Shown here: in pieces, positions 1-58,944 of the stretch
Position numbering within the stretch: the stretch's first letter is position 1
How the letters are laid out: every line of letters begins with the position of its first letter
Assembly (NCBI GenBank): GCA_913060435.1
Contig: CAJXSB010000001.1
Coordinates: forward strand, 1-58,944
Direction: 5' to 3'
DNA length: 58,944 nucleotides
DNA from: an uncultured Desulfococcus sp.
GTDB lineage: Bacteria > Desulfobacterota > Desulfobacteria > Desulfobacterales > Desulfococcaceae
The notes under the pieces: model-generated
Told to the model about the DNA's origin: nothing
The model's database searches: none
What the model saw: the letters and a program-made list of their open reading frames with translations, nothing else
Position numbers and translations under genes: made by a program

Positions 1-1
1 G

Positions 2-91
2 GGCCGACCCTGCCCCTACTGCGGTGCGATCCATGAATACCCAGCCGATGAACTGGCCTGCCCATTTGCCAGCGGGGAAGAGGGAGTGTAA
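2..91 (+). CDS. 3' end of a small Cys-containing protein (partial)
   Basis: Frame 2 reads GRPCPYCGAIHEYPADELACPFASGEEGV*. Its TAA overlaps the selD ATG (TAATG), suggesting translational coupling. Confidence 0.55.
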   Translation, partial: GRPCPYCGAIHEYPADELACPFASGEEGV

Positions 92-1161
92 TGGCGGACG
101 TCGAAAAGGTCCGGCTCACAGCCGGCGGCAGCGGGGCGGGGTGAGCGTCCAAACTGCCTCCAGGGGACCTGGAGCGGGCGCTTTGCGGGCTTGATTTCCC
201 GACGGATGAAAACCTGATCGTGGGGCTTGACCGGGCAGACGACGCCGGCGTCTACCGCGTCAGCGACGAGGTTGCCATGATCCAGACCGTCGATTTCTTT
301 ACGCCGGTGGTCGACGACCCCTTTGCCTTTGGCCGGATCGCGGCGGCCAATGCCTTGAGCGACGTCTACGCCATGGGCGGGACGCCGAAGACCGCCATGA
401 ACATCGTGGGGTTTCCCCTTGGGCGGCTTGATCTTTCGGTCCTGCGCCGGGTCCTTGCCGGGGGGCTGGAAACGATGCGCGAGGCCGGCGTGGTCCTGGT
501 CGGGGGCCACAGCATTGACGACAGCGAGCTGAAATACGGCCTGTCGGTCACCGGATTCGTTCACCCGGACCGGGTCCTGACCAAGAAGGCCCTGCAGGCG
601 GGCGACCGGCTTGTCCTGACCAAGCCCCTGGGCATCGGGATCATCACGACGGCCATGACCGCGGGACTGGCGTCTCCCGAGCTGGCGGCGCGGGCGGTCC
701 GGCAGATGGCCGCCCTGAACCGGTCGGCAGCGGCGGTGATGGCGGACTTTCCCGTCCATGCCTGCACCGACATCACGGGGTTCGGGCTCCTGGGCCACCT
801 CGCGGAGATGGTCTCCGGATCGGGGCTGGGGGCGCGGATCTACGCTGATCTCGTGCCGGTCATCCCCGAAGCCGTTGATTTTGCCGGGATGGGCCTCATC
901 CCGGCCGGTGCCCACCGCAACCGGGAATTCCGGGAGGGCGGGGTCGACATCGCCGCAGGGGTCGGCCGCCTCATGCCCCATATCCTCTTTGACCCCCAGA
1001 CCTCCGGCGGGCTCCTGATCTCCGTCGCCCCTGGGAGCGCCGATGCCTTGGCATCAGCCCTTCGGAAGGCCGGCCATGAATCGGCGGCCGTGATCGGAGA
1101 GGTCGAGAAAGGCCCGGAGGTCGAGACGCTGGAGAGGATCCGGGTGGTGCCGCGGCTTTGA
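91..1161 (+). CDS. selD: Selenide, water dikinase SelD, selenocysteine-containing
   Basis: ATG at 91 after GGGAG gives MADVEKVRLTAGGSGAG-U(TGA 142-144)-ASKLPPGDL, in frame with ORF 220..1161. SelD motifs DDAGV, QTVDFF, NALSDVYAMGG, GGHS, TDITGFGLLGH and DPQTSGGLL are present. The TGA sits at the catalytic C/U-x-x-K position. Confidence 0.95.
158..174 (+). promoter_or_regulatory. Candidate bacterial SECIS hairpin
   Basis: CTCCAGG-GGA-CCTGGAG is a perfect stem with a G-containing loop, starting 13 nt after the in-frame TGA. Confidence 0.7.
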
Positions 1162-1221
1162 GCCTCCGACCGGGCGGTGGGGGCGGAAGATATGGATGAT
1201 AACAAAAGGAAAGGAAGCGGG

Positions 1222-1818
1222 ATGAAAGAGATCGATGCCCGGGGGCTGGCCTGTCCGGCACCGGTGCTCATGACCAAGGACGCCGTTGAAAGCGGCGCCG
1301 GGGGGCCTGTGAGGGTGATTGTGGACAACGGAGGCTCCCGGGAGAATGTCACCCTTTTCCTGGAGTCCCGTGGCTACCGGGTCTCTGTCGAGGAGAAGGG
1401 GGGGGATTTTTACGTCTCCGGTGACGGGGGGCCGGATGCTGGTGAGGCCCCGGCCGAAGCCGAGCGGCTGGACGAGGACCTGAAAAAGATCCTGGTCATG
1501 GTGACCACGGATCGGATGGGGCACGGCGACGATGAGCTGGGCCTCAAGCTGATGCAAAGTTTCATCAAGACCCTCAAGGAGATGGGGGGCGAGCTCTGGC
1601 GGCTGGTTCTCGTCAACAACGGCGTCAAACTCGCCGTAACGGGCGCCGATGCACTGGCCGATCTCCAGTCCCTGGCCGATGCCGGGGTGACGATCCTGGT
1701 CTGCGGCACCTGCCTCACCCACTTCAACCTCCTGGACGAGAAGCGGATCGGGGAGACCACCAATATGCTCGACATCGTCACGGCCATGCAGCTGGCCGAC
1801 AAGGTCGTCAATATCTAG
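1222..1818 (+). CDS. yedF: Selenium metabolism protein YedF (TusA-like + DsrE-like sulfurtransferase)
   Basis: IDARGLACPAPV TusA motif; C-terminal DsrE-like NNGVKL...CGTCL...TTNMLDIV; directly follows selD. Confidence 0.88.
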   Translation: MKEIDARGLACPAPVLMTKDAVESGAGGPVRVIVDNGGSRENVTLFLESRGYRVSVEEKGGDFYVSGDGGPDAGEAPAEAERLDEDLKKILVMVTTDRMGHGDDELGLKLMQSFIKTLKEMGGELWRLVLVNNGVKLAVTGADALADLQSLADAGVTILVCGTCLTHFNLLDEKRIGETTNMLDIVTAMQLADKVVNI

Positions 1819-1994
1819 CACCGTCCGCCGGAGGTATCGGCAAACGCCCCCTTTCCGGCATGGGCCTGACTCCCATGCCGGCCTTCCAAGAAAAGCAGGC
1901 TTCCGGGAGCGGGCACTTTATTTCGCGTCGATGGGGTATTAATTTTATAAATGTGATGTTTTGGACATAACCCATTGCCGTGAAAGGAGGGGAG

Positions 1995-2204
1995 ATGGCC
2001 GAGCCCGAAAAGGTCTATCAATGCCAGACCGTCAACTGCGGGTGCCTGTATGATCCCGACAGAGGCGACCGCCGGCGCAAGATTCCCAAAAACACCGATT
2101 TCAGCGAGTTGCCCGAGAAGTGGTGCTGCCCGGTCTGCGGGGCGACGAAGCGGCGGTTCCGTCCCCTGGCGGGGCCGGGATCCGTCAAGGATGAACATCA
2201 ATAG
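1995..2204 (+). CDS. Rubredoxin, CxxxxC (type II-like)
   Basis: YQCQTVNCGCLYDPDRGD...FSELPEKWCCPVCGA; strong RBS AAGGAGG. Confidence 0.88.
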   Translation: MAEPEKVYQCQTVNCGCLYDPDRGDRRRKIPKNTDFSELPEKWCCPVCGATKRRFRPLAGPGSVKDEHQ

Positions 2205-2285
2205 GCATCACTCGACCCGGATTTCCGGCGATGCTGAATTCCCTTGACTTGGAGCCCCGTGCCGTTTAAACATTCAAAATACAGC

Positions 2286-2442
2286 GCCCGGCAGAAGCCG
2301 GGCAAGATAAAGGAAAGAATCGCCCGGTCCTGATGCCGGCGTTCGAAAGATGCATTCCGGGGATACCCCTGGACGATGCCGCGACGAATATAGGCCACGA
2401 AGGTCATCCCCTCCGGATGGAGGCGCCTTCGCGGCCTTTTTT
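2286..2442 (+). promoter_or_regulatory. Dual-hairpin attenuator-like leader, copy A (upstream of DUF3842-cooT)
   Basis: TTGACT at 2244. Hairpin GCCCGGC-AGAA-GCCGGGC (2286-2303). GGCC-ACGAA-GGTC (2393-2405) also pairs with CCTTCGCGGCC, followed by T6. Confidence 0.7.
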
Positions 2443-2479
2443 GTGGGATGCCCCGTCCGGGGCGGATGAGGACATCGAA

Positions 2480-2905
2480 TTGAGGAAACGGATCTGCGTG
2501 ATTGACGGGCAGGGCGGCGGCATCGGCGCCACCCTGATCAAATATTTGAAAAGCGCCTACGGCGAATCGGTCGAGCTGATCGCCCTGGGCACCAATGCCA
2601 TCGCCACGGCCGGGATGCTCAAAGCCGGGGCCAACCGGGGGGCGTCGGGGGAGAATGCCATCTGCCGCTCCGTCTGGCAGGCCGACGCTGTTGTCGGCCC
2701 CATCGGCATCACCTGGGCCAATGCCATGCTCGGCGAGGTAACGCCGCAGATGGCCGAGGCGGTCATGTCGAGCCCGGCCCCGAAGGTTCTCCTACCGTTG
2801 TCCCAGGAGAACGCGGAGATCGTGGGGATGGCCAAAGAGCCGCTGCCGCACCTGGTTGAGGCTGTGGTGACGGGGAAAATAAAGGAGGTACTGGAACATG
2901 TGTGA
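2480..2905 (+). CDS. DUF3842 family protein
   Basis: ICVIDGQGGGIG...ALGTNAIATAGMLKAGANRGASGENAI...NAMLGEVTP signature; TTG start after GAGGA. Confidence 0.85.
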   Translation: MRKRICVIDGQGGGIGATLIKYLKSAYGESVELIALGTNAIATAGMLKAGANRGASGENAICRSVWQADAVVGPIGITWANAMLGEVTPQMAEAVMSSPAPKVLLPLSQENAEIVGMAKEPLPHLVEAVVTGKIKEVLEHV

Positions 2906-3086
2906 AGCCAATGCGTATCTGGTCAAGGAGAACGAGGAAACCCTGATCATGGAGTCGGTCGACCTGGTGGAGCCCGAGGGGGAGGATTCCTGGCGGCTGG
3001 TGGGTATTTTCGGCGACCAGAAAATTGTCAAGGGCCGCATCCGCGGCATGAACCTGGTCGATCACAAGATCCTTTTCGAGGCGTGA
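2898..3086 (+). CDS. cooT: CooT family nickel-binding protein
   Basis: 62 aa, MCEANAY...IMESVD...IFGDQK...MNLVDHKI; Cys2 and late His are typical of CooT; overlaps the DUF3842 stop. Confidence 0.85.
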   Translation: MCEANAYLVKENEETLIMESVDLVEPEGEDSWRLVGIFGDQKIVKGRIRGMNLVDHKILFEA

Positions 3087-3093
3087 CGACGGC

Positions 3094-4914
3094 CTATTCG
3101 TGATCGTGGTGATGGGGCTCGGCATCGTGGTCCGGGTGGTCGTGTTCGTGGTAGCGGTGGGGGGCGTGGTCGTGGGCTTCGTGTCCGCGATCGTGCCGGT
3201 GGACGAAGCGGTGGGGATGCTCGTGGACGTGCTCGTGGGGGTGGCTGTGCACCAGCGCGCCGTGACGGTGGGGGTGGTCGTGGAGATGCCGGTGGGGATG
3301 GCTGTGCTCATGTTCGTGCTGCAGTTCCCGGATGGCGCTGCTGCAGTCCCGGCGATAGGTAAAGGCCAGGCCGTTGAGGCTGCCCAGGGCCTCGTCCGCC
3401 AGGAAATCCCGGGTCGGCAGGTCGCAGCCGATCTCGCCGCGGTGCATCACCAGCGTCCGCTGGGTCAGCTCGCCCACGAAGAACATGTCGTGGCTGACCA
3501 GGAGCAGGGTTACATCGAGATCCCGGATGATCCCCAGCAGCAGCTCCTCTCCCTCGGGGTCGAGCCCGGCCGTCGGTTCGTCTAAGATCAGCAGCTCCGG
3601 CGACATGGCGAGTACGCAGGCCAGCGCCAGGCGCTTCCGCTCGCCGCCGGAAAGGTGCAGCGGAACCCGGTTCTCGAATCCCGAAAGGCGCACCCGCGCC
3701 AGGGTCTCCTGGACCCGGTCTTCGATTTCACCGGGCGGACAGCCGAGCCGGCGGAGGCCGAAGGCCACCTCCTCCGCCACGCTCGGGCAGAAGAGCTGGT
3801 CGGCGCAGTCCTGGAACACCATCCCCACCCGCCGCCAGAGGGACTTCTGCCGCCGTCTGGTCACCGCCCTCCCGGCGAACCGGAAGGTTCCGCTGCCCTG
3901 GCGCAGGCCGAGAAGGCAGGAGAGGAGGGTGGTCTTGCCGGCGCCGTTCTCGCCGACCAGGGCGACGCGTTCGCCTGCGGCGATGTCGAGGTCGACGCCG
4001 CCAAGGGCTCGGGTCCCGTCCGGGTACCGGTAATCAAAGCCCCGGAGGGAGACCAGCGGCGTCTCCGGGACCGCATCCCCGGTCGGCGCCGGCGGGCTGA
4101 TGCGGACCGGCGCCCTCCCGATGCCCCCGTCGTGCACCGGCGCAACTCCGGCCAGCCGGAAGGAGAAATCGAGGCCGTGCCCCCGCAGGGATGCGCGGTG
4201 GGAGACGAGGGCGCGCATGGTAAAATCGTGGTGGATCCGGCCCCGGTCGATCACCACGGCCCGGTCGCAGAGTTCGTAGAGGAAGATCAGATCATGGCTG
4301 ATGCAGAGGAGGGTGCCGGGAAAATCCCGGAGGAGGTTGAGGAAGATCTCCTCCTGCTGCGGGTCGAGGTTGGTGGTCGGCTCATCCAGGATCAGCACTG
4401 CGGGCTGCATGGCCAGGAGCCCGGCCAGTGCCGCGCGCTTCTTCTGGCCGAGGCTGAGGTTGTGGGGTGCTTTGTAGGCCATCTCTGAAAGGCCGACCTG
4501 CGCCAGGGCGACGCGGGCGGCCTCGCGGGCCGACGCAGGGGCCAGACCCTGCTGCCGGGGACCGAAGGCCGCGTCGTCGATGAGGGTGTGGCAGAAGAGC
4601 TGGTCGTCCGGGTCCTGGAAGAGGAGGCCGATCTCCAGGCGGGCCTGGTCAAGGTGGGATCCTGCCAGGGGACGGCCCCGGTAGGCGATCGTTCCGGCGG
4701 CGGGGAAGAGAAGCCCGCAGAGCAGCTTGACCAGGGTCGTCTTTCCCGAGCCGTTGTGCCCCACCAGGGCGATCCGGTCGCCTGGTGCGATGTCGAGGTC
4801 GATGCCGGAGAGGGCGGAGGTGCCGTCGGCGTATCGGTAGCGGAGCTCCCGAACGCTGAAAAGGGTCTCTTCCGGGTCCGGCTGCAGCACCGGCGGGGTG
4901 GGGTCATGCATCAC
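3094..4914 (-). CDS. cbiO: ECF transporter ATPase (tandem CbiO/NikO domains) with His-rich C-terminal tail
   Basis: Two ABC domains (GHNGSGKT/LSLGQ/LDEP and GENGAGKT/LSGGE/LDEP), FQDPDDQLF motif, and an ~75-aa HxH tail. Confidence 0.9.
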   Translation of the reverse strand: MMHDPTPPVLQPDPEETLFSVRELRYRYADGTSALSGIDLDIAPGDRIALVGHNGSGKTTLVKLLCGLLFPAAGTIAYRGRPLAGSHLDQARLEIGLLFQDPDDQLFCHTLIDDAAFGPRQQGLAPASAREAARVALAQVGLSEMAYKAPHNLSLGQKKRAALAGLLAMQPAVLILDEPTTNLDPQQEEIFLNLLRDFPGTLLCISHDLIFLYELCDRAVVIDRGRIHHDFTMRALVSHRASLRGHGLDFSFRLAGVAPVHDGGIGRAPVRISPPAPTGDAVPETPLVSLRGFDYRYPDGTRALGGVDLDIAAGERVALVGENGAGKTTLLSCLLGLRQGSGTFRFAGRAVTRRRQKSLWRRVGMVFQDCADQLFCPSVAEEVAFGLRRLGCPPGEIEDRVQETLARVRLSGFENRVPLHLSGGERKRLALACVLAMSPELLILDEPTAGLDPEGEELLLGIIRDLDVTLLLVSHDMFFVGELTQRTLVMHRGEIGCDLPTRDFLADEALGSLNGLAFTYRRDCSSAIRELQHEHEHSHPHRHLHDHPHRHGALVHSHPHEHVHEHPHRFVHRHDRGHEAHDHAPHRYHEHDHPDHDAEPHHHDHE

Positions 4915-4923
4915 GGCGGCACC

Positions 4924-5874
4924 TCACCAGCAGATCTGGTCCCAAAAAATCCGGTCCCAAAAAATCCGATCATAGATCACCAGGCCGATGCCGACGGCCA
5001 GCCAGACGGCCGCCAGGACCAGATCCTTCGCCGCCATCCGCGTTGCGGCCGGTGCCGGGAAGTGCCCCCGGTAGCCCCGGGCCCGCATGGCGTCGAAGAC
5101 CCGCTCCGTCCGCTCGAAGCTCCGCACGAAGAGCATGCCGAGGAAATTGGCCACGGCGCGCAGGGTCTCGAGATCGGTCCGCTTCCGGAATCCCCGGACC
5201 CGCATGCCGGCGGCCATTCGTTCGGCCTCGTGCCGAAAGACGTGAAGGTAGCGGTGGCTCAGCAGCACCATCTGGCCCACCATGTCCGGCGCCCCCAGCC
5301 GCGTCAGACCGTGGAGGGTAACGGGCAGCGGCGCCGTGGTCAAGAGCGGCTCCATGAGGAGGGCGATGGCAATGCCCTTGGCGGCGATGGCCAGGGCTTT
5401 GTAGAGGCCCCGGAGATTGAAGCCGAGCCAGTCCACGCCGGTGACGACCAGGACCGTATCTCCGGGATGGGCCGGGGCTGAGAGGGGCATGACCACCAGG
5501 AACATGGCCAGAAAACCGGTGATCGCGAGAAGCCGCATCAGCGCCCGCGCCAGGGAGGAGCGCGCCAGCACCAGGGCCAGCACCGACACGGCGACAGCGG
5601 CCAGGGCCGGTGTTAGGTGCTGGAGGGAGGCCACCAGAAAGCTGTAGACGACGAGGGCCGCGATCTTGCAGCGGACGTCCCATCGATGGAAGAGGGTCGT
5701 CCCGGCGGCATCCGCCAGGGGCGGCACCGACCAGTCCGGATTATCGCCGTTCATGCTGCGCTGTTTCAGCATGCGGCGCAGGCCCGCGGCAGCCCCTGCC
5801 AGAAGGCCCAGCGGCGCCAGCAGGAGTGCGGCGAACTGCCACGCCGGCAGCGCGATCTGCAGGATGTCACCCAT
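4924..5874 (-). CDS. cbiQ: ECF transporter T component CbiQ/NikQ
   Basis: HRWDVRCKI, RYLHVF...AGMRVRGF and RSFERTERVFDAMRARGY motifs. Confidence 0.9.
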   Translation of the reverse strand: MGDILQIALPAWQFAALLLAPLGLLAGAAAGLRRMLKQRSMNGDNPDWSVPPLADAAGTTLFHRWDVRCKIAALVVYSFLVASLQHLTPALAAVAVSVLALVLARSSLARALMRLLAITGFLAMFLVVMPLSAPAHPGDTVLVVTGVDWLGFNLRGLYKALAIAAKGIAIALLMEPLLTTAPLPVTLHGLTRLGAPDMVGQMVLLSHRYLHVFRHEAERMAAGMRVRGFRKRTDLETLRAVANFLGMLFVRSFERTERVFDAMRARGYRGHFPAPAATRMAAKDLVLAAVWLAVGIGLVIYDRIFWDRIFWDQICW

Positions 5875-6541
5875 GGGCCGGGCTGTCCGGCGGCTCCTGG
5901 GGAGGGGCGTTCAATTCCGGCTGCCGGGGGTGTCCCTGCACAAAGGCCGGCGCCAGCAGCTCGGGCTTGACCCGGACCAGGAAGGCGACGGTGAAGGCGC
6001 TGACCGCCCCTTCGATGAGAATGACCGGTATATGGGCTGCCAGGGCAATCTTGGCCACGCCGAAAAAGTCTTCGCCCCCGGAGGCCAGTAGCAGCGCCAG
6101 GATCAGCGCGGCAAGGGCGGTTCCCAATGCCCCGGCAAGGCCGCCGACCAGCGACTGCCGACGCCGGCTGCGCCCTTTGAGCTTCTGGAAGAAGACGCCG
6201 CAGGCCAGCGCCGGCACCCCCATCATGAGGGCATTGGCGCCCAGGGCGGTCAGCCCGCCGAACTGGAAAAGGATGCTCTGCAGGAGCAGGCCGAGGCCGA
6301 TGGCCAAAAAGGCCGAGGGGCCCAGAAGCGCCCCTGCCAGGCCGGGAATGAGCAGGTGGACGCTGGTGGGGCCGAAGGGGACATGAATCAGGGATGCCAC
6401 GAAGAAGGCCGCCGTTACCACCGCCACCTTGGGCAGCTCTTCGCTCCGGGTGCGGCGGACGCTCCATGCGGCCAGCGCTGCGCTGGCCGCATAGGCGCCG
6501 ACGGTGATGGAGATGGGGAGAACCCCGTCGGAAATGTGCAT
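5867..6541 (-). CDS. cbiM: ECF substrate component CbiM/NikM
   Basis: N-terminal MHISDGVL, plus FFVASLIHVP, SVHL and LFQFGGLTALGAN. Confidence 0.93.
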   Translation of the reverse strand: MHISDGVLPISITVGAYAASAALAAWSVRRTRSEELPKVAVVTAAFFVASLIHVPFGPTSVHLLIPGLAGALLGPSAFLAIGLGLLLQSILFQFGGLTALGANALMMGVPALACGVFFQKLKGRSRRRQSLVGGLAGALGTALAALILALLLASGGEDFFGVAKIALAAHIPVILIEGAVSAFTVAFLVRVKPELLAPAFVQGHPRQPELNAPPQEPPDSPAHG

Positions 6542-6543
6542 CG

Positions 6544-6921
6544 TCAAGTCCTGCCCTGGCCCCTGTCCGGGGCGTTGGGATCGTTGTCGGCCGAACCAGG
6601 CGGGCGTTTGTCCCGGCGCCGGCTCGCCGCAAAGGCGGCGGCGCCGAAGAGGCCCATGATGTAGCCGATGCCGGCGAAGACCTCCTGGAGGCCCGGCCGG
6701 CTCATATCCGCCCGCAGCGCGGCGAGCTCCCGGTGGATGCGGCGCAGGTCCCGGGAGAGGGCGGCGTTCTGTTCGGCAAGGAGCGCCGCCGGATCCGGCG
6801 GGGGCTGCGCTTCGGGCGACTCGGCCCGGGCCGGACCCGGCATGCCGATCATGCCGGCCAGCAAAGCCGCGGCCACGAGGAGCTTCTTACCCCAAAACAG
6901 CCCTTTTCCGCAACCGGTCAT
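6544..6921 (-). CDS. Membrane protein resembling the C-terminal half of NikL/CbiL
   Basis: Signal-like N-terminus, coiled segment, PGLQEVFAGIGYIMGLFGAAAF transmembrane helix and basic tail; lies within the operon. Confidence 0.65.
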   Translation of the reverse strand: MTGCGKGLFWGKKLLVAAALLAGMIGMPGPARAESPEAQPPPDPAALLAEQNAALSRDLRRIHRELAALRADMSRPGLQEVFAGIGYIMGLFGAAAFAASRRRDKRPPGSADNDPNAPDRGQGRT

Positions 6922-7250
6922 TTCCCGGCCTCCACCTCGGTTTTTTTCAGGTGAAAGCGATTTTTATGCCCCATGCCGGCGTCGATGACGATGGTCAGGT
7001 CATCAACCTTGGGGATGGGAAAGCGGAAGAGCCCGCCTGGATCCGTCGTTCCCTCCAGCAGCAGAGCCTCTTCGCTGTCGTAGACCCGGACGGTGCCGTT
7101 CTCCACTTTGCTGCCGTCCGGGAAATAGCTCTCGGTATAGATGGTTCCCCCGTCGACATAGGCGAACAGGTGGACCTTGTGGGCCAGGGCGGGGCCGGCG
7201 AAGAGCGCCGACACCAGCATCAATGCAGCCACGCCGGTAAGAATCTTCAT
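6918..7250 (-). CDS. Periplasmic protein resembling the N-terminal half of NikL/CbiL
   Basis: Signal peptide ending ALA, then HKVHLFAYVDGGTIYTESYFPDG...DAGMGH. Confidence 0.7.
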   Translation of the reverse strand: MKILTGVAALMLVSALFAGPALAHKVHLFAYVDGGTIYTESYFPDGSKVENGTVRVYDSEEALLLEGTTDPGGLFRFPIPKVDDLTIVIDAGMGHKNRFHLKKTEVEAGK

Positions 7251-7264
7251 CGTGCCATCCTCGA

Positions 7265-8071
7265 TTATTTCATGTCCCGGGTGTGGACCCAGAAGACCGC
7301 GCCGATCTCGACGTTCTTCTTCTCTCCCTCGTGGTCGATGGTCCAGTCCGCCTCGTTCAGGGCGGAAAATCCCCACCAGCCGGCCTTGGGCATGGCGTAG
7401 CTGAACACCCCGTTGGCGTCCGCCTTGACCACCTGGGTCACATAGGGGTCCGCCGGCGCCACGACCACGCTGATGTTGCCGGGGGAGGCGTTCAGGTACT
7501 CGATCTCCACCTCGGCATTGGGGACCGGCTTCCCCTTGAGCAGCACCTGGCCGGTGAAGAGGTTGCCGGTCCAGAGGCCGTAGGGCCGTGCCATGGGGAG
7601 GATTTCGGTCTCCAGCCCGACAGGCTGATCCCAGCCCTCCTCGAGGCCCAGGGCGTTGACGCAGACCTTGGTGTAGTGGACGATGTAGAGGTCCTCGGCC
7701 GGCTCCCAGTAGGGGGTCGGCTCGATGAAAAAGGTATAGTCCCCCGGCCGGCGGATCGGATATTCGGCGGTCCAGAAGGTCAGCTCCTCGGTCGGACCGT
7801 GCCCTTTTGCCTTGGCCTCCTGCAGGGTGGCGAGCAGGTCGGTCTTCTGGTCATTGTGCATCACCCCGAACTGCTTGGGTTTGGCCATCTCCATGAGATG
7901 CTGCTCCAGGGGATGGAGAAACTGGATCTCGATGTTCAATGTCTTGGCGTCATCCTGGGTGACGATGTCGTCCGACGGGATGACCGCGCCGAAATGGGCG
8001 GATGCCGGGGGTGCCAAAAGCAGCATCAGTGCCGCCGCCGCGGTGAACAGAATCGAACTTCCTCTTCGCAT
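7265..8071 (-). CDS. DUF4198 / NikK-like periplasmic Ni/Co uptake protein
   Basis: Signal peptide ending ASA, then HFG; [25 protein letters not shown] and GWWGFSAL motifs. Confidence 0.85.
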
Positions 8072-8120
8072 CTTTGCCTCCTGTCATGGTGTTATGAAGC
8101 CACAAGCTTCCGGTCGAAAC

Positions 8121-8262
8121 AAAAAAAGCCACAGAAAACGTCCGTCCTTTCGGGAAATCCCTCTGCCAGGAATCTCCAGGAGGTAGGTCGCCTTCGTGGC
8201 TCGAATGATTGGGCACGACTTTTTTTGGAGCAAGCATCAAACAAGACGGGCTTCAACCCGTC
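8121..8262 (-). promoter_or_regulatory. Dual-hairpin attenuator-like leader, copy B (upstream of the ECF operon)
   Basis: Minus strand: TTGACA (8304-8299); GACGGGT-TGAA-GCCCGTC (8262-8245); GCC-ACGAA-GGC (8200-8190); 3' arm TTTTCTGTGGC plus T7. Confidence 0.65.
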
Positions 8263-8410
8263 CATTGGGCCCTATCTCTACCCCAAGGAATGCATTGATG
8301 TCAATCCCTATCTGACCATCTTCTATGGGGGGATGAACTGGGCAGGGGGATAAACTGGAAAAAATTATGGTTGACTTCTCATTACCGGTTGGCTATTTGG
8401 CTTTCATCAT

Positions 8411-8547
8411 CCCGTGGACAGAAGTCTGCGGGGCGGTCCGCAGGCAGATTTCTCGCCGCTGTTGATGACGGTGGTGGTCTCCAGGAAAGAAGCCACGAAG
8501 GCTGTGCTCTCCCATACCGTGGGGAAAGCGTCTTCGTGGCTTTTTTT
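8411..8547 (+). promoter_or_regulatory. Dual-hairpin attenuator-like leader, copy C (upstream of the TonB-dependent receptor)
   Basis: TTGACT at 8371, 17 bp spacer, TATTTG. CCCGTGGAC-AGAA-GTCTGCGGG (8411-8432); AGCC-ACGAA-GGCT (8491-8503); CTTCGTGGC plus T7. Confidence 0.75.
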
Positions 8548-8641
8548 GTTGCGTATCCGGGCCCCTCCGATGATTCGGCAAATGGATCGGCGGAGGCGGG
8601 GCTTGGATCCCAACGGAAGCGGGCACGACAGTGAACCAACG

Positions 8642-8701
8642 AAGCCAGGAAGACTTCGGAGAATACGGAACGTATTCGCACCGTTGCTTCCCGGCTTTTT
8701 T
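8642..8701 (+). terminator. Second, partial copy D of the attenuator terminator
   Basis: AGCCAGGAAG...CTTCCCGGC plus T6, in tandem after copy C. Confidence 0.55.
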
Positions 8702-8848
8702 GCCGCGGGCCGGCCATCGCGTTGCCAGGATGAAAGGGCCTGCAGGGGCAGTGCTTCCATGCCGCCGGTGAAGACGGTCTGGTGGTTTGCATCAACATGG
8801 ACGGCACATCGATGAATTGGCATCTGACCCCTGACAAAGGAAGTGGAG

Positions 8849-11008
8849 ATGAGGTATGCAAGTTTTCTGTCGGCACTGATTTTCTTGGCCTGGGCCGGTC
8901 CCCTGTTTGCGGAAGAGACCCTTACCCTTGCACCGATGACCGTGACGGCGGAGCGGGAAATTTCAGCGGAGCGCAACGAGGTCACCGTCGATCTCGAAAC
9001 CGAGGCCAGCCCCGTGGTCTCGACGGTTCCCGATGCCCTGGACAAGACATCGGGACTGGACATCCAGCGCCGGTCCATTCTCACCCCCAAGAGCAGCCAG
9101 GTGCGCATCCGGGGATTCGATGAGCGGCGCTCCCTCATCATGCTGGACGGCCGGCCCCTCAACGGGACCGGCGTCATGGGCGGGCAGTTTGTGGACTGGA
9201 GCATCCTGGCCATTCAGGGCTGGCAGTCGGTGGATGTGGGCAAGGGCGCCTTCAGCGCCAAATACGGCAATACCCTGGGCGGCACCATAGAACTGACACC
9301 CATACCGCTTTCCGAGGGGATTTCGGCAAACGCCTCGACGGGCTATAAGCGTTACGACACCTGGTCCCTGGGGGCGTCGGTTTCCGCCCGTCATGAAAAC
9401 CTGGGCGGCCGTGTTTCGGCTGGGTATGCCGCCACCGACGGAAACCTGCGGAACAGCGAGGCAAATCGGGCCGATGCCTCCGCGGATCTCTATTATTACT
9501 GGGGCGGCGACGGGGAGATCAAGGGGAGCGTTCGCTATACCGAAGGGGATTTCAACATGCCGGTGGAAAACCAGGCGGACCTTCCCGGGTACGATCCAGC
9601 CTACCCGGAGAGCCTGGGCACCTACCTCATCGGGCCCGGCATTCAATTCCCCTCCGGCGACCGGCATGGCGACGGCAGCTACTACAACAAGAAACGAACG
9701 GAGCTGGACCTCGGCATCCGGAAAAACATCGCCGGGTTCGATTCCCAGGTGAAGGTCTATTTCAACGATGAGTACCGGAAGGATTTTATCTACTCGTACG
9801 AAGAGGACCGCCTGGTCCTGGAGCGGGATGCGACGCCGGACCGGTCGTGGGGGTGGGTGACCCGTTTTTCACGGCTGTTGGGGGCCCACCGGATCGGGTT
9901 CGGGGCCGACGGCAACTACCAGGGATACGGCGGTACGGAAAACACCTTCATCCAGGACGGATATTTTTCCAGGCCTGTCACCGACGGTAGTGATGAATGG
10001 GACGCCACCCGCTGGCAGGGGGCGTACATTGACGACGAATGGGCCATTTTGAACGACCTGAGCCTCTATGGCGGCCTACGGTATGATGATTATTATGGAG
10101 ACCGGAGTGTCGACCAGGTAACGGGATATGTCAACAAAAAACCTGCCGGATTCGAGACCGTGGATGCGCATTTCAACGAAAGCGTCCTCCTCCCCAAACT
10201 CGGCCTGGTGTACAGGCCCCTGGACGGCCTTGCGCTGTTCGGGCGGTTCGCACGAGCCACCCGGTTCCCGGACAATCCGGCTTTTTACTGGTATTACGGC
10301 GGATACCGGCCCGAGGTGGACCCCAACTCGGATGTGGTCCGAAAGCCCCTGACCTATGAGGACGCCCTCCAATACGAAGCCGGGGTCCGATACACCGGCA
10401 TCCAGGGGCTGTCGGTGGCCCTCAGCTATTACAACTACCAGGTGGACGACTACATCCGCTGGATCTTCGGCTATGCCCCCAGCCGGGTGGTCTACAACAT
10501 CGATCAGGTCGATTTTCAGGGGGTGGAGCTGGACACGGAAGGCCGGATCTGGGGAAATTGGTCGGCTTTCTTCAACGCCACCTGGCAGCAGACGAAAAAG
10601 AAGGGAGATGTCCTCGACGCCAGCAACGCCCTCTCCGATGCGCTCTCGGAACTGCCGGAGTTCAAGTTCAACACCGGCATCAAATACCAGCGGCCCGACG
10701 GTCTTCAGGCCAGGGCGACCCTCCGATGGGTGGACGATCGGGAGGTGCCGTTTCTCGGTGCGCCCGGGGCGCCCTTTGCCGGCGGCAGCGCCCCGGACGG
10801 CGCCCCCATGGGCAGCCCGGTCACCCTCAAGACCCTGGACGCCTTTACGGTGGTGGACCTCTCCCTGAAATATCCGCTCTGGAAGGGTCGGTCCGAAGGG
10901 TTCGTGACGGCCGGGGTGGAAAACCTGTTCGACGAGAATTACGAAGAGGAGTACGGCTTCCCCCAACCCGGCCAGACTTTTTTCATCACTGCGGAAATCG
11001 CCTATTAA
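8849..11008 (+). CDS. TonB-dependent receptor
   Basis: Signal peptide, MTVTAER TonB-box-like segment, plug motif IRGF...LDGRP, C-terminal VENLFDENY...AEIAY. Confidence 0.9.
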   Translation: MRYASFLSALIFLAWAGPLFAEETLTLAPMTVTAEREISAERNEVTVDLETEASPVVSTVPDALDKTSGLDIQRRSILTPKSSQVRIRGFDERRSLIMLDGRPLNGTGVMGGQFVDWSILAIQGWQSVDVGKGAFSAKYGNTLGGTIELTPIPLSEGISANASTGYKRYDTWSLGASVSARHENLGGRVSAGYAATDGNLRNSEANRADASADLYYYWGGDGEIKGSVRYTEGDFNMPVENQADLPGYDPAYPESLGTYLIGPGIQFPSGDRHGDGSYYNKKRTELDLGIRKNIAGFDSQVKVYFNDEYRKDFIYSYEEDRLVLERDATPDRSWGWVTRFSRLLGAHRIGFGADGNYQGYGGTENTFIQDGYFSRPVTDGSDEWDATRWQGAYIDDEWAILNDLSLYGGLRYDDYYGDRSVDQVTGYVNKKPAGFETVDAHFNESVLLPKLGLVYRPLDGLALFGRFARATRFPDNPAFYWYYGGYRPEVDPNSDVVRKPLTYEDALQYEAGVRYTGIQGLSVALSYYNYQVDDYIRWIFGYAPSRVVYNIDQVDFQGVELDTEGRIWGNWSAFFNATWQQTKKKGDVLDASNALSDALSELPEFKFNTGIKYQRPDGLQARATLRWVDDREVPFLGAPGAPFAGGSAPDGAPMGSPVTLKTLDAFTVVDLSLKYPLWKGRSEGFVTAGVENLFDENYEEEYGFPQPGQTFFITAEIAY

Positions 11009-11021
11009 CGGAGGAAAAGAT

Positions 11022-11579
11022 ATGGAGAAGACCCTTTGGGACGAAATGGAAATGACATTGAAGCCCGTGGGATATGTTCGGAGCGGCATTGCACAGCCCA
11101 TGCTGACGGCCGGCGAGGAAGACCTGGCGCTGGCGGAGCGGATGGAAAAGATCCGGCGCTATCATCAGAAGGTGAAAGAGACGGTCTGCGAGCTGGTCAT
11201 CGACCCTGGCCTTGCCGGCATCCTGGAAGGGATCGAGGATTTTTCCCATATCCTGGTGCTCTATTGGCCCCACCTGATTCCGGAATCCCGGCGCGGCCTG
11301 CGCCGGGTTCATCCCATGGGCCGGAAGGACCTCCCCATCAAGGGGATCTTTGCCACCTGCAGCCCGGCCAGGCCCAACCCCATTCTGGTGTCTACCGTCC
11401 CCCTGGTGGAGGTCGCCGGCAATGTTCTCCGGGTGCGGGGGCTCGAAGCCGTGGACGGCAGCCCCATCGTGGACATCAAGCCGTTTTCGAAAAGCTACCA
11501 CGGCGCCGAGGAGGTCCGGGTCCCGGCATGGATGGAGCAGATCCGGCGGGAGCTTGAAGAAGCGGAGGGGGATCATTAA
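11022..11579 (+). CDS. TsaA/TrmO-like SAM-binding protein
   Basis: LKPVGYVRS, GIEDFSHILVLYW, GIFATCSPARPNPI and GLEAVDGSPIVDIKP motifs. Confidence 0.85.
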   Translation: MEKTLWDEMEMTLKPVGYVRSGIAQPMLTAGEEDLALAERMEKIRRYHQKVKETVCELVIDPGLAGILEGIEDFSHILVLYWPHLIPESRRGLRRVHPMGRKDLPIKGIFATCSPARPNPILVSTVPLVEVAGNVLRVRGLEAVDGSPIVDIKPFSKSYHGAEEVRVPAWMEQIRRELEEAEGDH

Positions 11580-11617
11580 TTTATGATTATAAACCCAACC
11601 CGTAAGGAGTATGGCGC

Positions 11618-12217
11618 ATGAATTCACAGGAGATTATGAACAGCGAGGACTTTCAGCGGTGTGCGGCTTTTCACGGCCACATCTGCCCGGGGCTCTCCAT
11701 CGGGTACCGTGCCGCCAAGGCCGGCATGGCGTGGCTGGCGGAGCAACGGGCCGAGGACGAGGAGGTGGTGGCCGTCGTCGAGACGGACGCCTGCTCCGCC
11801 GATGCGGTGCAGGTCCTGACCGGCTGCACCTTCGGCAAGGGCAACTTTATCTTCAAGGACCACGGCAAGATGGTGCTGACCATCCTGAGCCGGAAGAATG
11901 GCAAAGGGGTGCGGGTCTCTCTCCGGCCCGAAGCCTTTTCACCGGACGCCGAGCACACCGCCCTGATCCGGAAGGTAACGGGCGGGGAGGCGAGTCCGGC
12001 GGAGGAGGCCCGTTTTCGGGAGCTTCACCTGCAGCGGAGCCGGGACCTGCTGGAGAGACCTGTTGGGGATCTATTCGAACTGGCGCCCGCCGAGATGGCG
12101 ATGCCCGGAAAAGCGCGGATTGAGCCCTCCGAGCCGTGTGCGCGGTGCGGGGAGCCGACCATGCCTTCGAAGATGGAAAGCATCGACGGAAAGAAAATCT
12201 GCCGCGGATGCCTCTGA
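11618..12217 (+). CDS. FmdE family protein with C-terminal zinc finger
   Basis: FHGHICPG, ETDACSADAVQVLTGCTFGKGN, CARCGE...ICRGC. Confidence 0.9.
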   Translation: MNSQEIMNSEDFQRCAAFHGHICPGLSIGYRAAKAGMAWLAEQRAEDEEVVAVVETDACSADAVQVLTGCTFGKGNFIFKDHGKMVLTILSRKNGKGVRVSLRPEAFSPDAEHTALIRKVTGGEASPAEEARFRELHLQRSRDLLERPVGDLFELAPAEMAMPGKARIEPSEPCARCGEPTMPSKMESIDGKKICRGCL

Positions 12218-12267
12218 CGCCGCGAAGGATGTTTCCCAAAACCCTAATTACTGAAGGAGGTCCAAAT

Positions 12268-12528
12268 ATGGAAGGTGATCACAAGCATCAACACAAACAC
12301 ACCCATGAGCATACCCATCAACATGAGCACCCCCACACCCATGACGGCCAGACCCACACCCACCCCCACGAGCACCGCCATGCGCATGAGCATGATCACG
12401 AACACGCCCATGCCCACACCCATGCGGGCGGGGTAGACGATCACGGACATGAGCATTCGGGGGAGCATGGCGTCCATGATCATGACCATCCCGAACACGA
12501 AAAGGAGCCTCACGACCATTCCCATTGA
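12268..12528 (+). CDS. Small His-rich protein (86 aa, 34 His)
   Basis: Strong RBS AAGGAGG and ATG at 12268; alternating HxH sequence. Confidence 0.85.
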   Translation: MEGDHKHQHKHTHEHTHQHEHPHTHDGQTHTHPHEHRHAHEHDHEHAHAHTHAGGVDDHGHEHSGEHGVHDHDHPEHEKEPHDHSH

Positions 12529-12639
12529 CGGAAATCGCGAAGCAGCAGCGGGAAAATTAACGGAACCCGCGGCAGTGGCAGCGGGCAAAAATGGCTTGAC
12601 TTCCCCATGGGATATTGATTACAAATACGTTTATACCCA

Positions 12640-12753
12640 GGCGGCAGAAGCCGCCCGAATGAGATAACCGCAAGAAGACAAAAAAATTTTCAATACAGCC
12701 ACGAAGGCAGCGCTTCCGGAGAACGGAGGCTGCTTCGTGGCTGTTTTTATTTT
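12640..12753 (+). promoter_or_regulatory. Dual-hairpin attenuator-like leader, copy E (upstream of the FecCD-type ABC operon)
   Basis: TTGACT at 12596; GGCGGC-AGAA-GCCGCC (12640-12655); GCC-ACGAA-GGC (12698-12708); CTTCGTGGCTG followed by a T-rich tract. Confidence 0.75.
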
Positions 12754-12759
12754 GGAGGA

Positions 12760-13815
12760 ATGGAGATGGAAGATACGGCCTGCGCACCAGTTCTGAAAGG
12801 GAGGGACGGGGCGGCCACCCGGGTCTATCGGCAGACCATGCGTCGAAAACGGATGCTGCTGTCGGTCCTCTGGGGCGCCATCGGGGTGATAGGCCTCTAT
12901 GCCGTGACCCAGGGCGCCTATGACCTGACGGTGGAGAAGATGCTGCGGGCCCTTGCCGGCGGCCTGTCGCCCGCGGAATCGGTGGTGGTCTGGAACATCC
13001 GGCTGCCCCGCATCATCGCCGCAGTGGTGGTGGGATGGGGGCTCGCCCTCTCCGGTCTCGGCATCCAGTCGCTCCTGAAAAACCCCCTGGGCTCGCCGTC
13101 CACCCTGGGCATCAGCCAGGGGGCGGCATTCGGCGCAGCGTCGGCCATCGTGGTCTTCGACAGCCAGGTCGCTTCGGTGACGGCCATGGCCTTCGCGGGC
13201 GCCATGGCGGCCACGGGCATCATTCTGCTCCTGGGCCGCCTCAAGCGCCTCACCCCCGAAGCCGTCATCCTCGCCGGCGTGGCCCTGTCGTCGCTCTTTG
13301 CGTCTGCGACGATCCTGATCCAGTATATCGCCACCGAGACCGAACTGGCCGTGGTGGTCTTCTGGACCTTCGGGGACGTGGCTCGGTCCGGATGGCGGGA
13401 GATCGGTCTCCTGAGCGTCGCCGTGGCCGGGGTCACCCTCTTTTTCATGATCCGCCGCTGGGACTTGAACGCCCTGGCTTCCGGGGAGGAGACCGCCCGG
13501 GGCCTGGGGGTGAACGTAGAACGGGTCCGGGTCGAGGGGATGGTGGCCGCCGCACTGGTGGCGGCCCTGGCCACCGCCTTCTGCGGCGTAATCGCCTTTG
13601 TGGGGTTGATCGCACCCCACATGGCCCGCCGCCTGGTGGGGGGGGATCATTCTCTGCTGATTCCCTTCTCGGCCGTTCTGGGGGCACTGCTGCTCCTGTC
13701 GGCCGATACCCTGGGGCGGGTGATCGCGGGTTCGGGTGCGCTTCCCGTGGGCGTGGTGACCGCTTTCCTGGGCGCGCCCATGTTTCTTTACCTGCTGGTT
13801 CGGGGATACCGATAA
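12760..13815 (+). CDS. FecCD/BtuC-family ABC permease
   Basis: IRLPRI, QSLLKNPLGSPSTLGISQGA, GEETARGLGV, FVGLIAPH and LPVGVVTAFLGAP motifs. Confidence 0.92.
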   Translation: MEMEDTACAPVLKGRDGAATRVYRQTMRRKRMLLSVLWGAIGVIGLYAVTQGAYDLTVEKMLRALAGGLSPAESVVVWNIRLPRIIAAVVVGWGLALSGLGIQSLLKNPLGSPSTLGISQGAAFGAASAIVVFDSQVASVTAMAFAGAMAATGIILLLGRLKRLTPEAVILAGVALSSLFASATILIQYIATETELAVVVFWTFGDVARSGWREIGLLSVAVAGVTLFFMIRRWDLNALASGEETARGLGVNVERVRVEGMVAAALVAALATAFCGVIAFVGLIAPHMARRLVGGDHSLLIPFSAVLGALLLLSADTLGRVIAGSGALPVGVVTAFLGAPMFLYLLVRGYR

Positions 13816-14594
13816 TGGGAAAAGCCCTTGCCGGGAACGGGATGATCCTGGAGGTTTCGGGCATCCGATTCTCCTACAACAGCCACCCGGTGCTGGCGGG
13901 AATCGGCTTCTCCCTGGCGCCCGGCCGGGTCCTGGGGGTCCTGGGCCGGAATGGTGCGGGGAAATCGACCCTCCTCAAATGCCTCAACCGCATCCTCTCT
14001 CCCCAGTCCGGCGCCGTACTGCTGGAAGGCGAGGACCTCCTCTCCATGGGCCGCAGGGCGGTGGCCCGCAGGGTCGGATATGTCCCTCAGCGGCATGACG
14101 CGGAGCGCCTTACGGTATATGAGACGGTCCTCCTCGGCCGGAAGCCGCACATGGGGTGGACGGTCTCCCCGGAAGACTGCCGGCGGGTCGAGACGATCCT
14201 CGAGCAGATGGGGCTGACCCTGCTCTCCGCCCGTCCAGTCTCGGACCTGAGCGGCGGCGAGGTCCAGAAGGTGATAATCGCCCGTGCCCTGGCCCAGTCC
14301 CCCGGGGTGCTGCTTCTGGATGAACCCACCAGCAACCTGGACCTCAAGAACCAGCTGGAAGTAATGGGGCTTGTTCGCGGCATCGCCCGGAATCAGGGGC
14401 TTTCCGCCGTGGTCTCCATCCATGACCTCAATCTGGCCGTCCGCTTCGCCGACAGCTTCCTGTTTCTCAAGGATCACCGGGTGCACGCCCTGGTGGAAAA
14501 AGACGGCCTGAACGCGGACATCATCCAGGAGGTCTACGGCGTCGGGGTCTCCCTTCGGGAGGTGGACGGCAGCACCGTGGTGATACCTTTGTAG
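13815..14594 (+). CDS. ABC ATPase (FepC/FecE type)
   Basis: GRNGAGKST, LSGGE, LLLDEPTSNLD and IHDLNLA; start may be 13842. Confidence 0.92.
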   Translation: MGKALAGNGMILEVSGIRFSYNSHPVLAGIGFSLAPGRVLGVLGRNGAGKSTLLKCLNRILSPQSGAVLLEGEDLLSMGRRAVARRVGYVPQRHDAERLTVYETVLLGRKPHMGWTVSPEDCRRVETILEQMGLTLLSARPVSDLSGGEVQKVIIARALAQSPGVLLLDEPTSNLDLKNQLEVMGLVRGIARNQGLSAVVSIHDLNLAVRFADSFLFLKDHRVHALVEKDGLNADIIQEVYGVGVSLREVDGSTVVIPL

Positions 14595-14610
14595 CGCGGA
14601 AGGAGGAGAC

Positions 14611-15702
14611 GTGAAATATTTTTGGTTGGCAGGTGGGCTGCTCATCTCTCTGGTGCTCGCCTCCGGTGCTGCCGCAGCGGAAGCCGTGGCGGTGAAGGAT
14701 ACGGCCGGGCGGATGGTGACGGTGCCCGAAGATCCGGATCGCATCGTCGCCATCGGTCCCGGCAGCCTGCGGCTGATGGTCTACCTCGAGGCCCAGGACA
14801 AGGTGGTCGGCGTGGAGGATATGGAGAAGATGAATCCTGCCGGGCGCCCCTACTGGATCGCCCACCCGGACCTGGCGCGGCTGCCCCGCTGCGGGCCGGG
14901 AGGTCCTGCTGGCATCAACAAGAAGCCCGACATGGAGGCGGTGGTGGCCTTGGCCCCCCAGGTGATCTTCACCACCTATATGGACGCCGCCCTGGCCGAA
15001 GCGGTGCAGACGACCCTGGGCATTCCCGTGGTGGTATTGAGCTATGGCACCTTCGCCACCTTTGACGACGCGGTCTACGATTCCCTCCGGATCGCCGGAA
15101 AAATTCTGAACCGCGGGAAACGGGCCGAGGATGTCGTGGATTTTATCGAGGCGGTGCAGCGCGATCTCCGGAAGCGGGTCGGTGACATTCCCGAAGACCG
15201 GAAGCCGGGGGCCTACGTGGGGGGAATCGGCTATCGCGGGGCCCACGGCATCGAAAGCACAGAGGTCGACTACATTCCATTGACGTGGGCGGGCGCCCGC
15301 AACCTGGCAGACCAGGTGACCGCCCGCATCGGCAGCCACGTATTCGTGGACAAGGAGATTCTGCTGGGCCTCAATCCCGACGTCATCTTCATCGACGGCG
15401 GGGGCCTCGCCCTGGTGGCCGAGGACGTCCGGCGGAACCCTGAATTCTACGCCGCCCTGAAGGCCTTCCAGACCCGGCGTGCCTATGTGCTGCTGCCGTT
15501 CAACTTCTACACCACCAATATCGGCACGGCCCTGGCCGATGCCTACGCCGTCGGGAAACTGCTCTATCCCGAACGATTCAGGGATGTCGATCCCGAGGCC
15601 AAGGCCGACGAGATCTACGCATTTTTCGTCGGGCGTCCGGTCTACCGGGAAATGGCGCGGGACTTCAGCCCCATCGGTCAGGTGGCGCCGTTTGTCGAAT
15701 GA
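14611..15702 (+). CDS. Metal-chelate ABC substrate-binding protein
   Basis: RBS AAGGAGGAG before GTG; signal peptide; VKDTAGRMVTVP..PDRIVA; NPDVIFID. Confidence 0.9.
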   Translation: MKYFWLAGGLLISLVLASGAAAAEAVAVKDTAGRMVTVPEDPDRIVAIGPGSLRLMVYLEAQDKVVGVEDMEKMNPAGRPYWIAHPDLARLPRCGPGGPAGINKKPDMEAVVALAPQVIFTTYMDAALAEAVQTTLGIPVVVLSYGTFATFDDAVYDSLRIAGKILNRGKRAEDVVDFIEAVQRDLRKRVGDIPEDRKPGAYVGGIGYRGAHGIESTEVDYIPLTWAGARNLADQVTARIGSHVFVDKEILLGLNPDVIFIDGGGLALVAEDVRRNPEFYAALKAFQTRRAYVLLPFNFYTTNIGTALADAYAVGKLLYPERFRDVDPEAKADEIYAFFVGRPVYREMARDFSPIGQVAPFVE

Positions 15703-15796
15703 TTCGCCTGAACGAAATTCGAGTAAAGCATACTAAATTTTGCAGCAAAGGGTGCCGCGTAATAAAGAAGGGGGGATGCGGCAGAGGGGAACAGAT

Positions 15797-16618
15797 ATGT
15801 GCAGAGACGGAATCGGGCCATGGCTCCCGCTTTTCGCCATGGCGATGACCATCGCACAGGGGGCGGATGCCCATGCCGGGGCGCGGGAAGCCTCCATGCG
15901 AATTACGATTCTTTATAACAACGTATCCCCAACGATGGGGCTCACTTCCGGCTGGGGTTTTTCATGCCTCGTGGAGGGTCTTGAGAAGACCATTCTTTTC
16001 GATACCGGGGGCGACGGTGACGTCCTGCTCGCCAATATGGCACGGCTTGGGATCGACCCGAAAGGGGTTGACGTCGTCTTTCTCTCCCATATCCATGCGG
16101 ACCATATCGGCGGGCTCGACGCCTTCCTGGCGCAGCATCCCGGGGCGGAGGTGATCCTGCCTGCGGGATTTCCACCGGCCTTCCTGGCGGCGATCTCCGG
16201 AAGGGGTGCCGCGGCAAGAATGATGAGCGCCGGCGGGAGGTTCATGGATCGGTGTTACACCACCGGTCCGTTGCAGGACGGCATTGTGGAACAGGCCATG
16301 ATCGTGGAGACCGAAAAAGGCATCGTGGTCATCACCGGCTGCGCCCACCCCGGCATCGCCCGCATTGCAGCGTCGGCCATCCGCCTTACAGGCAGAGGGA
16401 TCCACCTGCTCCTGGGCGGTTTTCATCTCCTGAGAAAAAGCCCAATGGAAACAGCGGCTATCATTTCCAGGCTTCAATCCCTGGGCGTAGCGAAGGTCGC
16501 CCCCAGCCATTGCACCGGCGAGGCGGCCACCACGATGTTCCGGCAGGCCTGGGGCAGCGATTTCATCGAGGGTGGACTGGGATCGGTGATCGAGGTCCCC
16601 CTTCGAGAAGGCCCTTGA
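15797..16618 (+). CDS. MBL-fold metallohydrolase
   Basis: ILFDTG, LSHIHADHIGGL, TGCAHPG, GGFHL and SHCTG motifs; start uncertain (15797-15896). Confidence 0.85.
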   Translation: MCRDGIGPWLPLFAMAMTIAQGADAHAGAREASMRITILYNNVSPTMGLTSGWGFSCLVEGLEKTILFDTGGDGDVLLANMARLGIDPKGVDVVFLSHIHADHIGGLDAFLAQHPGAEVILPAGFPPAFLAAISGRGAAARMMSAGGRFMDRCYTTGPLQDGIVEQAMIVETEKGIVVITGCAHPGIARIAASAIRLTGRGIHLLLGGFHLLRKSPMETAAIISRLQSLGVAKVAPSHCTGEAATTMFRQAWGSDFIEGGLGSVIEVPLREGP

Positions 16619-16693
16619 TCCTCGTCAATGACGCCGGTGGGGCGGAATCCGGCCCCGGAGAACACCGGCTGATGAAACGCTGAAGTTGCGCAA

Positions 16694-16867
16694 TCAGTTG
16701 AGGCTTGGGCGGACGAGGTCTTCCAGGGAAATGCCTTCAGCCGATGCGAGGCCGGCGGCGTTTTTCCGCATCCATTCCCGGAAATTCCGAATAAAGCCGG
16801 GGTCGTGGAAGATGATCATCTCTCCCAGGCAGTTGAGATCCTGTTGAATGCGCCAATAGACATGCAT
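16694..16867 (-). CDS. Small hypothetical protein or gene fragment (57 aa)
   Basis: RBS GAGGAAGGA before the ATG; lies directly downstream of cobA on the same strand. Confidence 0.45.
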   Translation of the reverse strand: MHVYWRIQQDLNCLGEMIIFHDPGFIRNFREWMRKNAAGLASAEGISLEDLVRPSLN

Positions 16868-16925
16868 TGGATTTTCCTTCCTCAAAATGAGTGGCCGGGG
16901 CACCAGCACGGGGTCGCTGGCTTCC

Positions 16926-17447
16926 TTAGAACTCTACGCCTGCCTGGGCCACGACGCCGTTTTCATATGGATGCCGGACCGGCTGCATGTTGGTCACCAG
17001 GTCGGCGGCGGCCACCAGCTCCGGGGGGGCGTAGCGGCCGGTGACGACCACGTGGAGCTTCTCGTCCCGCTGGGCCAGGTCCGCCAGGCAGGCCTTGACA
17101 TCGACCATGTGGAAATTGAGAAGATAGGTGAATTCATCGAGGACCACCGTGTGGTATTTCCCCGAGGACATGGCCGCCAGCGCGAATTCCCAGGCCTCCA
17201 GGGCCAGGCGGCGGTCTTCTTCCATGTTGTCGGATTTCCAGGTGAAGCCCCTGCCCATGACGTGGAAGTCGATCAGTTCGTCGTAGCGTTTGACCGCCTC
17301 CATCTCGCCGTATTTCCAGCTCCCCTTGATGAACTGGATGAAGCAGACCCGCATCCCGTGGCCGGCGGCCCGCAGGGCCATGCCGAGCGCGGCGGTGGTC
17401 TTGCCCTTGCCGTCGCCGGTGAACACCATCAGCAGTCCTTTTTCCAT
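16926..17447 (-). CDS. cobA: Cob(I)yrinic acid a,c-diamide adenosyltransferase (CobA/CobO/BtuR)
   Basis: TGDGKGKTTAALG, QFIKG, GRGFTW, LDE, TGR and HPYENGVVAQAGVEF. Confidence 0.93.
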   Translation of the reverse strand: MEKGLLMVFTGDGKGKTTAALGMALRAAGHGMRVCFIQFIKGSWKYGEMEAVKRYDELIDFHVMGRGFTWKSDNMEEDRRLALEAWEFALAAMSSGKYHTVVLDEFTYLLNFHMVDVKACLADLAQRDEKLHVVVTGRYAPPELVAAADLVTNMQPVRHPYENGVVAQAGVEF

Positions 17448-17557
17448 CGCTTGCTCTCCTTCTCCGGCCGATTTTCCTATGCGGTTTGGATGCGGACGGC
17501 GGCCGTCGACGCCGCCGCCCGTCCCTCGCGGAATGTCCCCAATGGAGATCCGCTGAT

Positions 17558-18463
17558 TTACTGGAGATGCTTCATGGCGGTCTGGAGGTTTTCGATCCAC
17601 AGGTCCACCAGGGCGTCCGATTCCGCCAGACCTTTCATGACCGGCACGCACTCGATTCCGGCCTGGGTCAGCATGCTTTTCCAGGAATCGGCTTCGTCGC
17701 CGGCTAGGTCGTTGCGGGCATGGTCTCCGGCCACGGACATTAATGGAATCAGGTAGGCCTTCTTGACGCCCTTTTCCAGGAGCATCGCCTTGACGTCATC
17801 GTATGTGGGGTGGCCCTCCACCGTGCCCACATAGATGTTGGGGTCGGCGTTCTGGAATTTGTACATCATGGCCGAGTAGATGGCGTCGCTGGTGTGGTGG
17901 GTGCCATGGCCCATCAGCACCACCGCGTCCTCGGGCGTCCGCTCCTTGGGAACCATGGCGCCCGGAAGGATCTCCACCACCTTGTTCATGGCTGCGTCCG
18001 ACGAGAGCATGGGATAGGAGACAAAGACCTTGTCGAAGCCGCCGGACATTCTCTCGAACATCTTGGCGTTGACGTAGATGTCGTGGAACTCGAATCCCGG
18101 AATCATGTGGAGGGACTGGACCGCCACCTTCGTGTAGCCGTCGTCCATCAGCTTGGCCAGAGCGACCTCGGGCGAATCCCAGGTTTTTCCTTCCTTGGCC
18201 AGCTTCTGGCGGATGATGTAAGAGGTGTAGGCCCACCGGACCTCCACACCCGGAAACACCTTCTTGACCTGTGCGTCAATGTTGTCGAAGGCGGTCTGGG
18301 CTTCGGGGATGCTCGTGCCAAAGGTCACCAGCAGGATGGCCGGCCCCTTCTCATCGGCCTTGGCGTGGTCGGTGGAATGCCCGTGGCCGGAGGCCATTGC
18401 GGAAGCGGCGAGCAGCGAGACCAGGAAAAAGCACAGGATGGCGACGATCGTTTTTCGGTTCAT
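17558..18463 (-). CDS. cbiK: Sirohydrochlorin cobaltochelatase CbiK, periplasmic form
   Basis: Signal peptide; LLVTFGTS, WAYTS, QSLHMIPGFEF, MGHGT, GTVEG and VAGDHARND. Confidence 0.92.
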   Translation of the reverse strand: MNRKTIVAILCFFLVSLLAASAMASGHGHSTDHAKADEKGPAILLVTFGTSIPEAQTAFDNIDAQVKKVFPGVEVRWAYTSYIIRQKLAKEGKTWDSPEVALAKLMDDGYTKVAVQSLHMIPGFEFHDIYVNAKMFERMSGGFDKVFVSYPMLSSDAAMNKVVEILPGAMVPKERTPEDAVVLMGHGTHHTSDAIYSAMMYKFQNADPNIYVGTVEGHPTYDDVKAMLLEKGVKKAYLIPLMSVAGDHARNDLAGDEADSWKSMLTQAGIECVPVMKGLAESDALVDLWIENLQTAMKHLQ

Positions 18464-18565
18464 TTCTTCTCCCTTTCTGTCATAAATGATGTTGCGTTAT
18501 TGGTGATGGATCCGGAAAAAGTCCGTTTCCATCCATTCCCCCGCGACGGGTACCGGCCCCGGGTC

Positions 18566-18603
18566 AAAAAAAAATCCCGGATCGATGAAGATCGATCCGG
18601 GAT
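18566..18603 (-). terminator. Intrinsic terminator of the cbiK riboswitch expression platform
   Basis: Minus strand ATCCCGGATCGAT-CTTC-ATCGATCCGGGAT followed by a T-run. Confidence 0.8.
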
Positions 18604-18690
18604 GTCCCTTTTTTATCCGCAGATGGCTGGCGACGCCGCTGCATCGCACATGGAGGACACCAGCGTCCGCGCAGGTGTCGCCCCGGTCGA

Positions 18691-18848
18691 CCAGGCAGGT
18701 CTTCTGACTCTCGGATCATCCTACCGGCGGCGCCTTCCCGACCTTTCGGCCAGTGGCGTCCTGCCGCTTTCGTCCCCGATCACAGCGGCGGGCCCGTCCC
18801 CGAATTCCACGGGGTTCCCTCTTCGGCTCTAAATTTGAGCGCCTGATC
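18691..18848 (-). ncRNA. Cobalamin riboswitch (cbiK-cobA)
   Basis: Minus strand AGGGAACCCCGTG...GCCCGCCGCTGTGA...GCCACTGG...GGGAAGG...AGTCAGAAGACCTGCC (B12 box). Confidence 0.92.
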
Positions 18849-19142
18849 AATAATGGGCAACATAGAAACAAAGGGATCCAAAAGTCAAGGGTAAAATCAT
18901 GACGATGGTAAGGGGGCCGGTAGGCGGCGGGGCTGATTGCCAAGGATTCTCCTGCCAGCGGCCAACCTCCGCTTGACATCGTCGCGCTGGCACGGTTATG
19001 AAAGGAGAGAATGACATCCAGCTGGAACAGGTTCTATTCCGGCGGGGTTGCGGGGTGCCGGAAAAGCGCTTGACAACCATCTAAAATGTCGTCTAATTAA
19101 TAATGATGTCAGGTTCCAATTCTTTAGCAAAAAGGGGGTAGC

Positions 19143-19703
19143 ATGGCAGCCAAAGAGAAAGCCGAAGAAAAGCCCCTGACCACCGTAATGGAGGACTATC
19201 TGGAGGCGATTTTTAACCTGGACAAGGAGAAACGGTTTGTCCGCGTCAAGGATATCGCCAAAAAGATGGACGTGAAAATGCCCACCGTGACCAGCATGCT
19301 CAAATCTTTGAAGGAGCGGGGGCTGGTGAACTATGAAAAATACGAATACGTGGAGTTGACCAGGTCCGGTACCTCTGTGGGCAAAGAGATGCGGCGACGG
19401 CATAAGGTGCTGAATAAATTTCTCACCGAAATCCTCCGGGTTCAACCGGAAATCGCCGACGAAGAGGCCTGCAGAATGGAGCATACCCTCAGTTCCCATA
19501 CGCTGGACAGCCTGATCGATTTTATGGAATTTATCCAGACCTGTCCGCGAACCGGCGAAAACTGGCTCGAGTTTTTCACCGAATACCGCAAGCATGGGCG
19601 CAGGCCTGAAAAATGCCAGGCGCGGTGCGAGTCATTTTCCGACGATTTCAAAAAGCAGGTGGATTCCCTGGAAAAGAAGAAGAAAGGAAAAGATACCGGC
19701 TGA
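19143..19703 (+). CDS. DtxR/MntR family metal-dependent repressor
   Basis: MEDYLEAI, RVKDIAKKMDVKMPTV, RRHKVL and EEACRMEH. Confidence 0.92.
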   Translation: MAAKEKAEEKPLTTVMEDYLEAIFNLDKEKRFVRVKDIAKKMDVKMPTVTSMLKSLKERGLVNYEKYEYVELTRSGTSVGKEMRRRHKVLNKFLTEILRVQPEIADEEACRMEHTLSSHTLDSLIDFMEFIQTCPRTGENWLEFFTEYRKHGRRPEKCQARCESFSDDFKKQVDSLEKKKKGKDTG

Positions 19704-19836
19704 CCCCACGGACGGCCCCGTATCCGGCATATGACGCTCTGGCAGTGGTCGCTCAAAAGGCGTCTTTTTTTTGGCCCGAAAAATTAGACCCATCAAATAC
19801 CAGAAGTATTGGCTATCTTGATGAGGATCGACAAGC

Positions 19837-19936
19837 ATGAACTGATCGATGCGCTGAATGCGAGTGCCGCGTCGCCAATTACAAGGTCACCCTCCGAAGC
19901 TCGGAGGCGTCGCTGATCGAGGTCGAGTGTGAATAA
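19837..19936 (+). pseudogene. feoA: feoA remnant
   Basis: 19862-19936 reads ECRVANYKVTLRSSEASLIEVECE*, resembling a FeoA C-terminus, with no in-frame start; sits directly before the feoB remnant. Confidence 0.6.
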
Positions 19937-19983
19937 TCCGCCCCCAGGGGCGCCCACCACAAGCAGGGCATCGCGTTACCAAT

Positions 19984-21116
19984 ATGAAAATGTCACCCGC
20001 AACAAAGGACGACAGGCTTCTGGTTGGCCTGGCCGGGCACCAGAACGCCGGAAAATCGACGGCGTTCAACGTGGTGGACGCCTCCTCCCTGAAGCGGAGC
20101 CTCTATTTCTCTTTCCAGATCATGGAGATGGGGTTCCCGGTGGTCGTCGCGGAAGGGCTGCGGGCGGACAGCCCTTTGCTGAAAACGGCCCAGCGGATCC
20201 GGGACGGGTTTGAAGAAGACCACTACATGACCGTAGCGGACTATATGGTCGGGTGCCGGGATCGCCTGGCCACCTCCATCATCGAATCCTGCGTCCGGGA
20301 AACCAGGGACGGCCGTGACACCATTACCGACATGATCGACATGGTGGTCCTCAACCGTTTCGCCGCGCCGTTTTTTCTGATCGGCACCGGTTTTGTGATT
20401 TATCAATTGTCTATCGTCAAAGGCCATGACCTGCCCCAGTACTGTTGGCCGATACTGGCCCGGCTGCGGGCTTTTGGGGCCGGGATCCTGCCCGACGCCG
20501 GCATGCTGCAGGATCCGTATGTCCGTGCCATGGGGCTCTGGATGGTGGACTCGGCCAACGCACTGCTCAACTATGTTCCCATCTTCCTGATTCTTTTCGC
20601 ATTGATCGCCATTTTCGAGGACAGCGGGTACATGGCGCGAATCGCCTTCATCCTGGACAAGCTCTTCCACTCCTTGGGCCTTCACGGCCAGTCTACGCTG
20701 CCGTATCGACCATCACCATTTTCGTGGCCCTGCTCGTTGCCCGGCTCCTGACCGCCACGATGCTCAAGTCCATGGAGACCGCTCCATTTGTCATGGATCT
20801 GCCCAAATATCATCCGCCCACCATTTTCGGGGTGGGACAGCGGGCCGTCGAATGCACCTGGCAATATATCAAAAGGGTCGGCACCATTGTCGTGGCGGTT
20901 TCGGTCTGCATCCTTTCCTCCTTTGCCGCCAGGGAGTCGAGCGTGGCAACCATCAGCAATGCGGCAATTCGGGGGGGCCTGTACTTCAGCACATGTTCCA
21001 TGATGACGCCTCCTTCCAGCCGGACCTATCTGGTCCGCATCCTTCGCATTGTGGCGGATGCGATGGAAAACCGGATGTCCGTGGAGGGGTCGCCGAGCAA
21101 CTGGGCAGGATTTTGA
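19984..21116 (+). pseudogene. feoB: feoB pseudogene with several internal deletions and a frameshift
   Basis: G1 GHQNAGKST runs straight into VVDASSL..SLY; G2/G3/G4 are missing. EDSGYMARIAFILDK..GLHGQS is followed by a frame change to PFVMDLPKYHPP...KRVGTIV. About 1.1 kb versus ~2 kb or more for an intact gene; 3' end uncertain. Confidence 0.85.
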
Positions 21117-21383
21117 TCAAGACCGGCTTCGCAGTCCATTATCCGGAAGTGGCGGAATCTTTAACGTGGGTGGGATGTATGTGTCAGTTTGCAGCCGCTG
21201 AATAAGAGAAGGCGCAACTCGATCACCATCGATCTCGAGCTACGCCTTCACTTTTTCCCTTCCGTTTCTGCAGACAGAAATCTTTACGATGATTTTTTGG
21301 GAGACATCCGAACGACAGTTCGCCGGCAAGGAAGGGGTTCCGCTTGACAATGGCTGTGATTTTGGGTAACCAGAAAGCCCATA

Positions 21384-21489
21384 GCGTGGCAGAAGTCGCG
21401 CCGACAGAAAAAAAGCATCTCTTCCAAAAGAAAATTCAGCCAAGAAGGCCGGGCCCTGAAACGGGGCAGCGTGTCTTCTTGGCTTTTTT
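21384..21489 (+). promoter_or_regulatory. Dual-hairpin attenuator-like leader, copy F (in tandem with a cobalamin riboswitch)
   Basis: TTGACA at 21344; GCGTGGC-AGAA-GTCGCGC (21384-21401); GCC-AAGAA-GGC (21439-21449); CTTCTTGGC plus T6. Confidence 0.75.
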
Positions 21490-21577
21490 GTTTGGAAAGA
21501 AATGACGGCCTGAAAGGGGCGGGCAATGACCGACTTGACATCTTCGGGCTGGATCGGTAAATGGATCAGGCATAGAT

Positions 21578-21745
21578 GGGGTTTTTGGCGCCTGAACAGG
21601 CTGAAAAGGGAAATCGGTCAAAATCCGATGCGGGCCCGCCACTGTGAGTGGGGACGAAATCCGCGGCATACCACTGGCTGTTGCACAGCCGGGAAGGTGC
21701 GGAGAGTAGAGAGATCCACGAGCCAGGAGACCTGCCGAAAATCCG
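21578..21745 (+). ncRNA. Cobalamin riboswitch (TonB/ExbBD operon)
   Basis: AAAAGGGAAATCGGT...GCCCGCCACTGTGA...CCACTGG...GGGAAGG...AGCCAGGAGACCTGCC. Confidence 0.92.
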
Positions 21746-21801
21746 ATGCACGGTACACGAGGTCATGGACCGCTGCGGTTTCGTTCAAGGAGAAAAGGGA
21801 T

Positions 21802-21840
21802 ATCCCTGAACTGGTGCAGATCAGTTTGGGGATTTTTTTT
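21802..21840 (+). terminator. Intrinsic terminator of the riboswitch expression platform
   Basis: ATCCCTGAACTGGT-GCAG-ATCAGTTTGGGGAT followed by a T-run. Confidence 0.75.
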
Positions 21841-21864
21841 GCAATGGTATTCGAAAGGCATGGG

Positions 21865-22683
21865 ATGAGGGGGAAACGGCGGTGGATGCGTCGGGTGATG
21901 GCGTGCGGATGCGGCATTCTGCTGCTGGGCGGTGCAGCCGCTGTCATGGCTGCGGGGAGTGGGCCTGCACCGGGGCCGTCTGCGGAAGGGGTGCGCCAGA
22001 CAGCGGAATCGGCCGTCGCGGTCCGGCGGGAGACACAGCAGCTCCGGGACCAGTGGGCTGCCGAAGCGGCGGTGCTTCAGGCGGAGGCCGACGCCCTGGA
22101 AAAGCAGCTGGCCCACCTCCAATGGCAGCGCGGCAAAACAGCGGAATACATGGCGGACCTGACGGGAAAAATATCGGCGCTCGAGACCGCTGAGACGGAG
22201 GCGATGGCCGTAGGGGATGCGATGGCGCCGTTCCTGGATGCGGCCGCCGACCGGCTCAAGACATTTGTGGCCGGGGACCTGCCGCTCTTTCCCGAGGCGC
22301 GGGGCGCCCGCATCCAAAGGCTGCTCCAGACCCTCGGCGATGCCGACGCCGATCTCGCAGCCAAGGCCGGGGTGTTTTTCACGGCCCTCGCCGCCGAAAT
22401 AGCCTACGGCCATGAAACCCTGTCGGACGAGGCCGAACTCGACATCGACGGGCGGATCGTCCGAGTCCACCGGCTCTCCGTGGGCCGCCTGGGGCTGTTT
22501 GCCGTCGGCAGCGGCAGTGATGTGTGGCGGTGGCACCCCGAGAACGGGCGCTGGGAAGCTGTCGGCACCTGGGCGTCCCAGATTCAGGAGGCGCTTCAGA
22601 TGGCGGACCGTGCCCGGCTGGCCTCCCTGGTGAGACTGCCCATCGGCCGGCCGGAATCCGTCCTGGAGGAGGAGGCGAAATGA
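21865..22683 (+). CDS. DUF3450 family protein (TtpB-like)
   Basis: Signal peptide, coiled coil, FVAGDLPLFPEAR, EIAYGH and LSVGRLGLF; precedes a long ExbB. Confidence 0.8.
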   Translation: MRGKRRWMRRVMACGCGILLLGGAAAVMAAGSGPAPGPSAEGVRQTAESAVAVRRETQQLRDQWAAEAAVLQAEADALEKQLAHLQWQRGKTAEYMADLTGKISALETAETEAMAVGDAMAPFLDAAADRLKTFVAGDLPLFPEARGARIQRLLQTLGDADADLAAKAGVFFTALAAEIAYGHETLSDEAELDIDGRIVRVHRLSVGRLGLFAVGSGSDVWRWHPENGRWEAVGTWASQIQEALQMADRARLASLVRLPIGRPESVLEEEAK

Positions 22684-24074
22684 GGGGCGTCATCCTTCTG
22701 TTTCTCGTGCTGTCCCTGCCGGCCGCACTCTGGGCCGATCCGGGTACTTTCCCGCAGGTGGCCGGGGATGTGGCGGCCGACCTGGCAGAGGCAACAAAGG
22801 AGAAGGCCCTTGCCGAGGCGGCCATTGACCGGGAAAGATCGGCGCTCCAGTCGGAGCTGACGCAGCTCCGACAGCGGCTGGCGGAGGAGCAGGCCGCCCT
22901 GGCCGAGGAAGAGGCGGCACTGGCGGCGCTGCGGGATCGGCGCCAGGCCCTGACCGAAGCCCTCCAGGAGCATACCGCCGGCATGGCGACGGTGACGGCC
23001 GCCGTTCACGAGTTTGCCCGGAATTTCCTGGAGCTGGCCGAGGGGTCGCCCTACGCTGCGGAGGCGCCCGACCGCCTGGCCGATTTGAAGCGCCTCCTGG
23101 AGAAGGACCAGGCCCCGGGCATCTCCGATATCCGGGGCCTGGTGGATTTTGCCTTTGAGGACCTGGCCGCATCCGGCCAGCGCCTCCGGCGGACCGGCAC
23201 ATACCTGGACCGGGAAGGACGGCCGGTGACGGGGGCGATCTGCCGGCTGGGCCACCTGTCCGCCCTGGCGGATGGGGGCGGCGCACCCGGATACCTCCAC
23301 ACCAGCCCTGCCTCCGGCCGCCTCATGGCGGCTGCTTCGCCCGGCTGGCAGGTCGAGAGAAACCTCGGCCGGTACCTGGGCGGGGAGACCGACGCCGTCT
23401 TTCTGGATGTGACGGGCGGCGCGGCCCTCCGGCAGCTCTCCCGCCGGGTCACCCTGTGGGAGGAGCTGCAGAGCGGGGGATTCCTGGTCTGGCCCATCCT
23501 CCTGGTGGGCCTGGCCGCATTGGTGCTCTCCATCGAACGCTTCTTCTTTCTGGGGCGGGTGCGCCAGAACACCGATGTCCTGATGGGCAGGGTCACCGCG
23601 CTCGTTGCCGGCGGTGACTTCGGCGGGGCCCTGGCCGCGGCCGGCACCCAGGCCGGCCGGCCCACCGCCAACGTCATCAAGGCGGGCCTGGAGATGCAGG
23701 ACGAGCCCCGGGACATCATCGAGAGCCGCCTGAGCGAAGCCATCCTGAAGGAAACACCGCGCCTGGAGCGGTTTCTGCCGGCCCTCAAGGTCCTGGCGGC
23801 CATCGCCCCGCTGCTCGGCCTCCTGGGAACGGTGACCGGCATGATCAACACCTTCAAGGTGATCACCGTCCACGGCACCGGGGACCCGCGCCTGATGGCG
23901 GGCGGCATCAGCGAGGCCCTGATCACCACCCAGCTGGGGCTCGCCGTCGCCATTCCCATCATGATGATGGCCGCTTTCCTGGGGCGCAAGGCTCAGGTCA
24001 TCGCGGGCGACATGGAGGAGAAGGCCATGGCCATGATGGCGTCCCTGCTCCGGCGCCAGCGGAACGGCCGATGA
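22680..24074 (+). CDS. Long MotA/TolQ/ExbB protein with periplasmic N-domain (TtpC-like)
   Basis: Signal peptide, coiled coil, APLLGLLGTVTGMINTF and GGISEALITTQLGL. Confidence 0.88.
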   Translation: MRGVILLFLVLSLPAALWADPGTFPQVAGDVAADLAEATKEKALAEAAIDRERSALQSELTQLRQRLAEEQAALAEEEAALAALRDRRQALTEALQEHTAGMATVTAAVHEFARNFLELAEGSPYAAEAPDRLADLKRLLEKDQAPGISDIRGLVDFAFEDLAASGQRLRRTGTYLDREGRPVTGAICRLGHLSALADGGGAPGYLHTSPASGRLMAAASPGWQVERNLGRYLGGETDAVFLDVTGGAALRQLSRRVTLWEELQSGGFLVWPILLVGLAALVLSIERFFFLGRVRQNTDVLMGRVTALVAGGDFGGALAAAGTQAGRPTANVIKAGLEMQDEPRDIIESRLSEAILKETPRLERFLPALKVLAAIAPLLGLLGTVTGMINTFKVITVHGTGDPRLMAGGISEALITTQLGLAVAIPIMMMAAFLGRKAQVIAGDMEEKAMAMMASLLRRQRNGR

Positions 24075-24712
24075 ACGGGCTGGCAGCGGTGGCCGCCTAT
24101 ACCCGGGCCGGCGGCCCCGTCATGATTCCCCTGATTCTCGTCTCCCTGGCGATGTGGCACCTGATCGCCCTCAAATGCTTCTGGATCCTGCGGGTCCGGC
24201 GCCATCCGCTGAAGCTCGCCGAGGCCCTGGCGCGGATCGCCGTCCCGGACGTCCTTCCCCCGACAGCGGCCGGGCCGGAGGGGTCGCGGATGTCGGTGCT
24301 CGCCCATTTCCTCGCCCATCGGAGCCGGGATCCGGAGACGGACCGAATCCTCTGGGAGGTCTCGGTCCGGCGGCAGCTTACCCGCATCGGCCGCTACCTG
24401 ACCGGCATCCGGGTCTTCGGGGCGGTGGCACCCCTGCTGGGGTTGCTGGGCACCGTCCGGGGCATGGTCGAGACCTTTCACGTCATGGGGTTTCAGGGAA
24501 CGGGCAATGCCCAGGCCCTGGCATCGGGCATCAAGGAGGCCCTCATCACGACCCAGATGGGCCTTCTGGTCGCCATTCCCGGTCTCTTTGCCGCACAGGT
24601 GCTGGCCAAGAAGGTACGCGACATCCAGGGGGATCTCCTCCTGTTTCACCGGGCCGTGGACCAGTCGCTGGAACACGGCGGACGATCGGAAGGAGAGGAT
24701 GCCCATGCTTAG
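24071..24712 (+). CDS. exbB: ExbB proton channel
   Basis: APLLGLLGTVRGM, GIKEALITTQMGLLVAIP. Confidence 0.88.
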   Translation: MNGLAAVAAYTRAGGPVMIPLILVSLAMWHLIALKCFWILRVRRHPLKLAEALARIAVPDVLPPTAAGPEGSRMSVLAHFLAHRSRDPETDRILWEVSVRRQLTRIGRYLTGIRVFGAVAPLLGLLGTVRGMVETFHVMGFQGTGNAQALASGIKEALITTQMGLLVAIPGLFAAQVLAKKVRDIQGDLLLFHRAVDQSLEHGGRSEGEDAHA

Positions 24713-25136
24713 ATCCAAAGGCCGGCTCGGGGCCGGGCGCGCCCTTGAAGAAAGCACCGAGGCCGACATCAACATGGCGCCGCTCATCGACATGATCTTC
24801 ATCCTGCTGATCTTTTTTCTGGTGACCGCCAGCTTCGTTCGGGAGAGCGGGGTGGAGATCCAGCGCCCCGAGGCGGCGTCGGCGGAATCCGAAGATGCCG
24901 TCGGGCTGATGATCGGCGTGACGCCCGCCGGCGAGATCTTTATCGACGGCCGCGCCGTGGCGCTGCGGCGCGTCCGGGCCGTTGTCGAGCGTTTCCTGCT
25001 GGAAAACCCGGCCGGGGGGGTCTTGATCGAAGCCGACCGGGACTGCCGTTCGGGGAGGCTGGTGGCGGTGCTGGACCAGTGCCGGCTGGCGGGCGCGGAA
25101 AAGGTAGCCGTCTCCGCTGCGGCGGTAGCGCCGTGA
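24705..25136 (+). CDS. exbD: ExbD
   Basis: INMAPLIDMIFILLIFFLV; IEAD..., VLDQCRLAG. Confidence 0.9.
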   Translation: MLRSKGRLGAGRALEESTEADINMAPLIDMIFILLIFFLVTASFVRESGVEIQRPEAASAESEDAVGLMIGVTPAGEIFIDGRAVALRRVRAVVERFLLENPAGGVLIEADRDCRSGRLVAVLDQCRLAGAEKVAVSAAAVAP

Positions 25137-25933
25137 CGCCTTCCGTCGGGATGACGGGCCGCCTGGGGGATCCCCGTCTGTTTCTGGCGGCCTCTGTTGC
25201 CATCCTGGTGACCCTGGGCCTTTTTGCCCTGGCGCCGCTGCTATTGGATCAGGACGTCCGGACGACGCCGCACCTCCAGGAGACCGTCGACCTCCGGGTG
25301 CCGCTTCGCCTTGCGTCGTCGCCACCGCCAGCGGCCGAGCCTGAACCGGCCCTGCCGTCGCCCCAGGCGCCGCTGCCCCCGCTGCCGGAGCCGACCCCGT
25401 CGATGGCGGACATCCCGGCGCCCGCGCCCCCGCCCCTGGCGCTTGCTGATGCGCCGCTGCCGTCGCTGAAAGTGGCGGCACCCCCCAAACCGCCACGCCC
25501 CAGGCCGGTGACGCCAAAAGCGCCGCCCCCGAAGGCGCCGGCGCCGGCCGCCGCCGTGCCGCCCCCGGCGCAGCCGACCGGGAGCGATGCTGAAAACACC
25601 CCGACAACCGCCGCGACAGAGGATGCCGCCAGGGAAGGGCGGGGGTATGCCATGGACCAGGTGGACACGGTGCCGGCCGTGGTGGGGCAGACCCGGCCCG
25701 CCTACCCCTACCGGGCGAGGCGCCGGAATATCGAAGGGTGGGTCAGGATTCGCTTCCTCGTGGACCAGCGCGGGCGGGTGAACGACCTGAACGTTCTGGA
25801 ATCCTCTCCCGAGGGGGTTTTCGAGGGCGCCGTCCGGGACGCCGTTCTGCGGTGGCGGTTCCGGCCGGGGATCCGGGCGGGTCGGAGCGTGGATGTCTGG
25901 GTGGAAACCACCATCCAGTTTGAACTCGACTGA
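25133..25933 (+). CDS. tonB: TonB energy transducer
   Basis: N-terminal transmembrane helix, Pro-rich linker, YPYRARRRNIEGWV...WRFRPG. Confidence 0.9.
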   Translation: MTPSVGMTGRLGDPRLFLAASVAILVTLGLFALAPLLLDQDVRTTPHLQETVDLRVPLRLASSPPPAAEPEPALPSPQAPLPPLPEPTPSMADIPAPAPPPLALADAPLPSLKVAAPPKPPRPRPVTPKAPPPKAPAPAAAVPPPAQPTGSDAENTPTTAATEDAAREGRGYAMDQVDTVPAVVGQTRPAYPYRARRRNIEGWVRIRFLVDQRGRVNDLNVLESSPEGVFEGAVRDAVLRWRFRPGIRAGRSVDVWVETTIQFELD

Positions 25934-25953
25934 CCACAGCAAGGGAGTATTGG

Positions 25954-26871
25954 ATGAAAACACGCCATATTTTCGCTGGGCTCCTGGTGGGTCTCTGCCT
26001 TTGGTCCGGCGCGCTCCAGGCCGGGTCGCCGCCGCCGTGCCCTGCGCCCCCGCCCGCAGACCCGTCGCTCTTCAAGATCCTGGAGGCGGCCAGGACGTCC
26101 CTGGATGCTGGCCGGGCCGGAAAGGCGCTGGAAGCCCTTTCGGCCTATTCGGCCGCCCATCCCCGACAGCGGCATTACCTCCTCCATTTTTTGATGGGGA
26201 CGGCCCTTTTTCGCTTGAATCAACCGGACCGGGCGGAAAAGGCTTTCATGGCGGCGGCGGACCTCATCCCCTGCCGGAGCGAGGTCTGGGAGAGCATCGC
26301 CGCCGTGAGCGGTGGACAGGGGAACTACGGCGCCGCAGCGGCGGCCCTCTCCGTGGCCTTTCGGCTGGCGCCCCCGACGCGGGAGGCATGGCGGAAGCTG
26401 GGGGATCTCTATCGCCTGGCGGGGGTGCCGGCCGAGGCGGCCCGGGTATACCGCAACGCCCTTGGAAGTGATCCAACCCCAGCGGCCCTGGACCGGCTGG
26501 CCAACGCCTGCCTGGCGGCACACGATCTGGAGGCGGCCCTGGCAGCGGTCCGCAGGGCCGCAGAGAAGGCGCCGACAGCGGGTCGCTGGGCGCGGATCGG
26601 GCAGATCTGCTTTTTGCTGGATCGGCACGAAGCGAGCCTCAACGCCTACCGGACTGCCGCAGCCCTCGACGACCGCGACGGCAGGATGAGCCTCATGGCC
26701 GGGGCGGCGGCAGTGAGGCTGGCACGGCCCGCCGATGCGGAACACCTCTTCCGCCGGGCCCTTGAGGGCGCCGTTCCAGAGAGCGCCACGGCCGAGAGCG
26801 CCGCCCGGGGGCTGGCGGCGCTCCAGGCAGACAATAAAAAAGCCCCTTTCCAGGAAAGGGGCGTCAATTGA
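25954..26871 (+). CDS. Exported TPR protein (TtpD-like)
   Basis: Signal peptide and repeated Ala-rich helical TPR-like units; last gene of the TonB operon. Confidence 0.75.
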   Translation: MKTRHIFAGLLVGLCLWSGALQAGSPPPCPAPPPADPSLFKILEAARTSLDAGRAGKALEALSAYSAAHPRQRHYLLHFLMGTALFRLNQPDRAEKAFMAAADLIPCRSEVWESIAAVSGGQGNYGAAAAALSVAFRLAPPTREAWRKLGDLYRLAGVPAEAARVYRNALGSDPTPAALDRLANACLAAHDLEAALAAVRRAAEKAPTAGRWARIGQICFLLDRHEASLNAYRTAAALDDRDGRMSLMAGAAAVRLARPADAEHLFRRALEGAVPESATAESAARGLAALQADNKKAPFQERGVN

Positions 26872-26894
26872 TGTCGGGGAGACGGCGCGGGAGA

Positions 26895-27089
26895 TCAGGC
26901 ATCCACGGCCACGAGGGAGAGGGAGAGCTCCTTTTCGAGCTTCTGGATTTTGGCCAGCTGTTCGGTCGTCAGCATGGTCGGTTTGAGGTCGGCACAGGAA
27001 AAGGCCAGGAGCGTTGTTCCGGTCTCTTTTTCCAGGGTTTGGACAGAAGACAGGGTATTGTCATCCAGGTTTGAAAAGCTGCAGATCAT
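26895..27089 (-). CDS. Small hypothetical protein with internal duplication (64 aa)
   Basis: RBS AAGGAGG; the halves SNLDDNTLSSVQTLEKETGTTLLAF and TMLTTEQLAKIQKLEKELSLSLVAV resemble each other. Confidence 0.75.
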   Translation of the reverse strand: MICSFSNLDDNTLSSVQTLEKETGTTLLAFSCADLKPTMLTTEQLAKIQKLEKELSLSLVAVDA

Positions 27090-27275
27090 GGCGTCCTCCT
27101 TGATGGCTGATGTTTAATAGTGTCTAAAACCTTAGCACGGCGCGGTCAAATTACAACGGTTAAAAAAAAGGTGCTTATCGGTAGGTAAAAACTACGTATA
27201 TGGAGACGGTCGCCGGCTGGTTGACGATGGGAGATCGCGGCCGCCGGCGGGCACCATGCATCGAATGGACGTGTG

Positions 27276-29504
27276 ATGAAGATCGCTGTATACGGAAAAG
27301 GGGGCATTGGCAAATCCACGGTGTCGGCCAACCTTTCGGCCGCCCTGGCGGATGCCGGGCGGCGGGTCCTTCAGATCGGCTGCGACCCCAAGCACGACTC
27401 CACCCGGCTCCTGCTGAACGGCCGCGTCGTGACCACGGTACTGGATTACATGCGGGATGTTCCGCCGGCCGCGCAGCAGCTTGCGGATCTCCTGCACACC
27501 GGCTACGGCGGCGTTGTCTGCGCCGAGGCCGGCGGCCCGGAGCCGGGGGTCGGGTGCGCCGGCCGGGGCATTCTCAGCACCTTCGCGTTCTTTGAACGCC
27601 TGGGGCTCCAAACGGATGCCTTTGACGTTGTCCTCTACGACGTGCTGGGCGACGTGGTCTGCGGGGGGTTCGCCGTACCGCTGCGCCGGGAATACGCCGA
27701 TGTCGTCTGCGTCGTCACCTCCGAAGAGTTCATGTCGATTTATGCGGCCAACAACATCCTCCGGGGCGTTCTCAATTTTGACGGCGGCGGCGCCCGGCTG
27801 GCCGGGCTCATCCTGAACAGCCGGGGCCGGGGGGAAGACCCGGCCCCGGTCCATCGCTTTGCCGGGGCCGTGGGGCTCCCCATCATCTGCCACATTCCCC
27901 GAAGCGAGCACTTCCGGGCGGCGGAGGCCGCCCACCGGACCGTGGTTCAGGCATATCCTCTTTCCGATGAAAGCCGTCTCTTTCGGGCGCTGGCAGAAGC
28001 GATCGGCGAACCGCAGCCCCTGCATCCGGCGCGCCCCCTGAGCGATGCGGCGCTGGAGCGGACCGTCTTTCCCCAAACCCTCCGGCGCGCTCCTGCCGCT
28101 GCCGTGGTATCCCTCCCGGCGGACGACGGCCCGGGACCCGATCCTGGCGGGGCGCCTTTCGACCAGCGTCCGGCATCGGTGCCGGCGGCATCTGCGGGGA
28201 GTGGTGCTGCCGGGCGGCTCTCCAAAAGCATGCTCTTCCGGGAGCCCCTGCACGGGTGCGCCTTTACCGGGGCCCTCAGCACCCTGACCCAGATCCGGGG
28301 GGCCGTCACTGTTGCCCATGGTCCGCGCAGCTGCAGCCATATTGCCGCCCGGACCATCCTCTCCAGCGGTATCCACGCCTATACCCGGAAAGGGCTGGTG
28401 CTGCCCCGGCAGCTGGCGCCGGCGGTGCTGAGCTCCGACATGGACGAAGGCGTGGTGATCTACGGCGGGGGCGAACGCCTGCTGCGCACCCTCCGGGAGG
28501 CGATGGCCGCAGGTCCCGAGGCGGTCTTTGTGGTCACGGCATGCCCCTCCGGGGTCATCGGGGACGATCCGGCGGCGGCCGTCCGGGAGATTCGCTCGGA
28601 TTTCCCGGACACTCCCGTTCTGGTCATCTCCACCGACGGCAACATCCGGGGGGACTATATGCAGGGGGTGATCAACGCCTGCCTGGAGGGTGCGGCGGCG
28701 CTGATCGATCCCGCGGTCACGCACCGGGGCCGCCGGGTCAATATCCTGGCCGAAAAGAACATCGCCAACAATGCGGCCGCCAATTATGCGGCCATCTCCG
28801 ATCTGCTCGGCGCCCTGGGGGTGGCGGTCAACTGCCGGTTCGTCCGGGATGTCGATGTCGCATCCCTCCGCGGCTTCAAGGGAGCCGCCCTCAACCTGCT
28901 GGCGTATGATGACCATTTCGGTCGGGTCCTCCGGAGGTATTTCCAGGATCACCACGGCGCTGTTTTTGCCGCCCATCCCTTTCCGGTCGGGTTCACGGAG
29001 ACCGAGCGCTGGCTTGGGGAGATCGGGTCCTTTTTCGGACGGCATGCGGCGGCCCGGGAACTGGCGGCGGCCCATCGGGGGCGCTACGATGCCGCCATTC
29101 AGCGGTTTCACAGGCACCTGGAAGGCAAGCGGCTGATGATCGTCAGCTACATCCACGACGTGGACTGGATCCTCGAGACGGCCTTCGATCTGGGGATGAT
29201 CGTGGAGAAGGTGGGGATTCTCAACTACAGCCAGGACCACCTGTTCCGGACCCGGTTTCAGGGCCGCTTTGCACTGGAGACCGACTACGGGCCCAAAAAG
29301 CGCGACGCCGATCTTTCACGGATTCGACCGGATCTGATGCTCTGCAATTACGTCCCGAAACAGCTTCCGGTCGCCCAGCACGTGGACAGCATCCCGCTCT
29401 GCCCGGATGTGGGATTTTACGGGGGATTGGCGTACGCCCGCCGCTGGGCGGCATTGCTGAAAGCGCCGATCTGGGAAGGTTGGCGGGATGATGGCGGCCG
29501 ATAG
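27276..29504 (+). CDS. Nitrogenase-like NifH/CfbC domain fused to a NifD/CfbD-like component 1 domain
   Basis: [33 protein letters not shown] and [13 protein letters not shown], then after a linker LHGCAF, HGPRSC and [11 protein letters not shown]. Confidence 0.9.
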
Positions 29505-30786
29505 CATGGAACTGTCGCCGGACGGTTTTACCGGAGCGATTCTGGGGGTGGAGGGTATTCGGGATGCAGCCGTGCTGCTCAACGGGCCCACGGGCTGCAA
29601 ATTTTATCATGGGGCGCTCTCCGACGGTCGTTTCCCGAGGGACAGCTCCATGGATCCCCTGCAGTTTTCCGATGAGTTTTATTTCGGGCAGCCCCGGGTT
29701 CCCGCCACTTACCTGGATGACCATGACTATGTTTTCGGCGCCACGGCCAAGCTGGAGAAAATCTTGCCCCGCGTGGCGGAGAAGGGGCACCGGCTGATCG
29801 CCGTGGTCAACTCGCCGGGGGCCGCCCTCATCGGGGACGACCTGGAGCGGTTCATCGCCGCCGCCGGCCTTCCGGTGCCGTGCATCGCCGTCGAGAGCAC
29901 CGGGTTTTCGTCCGGCTTTGCCAAGGGCTTTCAGGCATCGGTGATCCAGGCGCTGCAGCGTCTCGCGCCCCGGGAGCCGGTGCCGGCCCAGCCCAGGCAG
30001 GTCAACCTCGTCGGCCTCTCCATTTTCCATCGCCACTGGGAGGGCGACGTCCATGAGCTTCGACGCCTGCTGTCGCTCTGCGGCATCGGGGTGAAGACCG
30101 TCCTCTCTGCCGGCTGCACCACGGCGGAGCTGGCATCTGCGGGGGCTGCAGCCCTCAACGTGACGGTGCATCCGGAATTTGCCGGCGACCTCTGCGACTA
30201 CCTGGGAGACAGCCTCGGGCGCCCCGTGCTCGCCCCGGGAGCCGGGGCCCCCATCGGATTCGAGGAGACGGAGCGCTGGATCACCGGGGTCTGCCGGTCC
30301 CTGGACGCCGATCCCGCACCCGCCCTGGCCGACATCCGGCGCGCACGAAGGCGCGCCTACGACGCCCTGAGCCGCTTCAACGCCCTCACCGGCCTGCCCA
30401 AAGGTGCGGCCGCTGCCGTGCGCGCGGACGGGGGGATGCTGCTGCCCCTGGTGGCGTGGCTGTACCGCTACCTTGGCATGGTGCCGGCGGAGGTCTGGAT
30501 GGGCGAGCATACCCGTGCGCAGGCCGATGCCCTGGAGAAGTTTCTGGCGGAGATCGGCTGCGCCGACGCCTGGCGCTCCCGGAAGGATGACCGGCAGATC
30601 GATATTGCCTTTGGCGGTGAAGACTTCATCAGCCGGTTCCGGGCTCGGGGCCTGCCGGTGGCCGGGGTCGACATCGCCCTGCCGGCGCGTGGCGACATCG
30701 AAATTCTGCATCGCTGCCAAGTCGGGACATCCGGGGCGTTGTGGCTGCTGGAGAGTATTTTGAACGGCCTGATGGCGGCGGCGTGA
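29488..30786 (+). CDS. Nitrogenase-like component 1 subunit (NifK/BchB-like)
   Basis: [36 protein letters not shown] and [11 protein letters not shown]; start may be 29506. Confidence 0.85.
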
Positions 30787-30790
30787 ACCA

Positions 30791-31714
30791 TCAGGAGAGC
30801 GAAAGAAGGTGGGTCCGCAGGTTGGCTTTCCGTCCGGTCAGGCCGAGCTTTTTCCGGACGTTTTTGCGGTGGAAGTCAACGACGGCGACCGAGCAGCCCA
30901 GGATTTCGGCGATCTCCTTGTTCCGCTTGCCTTCGCGAACCAGCAGCGCCACCTCGATCTCCCGGGGCGTCAGCTGCGCAGTCAGGCTGGAGAGCCGTTT
31001 GAGAAAGGGGGATGCCAGCTTGTCGAGGTGGGTTTTCGCGATGGCGAGCCAGGCCTGCTGACGTTCATCCAGGCGGCTGGATGCGAGCTTTTCCAGGTAG
31101 GGGTGGACAATTTCCCGGACGTTGGCCGCAAAGGACTCCTCCAGCTCCTGCTTGTCCCGCTCCCGCTGCCCGAGCAGCACCTTGAGGGCCGTATTGGCGT
31201 CTTCGAGGCTCCGGGCCTGGAACTCCAGCTCCCGCTGGTGCTTCTCCAGCTCCCGCTCCCGCCGCTTGAGGGCCTCCTCGATCTTTTTGAGGGGGGTGAT
31301 GTTTTCGTGGCTGACGACGACCCGGACCTCCCCAGGCAGGCTGAGGCGGGTGGCGCGCATGTAGAACCACCGCTTCTCCTCCGGGGAATGGCATGGATAT
31401 TCGATGACGAATTCCGAGATGCGCCCCTCGATGAGGTTTCGGATGCCCTGGTAGACATCTTGCGCCTCCTCCGCCGAGTCCCCCAGTGCCGAGCTGCAGA
31501 TGTCGAGATAGTTGATGTTGACGGTGTCCGGACGCATCCGGATGTCGTTGGCGCCGGCAAAGCGGCGCCACGCCGCGTTGGTTTCGAGGATGACGCCGTT
31601 TTCATCCAGGATGGCGACGTGGGCCGACAGGGAGTCGAGCACCGACTGCGCCATCGGCGCGTCCCTGGCAACGGATGCCGCATGTGTGCGGGAATCACAT
31701 TGATCTGCGCTCAT
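30791..31714 (-). CDS. PAS domain + LuxR HTH transcriptional regulator
   Basis: VLDSLSAHVAILD...EYPCHSP PAS domain, coiled coil, LTPREIEVA...HRKNVRKKLG. Confidence 0.88.
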   Translation of the reverse strand: MSADQCDSRTHAASVARDAPMAQSVLDSLSAHVAILDENGVILETNAAWRRFAGANDIRMRPDTVNINYLDICSSALGDSAEEAQDVYQGIRNLIEGRISEFVIEYPCHSPEEKRWFYMRATRLSLPGEVRVVVSHENITPLKKIEEALKRRERELEKHQRELEFQARSLEDANTALKVLLGQRERDKQELEESFAANVREIVHPYLEKLASSRLDERQQAWLAIAKTHLDKLASPFLKRLSSLTAQLTPREIEVALLVREGKRNKEIAEILGCSVAVVDFHRKNVRKKLGLTGRKANLRTHLLSLS

Positions 31715-32045
31715 GGCTCTTGATGGAATCCGGTCTTTTTTTCGAGGGCTTGAATCTGGGCAATGCCCGCATCGTCAATATAATCGGCATAGGTATGCTC
31801 TGACTGCATGGTTTTCTCGCTTTGTTGGTCGTTATTTTAATTCGTTCGATGCCATTGTCAATGGCGATGCGGGGCAGCGGAACAATGCTTGGGGATGATT
31901 TTCCGGCGGGAGTTTCGAGATTCGTTCACGCGAGGAATAGTAGTGTTCTCCGGGCCCGGAGAACGCCGGCTGATGAAATTCGAACGTTGCGTTCATGAAA
32001 AATATTGACAATCATCGGCAGTAAAGTATGATAATCATTATTTTT

Positions 32046-32254
32046 CAAGGTGCATTGCCTGCTTAATAGGGAACCCCGTGAGAAACGGGGACGAGCCCTT
32101 CGCTGTGATCGGGGACGAAAGCCGCAGGATGCCACTGGGTGAAGGTTGTCTGGCGCGGGAAAGGGGCATGATCAGTTGCCGCATTCCCGGGAATCGACCT
32201 GCCTGGGAAGGTGCGGGGAGTAGATGGATCCGAAAGTCAGAAGACCTGCCTTGA
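32046..32254 (+). ncRNA. Cobalamin riboswitch (btuBFCD) with a long insertion
   Basis: AGGTGC...AATAGGGAACCCCGTG...GCTGTGA...GCCACTGG...GGGAAGG...AGTCAGAAGACCTGCC; TTGACA at 32005. Confidence 0.92.
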
Positions 32255-32317
32255 AAAGAGTGGAAGGTTTGAGGGCCTGAACTTTCCACGGCACAATCAT
32301 TCTTCGGGTGAAAAGGG

Positions 32318-32357
32318 CGCCCCGGATCGATCATGGTCGGTCCGGGGCGTTTCATTT
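32318..32357 (+). terminator. Terminator-like hairpin of the riboswitch expression platform
   Basis: CGCCCCGGATCGAT-CATG-GTCGGTCCGGGGCG followed by TTTCATTT. Confidence 0.7.
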
Positions 32358-32438
32358 GGGGGCATGGTGTGCGCACATGCCATGCCCGTTGCGGGAAGGG
32401 AGCGCTGCTGCCGCCGCCAGGGAGGATAGAGCGAAAGG

Positions 32439-34442
32439 ATGGAATGGATGAAAAAGCACTGGGCAGCATGGTGGATCGGCGGCTGCGTTCTTGCGGCGGT
32501 CGCGGCTTCTGCCGGATACGGCGCTGCCGAAACGCAGAACCCCTCATCGGTGGCTTTGGCGGATGTCGTGGTCACGGCATCCCGTTTCGAGGAGATCATC
32601 TCCAAGGTGCCGGCCAACGTCACGGTCATCACGGCACGGGACATCGAGAATTCGACCGCCACCAATATACCCGATCTGCTGCGAACCCAGGTGGGCGTTC
32701 AGGTGACCGATGTCGCCGGCAACGGCCGCACCTACAAGGTGGACCTCAGGGGGTTTGGTGAAACCGCCCAGAGCAATATCCTGGTGCTGGTGGACGGGCG
32801 GCGGGTCAATGCGCCGGACTTGAGCGGCACCGACTGGTTCCAGATCCCCCTGGACCGTGTGGCCCGCATCGAAATCGTCCGGGGGGGCCGCGGCGGGGTG
32901 CTGTACGGCGACAACGCCTCCGGGGGCGTCATCAATATCATTACGCAGGAGGGAGATGCGCTGGCATACGGGGCCAAGGTCTTCGGCGGCAGCTACGATA
33001 CCTTCGGCGCCGACGGGTTTGTCCGCGGGTCCGTGGGGGATTTTTCGTATGCGGCCGATGCGCGCTACTACGACACGGACGGCTACCGGGACAACAGCAG
33101 CATCGAGTCCAAGGATGTCGGCCTGAACCTCGACTATGATATGGGGCAATGGACCCGGCTGTTTGCCAACATGGGGTATCACAGCGACGAATCCGGGCTT
33201 CCCGGAGCGCTTTCGGAGACCCAGCTGGACGAAGGCGTCGACCGAAAATCATCCAATACGCCGGAGGATTTCGCCGATGTGGATGACGGCTATATCGACG
33301 GCGGGCTCGAATTCTTCTTCCTGAAGGAGAGCCAGCTCCTGATCCCGACAGCCTACCGGAAGCGCTCTTCCGATTTTTTTGCCAGCTTTACCGGCGGGAC
33401 GTTTCAGGGCGACACGGATATCACCACCTTCAGCATCCGTCCCCAGGTCATCCTGCGGGAGCCGGTTCTCGGGCGCGCCAATACGCTGACCATCGGCTTC
33501 GACTACTACGACAATGATGAAGATATCGTCAACACCTCTTCGTTTACAGGGACGGCAGCGTTCGATCTGGAAAAGAAAGACTATGGCGTCTACGTCCAGG
33601 ATGATCTGGAGCTTTCTGAAACCCTCTCTGTTTCAGGAGGTTATCGCTACGCCGAGGCCAAGTACGGGTTTGAGCCAAGCAACATCGATACGGAAAAATT
33701 CTACGAATCGGCATACAATGCCGGCATCAACTGGAGATTTTACGGCAAGTCTTTCGCCTATTTCGGGTTTGCCCACAGCTTTCGACTGCCGGTCCTGGAC
33801 GAGCTCTATAATTTCTTCGAAAACAAGGTGGAACGCCTGGACCCGCAGACATCCGACGAACTGGACATCGGGGTGCGCCATTATTTTCGGGACGGTTTTT
33901 ATGCCGATCTCAGCGTTTTCAGAATTGATACCGACCAGGAGATCTTTTTCAACAGCCTTGCGGGTCCGTTCGGCCTCAATACCAATTACGACGGCGAGAC
34001 CCGCCGTGACGGGGTGGAGGTGCTGGTCGGCCTCGATTATGGCATCATGGCGTTGACGGCCAGCTATACCTATACTGATGCCGAGTTCCGCGACGGCGAG
34101 TTCGAGAACCGGCAGGTTCCGGATGTTCCCAAGAACAAGGCCACGGTGGTGGCTGTTTTCGATTTGCCCTACGATGTTCAGCTGGCACTGGACGGCAGCT
34201 ATATCGGCTCCCGCCCGCTCAACTCGGATTTTCTGAACGAGTTCTCCGACCAGGAGTCCTATTTTCTCGTGAATGCCAAAATTAAATATACCTGGAAATG
34301 GCTGACCCCGTTCCTCAACCTGAACAATATCCTGAACGAGGAATATTCCCAGTTTGGCAGTGTCGGGGGCTTCCCCGCGGAACCCCAGTATTATCCATCG
34401 CCCAAGTTTAATTTCCTGGCTGGGGTGTCGGCCGAGTTCTAA
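32439..34442 (+). CDS. btuB: TonB-dependent receptor, BtuB-like
   Basis: Signal peptide, DVVVTASR TonB box, LRGF...LVDG, RIEIVRG...LYG, C-terminal Phe; lies under a B12 riboswitch. Confidence 0.85.
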   Translation: MEWMKKHWAAWWIGGCVLAAVAASAGYGAAETQNPSSVALADVVVTASRFEEIISKVPANVTVITARDIENSTATNIPDLLRTQVGVQVTDVAGNGRTYKVDLRGFGETAQSNILVLVDGRRVNAPDLSGTDWFQIPLDRVARIEIVRGGRGGVLYGDNASGGVINIITQEGDALAYGAKVFGGSYDTFGADGFVRGSVGDFSYAADARYYDTDGYRDNSSIESKDVGLNLDYDMGQWTRLFANMGYHSDESGLPGALSETQLDEGVDRKSSNTPEDFADVDDGYIDGGLEFFFLKESQLLIPTAYRKRSSDFFASFTGGTFQGDTDITTFSIRPQVILREPVLGRANTLTIGFDYYDNDEDIVNTSSFTGTAAFDLEKKDYGVYVQDDLELSETLSVSGGYRYAEAKYGFEPSNIDTEKFYESAYNAGINWRFYGKSFAYFGFAHSFRLPVLDELYNFFENKVERLDPQTSDELDIGVRHYFRDGFYADLSVFRIDTDQEIFFNSLAGPFGLNTNYDGETRRDGVEVLVGLDYGIMALTASYTYTDAEFRDGEFENRQVPDVPKNKATVVAVFDLPYDVQLALDGSYIGSRPLNSDFLNEFSDQESYFLVNAKIKYTWKWLTPFLNLNNILNEEYSQFGSVGGFPAEPQYYPSPKFNFLAGVSAEF

Positions 34443-34543
34443 CCTCGCAGCGGATCGATGATAGTGCCGAGATATTGCGGATGACGATCGTTCGGACGCC
34501 GGGATGATGCGGATAATGGGAAGGTGCAGATGAGGGTGCAAAC

Positions 34544-35467
34544 ATGCGTATGGCAATCATGAAGCGGCTTGGGGATTTCATCCCGGCTTCCGTGGTGCTG
34601 GCCATGCTGCTGCTCCTGTCGTCCCCGTGCGGTGGGGAGACCGGTATGGTTCAGGACCAGACGGGGCGGCAGGTTCCGGTGCCGGCAGACCCCCGGCGCG
34701 TGGTGGCCCTGGCCCCCAGCGTCACGGAAATCGTCTTCGCCCTGAATCAGTCCCACCGCCTGGTGGGGGCGACCCAGTTCAGCGACTACCCCGCGGAAGC
34801 CCTGCAGATTCCCAGGGTCGGCTCCTATATCCGGCTCGACCTCGAAAAAATAACCGCCCTGGCGCCGGACCTCTGCATTGCCGTGAAGGACGGCAACCCC
34901 ATCGATGTCGTCCGGCGCCTGGAAGACCTCGGCATCCCGGTCTATGCCGTGGATCCCAGGAGCCTCGACACGGTGATGGCGGCCATCCGCGGCATCGGGG
35001 GAGTGCTGCATGCGGGCCCGGCGGCGGCGGAGATGGTTGCAGAGATGCAGGGCCGGGTCTTGCGGATCCAGGAGCGGCTGACAGGGGTGGCGGGGCGTCC
35101 CGGGGTATTTTTCCAGATCGGTGTGAACCCGATTGTCTCTGCCGGCACGCCGACCTTTATCCATGAGCTGATCGAGGCGGCGGGCGGACGGAACCTGGCC
35201 GCGGGCAAGACGCCCTATCCCCGGTTCAGCCGTGAACAGGTCCTGGCGCTGGCGCCGGACATCCTGATCATCACTTCGATGGCCCGGGAAGCGCTCTTTC
35301 AGAAGGTCAAGCGGGAATGGATGGCATGGCCGCAGATGCCGGCCGTTCGCCACCAGCGGGTCCATATTCTCGACTCGGACGTTCTGGACCGGCCCGGCCC
35401 CCGGATGGTCGACGGCCTCGAGCAAATGTTCGAAATCATCCATCCCGACCTGGCCGGGAGGGGGTGA
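34544..35467 (+). CDS. btuF: Cobalamin-binding protein BtuF
   Basis: PRRVVALAPSVTEI, SDYPAEA...RVG, DLEKI and RPGPR. Confidence 0.88.
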   Translation: MRMAIMKRLGDFIPASVVLAMLLLLSSPCGGETGMVQDQTGRQVPVPADPRRVVALAPSVTEIVFALNQSHRLVGATQFSDYPAEALQIPRVGSYIRLDLEKITALAPDLCIAVKDGNPIDVVRRLEDLGIPVYAVDPRSLDTVMAAIRGIGGVLHAGPAAAEMVAEMQGRVLRIQERLTGVAGRPGVFFQIGVNPIVSAGTPTFIHELIEAAGGRNLAAGKTPYPRFSREQVLALAPDILIITSMAREALFQKVKREWMAWPQMPAVRHQRVHILDSDVLDRPGPRMVDGLEQMFEIIHPDLAGRG

Positions 35468-35468
35468 G

Positions 35469-36473
35469 ATGGAAACCTCCCAGGTGCTTCGCCGGATCGT
35501 GTGGGTATCGGTCCCGCTCATACTCCTGCTGCTGGCTTTCGGGTTGATCGGGATTTCTGTCGGGTCGAGCCGGCTGTCGATGCTGGATGCCGCCGCCGCC
35601 CTCTTCAGAGGCGGGGGGGAAGATTCCGTGGTTGCCGGCATTGTCTGGCGCATCCGCCTGCCCCGGGTGATCCTGGGGGCCCTGGTCGGGTCGACCCTTT
35701 CCCTGGGCGGCCTGGTCTTTCAGGCCCTGCTGCGGAATCCACTGGCCGAACCCTATATCCTGGGGATCTCCGGCGGCTCCGCCGTGGGGGCCATCATCGG
35801 CATTCTGCTGGGGTTTTCGCGTATTCCCGGCGTCTGCCTCATGGCGTTTTCCGGAAGCATGGCCGTGCTGGCGATGGTCCTCTTCATGGGCGCCAGCGGA
35901 ATCCGGCTGAAAAACGACGCGCTCCTGCTTTCGGGCGTCATGATCAACGCCTTCTGCTCGTCTATCATCACCTTTCTCATCTCGCTCTCCCAGGACGCCC
36001 GAATCCACAACATCCTCTTCTGGCTCATGGGCGACCTTTCCCTGCCGGATCTTTCCCAGGCAGGGGTGCTGCTGCTCATCGTCCTGCCCTGTTTTCTCGT
36101 GATATTCCGGCTCTCCAATGTCATGAACCTCCTCTTGATGGGAAAGGAGGCGGCCCAGACCATGGGGGTGAACACCACCCGCGCCACCCTGATCCTGCTG
36201 GTCTCCACCTCGCTCATGGTGAGCGCTACGGTCTCCTACTGCGGGCTGCTGGGCTTCGTGGGCCTGGTCATGCCCCACCTGCTCCGGCTGGTGCTGGGGC
36301 CGGACCACCGCGTCCTCGTGCCCGCCTGCGTCCTTGGCGGCGGGGCCTATATGATCCTCTGCGACATCTTTGCAAGGGTGCTGCCGGCCCAGGGGGAGAT
36401 GCCCACGGGGGTGATCACGGCCATGATCGGCGCGCCGCTGTTCATCTACCTGCTCAAGCGCTCCCGGGGATAA
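35469..36473 (+). CDS. btuC: Cobalamin ABC permease BtuC
   Basis: IRLPR, FQALLRNPLAEPYILGISGG, WLMGDL and GFVGLVMPH. Confidence 0.88.
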   Translation: METSQVLRRIVWVSVPLILLLLAFGLIGISVGSSRLSMLDAAAALFRGGGEDSVVAGIVWRIRLPRVILGALVGSTLSLGGLVFQALLRNPLAEPYILGISGGSAVGAIIGILLGFSRIPGVCLMAFSGSMAVLAMVLFMGASGIRLKNDALLLSGVMINAFCSSIITFLISLSQDARIHNILFWLMGDLSLPDLSQAGVLLLIVLPCFLVIFRLSNVMNLLLMGKEAAQTMGVNTTRATLILLVSTSLMVSATVSYCGLLGFVGLVMPHLLRLVLGPDHRVLVPACVLGGGAYMILCDIFARVLPAQGEMPTGVITAMIGAPLFIYLLKRSRG

Positions 36474-36478
36474 ATGAC

Positions 36479-37330
36479 GTGAAGACGACACCTGCCATTG
36501 ACGCCCGCCGCCTCTCCTGCGGATACCGGGGCGAACCGGTGCTCAAGGACCTCTCCTTTGCGGTGAACCGGGGGGATTTCTTCATCCTGATCGGCCCCAA
36601 CGGCTCGGGAAAGACGACCCTCATGAAGAGCCTGGCGGGCATCCTCGGGGCCACGGGAGACCTGAAGGTGCTGGGCCGGCCGGTTGCCGACTATTCCCGG
36701 AAGGCGCTGGCGCGTCATATCGCCTTCGTGCCCCAGCAGCTCCCGGTGGATTTTCCGTTTTCGGTCCGGGAGGTGGTCCTCATGGGCCGGGCCCCCCACC
36801 AGGGGATTCTGGGGCTGGAGACCCTGGCGGACCTGGCCGCCGCCGATCGGGTCATGGCGATCACCGATATTGCACAGCTGGCGGACCGGCGCCTCAACTG
36901 CCTGAGCGGCGGCGAGCTCCAGCGGGTCTTTATCGCCAAGGCGCTCTGCCAGGAGCCGGAGATCATACTGCTGGACGAACCCACCGCATTTCTCGACCTG
37001 GCCCACCAGATCCAGGTGATGGATCTTCTGGAAAACCTCAAGGAGGAGAAGGGGATCACCATCATCATGGTCTGCCATGACCTGAACCTGGCGGCCATGT
37101 ACGGCGACCGGCTGCTCCTCATGCGTGCCGGGGAGATCCTGAGCATGGGAACCCCCAACGAGGTCCTCACCTTTCCGACCCTGGAGGCGGCCTATGGCTG
37201 CGTTCTCCTGACGGAAAAGAGCCCCTTGGGAGATTTTCCAAGGGTGACCACGATCCCCGGACGCCTCTTGCCACCCTTGAACCTCAGCGGCATGCGTCCG
37301 ACGGGCCCGAGGAGACCGCGACGCTCTTGA
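36479..37330 (+). CDS. btuD: Cobalamin ABC ATPase BtuD-like
   Basis: GTG start; GPNGSGKT, LSGGE, LLDEPTAFLD and HDLNLAA. Confidence 0.85.
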   Translation: MKTTPAIDARRLSCGYRGEPVLKDLSFAVNRGDFFILIGPNGSGKTTLMKSLAGILGATGDLKVLGRPVADYSRKALARHIAFVPQQLPVDFPFSVREVVLMGRAPHQGILGLETLADLAAADRVMAITDIAQLADRRLNCLSGGELQRVFIAKALCQEPEIILLDEPTAFLDLAHQIQVMDLLENLKEEKGITIIMVCHDLNLAAMYGDRLLLMRAGEILSMGTPNEVLTFPTLEAAYGCVLLTEKSPLGDFPRVTTIPGRLLPPLNLSGMRPTGPRRPRRS

Positions 37331-38375
37331 TCAGGGCGAACACCGGCTGGCCCGTCTTCAGGTTCAGCTCCAAGAGGGATTTGCGGGTGATCCGGGCCCA
37401 GAGGGAGCACCCGATCTCCACCCGAACGTCCAGAACAGGTCCCCCAAGATCCACCATCTCGCGGATCTCCCCCGGAAAGATGTTCAGGAAGCTGGTGCGG
37501 GAGGGCGGTTCCAGCGCGATGGCCACATGGCGCGAGGAAATGCGCACCCGGACCGGTTCCCCTTTTTCGGCGTCGATGGATAGTACCTTGAGGATGCGAT
37601 CGCCGAAGCGCAGGTGGGTGAGGCCGAAGGCGTCCTCCGGCTCCTTCACGACGGTGGAGATGACCGACTCGCTCTCGGCACGCCCGAGATGGGGCTGCAG
37701 GTCCGACCGGGAGAGCAGCGCCTCCAGATCGCCGTCGGCGAGGACCCGGCCCTCCCGGATCATGACCATGCGGGCGGCCAGATTGAGGATCTCGTCCAGG
37801 GCATGGCTGACGTAGAGGACCGGGATGGCAAATTCCCGGGCCAGCCGCACAATGAAGGGCAGCACCTCGGCCTTGCGGGCCGGGTCCAGGGAGGCGAGGG
37901 GTTCGTCCATGAGCAGCATGGCCGGGCTGGTCAGGAGGGCCCGGCCGATGGCCACCCGCTGCTTTTCTCCGCCGGAAAGCCTGGACGGGCGGCGGTGGAG
38001 CAGATGGCCGATGCCCAGCAGGTCTACCACTGGATCGAATTCGACGAAGCGCCGGTCTTTCGGGGTGAGGCGCATCCCGTAGGTGAGGTTGGCCCGCACC
38101 GACAGGTGGGGGAGGAGGCGGCCCTCCTGAAATACATAGCCGATGCGGCGCTTTTCCGGCGGCAGGTGGATCTTCCGGGCCGAATCGAAAAGGCGGAGGC
38201 CGTTGACGGCGATGCGGCCGGCATCAGGCTTTTGGAGGCCTGCCACCATGTTGACGATGGAGGTCTTCCCTGCGCCGGAGGGGCCGAAAAGGGCTGTCAC
38301 CCCGGACGCTGCGCCCTGGAACGCGACATTCAGCCGGAAATTTCCCTGGGTGTGATCGAGGCGGATCTCCAGCAC
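37284..38375 (-). CDS. modC: Molybdate ABC ATPase ModC
   Basis: GPSGAGKT, RRIGYVFQE, LSGGEKQR, MDEPLASLD, C-terminal TOBE domain ending ALIKSV. Confidence 0.93.
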   Translation of the reverse strand: MLEIRLDHTQGNFRLNVAFQGAASGVTALFGPSGAGKTSIVNMVAGLQKPDAGRIAVNGLRLFDSARKIHLPPEKRRIGYVFQEGRLLPHLSVRANLTYGMRLTPKDRRFVEFDPVVDLLGIGHLLHRRPSRLSGGEKQRVAIGRALLTSPAMLLMDEPLASLDPARKAEVLPFIVRLAREFAIPVLYVSHALDEILNLAARMVMIREGRVLADGDLEALLSRSDLQPHLGRAESESVISTVVKEPEDAFGLTHLRFGDRILKVLSIDAEKGEPVRVRISSRHVAIALEPPSRTSFLNIFPGEIREMVDLGGPVLDVRVEIGCSLWARITRKSLLELNLKTGQPVFALIKSVAVSSGPSDACR

Positions 38376-38378
38376 GGG

Positions 38379-39077
38379 CTAACCTTCCATGCGGGCGGCA
38401 AAGCGGCGCGCCAGAATTTCGGAGCAGACCAAGGCCGCCATGGCGATCAGCACGGAAAGGATGCAGAGCCGCATGGCGCCGGCCTCGCCGTCGGGGACCT
38501 GGGTCAGGGTGTAGAGGGCCAGGGGCAGGGTCTGGGTCTGGCCCCGGATGTTGGAGACGAAGGTGATGGTGGCGCCGAACTCCCCCAGGCTGCGGGCAAA
38601 GGCGAGGATAACCCCGGTGATGATGCCCGGGACCATCAGCGGGAGGGTGACCGTGAAGAAGACCCGCAACGGGCCGGCCCCCAGGGTGCGGGCCGCATCC
38701 TCCAGCCCCTGATCCACGCCTTCCAGGGAGAGGCGAACGGCACGGACCAGGAGGGGAAAGGCCATGACGGCGGCGGCCAGGGCAGCACCCTTCCAGTTGA
38801 AGGCCAGGACCACCCCCAGATAACGATCCAGGGCCCCTCCGATGATGCCGTTGCGGCCGAGCATCACCAGGAGCAGATATCCGATGACCACCGGCGGCAG
38901 CACCAGGGGCAGGTGGAGCATCCCGTCCAGGAGGTTCTTCCCGGGAAAGCGCAGGCGGGCCAGGACCCACGCCGCTAAAATTCCGGCCGGCAGGCTCGCG
39001 GCCACGGCCCATCCGGATACCCAGAGGCTCAGCTTGAGGGCCGCAAGCTCAACCGCCGTCAGGTGAAAGAGCGTCAT
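38379..39077 (-). CDS. modB: Molybdate ABC permease ModB
   Basis: HLPLVLPPVVIGY, LEDAARTLGA, FARSLGEFGAT and TQTLPLALY. Confidence 0.94.
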   Translation of the reverse strand: MTLFHLTAVELAALKLSLWVSGWAVAASLPAGILAAWVLARLRFPGKNLLDGMLHLPLVLPPVVIGYLLLVMLGRNGIIGGALDRYLGVVLAFNWKGAALAAAVMAFPLLVRAVRLSLEGVDQGLEDAARTLGAGPLRVFFTVTLPLMVPGIITGVILAFARSLGEFGATITFVSNIRGQTQTLPLALYTLTQVPDGEAGAMRLCILSVLIAMAALVCSEILARRFAARMEG

Positions 39078-39880
39078 TGCCGGACGTCGAATCCATATTT
39101 TTCAAAGACCGCCCGGGCGGACGGGGTGCGAAGGAATTCCAGGAAATGGGCGGCCTCTGCGACTTTCCCGCCGGCCACCGCCGCCACGGGATAGGCGATG
39201 GGCGGATGGCTGTCGTCTGGAAAGGTGCCCACCACCCGGACCTTGCTGGAGATGGCGGCGTCGGTGGCATAGACCAGTCCCAGGGGCGCCTCTCCCCGCT
39301 CCACCAGCACCAGTGCGGCGCGGACGTCCTTCATCGGCGCCAGGCGATCCTGGACGCCATCCCAGCTGCCCAGATTTTCGAGGGCCTTCCTGCCGTAGAT
39401 GCCGGCCGGCACATGATCGGGGTCCCCGACGGCGAGGCGGCCGTCCGTCCCAAGGGCAGCCGCCATTGAGAATCCTGGTGCCACGGAGATGGGCGCAAGC
39501 GTGCTCTCCGCCGGTGCGATCAGCACGATCCGGTTGCGCAGCAGGTCGAAGCGGCTCGCCTTGTCGATCCGGTCTTTATCCGCCAGAAAATCCATCCATT
39601 TCCGGTTGGCCGAGAGATAGACGTCCGCCGGCGCCCCGCTCTCGATCTGTTTGGCGAGGGTGGAGGAGGAAGCAAACGAGGGCGTGATCCGGCGGCCCGG
39701 ATTCCGGGCGGCATAGAGCGCTCCAATGTCGGTAATGGCGTTGGTGGTGGAGGCCGCGGCGAACAACAGCAAGTCGGTTTCCGCACCGGCGCCGTCTCCC
39801 ATCAAAGGATCCAGCGCCGCTCCGATCACCACCAGCACTGCCGCGACCAGCAGACGCAGCATTCGTTTTCCTGATTCCAT
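39074..39880 (-). CDS. modA: Molybdate-binding protein ModA
   Basis: FAAAS, FASSSTLAKQIESGAPADVYLSA, DPDHVPAGIY, DVRAAL, VYATDA and HPPIAYP. Confidence 0.93.
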   Translation of the reverse strand: MESGKRMLRLLVAAVLVVIGAALDPLMGDGAGAETDLLLFAAASTTNAITDIGALYAARNPGRRITPSFASSSTLAKQIESGAPADVYLSANRKWMDFLADKDRIDKASRFDLLRNRIVLIAPAESTLAPISVAPGFSMAAALGTDGRLAVGDPDHVPAGIYGRKALENLGSWDGVQDRLAPMKDVRAALVLVERGEAPLGLVYATDAAISSKVRVVGTFPDDSHPPIAYPVAAVAGGKVAEAAHFLEFLRTPSARAVFEKYGFDVRQ

Positions 39881-39928
39881 TTTTCAGTCTCTCCTTTGTG
39901 CACCATCGATGTCAAAGGCACCGGCAAA

Positions 39929-39952
39929 AAATGACGTGTTTACACGTTGTTT
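39929..39952. promoter_or_regulatory. Candidate operator between modA and the divergent regulator
   Basis: Palindrome ACGTGT-TT-ACACGT (39934-39947) flanked by AAA/TTT, next to a TTGACG at 39951. Confidence 0.4.
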
Positions 39953-40047
39953 GACGTTAACTTCTTACATATGGTATCCAGTTGAGCAACAGTTTTCTGG
40001 TCTTTTGGGAAAAATTACGCGCCGGATCTCACGGCGGGGAGGTGGCT

Positions 40048-41187
40048 TTGGCCCGACAGCATGTTGACATCCAATGCAATGTGAAGCGGTTTCGCATGGC
40101 CAAGGGGTGGTCTCAGGGGGAGTTGGCCGACAAGGTGGGAGTTCGACGTCAGGCGATTTATGACGTTGAATCCGGTCGTTATCTTCCCAATACGGCCATA
40201 TCCCTTCGAATGGCCCGCATCTTCGGCTGCCGGGTGGAGGATCTCTTTATGGAGCGGACCCCCCAGGAGGCCCAGCCTGTCCACGTGCTGGGGGGCGAAG
40301 CCGGGCCATCCAAGCGTCTGGCGCTGGGACGGGTCCGCGAACGGCTGGTCGGGCTCCCGCTTCAGGGCGAAGAATCCTTGCCGTTCGGCTTTCGGTCGGC
40401 AGACGGCCTGCTCGACCGGGATGGAAAGCGTGCGAGGGTGTTGCTCCCTTCCGATCGGCTGGAGCAGACCGTCATCCTGATGGGGTGCGATCCGGCATTC
40501 GAGATTCTCTGCCAGCATGTCTCCCGCGCGGTTCATGGCGCCCGCATTCACTGCCGCTTCGCCTCCAGTCATCAGGCCCTTGACGGCCTGGCCGGCGGCG
40601 TGGCGCACGTGGCCGGCACCCACCTTCACAATACCGGCGCAAAAGAGGCCAACGTGGCCTTGGCCCGCCGGAAACTGATGCATGTGGAAAGCCGGATCCT
40701 GGGATTCTCCCTGATGGAGGAAGGCCTGATGGTGGCCCAGGGCAATCCCATGAACATCCGCACGGTCGCCGACCTGGGCCAGCCCATGGTGCGTTTCGTC
40801 AACCGTGAGGCGGGCGCCGCGCTTCGGGTGCTGCTGGACGACCAGCTGAAGCGTTCCGGCGTCAGCCCGGATGCCGTGAACGGCTATCGATACGAGGCGG
40901 GGTCCCATCGGGAAGGCGCCTATCGCATCGCCTGCGGCGCGGCCGATGCCGCCCTGGGGCTCAAAGCCGTTGCCGAGGTGTACGGCCTGGACTTCGTGCC
41001 CATCACCGTTGCCCGATGCGATCTGGTGATCCCCGTCGAATTCGAGACGCATCCCACCGTCAGGGCCCTTATGGACGCCCTCCAGTCCGCCGCCCTCCGC
41101 AACGAGATCGACGCCCTGCCCGGCTATGACGGCGCCGCCACCGGAAAGGTGGTCGCCGAATACATGTTGAATTCCGCCGCTACCTGA
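40048..41187 (+). CDS. XRE-HTH + PBP-like (molybdate-binding-type) transcriptional regulator
   Basis: SQGELADKVGVRRQAIYDVESGRYLP HTH; GCDPA, AGTHL, FVNREAGAALR and ADAALG; divergent from modABC. Confidence 0.85.
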   Translation: MARQHVDIQCNVKRFRMAKGWSQGELADKVGVRRQAIYDVESGRYLPNTAISLRMARIFGCRVEDLFMERTPQEAQPVHVLGGEAGPSKRLALGRVRERLVGLPLQGEESLPFGFRSADGLLDRDGKRARVLLPSDRLEQTVILMGCDPAFEILCQHVSRAVHGARIHCRFASSHQALDGLAGGVAHVAGTHLHNTGAKEANVALARRKLMHVESRILGFSLMEEGLMVAQGNPMNIRTVADLGQPMVRFVNREAGAALRVLLDDQLKRSGVSPDAVNGYRYEAGSHREGAYRIACGAADAALGLKAVAEVYGLDFVPITVARCDLVIPVEFETHPTVRALMDALQSAALRNEIDALPGYDGAATGKVVAEYMLNSAAT

Positions 41188-41248
41188 TTTCGTCGATGAA
41201 AATGTCTTTGCCGATGATGGGTACACCCAGTCTTAAACGGAGGGATAA

Positions 41249-41437
41249 ATGCCCGTCATTATAAAGCGGCCTTCTATTGGAAATGATCTGTTCGACATCT
41301 GGGATTATATCGCCGATCACAGTGAAGTCCGGGTGGATGCTTTCATTGATATGTTTGAGCAGAAATTCAGGACTCTTGCTTCCAATCCGGGTTTGGGCCG
41401 GGAAGGCAGGGGGCATCCCGCCCGCACTTCTCTCTGA
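41249..41437 (+). pseudogene. Truncated RelE/ParE toxin
   Basis: DLFDIWDYIA...AFIDMFEQKFRTLASNPGLGR matches a ParE N-terminal half, then degenerates; no antitoxin gene upstream. Confidence 0.7.
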
Positions 41438-42137
41438 CCCCCGGTTTTCGGGGGCGAATTTTTATGGATGCCCCTTACGGGTGACATCCAGTACATGAGA
41501 GAAAAATAGAATACCGCAGTCGATGAAGCCCCTGCAGATGAAGGGAGGGATTCCGCAGAGGAGTGGATTTTCGGCGTTTGCGCTGCGGTGGGATTTTGAC
41601 CGTCTTCATCCATTGGGCGTGGCAGGTGCCTGTCATGAGCATGGACATAGAGTGACCGGATGCGCCGGGGCTGTCGCCCCCGCCGCGCCTTGCAGCGGGG
41701 AAACTCCTGCCTGTGGATGCCCCGATGCACATCCGGTCTGCTCTCCGCCGGTATTCAGAGAGCAAACCCTTGCGCGAGCCTTTGGATTCGGACTGCTCGG
41801 CCGCGGCTCGCGTTTCTATCGGATATAGTATCCTGCGGATTTCCATGCATTGGCGCCTGTTTTCATGAGGGTCGGGGGGGGGATTCATCGTCATCGTCCT
41901 TCTCCTCTGCAGCGGTGCGGCTGGCACCAGGATATTATGGTGCAGCGCGCACCAGGCGCTGTCAAGGCCATCCAGGTGCCCTCCGATCCTTGCGGGTGTC
42001 GGAACACCTGGCGCGCGCATACACTCGCGAAAACTGTTGATGGCGGCTGCTGCTGCATATCAGCCCAGGGGGATCATCCCAACATACACCAATTTCTTTT
42101 CCGCTGCGGTGGATCCAGTCTTCAGCAGAGAGATATC

Positions 42138-44168
42138 CTATGGCTGTTCCTGCCGGTGCTTCGCGGCAAGGCCGTTGAGGATCGCCCCCAGGGCCATGTC
42201 GACCACGCGGGGAAGGTCGGCGTCGAGCGCCGCCGCCGGGGTGTCGGCCGGCGGCACCTTGGCGATTTCCTGGGTGATCTGGCTGCACCAGGCCTGGAAG
42301 GCGCTGAGATCCGATATCAGCCCGCTTTCATACTGGTCGCTGACGGCCAAGGCCGCTTCCAGGAAGCCGGCGTAGCGTTCGTCCAGGAGGAGGCGCTCCA
42401 GCGCCGCGCCCAGGTCGCTTTGCTGCATCCCGCAGTCGCAGGCCCCTGCCAGCCCGAAGAGGCTGATGCGGCGGTCCCCGAGCCGCTGGAAGATATTTCG
42501 TCGTTCCGGGATGCCGTTCTGGTTGAAGACGGCCTCCTGCACCCCCGCATAGACGGCATCGGCGATAAGTTCACCCATCTTGGAATGCCCCCCGGCGTTG
42601 TCGATGGGGGTTCCCTCGCCTTCCACCACGATGATGTTGTCGGTGCCGGTGCCGGTGGCCGGATGGATCCGGCCGGTCTGGCTGCTGCGGATGTCCACGT
42701 CCCACAAGGCCGCGGTCTTGGCTTCGGTGGCGGAGATGACGGCCCGGTTCATGGCCCGCGGGGAGAGCCGCATGTTCGACATCAGGATCATGTTGATGGT
42801 GCCGGGCTCATAATAGGCACCGGTATCCCGGGACATCCGGACGGCGTTGGATTTGACCCCGGCCGTCACCAGGGCGACGACGGTCATCGCCTGGAAGGAT
42901 TTCCGCTGGATCGACAGGTTGTCCATGTCCGCACCCGTAAAGAGGAGGCTCGTGTCCTCAATTTTCCGGCCGATGACTGACATGAGCCGCTCCCGGGAGG
43001 CGGCGAGGCCCATGCGGTGGTAGCGCTCCCAGCACTGGGGGGGCGAATAGCTGTTCCCTACAGCCCGGATCTTCTCCCGGAAGCCCTCCAGGGTGGATGT
43101 CACGGCCATGGGGCGGGTGAAACGGACCAGCAGCGTCTTGTGGACATAGTCATAGAGCCGGGTGTCCAGGACCTCCGCCGACGCGACCCAGGGCAGCTTC
43201 AGGTCCAGCGCCCGGGATTCGACGGTGCCGTCCGGAAGGACCGTCCCTCCATCTTCACCAGCCTCTCCCAGGATGCGGCTCGACAGGCAGGAGACAAAAT
43301 AGCCCGTGCGGGTGGAGAGCCGGCAGGTCAGGTCGCACGGGAAATAGAAGATCCTGCCGTTTTTCACGGCGTCGACATCCTTCCACCCCGGCCGGTTCAA
43401 CAGTTGCTCGGCGGCATCCCGGTCGCCCCCGCAGCCGTAGATGATCTCGGGGTTGAAGGCCTTCCACTCGGCCAGGGCAACGGGAACCGTCTTGCCGGAT
43501 TTGCCAAGGGTCGGGGGGGTGCCGCCGGCGGCGCGGATCATCTCATTCTGGAAGGCACCATCGCCCGGGGTCATGACCGAATCCCTGCCCATGAAGCGGA
43601 TGACGCGCGGTCTGCTGGAGGCGGGAACCCGGTCCGCCTTCCGGGCGGTGAGCTCCAGCGAACGGGTGATGTCGTCCGACAGGGCTGCGGCCCGGTCCTC
43701 GGCCTGAAAGATCCGGCCGATCCGGTCGATGGCGTCGAACAGATCCGAGAAGGCATCGAGGCGGAGCCGGATAATCTGGACGGGCCGGCCTTCGAGTGCG
43801 GCGACCACCTCCTGGTGGAGGTCGGAGACGAAGATGACGTCCGGTTCCAGGGCCCGGATATGGTCGACGGACGGGGAAAAAAAGCCGCCCACGGTCGGTA
43901 TCCGGGAGGCTTCGGGCGGATAGTTGTCGTGGTGGGTGACACCGCAGACGGCGTCGCCGCCGCCGACGGCAAAGAGGATCTCGGTGACCGACGGCACCAG
44001 GGAGACGACCCTTCGGGGCCTGGCGGTGATGGCAACCGGGCGGTGGTCCGCATCCTCGAAGCGGACCGGATAGGACCAGGCCGACGCTGGAGGGGCCGAC
44101 AGAAAAAGCAGAGACAGCAGAAAAGCCGCCGCAGCGTTCGAAGCAAAGGATTTCATGGGCCTTTTCAT
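42138..44168 (-). CDS. cbiZ: BtuF-like binding domain fused to adenosylcobinamide amidohydrolase CbiZ
   Basis: Signal peptide; PRRVVSLVPSVTEI; then TGADMD, VTAGVKSNA, GTINMIL, TEAKTAAL and ATGTGTD (CbiZ motifs). Confidence 0.85.
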   Translation of the reverse strand: MKRPMKSFASNAAAAFLLSLLFLSAPPASAWSYPVRFEDADHRPVAITARPRRVVSLVPSVTEILFAVGGGDAVCGVTHHDNYPPEASRIPTVGGFFSPSVDHIRALEPDVIFVSDLHQEVVAALEGRPVQIIRLRLDAFSDLFDAIDRIGRIFQAEDRAAALSDDITRSLELTARKADRVPASSRPRVIRFMGRDSVMTPGDGAFQNEMIRAAGGTPPTLGKSGKTVPVALAEWKAFNPEIIYGCGGDRDAAEQLLNRPGWKDVDAVKNGRIFYFPCDLTCRLSTRTGYFVSCLSSRILGEAGEDGGTVLPDGTVESRALDLKLPWVASAEVLDTRLYDYVHKTLLVRFTRPMAVTSTLEGFREKIRAVGNSYSPPQCWERYHRMGLAASRERLMSVIGRKIEDTSLLFTGADMDNLSIQRKSFQAMTVVALVTAGVKSNAVRMSRDTGAYYEPGTINMILMSNMRLSPRAMNRAVISATEAKTAALWDVDIRSSQTGRIHPATGTGTDNIIVVEGEGTPIDNAGGHSKMGELIADAVYAGVQEAVFNQNGIPERRNIFQRLGDRRISLFGLAGACDCGMQQSDLGAALERLLLDERYAGFLEAALAVSDQYESGLISDLSAFQAWCSQITQEIAKVPPADTPAAALDADLPRVVDMALGAILNGLAAKHRQEQP

Positions 44169-44210
44169 TTAGACAATAATCCCTGTTTTCATGGTGCTCT
44201 CCTTCCTGAC

Positions 44211-45566
44211 TCAACGCCGACGACGGGCGCGGAGCATTCCCACGGCTCCTGCGGCGAAAAGCAGCAGGGGCCAGAGGCCGCCGGTGCCGCTTGCCGCCGT
44301 GCCGATGAAGCATCCGCTGCTGCCGCCGTCATCGTCCTCCGGTGCGGGATCCGGCTCCCCTTCGGTGGTGAAGACGACCCGCGTCGGGTTGAGGTTCGTG
44401 AAGATGTTTTCGTCGATGGTGTCATCTTCGGTGTTCAGGATGACGACCTCGGCGTCCGTCTGGTTGCAGACCCAGAGTCGATTCTGGTTGTCGGCATAGG
44501 TGCCGGCCTCCATGCCCGCAATGTTTTTTCCCACGAGCTCATCGTTGGCGGTGCCGAAGACATCTCCGGTGGTCGGGTTGAAGGCGTAGAGGGAGTTGTC
44601 GCCCCACCCGGCGTAGCCCACGAAGTATCCTTTTTCCGCCGAGACGATTCCCATGCCCGAGATATTGCCGTAGGGGTGGTCGTCGGCATCCCCGTCATCC
44701 AGGATCAGGGAGGCCGTATAGTCGACGGGGCTGACGGCCGCGATGCCGCCGGAATACTCCGGATCCCTGCCGGTCCAGGAGCTGCCGTAGTCCCCCGCCC
44801 CCTGGACATAGACCAGGTCCGTATCCGCGAGGTACTGAACGGTACTAGGGTTTTTTACGGGCAGGGGGATCCCCATGAGGCCGTCGCTGTTGGGAACGCC
44901 CGTATCGATCTCCGTATCCGTCGTGGTGTCGAAGACCGCGAGGTAGGCGGTATTGGACGGCACCCAGCCATTGTCGCTGTCGAGGCGCTGCATCACGATG
45001 AAAACCCGATCGTCGACGACGGCGCCGCCGCTCATCTCGGGAATGCCATCGGCGTCCGCATAGGCGCCGAGGTCCAGTTCTCCAATCTTGAATTCCGCTT
45101 GGGTGGCGGCCGACGGATTGACTATCCAGGCGATGGTCTTGCCGTACCGCAGCAGGTAGGCCTTCTGGTCACTGACGAAGAGCAGGCCATAGGGGTTGCT
45201 GCTGACGGTGTCGCCCGGGTCGAGGGTGGAAAACTGCCAGATGGGCGTATCGGGGGCGCTGATGTCGAATTTGGTGATGTTGTCCGCCTGAAACCGCTCG
45301 ATCCGGTAGAAGACGTTCTGGTATGCCGACATGGTAATGTCGGATGTCAGGGTCGGCAGCAGGTCGTTCTGGACCGTCCGGGGGCCGCCGATGGGCGCCA
45401 CCGATATGACGGAGTGGGCCGCACTGCTGTAGTCGGCGGCCACCGTTGCCACGACGGCGGTTTCGGTGACCGCGGCCGTTGCCGTACCCGAAACACCGGC
45501 GGTCATCATGAAAACAACGCCGGTGAACGCCAATACAATGTTTCTGCTCCATAATTGCTGCGTCAT
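44211..45566 (-). CDS. Exported, probably beta-propeller protein with a C-terminal sorting-like signal
   Basis: Signal peptide; repeated beta motifs (NPYGLLFVSDQKAY, IVSAEKGYF); acidic linker, GCFIGTAA, transmembrane helix and RARRRR. Confidence 0.75.
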   Translation of the reverse strand: MTQQLWSRNIVLAFTGVVFMMTAGVSGTATAAVTETAVVATVAADYSSAAHSVISVAPIGGPRTVQNDLLPTLTSDITMSAYQNVFYRIERFQADNITKFDISAPDTPIWQFSTLDPGDTVSSNPYGLLFVSDQKAYLLRYGKTIAWIVNPSAATQAEFKIGELDLGAYADADGIPEMSGGAVVDDRVFIVMQRLDSDNGWVPSNTAYLAVFDTTTDTEIDTGVPNSDGLMGIPLPVKNPSTVQYLADTDLVYVQGAGDYGSSWTGRDPEYSGGIAAVSPVDYTASLILDDGDADDHPYGNISGMGIVSAEKGYFVGYAGWGDNSLYAFNPTTGDVFGTANDELVGKNIAGMEAGTYADNQNRLWVCNQTDAEVVILNTEDDTIDENIFTNLNPTRVVFTTEGEPDPAPEDDDGGSSGCFIGTAASGTGGLWPLLLFAAGAVGMLRARRRR

Positions 45567-45619
45567 GTGCTTTTTCCTCCTTTGGGGGTTGTACGATGGG
45601 GGATGAACACCCGTTTTCT

Positions 45620-47653
45620 CTAAAATTCGTACTGGAAGGTGACGCCAAACGACCTTCCCGGCAGGGGGTAGCCGTTGAAATCCTCGTAGAGGTCGTCGGT
45701 CAGGTTTCGGCCTTCCAGGGTGAGCTTGGCCGAGCGGTACCGGTAGGTCATGCCGGCGTTGATCTCCTTTTTGTCCTCGGCATTTCTCAGGTTGGCCGTA
45801 TCGTAGTACATGTCCTTGTTGACGACGTACTCCCCGAAAAGCGTGAAGCCGCCGGTGCCGGCCTCGATCCGTCCCAGGTAGCTCTTTTCAAAGCAGCCCG
45901 GCAGCTTCTTTCCGTCGAAAGCCTTGATATCGCTTTGATTTTCAGGGTCCTGCCAGGTGGCGTTGAGGATGAGCCGACACCACTCATGCAGGTCCAGGGA
46001 TGCGGCGGCCTCGACACCCTGTATCAGAGCGCCGGAGATGTTGACGGATCTGCCGATGCCCCGGGCGTCATAAACCCGGGTGATCAGGTCGTCCACATCA
46101 TTCCGGAAGTAGACGGCGGAGAGCGACAGGCGCCGCAGCCAGGGGCGCCGCCACTGCCATCGGCCCGACGCGCCGATGTCGAAATTGACCCCCTTTTCTT
46201 CCTTGAGGTCGGGATTGCCGATCAAAAAGCCGCGGTCGCCGAAGAGCTCGTAAAAGGAGGGGATGCGGACATAACGGGCCAGGTTGCTGTTGAGGGTCAG
46301 CCACGGCAGCGGCGTGTACTTGACGCCGATCTGGGGGCTGAAATAGCCTTCGTCCCGCGTATCGTCTTCATTGGCGCTCCCGCCGTCCAGCTCGTCCGAA
46401 ACCCAGGTATAGCGGCATGCCGGCGTCACGATGAGGCGTTCACCAAAGAGGAAGATGCTGTCCTGCAGGCCCAGGGTTGCTGTTTTCCTGGTGCTGTCGG
46501 TTTCCTTCTCCTTCCCCAGCAGGTCTTCGGTCTCGTAGTCTTCGTGCTGGAGGCCGGCGGAGAAGATGACCGCATGCCCCCGGGGCAGCCATTCCGCAAA
46601 GAAATCCGCCCCCAGCTTTCGGGTGGTGTAGTTGTTGTACTGGGATCCCAGGCCGATATCGCCGTTCCGGTCGTCGTAGCCCTCCGACTTCCAGGTATAC
46701 GAGACCTGGGTGCTGGTGTTGAAAAGCAGCGGGCCCAGGTTGTCCGCTGTCATCTTGAACGTGGTGATGTTTCGTTCGGTGTCGAGGCTGGCAGTGGTGT
46801 CCGGGCTGTTGTCCCAGCTCGGCAGGCCCTGGTCCTTTTTAAAATACTGGTTGACGAGGTCGAGCCGCGTGTCGCCGCTGATGTCGACGCCGGCTTTGGC
46901 CAGCAGATTGAACTGATCGACCTGGGCGTTGTTCCGCTTCTCCCACCGGTCGTCATCGGGGTTCCACTCCGTCTGGTTGTCGTTCAGGATTTCGAAGTCA
47001 TTGTCCGAGGCCAGATAGTCCGCGGAGACGAGGAGGTCCCAGCGGCCGGGCTTGGCGCTGAGAAATCCAGCCAGATTCCGGGTGTTGAAGGATCCGTATC
47101 CGGCGGTGGCATTGGCGGCAAACCCCTCTTCCGGCCGTCGGGTGCGGATATTGACGACGCCCCCGATGGAGGACTGGACAAAGTTGATGGGGGTCGTTCC
47201 CCGGAATATCTCTATGGCCTCGACATCCGAAAGCGCGATGTTGCTGAGGTCGACGCCGCCTCCCGAGGCATCGTTGAGGAGGATCCCGTCCAGGAAGATC
47301 ATGACCTGGTCGCTGTTGGATCCCCGGAGGGAGACCGAGGAAAAGCTGCCCAGCCCCCCGGACTGGCGGACCTGAACCCCGACTTCGTTTTCGATGAGCT
47401 CGGCGAGGTTGGTGGTGCGGCCTTCAAATTCATCCCGGGTGATGCGGGTATAGCTGGCGGGGGTCGTCTCGAGGTCCACGTCGCCGGTCTCCTGGGATGC
47501 GGGGAGCGTTTCGCCGGTCACGACGACCGCTTCGAGTTTGAGCACGTCCTCGCCGTCGCTTTCTGGGGCGTCCTCTTGGGGCTGGGCCAGGGCGGCGGCG
47601 AGCGTCAGCAGGCAGGCGGCGATGCTGTAAAATAGAATTCTATAGGGCTTCAA
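45620..47653 (-). CDS. TonB-dependent receptor under a B12 riboswitch
   Basis: TTG start after AGGAG; EAVVVTG TonB box; LRGS..QV..FLDG; IEIFRG; NLTD...LPGRS...YEF. Confidence 0.9.
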   Translation of the reverse strand: MKPYRILFYSIAACLLTLAAALAQPQEDAPESDGEDVLKLEAVVVTGETLPASQETGDVDLETTPASYTRITRDEFEGRTTNLAELIENEVGVQVRQSGGLGSFSSVSLRGSNSDQVMIFLDGILLNDASGGGVDLSNIALSDVEAIEIFRGTTPINFVQSSIGGVVNIRTRRPEEGFAANATAGYGSFNTRNLAGFLSAKPGRWDLLVSADYLASDNDFEILNDNQTEWNPDDDRWEKRNNAQVDQFNLLAKAGVDISGDTRLDLVNQYFKKDQGLPSWDNSPDTTASLDTERNITTFKMTADNLGPLLFNTSTQVSYTWKSEGYDDRNGDIGLGSQYNNYTTRKLGADFFAEWLPRGHAVIFSAGLQHEDYETEDLLGKEKETDSTRKTATLGLQDSIFLFGERLIVTPACRYTWVSDELDGGSANEDDTRDEGYFSPQIGVKYTPLPWLTLNSNLARYVRIPSFYELFGDRGFLIGNPDLKEEKGVNFDIGASGRWQWRRPWLRRLSLSAVYFRNDVDDLITRVYDARGIGRSVNISGALIQGVEAAASLDLHEWCRLILNATWQDPENQSDIKAFDGKKLPGCFEKSYLGRIEAGTGGFTLFGEYVVNKDMYYDTANLRNAEDKKEINAGMTYRYRSAKLTLEGRNLTDDLYEDFNGYPLPGRSFGVTFQYEF

Positions 47654-47669
47654 GGGCGGCTCCTGATAC

Positions 47670-47704
47670 AAAAATCCCCGGACCGATGATATCGATCCGG
47701 GGAT
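47670..47704 (-). terminator. Intrinsic terminator of the riboswitch expression platform
   Basis: Minus strand ATCCCCGGATCGAT-ATC-ATCGGTCCGGGGAT followed by a T-run. Confidence 0.75.
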
Positions 47705-47767
47705 GTCCCTTTTTCGTCCTCAGAATCCAGGCAAAACTCTGGTCCACGGAGTTTCGCGCATCTCCAT

Positions 47768-47920
47768 CCAGGCAGGTCTTCTGACTCTCGGCTCATCCGG
47801 CAGGCCGCGCCTTCCCGGCGCTATAGCGCCAGTGGCATTGTGCGGCCCCCGTCCCCGATTACAGCGGCGGGCCCGTTCCCGATTTTCACGGGATTCCCTA
47901 TTAAGATATATCACCTGGAG
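47768..47920 (-). ncRNA. Cobalamin riboswitch (receptor, surface protein, cbiZ fusion)
   Basis: Minus strand CAGGTG...AATAGGGAATCCCGTG...GCCCGCCGCTGTAA...GCCACTGG...GGGAAGG...AGTCAGAAGACCTGCC. Confidence 0.92.
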
Positions 47921-48005
47921 GATATTTTGGGCATTTCCTTAGCGTGATATAGTCGATGTGTCAATCATTATTTGTGAGAATTCGGTAAGAATTCCAGCGG
48001 CGGTT

Positions 48006-48911
48006 TCATGCCGAAGGCCGGTCGCCGCCGCTTTCGGCCAGGGCCCGCAGGCGGTCGAGGTTGACCCGGTCCATGTCGGTCCCGCCGCGGGTCTTGGGGG
48101 TCTCGATGATCTTGGGGCAGCGGGCGAGGCGGGGGTCCTGCATGACAAATCCGAAGGCGTCGATGCCGATGGCGCCCTCGCCGATGTGCTCGTGGCGGTC
48201 GACCCGGGAGTGGAAGTCGTTCTTGGCGTCGTTGAGGTGGAGGACGAAGAGCTGCGCCAGGCCGATGGTCCGGTCGAAATGGTCCATGGTCCGCTCGTAG
48301 GCCTCGCGGGTCCGGAGGTCGTAGCCGGCGGCAAAGATGTGGCAGGTGTCGAGGCAGACCCCCATCCGGTCCGGAGCGTCCACCGCCGAAAGGATCGCGG
48401 CGATCTCCTCGAAGGTGCGGCCGATGCCGGTGCCCTGGCCGGCGGTGGTTTCGAGGAGAAGGCGGCAGTTCCGGCCGGGGAGCGCCGCGAAGATGCGCCG
48501 GATCTCTCGAGCGGCGTTGTCGACCCCGGCGTCGGCCCCCGCCCCCAGGTGGGCGCCGGGGTGGTGAACTATATAGGGGATGCCGAGGCGTCCGCAGCGC
48601 TCCAGCTCCGCCGACAGGGCGGCGCGGCTTCGGGCCCGGTTCCCGTCGTCGGGGGAGGCGATGTTGAGGAGGTAGGAGGTGTGGGCGGCGATCTCCGTGA
48701 TGCCCGTCTCCTTCCGGGCCTGGTCGAAGCGCGCCACCGCAGCCCGGGTGAGGGGCGTCTCCTTCCAGGTCCGGGCATTTTTCGTGAAGAGCTGCAGTGC
48801 GGTGCACCCACAGCCGGCGGCCGCATAGAGCGCGTTGTGGCGCCCGCCGGCAATGGAAAAATGGGCGCCCAGCAGCAGCGGCGGGCGCCCGTCGGATCTG
48901 GGGGTCGTCAT
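48006..48911 (-). CDS. nfo: Endonuclease IV
   Basis: LGAHFSIAGG, HTSYLLN, HPG, LETTAGQG, CLDTCH, HLND and DRHEHIG. Confidence 0.95.
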   Translation of the reverse strand: MTTPRSDGRPPLLLGAHFSIAGGRHNALYAAAGCGCTALQLFTKNARTWKETPLTRAAVARFDQARKETGITEIAAHTSYLLNIASPDDGNRARSRAALSAELERCGRLGIPYIVHHPGAHLGAGADAGVDNAAREIRRIFAALPGRNCRLLLETTAGQGTGIGRTFEEIAAILSAVDAPDRMGVCLDTCHIFAAGYDLRTREAYERTMDHFDRTIGLAQLFVLHLNDAKNDFHSRVDRHEHIGEGAIGIDAFGFVMQDPRLARCPKIIETPKTRGGTDMDRVNLDRLRALAESGGDRPSA

Positions 48912-48917
48912 CTATAT

Positions 48918-51593
48918 CTATGCCAGGGCCTTCGAGACGATCTCGTAGACGTTGCTCGACAGCTCGGGCAGCGCTATGAGCCGCTCCAGCTGGGCTTTCA
49001 TCAGGTCCCGGCGGACGGGCTCGTATTTTTTCCAGTGGTTGAACATCCCCACCATCCTCGAGGCGATCATGGGGTTGAAGCCGTCGAGGGCGACCACCTG
49101 GTCGGCCAGGAGCGTATACCCCTCGCCCGAGGGGCTGTGGAAGCACCAGGGGTTGAGGCTGCAGAAGGCGCCGATGAGGGCCCGGACCTTGTTGGGGTTC
49201 CGGATGGAGAACGCCGGGTGGTCGAGCAGCCGACGCACCTTCGCCGGTGTGTCCGGGAGCTGGGCCCCGGCCTGGATGGTGAACCACTTGTCGAGGACCA
49301 GGATATCCGACTGCCACCGTTCGTAGAAGCGGTCCAGGGCCTTGACCCGTTCGTCGCAAGGGATGTGGGAGAGGATGGCGAGGGCCGCCATGGTGTCGGT
49401 CATGTTCTCGGCGGCGTCGAACTGCCGGTAGACCTGCCCGACCGCTTCCGGCGTCTCGCACATCCCGATATAGGCCAGGGCCGCGTTTTTCAGGCTCCGG
49501 CGACCCACCGATTCCGGGTCGACGCGGTAGGGCCCCTCCGTCTGGTTCCGGGCGAAGACCGTCGCGAATTCCTCCTGGAGGGATTTGGCCAGGGTCCGGG
49601 TCACGAAGCGCCGGGCCTGGTGGATGGCGTCGGGGTCGATGGGCGCGGACTCGCTCATGAGGGTGGCCAGCTCGGATTCACCGGGCAGGGTGATGGCGTG
49701 GGCGATGAACGCCCGGTCCTGGGTTTCGTCGAGGAGGGTCTGGCGGAAGGCGGCGACCAGGGCGTCGTCCATCGCCAGGGCGCGGCCGTCCCGGACATCG
49801 GCCGCCAGCCCGAGCATCACCTCCCCAAAGAGCGTCTGGCCGGCGTCCCAGCGGTTGAAGGGATCGCTGTCATTGGCGAAGAGGAAGCGGCGCTCTGTGT
49901 CGCTGCAGCCCGCCCGGAGCTTGACCGGCGCGGAGAAGCCCCGCAGGATCGACGGGACCGGCGGCGCCGGAACATTGACGAAGGTGAAGGAGTCGTCGGG
50001 CTTTCGGAGATCGAGGACGCGGGTGGTCCCCCCCGGCGCCTTCTCGCCGGCCAGCTGCAGCGGGAGGTCTCCGCCGTCGGGTGCGATCAGACCCACGGCC
50101 ACGGGGATGTGCATGGGCGCTTTCTCAGCCATGTCGGGCGTCGGCGGACAGATCTGTGAAAAGGTGAGGGTGTACTCCTTTCGGACGGCGTCGTATCTGC
50201 GGCCCACCGTGACCACCGGCGTGCCGGCCTGGGCGTACCAGCGCGTGAACTGGTCCAGGTCCTGGCCGCTGGCGTCGGCCATGGCTCCGACGAACTCCTC
50301 GATGGTCACGGCCTCGCCGTCATGGCGTTCGAAATAGAGATCCATGCCTTTCCGGAAGTTATCGGGCCCCAGGATCCGGTGGATCATCCGGATGACCTCC
50401 GCCCCTTTTTCATAGACCGTCACCGTGTAGAAGTTGTCCATTTTAATGTAGGACGCCGGCCGGACCGGGTGGGCCATGGGGCCCGCGTCTTCGGGGAACT
50501 GGAACGCCCGGAGGTTTCGGACGTCCGAGATCCGCTTGACCGGGCGAGAGGTCATGTCCGAGGAGAACTCCTGGTCCCGGAAGACCGTGAGCCCCTCCTT
50601 GAGGCTCAGCTGGAACCAGTTCCGCAGGGTTACCCGGTTGCCGGTCCAGTTGTGGAAATACTCGTGGGCGATGACCCGGTCGATGTTCCAGAAATCGATG
50701 TCCGTGGCCGTGTCCTGGCGGGCGAGAACGAATTTGGAGTTGAAGATGTTGAGGCCTTTGTTCTCCATGGCGCCCATGTTGAAGTCATTGACGGCCACGA
50801 TCATGTAGTCGTCGAGGTCGTACTCGAGGCCGAAGGTCTCCTCGTCCCAGGTCATCGCCTTTTTGAGGGCTTCCATGGCGTAGTCGCACTTGTCCCGGTT
50901 TTCATGCTCCACATAGATCTGAAGGCGGACATCCCGCCCCGAGCGGGTGCGGAAGGTGTCCTTCAGGCAGAAGAGGTCGCCGGCCACCAGGGCGAAGAGG
51001 TAGCATGGCTTCCGGAAGGGGTCCTCCCACCGGACCCAGTGGCGCCCGTCGCCCAGTTCGCCGGCATCGACGCGGTTGCCGTTGGAGAGGAGCACCGGGT
51101 ATTTCGACGGGTCGGCGATGATGGTGACCGTGAATGCGGCCATGACATCGGGCCGGTCGGGGAAATAGGTGATCTTCCGGAACCCCTCGGCTTCGCACTG
51201 GGTGCAGAACATGCCGCCGGACCGGTAAAGCCCTTCCAGGGACTGGTTGTCCTGGGGCTGGATTTTGTTGGTGAGCGAAAGGGTCAGCGTGTCCGGCGCT
51301 TCCGGGATGGTGAGGGTGCGCTCGTCGACTTGATAGTCGCCGGCGGCGAGCGGTTCTCCGTCCATCCGGATCGAGACGATCTCCATGTCCCGGCCGTCGA
51401 GGACGAGGGGCGGACGTGTCCCTGGCGACGCCTTGTCCGCATAGCGGGGATTGCGCCGGAGTGCCAGGGTCGATTTCACGAGGGTGTCGGTCTCCTTCAG
51501 CTCGAAGACGAGGTCGACGGTATCCACCAGATAGGCGGGGGGGCGGTAGTCTTTCAGATATTTAACCTGTGGTGTCTCCATGATTGGCTCCAA
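48918..51593 (-). CDS. pepN: Aminopeptidase N
   Basis: TQCEAEGFR, GAMENKGLN, HEYFHNWTGNRVT, YEKGAEV and NPNKVRAL; start may be 51581. Confidence 0.96.
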   Translation of the reverse strand: MEPIMETPQVKYLKDYRPPAYLVDTVDLVFELKETDTLVKSTLALRRNPRYADKASPGTRPPLVLDGRDMEIVSIRMDGEPLAAGDYQVDERTLTIPEAPDTLTLSLTNKIQPQDNQSLEGLYRSGGMFCTQCEAEGFRKITYFPDRPDVMAAFTVTIIADPSKYPVLLSNGNRVDAGELGDGRHWVRWEDPFRKPCYLFALVAGDLFCLKDTFRTRSGRDVRLQIYVEHENRDKCDYAMEALKKAMTWDEETFGLEYDLDDYMIVAVNDFNMGAMENKGLNIFNSKFVLARQDTATDIDFWNIDRVIAHEYFHNWTGNRVTLRNWFQLSLKEGLTVFRDQEFSSDMTSRPVKRISDVRNLRAFQFPEDAGPMAHPVRPASYIKMDNFYTVTVYEKGAEVIRMIHRILGPDNFRKGMDLYFERHDGEAVTIEEFVGAMADASGQDLDQFTRWYAQAGTPVVTVGRRYDAVRKEYTLTFSQICPPTPDMAEKAPMHIPVAVGLIAPDGGDLPLQLAGEKAPGGTTRVLDLRKPDDSFTFVNVPAPPVPSILRGFSAPVKLRAGCSDTERRFLFANDSDPFNRWDAGQTLFGEVMLGLAADVRDGRALAMDDALVAAFRQTLLDETQDRAFIAHAITLPGESELATLMSESAPIDPDAIHQARRFVTRTLAKSLQEEFATVFARNQTEGPYRVDPESVGRRSLKNAALAYIGMCETPEAVGQVYRQFDAAENMTDTMAALAILSHIPCDERVKALDRFYERWQSDILVLDKWFTIQAGAQLPDTPAKVRRLLDHPAFSIRNPNKVRALIGAFCSLNPWCFHSPSGEGYTLLADQVVALDGFNPMIASRMVGMFNHWKKYEPVRRDLMKAQLERLIALPELSSNVYEIVSKALA

Positions 51594-51707
51594 GATTTCG
51601 CGTTCGTATCAAAGGTGCAGAATGCCGTCACCTCCGCCCGGCATCCATCGCCGGGGGCGGCGATGCCGCGGCGGTCATTCACGACCCAGGGCGCGGCGCC
51701 GTGCCGG

Positions 51708-52055
51708 TCACTCTTTGGGCGGGGCGACCTGGCGCAGTGCGTCGCCGGCCGTGGGTGCGATGGGCAGAAAGGTGTCGAATCCGGAAATTTCAAAGACTTC
51801 TCGGACGTAGTCCTGCATGGCGCAGAGGACCAGCTTGCCGTCCAGGCGCTTCAGGTCCTTGGCGGTTTTCAGGATGACCCGAAGGCCCGCACTGGAGATG
51901 TAGGCCAGGGCCTCGAAGTCGATGACCATGCGCCGGGCCCCGTTCTCGATGGCCCGGAAGACAGTGGTTTCCAGCTCGGGGGCCGTGTTCGAGTCGAGCC
52001 GTCCGTCAATCCGGAAAATCCATGCGTTTTCCTCTTGTGTTTCGTAGATTTCCAT
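51708..52055 (-). CDS. STAS anti-sigma factor antagonist
   Basis: GRLDSNTA, YISSAGLR and EVFEISG. Confidence 0.92.
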   Translation of the reverse strand: MEIYETQEENAWIFRIDGRLDSNTAPELETTVFRAIENGARRMVIDFEALAYISSAGLRVILKTAKDLKRLDGKLVLCAMQDYVREVFEISGFDTFLPIAPTAGDALRQVAPPKE

Positions 52056-52090
52056 AATCGCCTCTTGCTGCCTTCGCGTGTGACGTCGGT

Positions 52091-52510
52091 TCAGGGCAGC
52101 TGCTTTCTGAGGGTGATGATGTTGCAGGCGCCCTGCCGAAGATAGGTCATCTCATCGGTCAGGCGCCGTACGAGGTGGAGGCCGATGCCGCCGATCCGCC
52201 GCTCCTCGATGGTGCAGTCCTTTTCGGGGGATGCCGCCGAGGTGGGATTGAACGGGACGCCGTCATCCCGGATACAGATCGTCACCCATTTCCCCTCTCG
52301 GGTGATGGTGATCTCTACCTGGTGCAGGTCCATGTCCCGGAAGCCGCAGGATACGATATTGGTGAAAAGCTCGTCCAGAACCAGGTTGATTTCGAAGAGC
52401 GACTTTTCCGGGATGCCGGCTTCGGTCTGGAACTGCTCGAGACGCTTCCGCAGCGTTTCGAGTTCGGACAGGTCGTTTCGCAGCCGGAACCCGATATCGT
52501 GTCGTACCAT
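52091..52510 (-). CDS. Anti-sigma factor / RsbW-like kinase
   Basis: LVLDELFTNIV, IRDDGVPFNP and GGIGLHLV (HATPase_c). Confidence 0.9.
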   Translation of the reverse strand: MVRHDIGFRLRNDLSELETLRKRLEQFQTEAGIPEKSLFEINLVLDELFTNIVSCGFRDMDLHQVEITITREGKWVTICIRDDGVPFNPTSAASPEKDCTIEERRIGGIGLHLVRRLTDEMTYLRQGACNIITLRKQLP

Positions 52511-52535
52511 GTCGACCTTTCCGTATCGTTCCTTG

Positions 52536-53063
52536 CTATACCAGGCTGATCCCGACAACGGCTTTACCTTCCCGGGCCGGGTCTGCGTGCTGTGCAAGCA
52601 GCTTCTCCTCCCAAGCATGGATCCGCTCCGTGAGGGCCTGCAGGACGTCCGGGACCGTCGCCGGAAACTGCTGCAGCGCTCTGGAAAATTTTTCCCGGTC
52701 GAGGACCAGGCAGCTGGTATCGGTGACGGCCTTCAGCGAGAAGAGCCGGCGGCTCTTTCCGAGAAGCGACAGGGCCCCGATGAAATCCGGAGCACTGTAG
52801 TCCCGGAAAGTGTATTCCCCCTGGCCGTTGTCCCGGATGAGCCTTGCGGTCCCCGAGAGGATGATCAGCGCCTCCCCGTCCTCCTCCCCCTGGTGGAACA
52901 GGAAATCGCCGGCCCGGAAGATTTCTTTGGTGCAGAGGTAGGCGAAAACCTTGAGGGCCTCCAGGGGCAGTTTGGAGAAAAGATAGGTCTCCCTCAGGAT
53001 TTCCAGGTTTTCCTTGTACTCACAGGAGTGAAACGGCTCATGCTCTTCCATGGACGAGTTCAT
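52536..53063 (-). CDS. Cyclic-nucleotide-binding domain protein
   Basis: LFSKL, FRAGDFLFHQGE, IILSG, FIG and RLFSLKA. Confidence 0.85.
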   Translation of the reverse strand: MNSSMEEHEPFHSCEYKENLEILRETYLFSKLPLEALKVFAYLCTKEIFRAGDFLFHQGEEDGEALIILSGTARLIRDNGQGEYTFRDYSAPDFIGALSLLGKSRRLFSLKAVTDTSCLVLDREKFSRALQQFPATVPDVLQALTERIHAWEEKLLAQHADPAREGKAVVGISLV

Positions 53064-55551
53064 ACAGCAGTCCTTTTTTTTGAATCAGTTCGTCGTAGCT
53101 GCCGAGTTCACCGATTTTTCCCGACTTCATGACGGCAACATAATCATAGTTTTTAATGATATCCAGCCGGTGGGCGATGGAAATGACCGTGCTCCTCCCT
53201 TTCCAGTGGTGTTCGAGAAGGTTCTGGATCCTCGACTGGGACTTGTTGTCGAGGGCCGATGTGGCCTCATCCATGATCAATATTTTCGGAGCCTTGAGGA
53301 ACACCCTGGCGATGGCCAGCTTCTGCCGCTGCCCGCCGGAAAGGCGGTCGCCCTTGGAGCCGACCCTGAACTGCATCCCGATCTTGAGGATGGTCTCCAG
53401 TAGATCGGCCTGGATCAGCAGCTGGATGGCGCTCTGGGTGATTTTTTCCTGGGCTTTGGGGTGCTGGGACTTCATCTTTCCGAATAGGATGTTGTTGAGG
53501 ATGGTCTCCGAGGGAATATAGTCCGCGGCGTCGTAAAAGGAGACGATGCCGGGATAGTCCTCATCGACCTTTTCCCGGAACAGGGCGCGGCCCTCCAGGA
53601 TGAGGGATTCGAGGATGGACGGCAGCGCCACCATCTTGTGCTTCCCCGGCGAAAATCGCAGGGCCGCATCGAGGAGCCGCTGGCGATCCTCGTCGGACAG
53701 CTGGTGGAGACGCCGCCGCTTCAGGCGCTCGGCAAGCAGCGTGTAGGCTTCGAGTTCATCCGGAAGGATGGGGCTCTGTTCGAAGAAGATGGCATCATGG
53801 GGAAGGTTGCCCAGGATGTCGACCACCTGCTTAGCCACCTCCGCCCCCAGGCTCAACAAGGGGCGGGTCAGGTCGGCCTTGTCGAGGAACGCCAGAAAAT
53901 ATTCGTTTCGGCTGAGGTTCGCGACCGAGAATTCCGGGTGGTCGGTGGCGCCGAAGACGATGTTGTCGAGTACGGAGGAATGGTACAGATATGCTTTTTC
54001 GTCGAAAAACTCAATCAGGTCGTGGACATGCTCTCCGAATTGGTCCCGGAAGGCCTCGCGGATGTGGATGATCCGGTCGACGAGGTCGGCGTGATCGCGC
54101 TGGGCAAGGTGCATGTCGAGACCGAAGCGGAGCACGTCAACGAAGATGCCGGCCTGCTGCAGGGCGGCGATCATGTCGTCGAGGGTGGGGGCGCCCTCCG
54201 GTTCGGTGAACGCATCGAGGGCCGAGCAGGAATAGAGCAGGTTCTCCTCGATGGTTCCCTCAAAAATGAAGGGCGACTGGGAGACCGTCCCGACATTCTG
54301 TACAACGTCCTTCTTGGTGAGCGCCGACACCTCGCGGCCGCCGATCATGACCTGTCCGGACTGGTACCGGTACAGCTGGTTGAGGCAGAGGGCCAGGGTG
54401 CTCTTGCCGCTGCCCGAAAAGCCGACCACCGCCATGTGCTTCCCCGGCGCCAGGGAGAAGCTGACGCGGTCCAGCAGGCGGATGCCGCTGTCGGTGTAGA
54501 ACGAGAGGTCCTGCACCTCGATGCTGCCGTCCAGTTCGTAGGGGGGGCGGTCCTCCGGCGCCACTACGTGCTCGGGGGCGGCGTCGAAGTATTCCATCAC
54601 GCGCCGGTACCGCACCGCGGCGTCCTGGTATGCCTGGTAGAAGTCCAGAAGCTCCTTCCAGGGATCGTAGAGCTTCTCCTGGGCCGACAGGAAGGCGACC
54701 AAGGCCCCCAGTGCCAGCTGGCCGTTGATAGCGAGATATCCGCCGATGATGAAGATCAGAAACGGGCTGAGGGCGTTCAGAAAATTGTTGGTGGTTTTGA
54801 CGCCGAAGCGGTAAAGGTTCCAGACGATCCGGATCTTCTTCAGCTTCTCGACAATGGCGTCGTATTTGCGGTTTTCAATGGTATATGTCCCGTTGGTATG
54901 GATTTCGTGGATGCCGGAAATGGACTCTCCGATCTTGTCCGAGAGATGCCGCGTGATGTCCACCCGCTCTTTGTTGGCTCTATTTGTCCGTGCCTGAAGC
55001 CTCGGGACCAGGATCAGGACGATGGGATAGATGGAGAGTGAAACCGCTGCCAGGACCGGGTGGAGCCAGAAGAGATAACCGCCGAAGGCCAGGAGGGTCA
55101 GGATGTTGGTCACGGGAACGGCGATGGCCATTCCCACGAAGTCACCGGCCGCAGCCAACTCCGTGACGAGCGCGGATACCACCATGCCCGGTTGGGTCCT
55201 CCGGTAGAAGTTGACGGGGAGCGTCAGGATGTGATGGTAGACGGCCCCGCGCATCTCCGCCAGAGCGCGCTGGCCCAGGATGGTCTGAACGACGTTGGTC
55301 AGATACTTGAAGACCGTCGACACCAGTACGGCAGCCAGATAGATGCCGCAGTAAATGACCAGCAGGTCCGTCTTTTTCAGGAAGATCGACTCATTGATGA
55401 TCTTTTTCTGCATCTCCAGCGGGATAACCCGCGCGAAGACGGTGACGATGATGATCAAGAGCAGGGCGATCTGAAGTTTCCAGCTGCTGGAGCGCACCCA
55501 TGAGAAGAGCGACCGCTCCGTTACCGGCTGGGATTTCTGGCTGTTTTTCAT
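53038..55551 (-). CDS. ABC exporter-type permease + ATPase with a large insertion in the nucleotide-binding domain
   Basis: N-terminal six-helix membrane domain; GFSGSGKS and Q-loop; LSGGQ/MDEATSALD appear only after a long insert. Confidence 0.9.
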   Translation of the reverse strand: MKNSQKSQPVTERSLFSWVRSSSWKLQIALLLIIIVTVFARVIPLEMQKKIINESIFLKKTDLLVIYCGIYLAAVLVSTVFKYLTNVVQTILGQRALAEMRGAVYHHILTLPVNFYRRTQPGMVVSALVTELAAAGDFVGMAIAVPVTNILTLLAFGGYLFWLHPVLAAVSLSIYPIVLILVPRLQARTNRANKERVDITRHLSDKIGESISGIHEIHTNGTYTIENRKYDAIVEKLKKIRIVWNLYRFGVKTTNNFLNALSPFLIFIIGGYLAINGQLALGALVAFLSAQEKLYDPWKELLDFYQAYQDAAVRYRRVMEYFDAAPEHVVAPEDRPPYELDGSIEVQDLSFYTDSGIRLLDRVSFSLAPGKHMAVVGFSGSGKSTLALCLNQLYRYQSGQVMIGGREVSALTKKDVVQNVGTVSQSPFIFEGTIEENLLYSCSALDAFTEPEGAPTLDDMIAALQQAGIFVDVLRFGLDMHLAQRDHADLVDRIIHIREAFRDQFGEHVHDLIEFFDEKAYLYHSSVLDNIVFGATDHPEFSVANLSRNEYFLAFLDKADLTRPLLSLGAEVAKQVVDILGNLPHDAIFFEQSPILPDELEAYTLLAERLKRRRLHQLSDEDRQRLLDAALRFSPGKHKMVALPSILESLILEGRALFREKVDEDYPGIVSFYDAADYIPSETILNNILFGKMKSQHPKAQEKITQSAIQLLIQADLLETILKIGMQFRVGSKGDRLSGGQRQKLAIARVFLKAPKILIMDEATSALDNKSQSRIQNLLEHHWKGRSTVISIAHRLDIIKNYDYVAVMKSGKIGELGSYDELIQKKGLLYELVHGRA

Positions 55552-56185
55552 GCTGTTCTCGTATCACCTGGGTGGGTGGGCAGCGCGCTGGCGCCTTCCC
55601 GTGGATGTTGCGGGAGATGAACCGTCCATACGGTACGGACTTCCCGGTCGTAGAGCGGTTGAATGCGTGGTGCATCGAATGGGTAGACCGTCAACGCGCC
55701 GGCTTGCCGGCATCGTTATCGGAACCCTCACGTTCGTGCACTGGAGGTCACCTTGTTCCATCGGTTGGATGGAATCCGAAAACGGGGTATTTTCTGGAAG
55801 TCTATAGCATTGAACCGTCGGCGGCCAAAGGAAAATATTTGAAGCGGGTGTCGTTTGCCGAAGGCTGTGTTTCCAGGGATGGGTTCAGCAGTGCAAACGT
55901 TTAAATATGTATTTAGAACAATAGGATAAAAGGTTGTCGTCAAAAATCCTATAAAATAGTTCAAGATTTTAAACTTTATGGGAATTCAATACAACTAAAT
56001 GGAATTTAACTAAATTTCAGGTAAATGCAAGCATGTTTTTCGAATGGGGATATCAATGGGTCCACAGACATGAACGATCTGCAACCGGCTGTTCGATGAT
56101 TTTCTCGGAAGGCATTGGCTGGGTAAAAAAATAACCAATTTGAATAATTGGTAATAACAATTTTTACGGCAGCTGTTTCAATTTT

Positions 56186-56201
56186 TGGCAAGGCCCTTGC
56201 A
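56186..56201 (+). promoter_or_regulatory. Sigma-54 promoter (-24/-12), copy 1
   Basis: TGGC-AAGGCCC-TTGCA with canonical spacing. Confidence 0.75.
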
Positions 56202-56211
56202 TAATTGAATT

Positions 56212-56288
56212 GCAACCTAATAATTTTTTCATCTGTTCTCCTCCTTAACGGCTATTTGAACTCAGTTCATTTAGCCGTTTCCTTTTTT
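56212..56288 (+). ncRNA. Candidate sigma-54-dependent sRNA, copy 1
   Basis: Begins ~12 nt after the -12 element; U-rich 5' part, TTCTCCTCCTT, hairpin AACGGCTA...TAGCCGTT and a T-rich tail; no ORF. Confidence 0.65.
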
Positions 56289-56758
56289 GGGGCGTGCTTA
56301 TTCTGTAGCGCTCTGTTCACCAATGCTGATCGTCAGATATGTCACATATGCCACTCGCGTTGCGTTACATCTGTTCATCAGGGGGTTCTCTGTGCGGGAT
56401 GTTGGGCATCTTCCAGGGGCGCCATGGACCACTGACCATCGTTTTGAGGCTATCCGCCAAAGCGGTGTTTGCAAATACGAACAAAAAAATCACAATTAAA
56501 AACAAATGTCTAAATAGACATAGTTGAAAATCTCTAAACAATGTTCAATATTTTAAACACAATTGGATCGATTATAACAATCCTATATAATTGCTTAAAA
56601 TTAATTTTTCCCTGCGGCGGGGTACAGCAGCGTGAACCCAACCCTCCCCGTTGGCAGCCGCCATCAAGGCGGTGGGATGAGGATGGGGAACGTCGGAAAA
56701 AAATAGAGGACTGATATTTTTAACAAAAAATAGATCTATTGGCTGGGGGCGCAAGTTT

Positions 56759-56774
56759 TGGCAAGCCCCTTGCA
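56759..56774 (+). promoter_or_regulatory. Sigma-54 promoter, copy 2
   Basis: TGGC-AAGCCCC-TTGCA. Confidence 0.75.
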
Positions 56775-56784
56775 TTATCATTGT

Positions 56785-56859
56785 TCAACCTAATAATTTT
56801 TTCATCTGTTCTCCTCCTTAACGGCTAATTGAACTCGGTTCATTTAGCCGTTTCTTTTT
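56785..56859 (+). ncRNA. Candidate sigma-54-dependent sRNA, copy 2
   Basis: Near-identical to copy 1. Confidence 0.65.
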
Positions 56860-57320
56860 GGATCTGTTTGTTCTTGGATCTGTTTGTTCTACAGCGCTCT
56901 GTTCACGGACCCTGATCGCCGGACCGCTCACATATATTCACCGGGGAGTGTCCGCGCGGGATGCTCGGCATTTTCCAGGGACGCCATGGATCACTGACCA
57001 TCGCTTGGCGCCATCCGCCAAGGCGATGTTTGCAAATACGAACAAAAATATCATCATTATAAACAATCTGATAGATATTTATAGCCAAAAATCTCGAATT
57101 TAAGTTTAATATTTTAAACAGGTGTGAAGCCGTTATAACATTTCTATATGATTGCCTAAAACTGGTTTTTGCCCGCTGATGGGTACAGCAGCGTGAACCC
57201 AAGCCCCGCCGGACAGCCGCCATCGAGGCGGTGAGATGAGGGTGCGGAACGTCGCTAAAAAAAAATAGAAGATTGATATTTCAGCAAAAATAATGTTTTT
57301 TTGATAGAGGCTCCAAGTTT

Positions 57321-57336
57321 TGGCAAGCCCCTTGCA
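57321..57336 (+). promoter_or_regulatory. Sigma-54 promoter, copy 3
   Basis: TGGC-AAGCCCC-TTGCA. Confidence 0.75.
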
Positions 57337-57346
57337 TTATCTTTTC

Positions 57347-57420
57347 TCAACCTAATAATTTTTCATCTGTTCTCCTCCTTAACGGCTAATTGAACCCAGT
57401 TCATTTAGCCGTTTCCTTTT
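57347..57420 (+). ncRNA. Candidate sigma-54-dependent sRNA, copy 3
   Basis: Near-identical to copies 1 and 2; repeat similarity ends right after the T-tail. Confidence 0.65.
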
Positions 57421-57734
57421 GCTCCCGCATCGCTGCGGCGTCTGTTTCCCGGCCTGCAAGCGAACGTCGTCTTTTCCCACCCCCGATGGTTCCATGGGGT
57501 CATACCAATAATCATCTTGCAACATCCTGCAGCCTATTATATTGGTGAGTGGTCCCGCCGCGTCCCCCGATGCGTCGTCCGACGGATCGATGGATGCCTG
57601 CGGACCGACATCGAAGAATATTGGATTCCGCTTTCCTGTTTCGTCGCCCGATGGACGGCAGTGGCGCCGTGGGTGGATAACGGCGCTTTGCGAAGATCGA
57701 AAGTGGAGATCAACAGAGGACGGGTTGAAAGCAT

Positions 57735-58154
57735 ATGGGTACAGAAGAGCGCAACATCCTTCAGGCACATTCCATGACCTTTCTGGAAATGGCGTTTCGA
57801 ACCGACAAACAGGGGGTCATCGCGCATCCGGACGGACATGGGAAAAAGACCGGCGACTGTGGAGACAGCATCGAGATTTTCCTGGCCATCCAGGATGGAA
57901 AGATCGTGCAGTTTCGCTATCAGCTCGATGGGTGTTTGAACACCAATGCATGCTGCAACACCCTTGCCCTGATGGTGGAGGGCAGGGCGGTGGCGGAAGC
58001 CTGGGAGATCACCCCGGAAACGGTGGCGGCCTATCTCGAGACGCTGCCGCCGGACCATTACCACTGTGCAGAGCTGGCTGTCGGCACCCTCTATCTGGCG
58101 CTGATCAGCTATCAGGAGGTCCGCCGGGCGCCCTGGAAAAAGCTCTATCGGTAG
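57735..58154 (+). CDS. NifU/IscU N-terminal-like Fe-S scaffold family protein
   Basis: GDCGDSIEI, DGCLNTNAC and HCAELA; start uncertain. Confidence 0.8.
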   Translation: MGTEERNILQAHSMTFLEMAFRTDKQGVIAHPDGHGKKTGDCGDSIEIFLAIQDGKIVQFRYQLDGCLNTNACCNTLALMVEGRAVAEAWEITPETVAAYLETLPPDHYHCAELAVGTLYLALISYQEVRRAPWKKLYR

Positions 58155-58306
58155 TCCTGTCCGCCCGGTGCGGCACCGATTTGGTCTTGACACAAATGAG
58201 CATAATTGTTTATAGCTCTGTTCTTAAACAATAAATTCTTGCTGGACTGCTGCATCTGGTCGGAGCGCATTACTGCGCATTCATTTTGCGGTGATTGAGG
58301 GGGGGT

Positions 58307-58849
58307 ATGGGCTTCAAAACGGAGTTGGCGGAAAGAAAAACGTCCATTGTCAAGAAATGGTTCGATAAGGTCGTCGATACTTATCCTGCCGATACCTCCC
58401 GGTTTCTCAAGCGCCAGAAAGATCCCTTCAGCAATCCTGTCGGCAGCACCACCATCGAGGGGCTCACCAAAATATTTGAAGAGCTCCTGAAGGATGCCCC
58501 CGACAGCGACAGCCTCCAGGCCGCCGCGGATCCCATTGTCCGCATCAGGGCGGTTCAAACCATGTTTTCTCCCTCCCAGGCCGTCGGCTTTCCGTATTTC
58601 CTGAAAACCATCATCAGAGAAGAGTTCGAGCGCCAGTTGAAAGAGATCGCTCCGCTCCGGGAGCTGATGGCCTTCGAGCTGGAAATCGACAAGCTCAGCC
58701 TGGTGACGTTCAACATATACATGAAATGCAGGGAGACGGTCCTCAAGCTGAGAACCAATCTGGAGAAAGAACGGCTGTACAAAGCCTTTTCGAGAGCGGG
58801 TTTGATACAGGAGATCCCGGAGGACGGCCCGGATCTTGAGGAAAAATAA
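58307..58849 (+). CDS. RsbRD N-terminal domain protein
   Basis: KWF..VDTYP...KDPFSNPVG, IVRIRAVQ..SPSQAV and YMKCRE; this family typically precedes dsrMKJOP in sulfate reducers. Confidence 0.85.
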   Translation: MGFKTELAERKTSIVKKWFDKVVDTYPADTSRFLKRQKDPFSNPVGSTTIEGLTKIFEELLKDAPDSDSLQAAADPIVRIRAVQTMFSPSQAVGFPYFLKTIIREEFERQLKEIAPLRELMAFELEIDKLSLVTFNIYMKCRETVLKLRTNLEKERLYKAFSRAGLIQEIPEDGPDLEEK

Positions 58850-58914
58850 TATTAATCATCATGAAGAGGCTCCGGGGATCCGTCCCCCAGGGGCAGTGGA
58901 GTGAGGAAGGTTGT

Positions 58915-58944
58915 ATGAACATTAAGTACATGTTTTCCCTCTTG
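58915..58944 (+). CDS. Start of a membrane protein, probably DsrM (truncated by window end)
   Basis: RBS GAGGAAGG, then MNIKYMFSLL; identity inferred from synteny only. Confidence 0.4.
   Translation, partial: MNIKYMFSLL

Follow-up and report, generated by a model that had tools for sequence, protein, structure and literature searches.

Proteins bound to leader RNA decide termination in the BglG/LicT RAT, GlpP, HutP, PyrR and lambda N-boxB systems; PyrR illustrates that an enzyme-like fold can control termination, and boxB is a short purine-rich pentaloop. All of these differ from the leaders described here in RNA motif, protein and signal, and we know of none that responds to nickel. ANTAR targets (EutV, NasR, AmiR) come closer in architecture: conserved loops cap a pair of small hairpins, an intrinsic terminator overlaps the second of them, the default state is OFF and many operons carry the same signal. 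As described in the available text of PMC3369931, their loops are hexamers with A1 and G4 and their linkers measure 5–12 nt, a linker of 14 nt being already harmful in the eutP target. In terms of targets, the nearest system is the predicted NikR regulon of other delta-proteobacteria, which includes nikMQO/nikK genes and shares the nikMQO/nikK/nikL-type targets found here, but NikR represses by binding DNA at a GTGTTAC-N13/14-GTAACAC box (PMC545781, available text). The NiCo (czcD) riboswitch likewise links terminator control at the RNA level to Ni/Co, but in it the RNA itself binds the metal, whose presence switches genes ON (PMC7917058, available text), whereas the targets here are importers.

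The leaders lie in a window (the whole stretch of DNA that was analyzed) of 58,944 nt from contig CAJXSB010000001.1 (GCA_913060435.1) of an uncultured Desulfococcus sp., whose genome of 4.58 Mb is 98.8% complete. All five leaders of the first-pass annotation (A, B, C, D and F) were found where it had placed them. Their full architecture consists of a TTGAC, a GAA-loop hairpin 1, a spacer and a GCCANGAAGGY hairpin 2 that overlaps a predicted terminator.

2244..2249, + strand: TTGACT, predicted −35 element of leader A, at the conserved position and missed by the consensus scan
2286..2303, + strand: leader A hairpin 1, AGAA tetraloop
2393..2442, + strand: leader A hairpin 2 (ACGAA loop, 2393–2405) with overlapping predicted intrinsic terminator and T-run
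2480..2905, + strand: DUF3842 gene, controlled by leader A and candidate trans factor; start codon inferred as TTG
2898..3086, + strand: cooT, with Cys2, candidate nickel sensor
3094..8071, − strand: ECF nickel/cobalt transporter operon (DUF4198, two NikL-like genes, CbiM/NikM, CbiQ/NikQ, ATPase with His-rich tail)
8121..8262, − strand: leader B, with UGAA hairpin 1 (8262–8245), hairpin 2 from 8200 and long terminator; TTGACA 42 nt upstream of hairpin 1
8371..8547, + strand: leader C, with TTGACT (8371), AGAA hairpin 1 (8411–8434), hairpin 2 at 8492 and terminator
8644..8702, + strand: degenerate sixth unit, AGGAA word and terminator without hairpin 1
8843..12528, + strand: TonB-dependent receptor, TsaA/TrmO-like protein, FmdE with zinc finger, His-rich ORF
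12596..12753, + strand: leader D, with TTGACT (12596), AGAA hairpin 1, A-rich spacer, hairpin 2 at 12698 and terminator
12760..15702, + strand: FecCD-type ABC transporter (permease, ATPase, periplasmic binding protein)
21344..21489, + strand: leader F, with TTGACA (21344), AGAA hairpin 1, AAGAA-loop hairpin 2 at 21439 and terminator
21535..21840, + strand: second TTGACA, cobalamin riboswitch (21569–21753) and its terminator (21802–21833 plus T-run)
21937..26871, + strand: TonB energiser operon (DUF3450, start approximate; two ExbB, ExbD, TonB, TPR protein)

The TTGAC precedes hairpin 1 by 42 (A), 42 (B), 40 (C), 44 (D) and 40 nt (F), and the hairpin 1 loop is AGAA in four leaders and UGAA in one. 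This TTGAC had been proposed as a −35 element; its position is indeed conserved, but a sigma-70 consensus scan showed no excess of promoters and called none of the five, so the promoter call rests on the TTGAC position. Hairpin 2, GCC-A(C/A)GAA-GG(C/T), forms the 5′ arm of a long terminator hairpin followed by a T-run, and folding of the five leaders gave −27 to −35 kcal/mol for the long hairpin versus −3.5 to −4.8 kcal/mol for hairpin 2 alone. The compensatory change described for copy F is real, with A:T in place of C:G and the matching change carried by its terminator; the terminator arm of copy B, TTTTCTGTGGC, is an imperfect match. The spacers (36–87 nt), previously described as often A-rich, are so in D (0.54) and F (0.50) but not in A (0.28), B (0.26) or C (0.18), and those of A and C fold into hairpins. 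The hairpin 2/terminator of leader A, a seed of our RNA model, scores 49.1 bits. Leader B goes unscored by model R1, which was seeded with shorter inner stems. A sixth, partial copy at 8644, overlooked by the first-pass annotation, stands in tandem downstream of leader C; it scores 28.5 bits (E 2.5e-5) with the RNA model, and its hairpin 2 does not fold alone.

Scanning the 4.58 Mb genome returned five copies of the full architecture, every one inside the window. A GAA hairpin precedes 15 of the 175 hairpin-2-like words, and just 5 of those 15, the window leaders, also have the TTGAC and the T-run, which is more than chance; a reversed-pattern control gave 0 matches in 41 genomes and 0 in 251. 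None of the five matched a family in Rfam 15 (NiCo and cobalamin included) up to an E value of 10.

The distinction from ANTAR targets drawn at first pass is borne out by loop size, linker length and co-occurrence. The loops here are GAA-ended tetra- and pentaloops (NGAA, ANGAA), not hexaloops, and across the family the spacer spans 9–142 nt (median 49 in 73 loci), far above the 5–12 nt of ANTAR linkers (PMC3369931, available text). Moreover, the RNA tracks DUF3842/CooT and not ANTAR, its targets are metal-uptake genes, and an ANTAR protein turned up in just 13 of the 27 genomes with the RNA, which may be incomplete. The two-hairpin logic is the same and the Desulfococcus sp. genome does hold one GAF-ANTAR gene, but that gene sits beside a glutamate-synthase-like ORF whose leader, with two canonical A..G.. 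hexaloops and a terminator, provides its own target; a divergent ANTAR target read by this protein is, in our judgment, very improbable.

A wider search, with hairpin 2 and the terminator alone as the query and hairpin 1 left out, recovered 119 loci in several anaerobic phyla; a scan of viral contigs gave 3 loci. Hairpin 1 was present upstream in 62 of 123 matches versus 3.8 ± 1.9 in shuffles and, under a relaxed rule, in 74 of 115 versus 2.8, with about one third (41 of 115) yielding no hairpin 1 under that rule. TTGAC lies 42–60 nt before the hairpin 1 loop in 51 of the 74 loci. Opposite G7, the base that closes hairpin 2 is C or U in all 91 sequences. In 87 of the 91, the variable loop base forms a pair with its partner in the terminator (CG 44, UA 26, AU 8, UG 7, GC 2), with a covariation score reached by none of 500 shuffles. 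Both alternative folds are conserved at positions outside the search constraints. The conserved part amounts to about 11 bases plus the GAA loop; the loops are conserved and the stems variable, as expected for a protein site. Leader-peptide attenuation was considered and rejected, a Shine–Dalgarno sequence with ATG occurring in only 1 of 73 spacers.

By hand count, metal-uptake or nickel genes follow 62 of 75 loci (CbiM/NikL/DUF4198/ECF, family-5 binding proteins, TonB parts, porins, FecCD and other ABC parts, FmdE, LarE-LarB, cooT and DUF3842). This consistent position 5′ of uptake genes, together with only five full copies in 4.58 Mb, rules out a REP-like repeat and supports the original proposal of a distinct, undescribed attenuation signal before metal-uptake operons. 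An ordinary terminator family or repeat without a regulatory switch would fit the weak scores that the model also gives to plain terminators and the approximately 13 of 75 loci that precede unrelated or unassigned genes; it is nonetheless scarcely credible, as the leaders have a promoter-like site on one side and the first gene on the other, conservation extends to hairpin 1 and to the closing base of hairpin 2, neither of which serves the terminator, and the full copies in the genome number only five.

The families CbiM, FecCD and TonB alone do not separate nickel from cobalt. The same switch might answer to cobalt or to a general shortage of transition metals, since CbiM, CbiQ, FecCD and TonB families cover several metals, one locus (L058) precedes CobN/Mg-chelatase and the window is rich in cobalamin genes. 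We consider this improbable, because NikL, LarE-LarB and cooT are nickel-linked targets, the exclusion described below is with NikR, and the window's cobalt/B12 genes (cbiK and a second TonB receptor) carry cobalamin riboswitches instead.

In a phylum sample of 251 genomes, DUF3842 was present in 98, NikR in 120 and both in 12, compared with 47 expected, with the reservation that the sampled genomes are kin and the 2 × 2 counts overstate significance. The NikR_C profile found no NikR in the Desulfococcus sp. genome, and no NikR operator box was found in the window with one mismatch per half-site allowed. DUF3842 accompanies the exact pattern in 17 of 18 genomes, is present in 24 of 27 pattern-positive genomes (mostly picked outside the order of the window organism), and is missing from all 4 loci that had been put aside in advance as probable chance matches. 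Model R1 matches 60 of 68 genomes with DUF3842, leaving 8 of 68 without a match, versus 13 of 82 without DUF3842: at E ≤ 0.01, 49 of 56 DUF3842-only genomes, 11 of 12 with both, 9 of 55 NikR-only and 4 of 27 with neither; at E ≤ 1e-4, 36, 8, 1 and 1, respectively. Inspection of ten DUF3842-negative matches left 2 real ones and 8 plain terminators without the loop; genomes G174 (95% complete) and G207 (90%) have a real leader and CooT with no DUF3842 match. CooT is present in 97 of 98 DUF3842 genomes, but the RNA in only 2 of 30 CooT-positive, DUF3842-negative genomes, so CooT alone does not suffice. In 11 of 56 genomes, DUF3842 has a leader no more than 400 nt away, which in 9 of the 11 lies just downstream. 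DUF3842 is mostly single-copy in the surveyed genomes; the Desulfococcus sp. genome has a second copy, between parB-like and ispH-like ORFs and without a leader. The element is widespread, mostly in anaerobes that lack NikR, the usual nickel repressor.

On balance, we lean toward the reading that the leaders are conserved two-GAA-hairpin antitermination sites forming a nickel-scarcity switch, with the DUF3842–CooT pair probably the reader. Transcription would start just upstream of hairpin 1, judging from the TTGAC position; in our folding, hairpin 1 forms at once and never competes with the terminator, and would thus serve as a loading site. The variable spacer would be looped out, computed to be mostly unstructured when short and self-folding when long. 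Since hairpin 2 is computed to be about 25 kcal/mol weaker than the terminator, the default would be OFF and read-through would require something holding hairpin 2. By analogy with ANTAR, a dimeric or oligomeric protein would bind both loops and antiterminate, and nickel, probably via CooT Cys2, would inactivate the binder and shut off uptake, as the genes controlled and the exclusion with NikR suggest. Leader A would make DUF3842-cooT autoregulated.

A protein-free riboswitch, binding a metal or metabolite through the two loops, would share the cis position, alternative terminator and covariation, and the folding of long spacers could bring the loops close. Such a device is decidedly improbable: it would have only about 11 conserved bases and a GAA loop across spacers of 9–142 nt, it leaves the DUF3842 dependence unexplained, and a ligand holding hairpin 2 would switch uptake ON in the presence of metal, the logic of NiCo (PMC7917058, available text) and the wrong sign for importers. 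Between the protein and riboswitch, nickel and cobalt options originally put forward, protein-dependent antitermination is much better supported, and nickel is favored over cobalt.

The predicted structure of DUF3842 (pLDDT 95.6) is Rossmann-like alpha/beta. The domain is of a generic Rossmann/flavodoxin-like kind and contains a DGQGGGIG loop; it lacks a conserved His or Cys site. Fold searches gave no outstanding match (Foldseek best E 4.6e-4; VIA best Z 9.6, with 71 chains at Z ≥ 8). The likeness of its C-terminal half to uL1 is weak (profile E 0.26, hhalign probability 36%), and uL1 was absent among the fold-search matches shown, all generic Rossmann-like; the ESM Atlas returned DUF3842 clusters only, or nothing. 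A DUF3842–CooT complex prediction scored 0.00 and points neither way. Rhodospirillum CooT binds nickel through Cys2 and is known as a CODH accessory protein (PMC6006190, available text). DUF3842 could be an enzyme or chaperone that simply belongs to the regulon. A third protein could be the reader, with DUF3842/CooT as nickel-handling regulon members or an upstream sensor: the enzyme-like, glycine-rich fold has no RNA-binding match, two RNA-positive genomes lack DUF3842, and the co-occurrence counts cover chosen genes (DUF3842, CooT, NikR and ANTAR). We nevertheless hold this to be unlikely, if worth weighing, as DUF3842 follows the RNA from phylum to phylum, is almost mutually exclusive with NikR and, mostly single-copy and often beside a leader, behaves like a dedicated regulator. 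For the broader proposal, that DUF3842 and CooT together sense nickel, bind paired GAA-loop hairpins to antiterminate there, and replace NikR across Desulfobacterota, Bacillota, Nitrospirota, Chloroflexota and Spirochaetota, the chances appear evenly balanced.

The literature on DUF3842 yielded nothing relevant to this RNA, and no title or abstract start describing it was found. By term search, the main texts of PMC11109978 (which covers a Desulfobacteraceae motif), PMC5737381, PMC8632094 and PMC11247825 contain no such motif, nor does one supplement of PMC8632094; supplements of PMC11109978 and PMC5737381 may list it. Over half of the 251 sampled genomes have no NikR match. Reliance on nickel enzymes is common among sulfate reducers, syntrophs and clostridia, and the element offers a testable answer to how NikR-less anaerobes control nickel import. 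If correct, the broader proposal would represent a new antiterminator protein family and a new RNA motif and, to our knowledge, the first protein-read transcription antitermination system with a metal as its signal. The element would also supply a candidate function for DUF3842 and a possible regulatory role for CooT, and as a signature could help to pick out nickel transporters from TonB, porin, ECF and ABC systems that lack an assignment.

Metatranscriptome contigs from a near strain span terminator A into DUF3842 in 3 of 4 runs; as such contigs carry no information on transcript ends, strand or abundance and DNA may have contributed to them, they were left out of the evidence. Copy F is followed in tandem by the second TTGACA (21535) and the cobalamin riboswitch (21569–21753), all before the TonB genes. 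Pairing of GGCGGGC at 21518 into the cobalamin aptamer was rejected (pairing probability 0.05); the minimum-energy fold suggests that sequence upstream could instead disturb the first stems of the aptamer.

The five leaders proposed in the first-pass annotation were confirmed in the window sequence. In each, TTGAC lies 40–44 nt ahead of hairpin 1, the GAA-loop hairpin near the predicted 5′ end, which closes an AGAA loop in leaders A, C, D and F and a UGAA loop in B (AGAA and UGAA tetraloops have the same loop fold). Hairpin 2, GCC-ANGAA-GGY, is also the 5′ arm of a predicted terminator hairpin followed by a T-run, as claimed; the spacer, described as often A-rich, is so in leaders D and F and not in the others. 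The two folds are mutually exclusive and differ widely in folding energy, at −27 to −35 kcal/mol for the terminator hairpin and −3.5 to −4.8 kcal/mol for hairpin 2 alone. The genome holds 175 hairpin-2-like words, 15 of them with a GAA hairpin upstream and five with all four parts; all five full copies fall inside the window. A consensus promoter scan did not call the five leader promoters. The view that the leaders belong to no described family was borne out in Rfam, where none of the five has a match up to E 10; the same search picked up cobalamin riboswitches at four other places in the window.

Leaders and riboswitches in the window, with the genes behind them
2286-2442 (+), leader A: DUF3842-cooT
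8121-8262 (−), leader B: DUF4198, NikL-like genes, CbiM/NikM, CbiQ, His-tailed ATPase
8411-8547 (+), leader C: TonB receptor, TsaA/TrmO-like, FmdE, His-rich ORF
8644-8702, degenerate sixth unit
12640-12753 (+), leader D: FecCD-type ABC system
18677-18861, cobalamin riboswitch before cbiK
21384-21489 (+), leader F: TonB/ExbBD energiser, with another TTGACA and then a cobalamin riboswitch in between
32031-32267, cobalamin riboswitch before a second TonB receptor
47754-47932, cobalamin riboswitch among large ORFs (41850-53132) that have no Pfam match

Directly 5′ of DUF3842-cooT lie selD, yedF and a rubredoxin gene (220-2204), and the best-scoring families for the TonB receptor at 8843 are selenocysteine-motif receptors, below cut-off. 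An MntR/DtxR-like regulator is followed by apparent feoB fragments in different frames (19143-21205). A gene fusing an NifH/CfbC-like domain with a nitrogenase component-1-like one (743 aa) lies in a cobalamin and metal-uptake island, with a second component-1-like gene behind it (27273-31723).

Of 41 relatives, 17 have the hairpin 2 plus terminator pattern, as do 18 of the 251 genomes sampled from the phylum; the reversed pattern gave no matches in the same sets. A collection-wide scan gave at least 119 loci; among the 80 matches listed by title are Desulfobacterales, Syntrophobacteraceae, clostridia, Nitrospira, Anaerolineae and spirochaetes. Hairpin 1, which was not part of the search pattern, lies upstream in 62 of the 123 listed matches whose upstream sequence is complete (3.8 ± 1.9 in shuffles, 4 in the reverse complement). 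Under a relaxed rule, and after removal of eight reverse-strand duplicates, it was present in 74 of 115 listed matches (shuffles, 2.8), with loops AGAA (21), AUGAA (13), AAGAA (12), UGAA (11), ACGAA (6) and AGGAA (5), and TTGAC lies 42–60 nt ahead of the loop in 51 of these 74. Spacers of family loci measure 9–142 nt (median 49); the long ones are computed to form internal folds, with no more than 43 exterior bases left unpaired. Three viral contigs (L220-L222) also match the pattern.

Pairing was assessed in 91 sequences (87 collection matches picked by length and four window copies), in which only the free columns are informative because the search pattern fixed most of the others. In 87/91 the variable loop base is paired with its partner in the terminator, and the outer pair is kept in 83/91; none of 500 shuffles (which ignore kinship) attains the covariation score. 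The base 3′ of GAAGG is C or U in all 91, as required for pairing with G7 in hairpin 2; the next pair is kept in 60/91 and the one beyond it in 46/91, so the hairpin 2 stem is short. We regard the leaders as almost certainly a real attenuator, in which promoter use would be followed by termination.

Among 80 listed loci with long flanks, 75 have a downstream ORF, and by hand count 62 of these carry a metal-uptake or nickel-type gene within the first two ORFs (CbiM/NikL/DUF4198/ECF part, family-5 binding protein, TonB part, porin, FecCD or other ABC part, FmdE, LarE-LarB, cooT or DUF3842); the other 13 have no assigned gene, an unrelated gene or a probable chance match. The targets NikL, LarE-LarB and cooT point to nickel, which is probably the signal. 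At L056, L083 and L093 the leader stands before larE-larB (in two genomes) or a fumarase operon (in one), so some targets are not transporters. In Desulfovibrio, Geobacter and their relatives, the nikMQO/nikK genes were predicted by Rodionov et al. (PMC545781) to form the NikR regulon.

Since holding hairpin 2 would open the importers, absence of nickel is the state in which the binder is expected to act. This is the wrong sign for a NiCo-type metal riboswitch, which opens with metal (PMC7917058). The attenuator is very likely read by a protein, which may bridge both loops.

DUF3842 and CooT are the candidate readers. No NikR_C match was found in this genome, which has two DUF3842 proteins, one CooT and one ANTAR. 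Across the 251 genomes, DUF3842 occurs in 98 and NikR in 120, with both in 12 against 47 expected; CooT occurs in 152 and accompanies DUF3842 in 97 of its 98 genomes. Model R1, a model of the leader RNA, was run on 150 of these genomes sampled by protein class; because kin are not independent, none of these counts is a significance test.

Genomes with a model R1 match, by protein class (E ≤ 0.01; E ≤ 1e-4)
DUF3842 only: 49/56; 36/56
both: 11/12; 8/12
NikR only: 9/55; 1/55
neither: 4/27; 1/27

Best matches were examined in 10 of the 13 DUF3842-negative genomes with a match; eight were plain terminators and two real leaders (G174 and G207, both with CooT; in G207 the leader is directly 5′ of cooT). 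CooT by itself is no predictor of the RNA (2/30 CooT-positive, DUF3842-negative genomes). In genus g63 the RNA was picked up, by pattern or by model, in five genomes with DUF3842; G104, with NikR and without DUF3842, has a plain terminator only. Among 27 further pattern-positive genomes, mostly from outside the window's order, 24 have DUF3842 and 13 ANTAR; four loci set aside beforehand as likely chance matches have neither. The second DUF3842 of this genome (G000:C162:3477-3863, L151; 60% identical) sits between a parB-like and an ispH-like ORF, and neither a leader nor cooT was seen there.

DUF3842 is confidently predicted to form one alpha/beta domain (pLDDT 95.6). The motifs DGQGGGIG, GTN, GEN and GE are conserved, as are Lys49 and Lys103; no His/Cys site is. 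Fold searches returned only generic matches of the Rossmann, flavodoxin, TIR and receiver kinds, so the predicted fold is neutral on RNA binding, neither for nor against, and is the weakest link of the model. Its GPIGI..ANAMLGEVTP motif (protein at 2480-2905) resembles a conserved uL1 stretch, below significance. Rhodospirillum CooT binds nickel through Cys2 (Kd 9 nM per dimer; PMC6006190), and Cys2 is kept in the CooT of this genome. For the whole model, antitermination under nickel limitation read by DUF3842/CooT, we lean cautiously in favour.

In this genome, the ANTAR gene adjoins an ORF with a leader that combines a terminator and two A..G.. hexaloops, in agreement with the target definition in PMC3369931. 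The nickel leaders work like such targets but are not members, differing in loop size and linker.

ANTAR leader in this genome
G000:C231 (L149:290-640), canonical dual-hexaloop leader with terminator, before an ORF that we take to be glutamate-synthase-like, beside the GAF-ANTAR gene

The logic, protein-dependent antitermination, is known; the RNA motif, candidate reader and signal are new. The literature search found no description of the motif; the supplements of PMC11109978 and PMC5737381 lie outside that search and might list it.

Leader and cobalamin riboswitch stand in tandem in three genomes (window 21344-21840; L216:2397-2703; L204:1008-1405), in both orders and before TonB or cobalt genes, each element apparently with its own TTG-type promoter.

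Follow-up and report, generated by a model that had tools for sequence, protein, structure and literature searches.

Porin repression by small RNAs (sRNAs) follows a familiar logic, and MicF, VrrA and OmrA/B all act in this way. Multi-copy sRNAs with sigma-54 promoters are known from Vibrio, where Qrr1-5 answer to one NtrC-type activator, LuxO, and are redundant or additive in effect; they are Hfq-dependent, dispersed in the genome and aimed at quorum regulators. To our knowledge, almost no trans-acting sRNA of the sulfate reducers has an assigned target. The major porin of D. vulgaris is presumably DVU0799.

MicA and RybB are sigma-E-dependent porin-repressing sRNAs (PMC1804206). Pxr of Myxococcus is a processed RNA of 108 nt with three stem-loops that acts downstream of a sigma-54 response regulator, Nla19/PxrR; its host lacks Hfq, and in Cystobacter it occurs as tandem paralogues with their own promoters (PMC5568312). 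Within the Desulfobacterota, four sigma-54-dependent ncRNAs have been reported in D. vulgaris (PMC4641369; PMC3333781) and two unannotated ones in D. alaskensis G20 (PMC4045070); two of these RNAs lie directly downstream of a regulator gene, and the accessible parts of the three reports state neither function nor targets. A preprint on DseA presents its finding as the earliest regulatory role assigned to any Desulfovibrio sRNA (10.1101/803072).

The locus described here carries three tandem sRNA genes that, with a probability that we put at roughly 0.72, repress porin and OmpA-family mRNAs by pairing and receive their signal via a conserved two-component system. By the sequence tests that we ran, the RNA is nearest to MicA, RybB and MicF in its predicted action and to Pxr, Qrr and the Desulfovibrio ncRNAs in its predicted wiring, and is a member of none of these groups. 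It resembles Qrr1-5 in being a multi-copy sigma-54 sRNA with a predicted NtrC-type activator, but has no Rfam similarity to them. With MicA, RybB and NcS25 of Burkholderia it shares the predicted design, in which the 5' seed of a small trans-acting RNA covers the translation start of an outer-membrane protein (OMP) message, and a stress or two-component input (PMC1804206; PMC10117139); its seed is conserved and complementary to the initiation region of an OMP mRNA. It differs from MicA, RybB and MicF in matching no Rfam family, in its long duplex, in the repeated seed boxes of its target leader and in its promoter, which is of the sigma-54 type with enhancer sites and not a sigma-E promoter. 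RpoE was found above the curated cut-off in none of five genomes, and ECF-like matches exist. Hfq was likewise found in none of 61 genomes (five control genomes were positive) and ProQ in none of five. The position downstream of a sigma-54 response regulator, the tandem paralogues with their own promoters and the host without Hfq recall Pxr (PMC5568312), but the Pxr family (RF01812) matched none of five RNA-carrying genomes at E<=1, and a single hairpin is found here in place of three. The Desulfovibrio ncRNAs share the phylum, the sigma-54 promoters and, for two of them, the place behind a regulator gene (PMC4641369; PMC3333781; PMC4045070).

Three predicted tandem transcription units

The window, by which we mean the whole 58.9-kb stretch of DNA analyzed, contains the pattern TGGC-N7-TTGCA exactly three times, at 56186, 56759 and 57321; shuffled windows gave a mean of 0.54 occurrences and at least three in 1 of 100 shuffles. 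These predicted sigma-54 -24/-12 promoters (56186..56201, 56759..56774 and 57321..57336, all on the plus strand) correspond to the three promoter-like units of the original prediction, whose proposed transcription starts at 56212, 56785 and 57347 agree with the -12 C at 56200, 56773 and 57335. The array fills the gap between an ABC-transporter gene (minus strand, ending at 55551) and a NifU-like gene (57735). The gap had been described as AT-rich and gene-free, and both descriptions held: GC content is 0.40-0.46 over 55700-57300 as compared to 0.61 genome-wide, and none of the six small ORFs in the gap has a Pfam match at cut-off.

The predicted copy 1 (56212..56288, plus strand, ~77 nt) consists of a 5' seed, a U-run, an anti-AUG segment, an anti-Shine-Dalgarno (anti-SD) segment, a terminator hairpin at 56247-56279 and a U tail. 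Copy 2 is predicted at 56785..56859 (plus strand, ~75 nt, hairpin 56820-56852) and is 97% identical to both copies of the related genome G001. Copy 3, at 57347..57420 (plus strand, ~74 nt, hairpin 57381-57413), has a U-run shorter by one U. The hairpins, which had been proposed from the letters alone, fold with z-scores of -4.9, -5.5 and -6.6, leaving the first ~35 nt of each RNA unpaired in the predicted fold and a U tail 3' of the hairpin; copies 1 and 3 have bulged hairpins, which a simple scan for terminators did not pick up. Over the ~75-nt cores the copies are 92-95% identical, as anticipated, but the differences are not confined to loop, bulge and tail. The T-run before CATC, which had been given as seven, is six, six and five letters long in copies 1, 2 and 3, so that copy 3 differs inside the pairing arm as well. 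The two spacers are indeed more divergent than the cores (73% identity), and the repeat unit spans the entire ~570 bp and not just the core. Each unit is, on these predictions, a real and whole transcription unit with an enhancer palindrome, a sigma-54 promoter, an RNA of ~75 nt and a terminator hairpin.

Transcription of the RNAs is predicted to run toward the NifU-like gene (PF01592, 57735-58154), with the terminator reached first. That gene is followed by an RsbRD_N gene (PF14361, 58295-58849) and, from 58916 onward, by a gene start that resembles what we take to be dsrM; the same gene order recurs in four other genomes (G002, G004, G009 and G012). On the other side, downstream of the ABC transporter (51708-53063), translations alone suggest STAS, anti-sigma-like ATPase and cNMP-binding genes.

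Conservation of the RNA family

An Rfam scan of positions 54000-58944 gave best matches of 16-23 bits against cut-offs of 50-75, and ten homologous loci gave nothing but one 29-bit chance match. A BLAST search with a complete unit as the query had matches in 44 of 61 genomes (its own genome counted), nearly always through promoter and core only, and some of these matches are target leaders and not RNA genes; the spacers found nothing in relatives bar four short matches at E>0.004. With a covariance model the family was detected in 50 of the 61 genomes of the order, including 16 of 16 in the host family, and in 9 of 151 genomes drawn from the phylum. The 65 matches of the model include one OmpA-family leader and one unit in G059 (L102:2478-2589) that has the canonical seed and hairpin, lacks the anti-SD arm and shows no promoter at the usual distance. 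Among the matches listed (the best 80 of 119), the family occurs in Desulfobacterales such as Desulfonema magnum, Desulfosarcina, Desulfatibacillum and Desulfatirhabdium. Tandem doubling recurs in G001, G002, Desulfonema magnum and L197.

Two-sided changes were seen at all 13 hairpin pairs in 70 model-aligned sequences, a level reached by none of 500 shuffles, although this alignment had been fitted to the structure and included the training set; in an unfitted alignment of 23 sequences, 7 of the 13 pairs covary. Between genomes of the genus the cores are 90-97% identical while the 250 nt upstream drop to 54-63%. Our literature search, outside subscription journals and bioRxiv supplements, returned no paper describing the RNA. 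A conserved, uncatalogued sRNA family with named predicted targets is thus well supported by the comparisons presented here.

Evidence for a peptide on the opposite strand was weighed against this reading. The reverse strand does read as an SD, a spacer and ATG-AAA-AAA, with a six-codon frame in 18 of 82 homologues, but a toxin or leader peptide, or else an inert inverted copy of a porin start, is very improbable, since the frames vary (22, 6 and 4 codons in the three copies and 6 to more than 30 across the 82 homologues) and so give no conserved peptide or short ORF of the type I toxin or leader kind, the ATG is missing from the G057 homologue, the orientation of promoter and U tail is that of the plus strand, and a relic would neither keep a core identity of 90-100% while the flanks diverge nor track porin leaders across families. 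The conserved reverse-strand peptide, which the original prediction had named as its own possible refutation, was accordingly rejected.

Enhancer palindromes and the kinase/regulator pair

TGGC and TTGCA are invariant in all 23 aligned copies, and the -12 element lies 10-11 nt from the conserved 5' end of the RNA in most homologues; the -24/-12 elements thus stand at fixed spacing from a start predicted ~12 nt downstream, and rpoN is present. An element that had escaped the original prediction lies ~220-225 bp 5' of every promoter, namely an enhancer palindrome with the consensus GGTTCA-N6-TGAACC. The distal palindromes of copies 1, 2 and 3 (55958..55975, 56542..56559 and 57103..57120) are predicted activator sites and are, in this order, the three top-scoring matches in the assembly to a matrix trained on homologous upstream regions, the source locus among them. 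None of the other matches scoring above 11 in the assembly had a sigma-54 promoter behind it. A second, weaker palindrome stands near -145 (about -125 to -170) in homologues. Copy 1 has such a proximal site at 56059..56076 (score 9.6, at -127), and weak, degenerate versions were recognized by pattern in copy 2 (56621..56638, at -136, below the matrix threshold) and copy 3 (57182..57199, at -137). Palindromes were present in 23 of 24 training regions; a separate pattern scan, which shared some genomes with the training set, recovered them at 69 of its 80 loci.

Of the 67 homologues whose flank was long enough, 21 have the gene of an NtrC-type response regulator ending just 5' of the RNA on the same strand, behind that of a membrane kinase. 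That this regulator acts on the palindromes is likely, the prediction being drawn from adjacency only. Both genes are absent from the source assembly. Both congeners carry the regulator elsewhere in the genome (76-77% identity to the query), and contig C193 (G000:C193:1) of the source assembly starts inside a TPR gene, the regulator's usual neighbor in the congeners; with the pair present in both congeners and the contig broken in the neighboring gene, the kinase and regulator are likely missing here through an assembly gap.

In 43 of 151 genomes from the phylum, the sensor part of the kinase occurs as a single copy. This N-terminal part matched no Pfam family, and an atlas search returned no function, with one cluster carrying sCache_3_2 on 20% of its members. 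At 20 kinase loci outside the order, the end of the regulator fell within the examined stretch in 12, of which four (G184, G190, G193 and G095) show a promoter, a C/U-rich arm and a hairpin behind it. The kinase-regulator operon adjoins the envelope genes mlaEFD in G017 (L161; L160 and L162 are further operon loci) and pilMNOPQ, also envelope genes, in G017, G007 and G031. The regulator match of G040 (L336, G040:C93:8933-10297) holds one TAG stop.

Probable relation to DVU3221/DVU3220 and the input signal

The kinase and regulator are probably orthologues of DVU3221 and DVU3220 of D. vulgaris, as judged by gene order, motif, length and reported range rather than by direct alignment. The order pgi-kinase-regulator was seen in G096 and G130, the regulator has the GSFTGA motif and 459 aa of DVU3220, and regulators of the DVU3220 type have been reported in Desulfobacterium and Desulfatibacillum (PMC3333781). 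Two other regulators were considered. DVU0679 was ruled out by its different site (GTGCG-N4-CGCAC) and DNA-binding domain. For DVU3305 the helix-turn-helix row matches, while length, AAA motif, site and gene order favor DVU3220. The helix-turn-helix that matches our regulators is listed under DVU3305 and not DVU3220 in supplement 2 of PMC4641369, where the row labelled DVU3305 thus matches regulators with the length, motif and gene order of DVU3220; the DNA-binding-domain rows of the two proteins may have been swapped there.

A palindrome pair and a sigma-54 promoter also occur in G096, a Desulfovibrio-like genome, together with a hairpin and a short C/U arm. This arm pairs over 16 bp with one of the genome's three DESULF_POR1 genes (-29.0 vs -21.3 and -13.6), a comparison confined to these three genes. 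According to the supplement of PMC10102598, rpoN, DVU3220, DVU3221 and pgi were scored essential in D. vulgaris, while DVU0799 and DVU3305 were not.

DVU3220 has been proposed as a nitrogen regulator, and the circuit could then answer to nitrogen status and not to the envelope. In favor of such an input, DVU3220 shifted the amt-PII operon in a gel assay (PMC3333781), and the start of the PII gene ranks 18th with accessibility in the target scan of the source genome (see below). According to the same report, however, the amt-PII target had been picked by guess, and chip mapping failed (PMC3333781); in our assembly, the three best palindrome matches belong to the RNA genes and the others above 11 lack a sigma-54 promoter, and the N-terminal sensor part of the kinase belongs to no Pfam family. 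A nitrogen signal appears unlikely to us. It concerns the input only and does not exclude repression by pairing.

Predicted targets in the source genome

The 36-nt arm of the RNA was paired with 3,335 start regions, the genes being those of a crude in-house caller and the duplex energies favoring G-rich starts. Rank 1 fell to the gene of an OmpA-family exported protein (G000:C4:13844-14779, minus strand) and rank 2 to the gene of a 421-aa porin (G000:C148:7255-8520, minus strand). When the top 500 were rescored with accessibility, the OmpA-family and porin starts reached -30.9 and -27.4, and the third gene -23.3. The predicted duplexes extend over about 30 bp (-33 to -35 kcal/mol) and cover the Shine-Dalgarno sequence, the AUG and the first codons of both targets. 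The three RNA copies are predicted to differ by no more than about 1.5 kcal/mol at either ribosome-binding site. With the 5' half alone (seed, U-run and anti-AUG) the porin ranked 1 and the OmpA-family gene 3, as compared to 254 and 71 with the anti-SD half alone and 70 to 451 with three shuffles of the 5' half. These half-by-half ranks indicate that specificity comes mostly from the 5' half of the RNA.

The exact complement of the first 11 nt of the RNA occurs five times in the 4.58 Mb assembly, in the three RNA genes and in two boxes of the porin leader. The raw count of this 11-mer over 61 genomes showed no enrichment relative to a reversed control, and only its position in porin leaders is informative. 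Of 15 first-copy porin leaders in the host family, 14 have one or two copies of the box TTATTAGG and the remaining one, that of G003, has related boxes; the box is absent from all five second tandem porin paralogues. The OmpA-family start keeps its complement in most family orthologues (-24.6 to -34.7 over 15 full-length starts), with a weaker one in G030 (-18.3). The 421-aa protein matches PF13372, with DESULF_POR1 below cut-off, and its model is a beta-barrel (pLDDT 81) with a fold like AlgE and Campylobacter MOMP; an atlas search with the N-terminal part of the OmpA-family protein returned no function. Taken together, the RNA likely targets an outer-membrane porin message and an OmpA-family message, both encoded outside the window.

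The original prediction had pointed to a 10-nt complement at 14600-14609. The site is real and lies at the start of a periplasmic binding protein gene (PF01497; 14600..14630, plus strand), but its standing as a target is minor at most, with rank 29 by duplex energy and rank 10 (-20.4) with accessibility.

Breadth and direction of control

A rival reading makes the RNA a broad brake that acts either on exported proteins or on any strong ribosome-binding site. It would read SD plus AUG-AAA-AAA, the usual signal-peptide start, and the porin would be only its strongest target. Genes with a signal peptide made up 17 of the top 50 as compared to 239 of 3,335 overall, and 7 of 50 with the anti-SD half alone or 7-11 of 50 with a shuffled 5' half, and long matches to the RNA also occur at the starts of several other secreted-protein genes in relatives. 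The signal-peptide caller was crude, however, the top two genes are separated from the rest by at least 4 kcal/mol, and twelve other starts with a strong SD and ATGAAAAAA score only -14 to -27. As a full account this is rather improbable; as a weaker second tier it is compatible with repression of the porin and OmpA-family genes. Exported-protein starts with long complements or seed boxes were noted at L140 (G015), L136 (G004), L141 (G012), L139 (G029) and L150 (G009); their products include a VWA/PKD protein, a PF13557 barrel, a lytic transglycosylase and an unknown secreted protein.

The RNA might instead activate or stabilize the same mRNAs on binding, for example if the leader were opened or protected against nucleases. 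In favor of this, the upstream seed boxes are not within the ribosome footprint, part of the ribosome-binding site is included in the predicted fold of the porin leader (-21.5 kcal/mol), and an extra SD-like element stands at -80 to -99 in the leaders of both targets. The longest duplex, on the other hand, spans SD, AUG and first codons in both targets, and the essentiality of rpoN and of the probable regulator pair in D. vulgaris, together with the dispensability of DVU0799, fits the loss of a repressor better (PMC10102598). Activation seems to us slightly less probable again than the broad brake, and repression is the direction that the position of pairing suggests.

The extra element, RGGAGGTG, is a second strong SD-like sequence 80-99 nt 5' of both target starts (G000:C148 about 8619-8612 and G000:C4 about 14859-14852, both minus strand, recognized by pattern), and no conserved ORF follows it. 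Within -120 to -55 the element was seen in just 12 of 3,153 genes. A related element is present in 14 of 15 first-copy porin leaders (15 of 15 with a looser pattern) and in none of five second paralogues. Its role could be that of a ribosome site that stabilizes the mRNA, or it could belong to a second site for RNA binding.

Joint change of RNA and porin leader

Among nine orthologue-chosen pairs from nine families, cognate pairing was stronger than non-cognate pairing (permutation p 4e-4 to 8e-4), kinship being handled by taking one pair per family only. With six porin-like targets added by DNA match, p was 1.5e-5 to 2.4e-4, and none of 150 composition-preserving shuffles in each mode reached the observed cognate value. 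An altered 5' arm is mirrored in the genome's own leader in G032, G033, G044, G050 and G058. The exceptions are G036 and G053, where the seed mismatches the upstream leader and the cognate pair ranks 6 and 9 of 9.

For a blind test, the sequence behind the regulator was inspected in five genomes where the covariance model had failed. In G042, a divergent RNA found by regulator adjacency alone paired best with its own porin start (-24.4, next -19.8, among 33 leaders), and this leader was bound better by its own RNA than by 15 other RNAs (best of those -19.7). G018, G028, G035 and G040 yielded no RNA, either behind the regulator or at palindrome matches (21 sites examined); the leaders of G040 and G018 contain seed-like boxes, of which the porin leader of G040 has three. 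Across nine families, the predicted pairing thus shows that RNA and porin leader change together.

Proposed mechanism

All computational tests agree with the original proposal of sibling sRNAs of the sigma-54 type that would act at ribosome-binding sites, and support it at this level. In the mechanism that we favor, the membrane kinase would phosphorylate the NtrC-type activator, which would bind the palindromes and open the sigma-54 promoters, yielding an RNA of ~75 nt with an unstructured 5' arm. The 5' seed would dock on the repeated boxes of the porin leader, and a long imperfect duplex would then cover the Shine-Dalgarno sequence, the AUG and the first codons. Initiation would be blocked and mRNA decay would probably follow, with no need of Hfq or ProQ. 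Triplication would raise the dose of RNA and leave the targets unchanged, as suggested by the near-equal energies of the three copies at both ribosome-binding sites. Our best guess for the input signal is envelope load.

Tentatively, a two-component system retained in much of the Desulfobacterota might have this RNA as its chief output. The RNA would be the counterpart, Hfq-free and wired to sigma-54, of the sigma-E/MicA-RybB safety valve: several RNA molecules would load onto the repeated boxes of a single porin mRNA, at a dose fixed by gene copy number. We regard this wider view as possible rather than probable. If it is true, losing the RNA would leave the envelope with too much porin. This would account for the essentiality of rpoN, DVU3220 and DVU3221 in D. 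vulgaris, and deletion of the targeted porin would be predicted to rescue that organism. The circuit would govern, without Hfq, how permeable the outer membrane is in a major group of sulfate reducers from sediments. The circuit is spelled out with testable base pairs, from sensor, activator site and promoter to the RNA and its two predicted targets.

Dispersed second copies of the RNA with altered arms were observed at L103 (G002:C16), L134 (G044:C19), L070, L073, L079, L090, L096 and L097. The copy L103 of G002 is without the anti-AUG triplet and the copy L134 of G044 has a different seed, and targets may be split between such paralogues.
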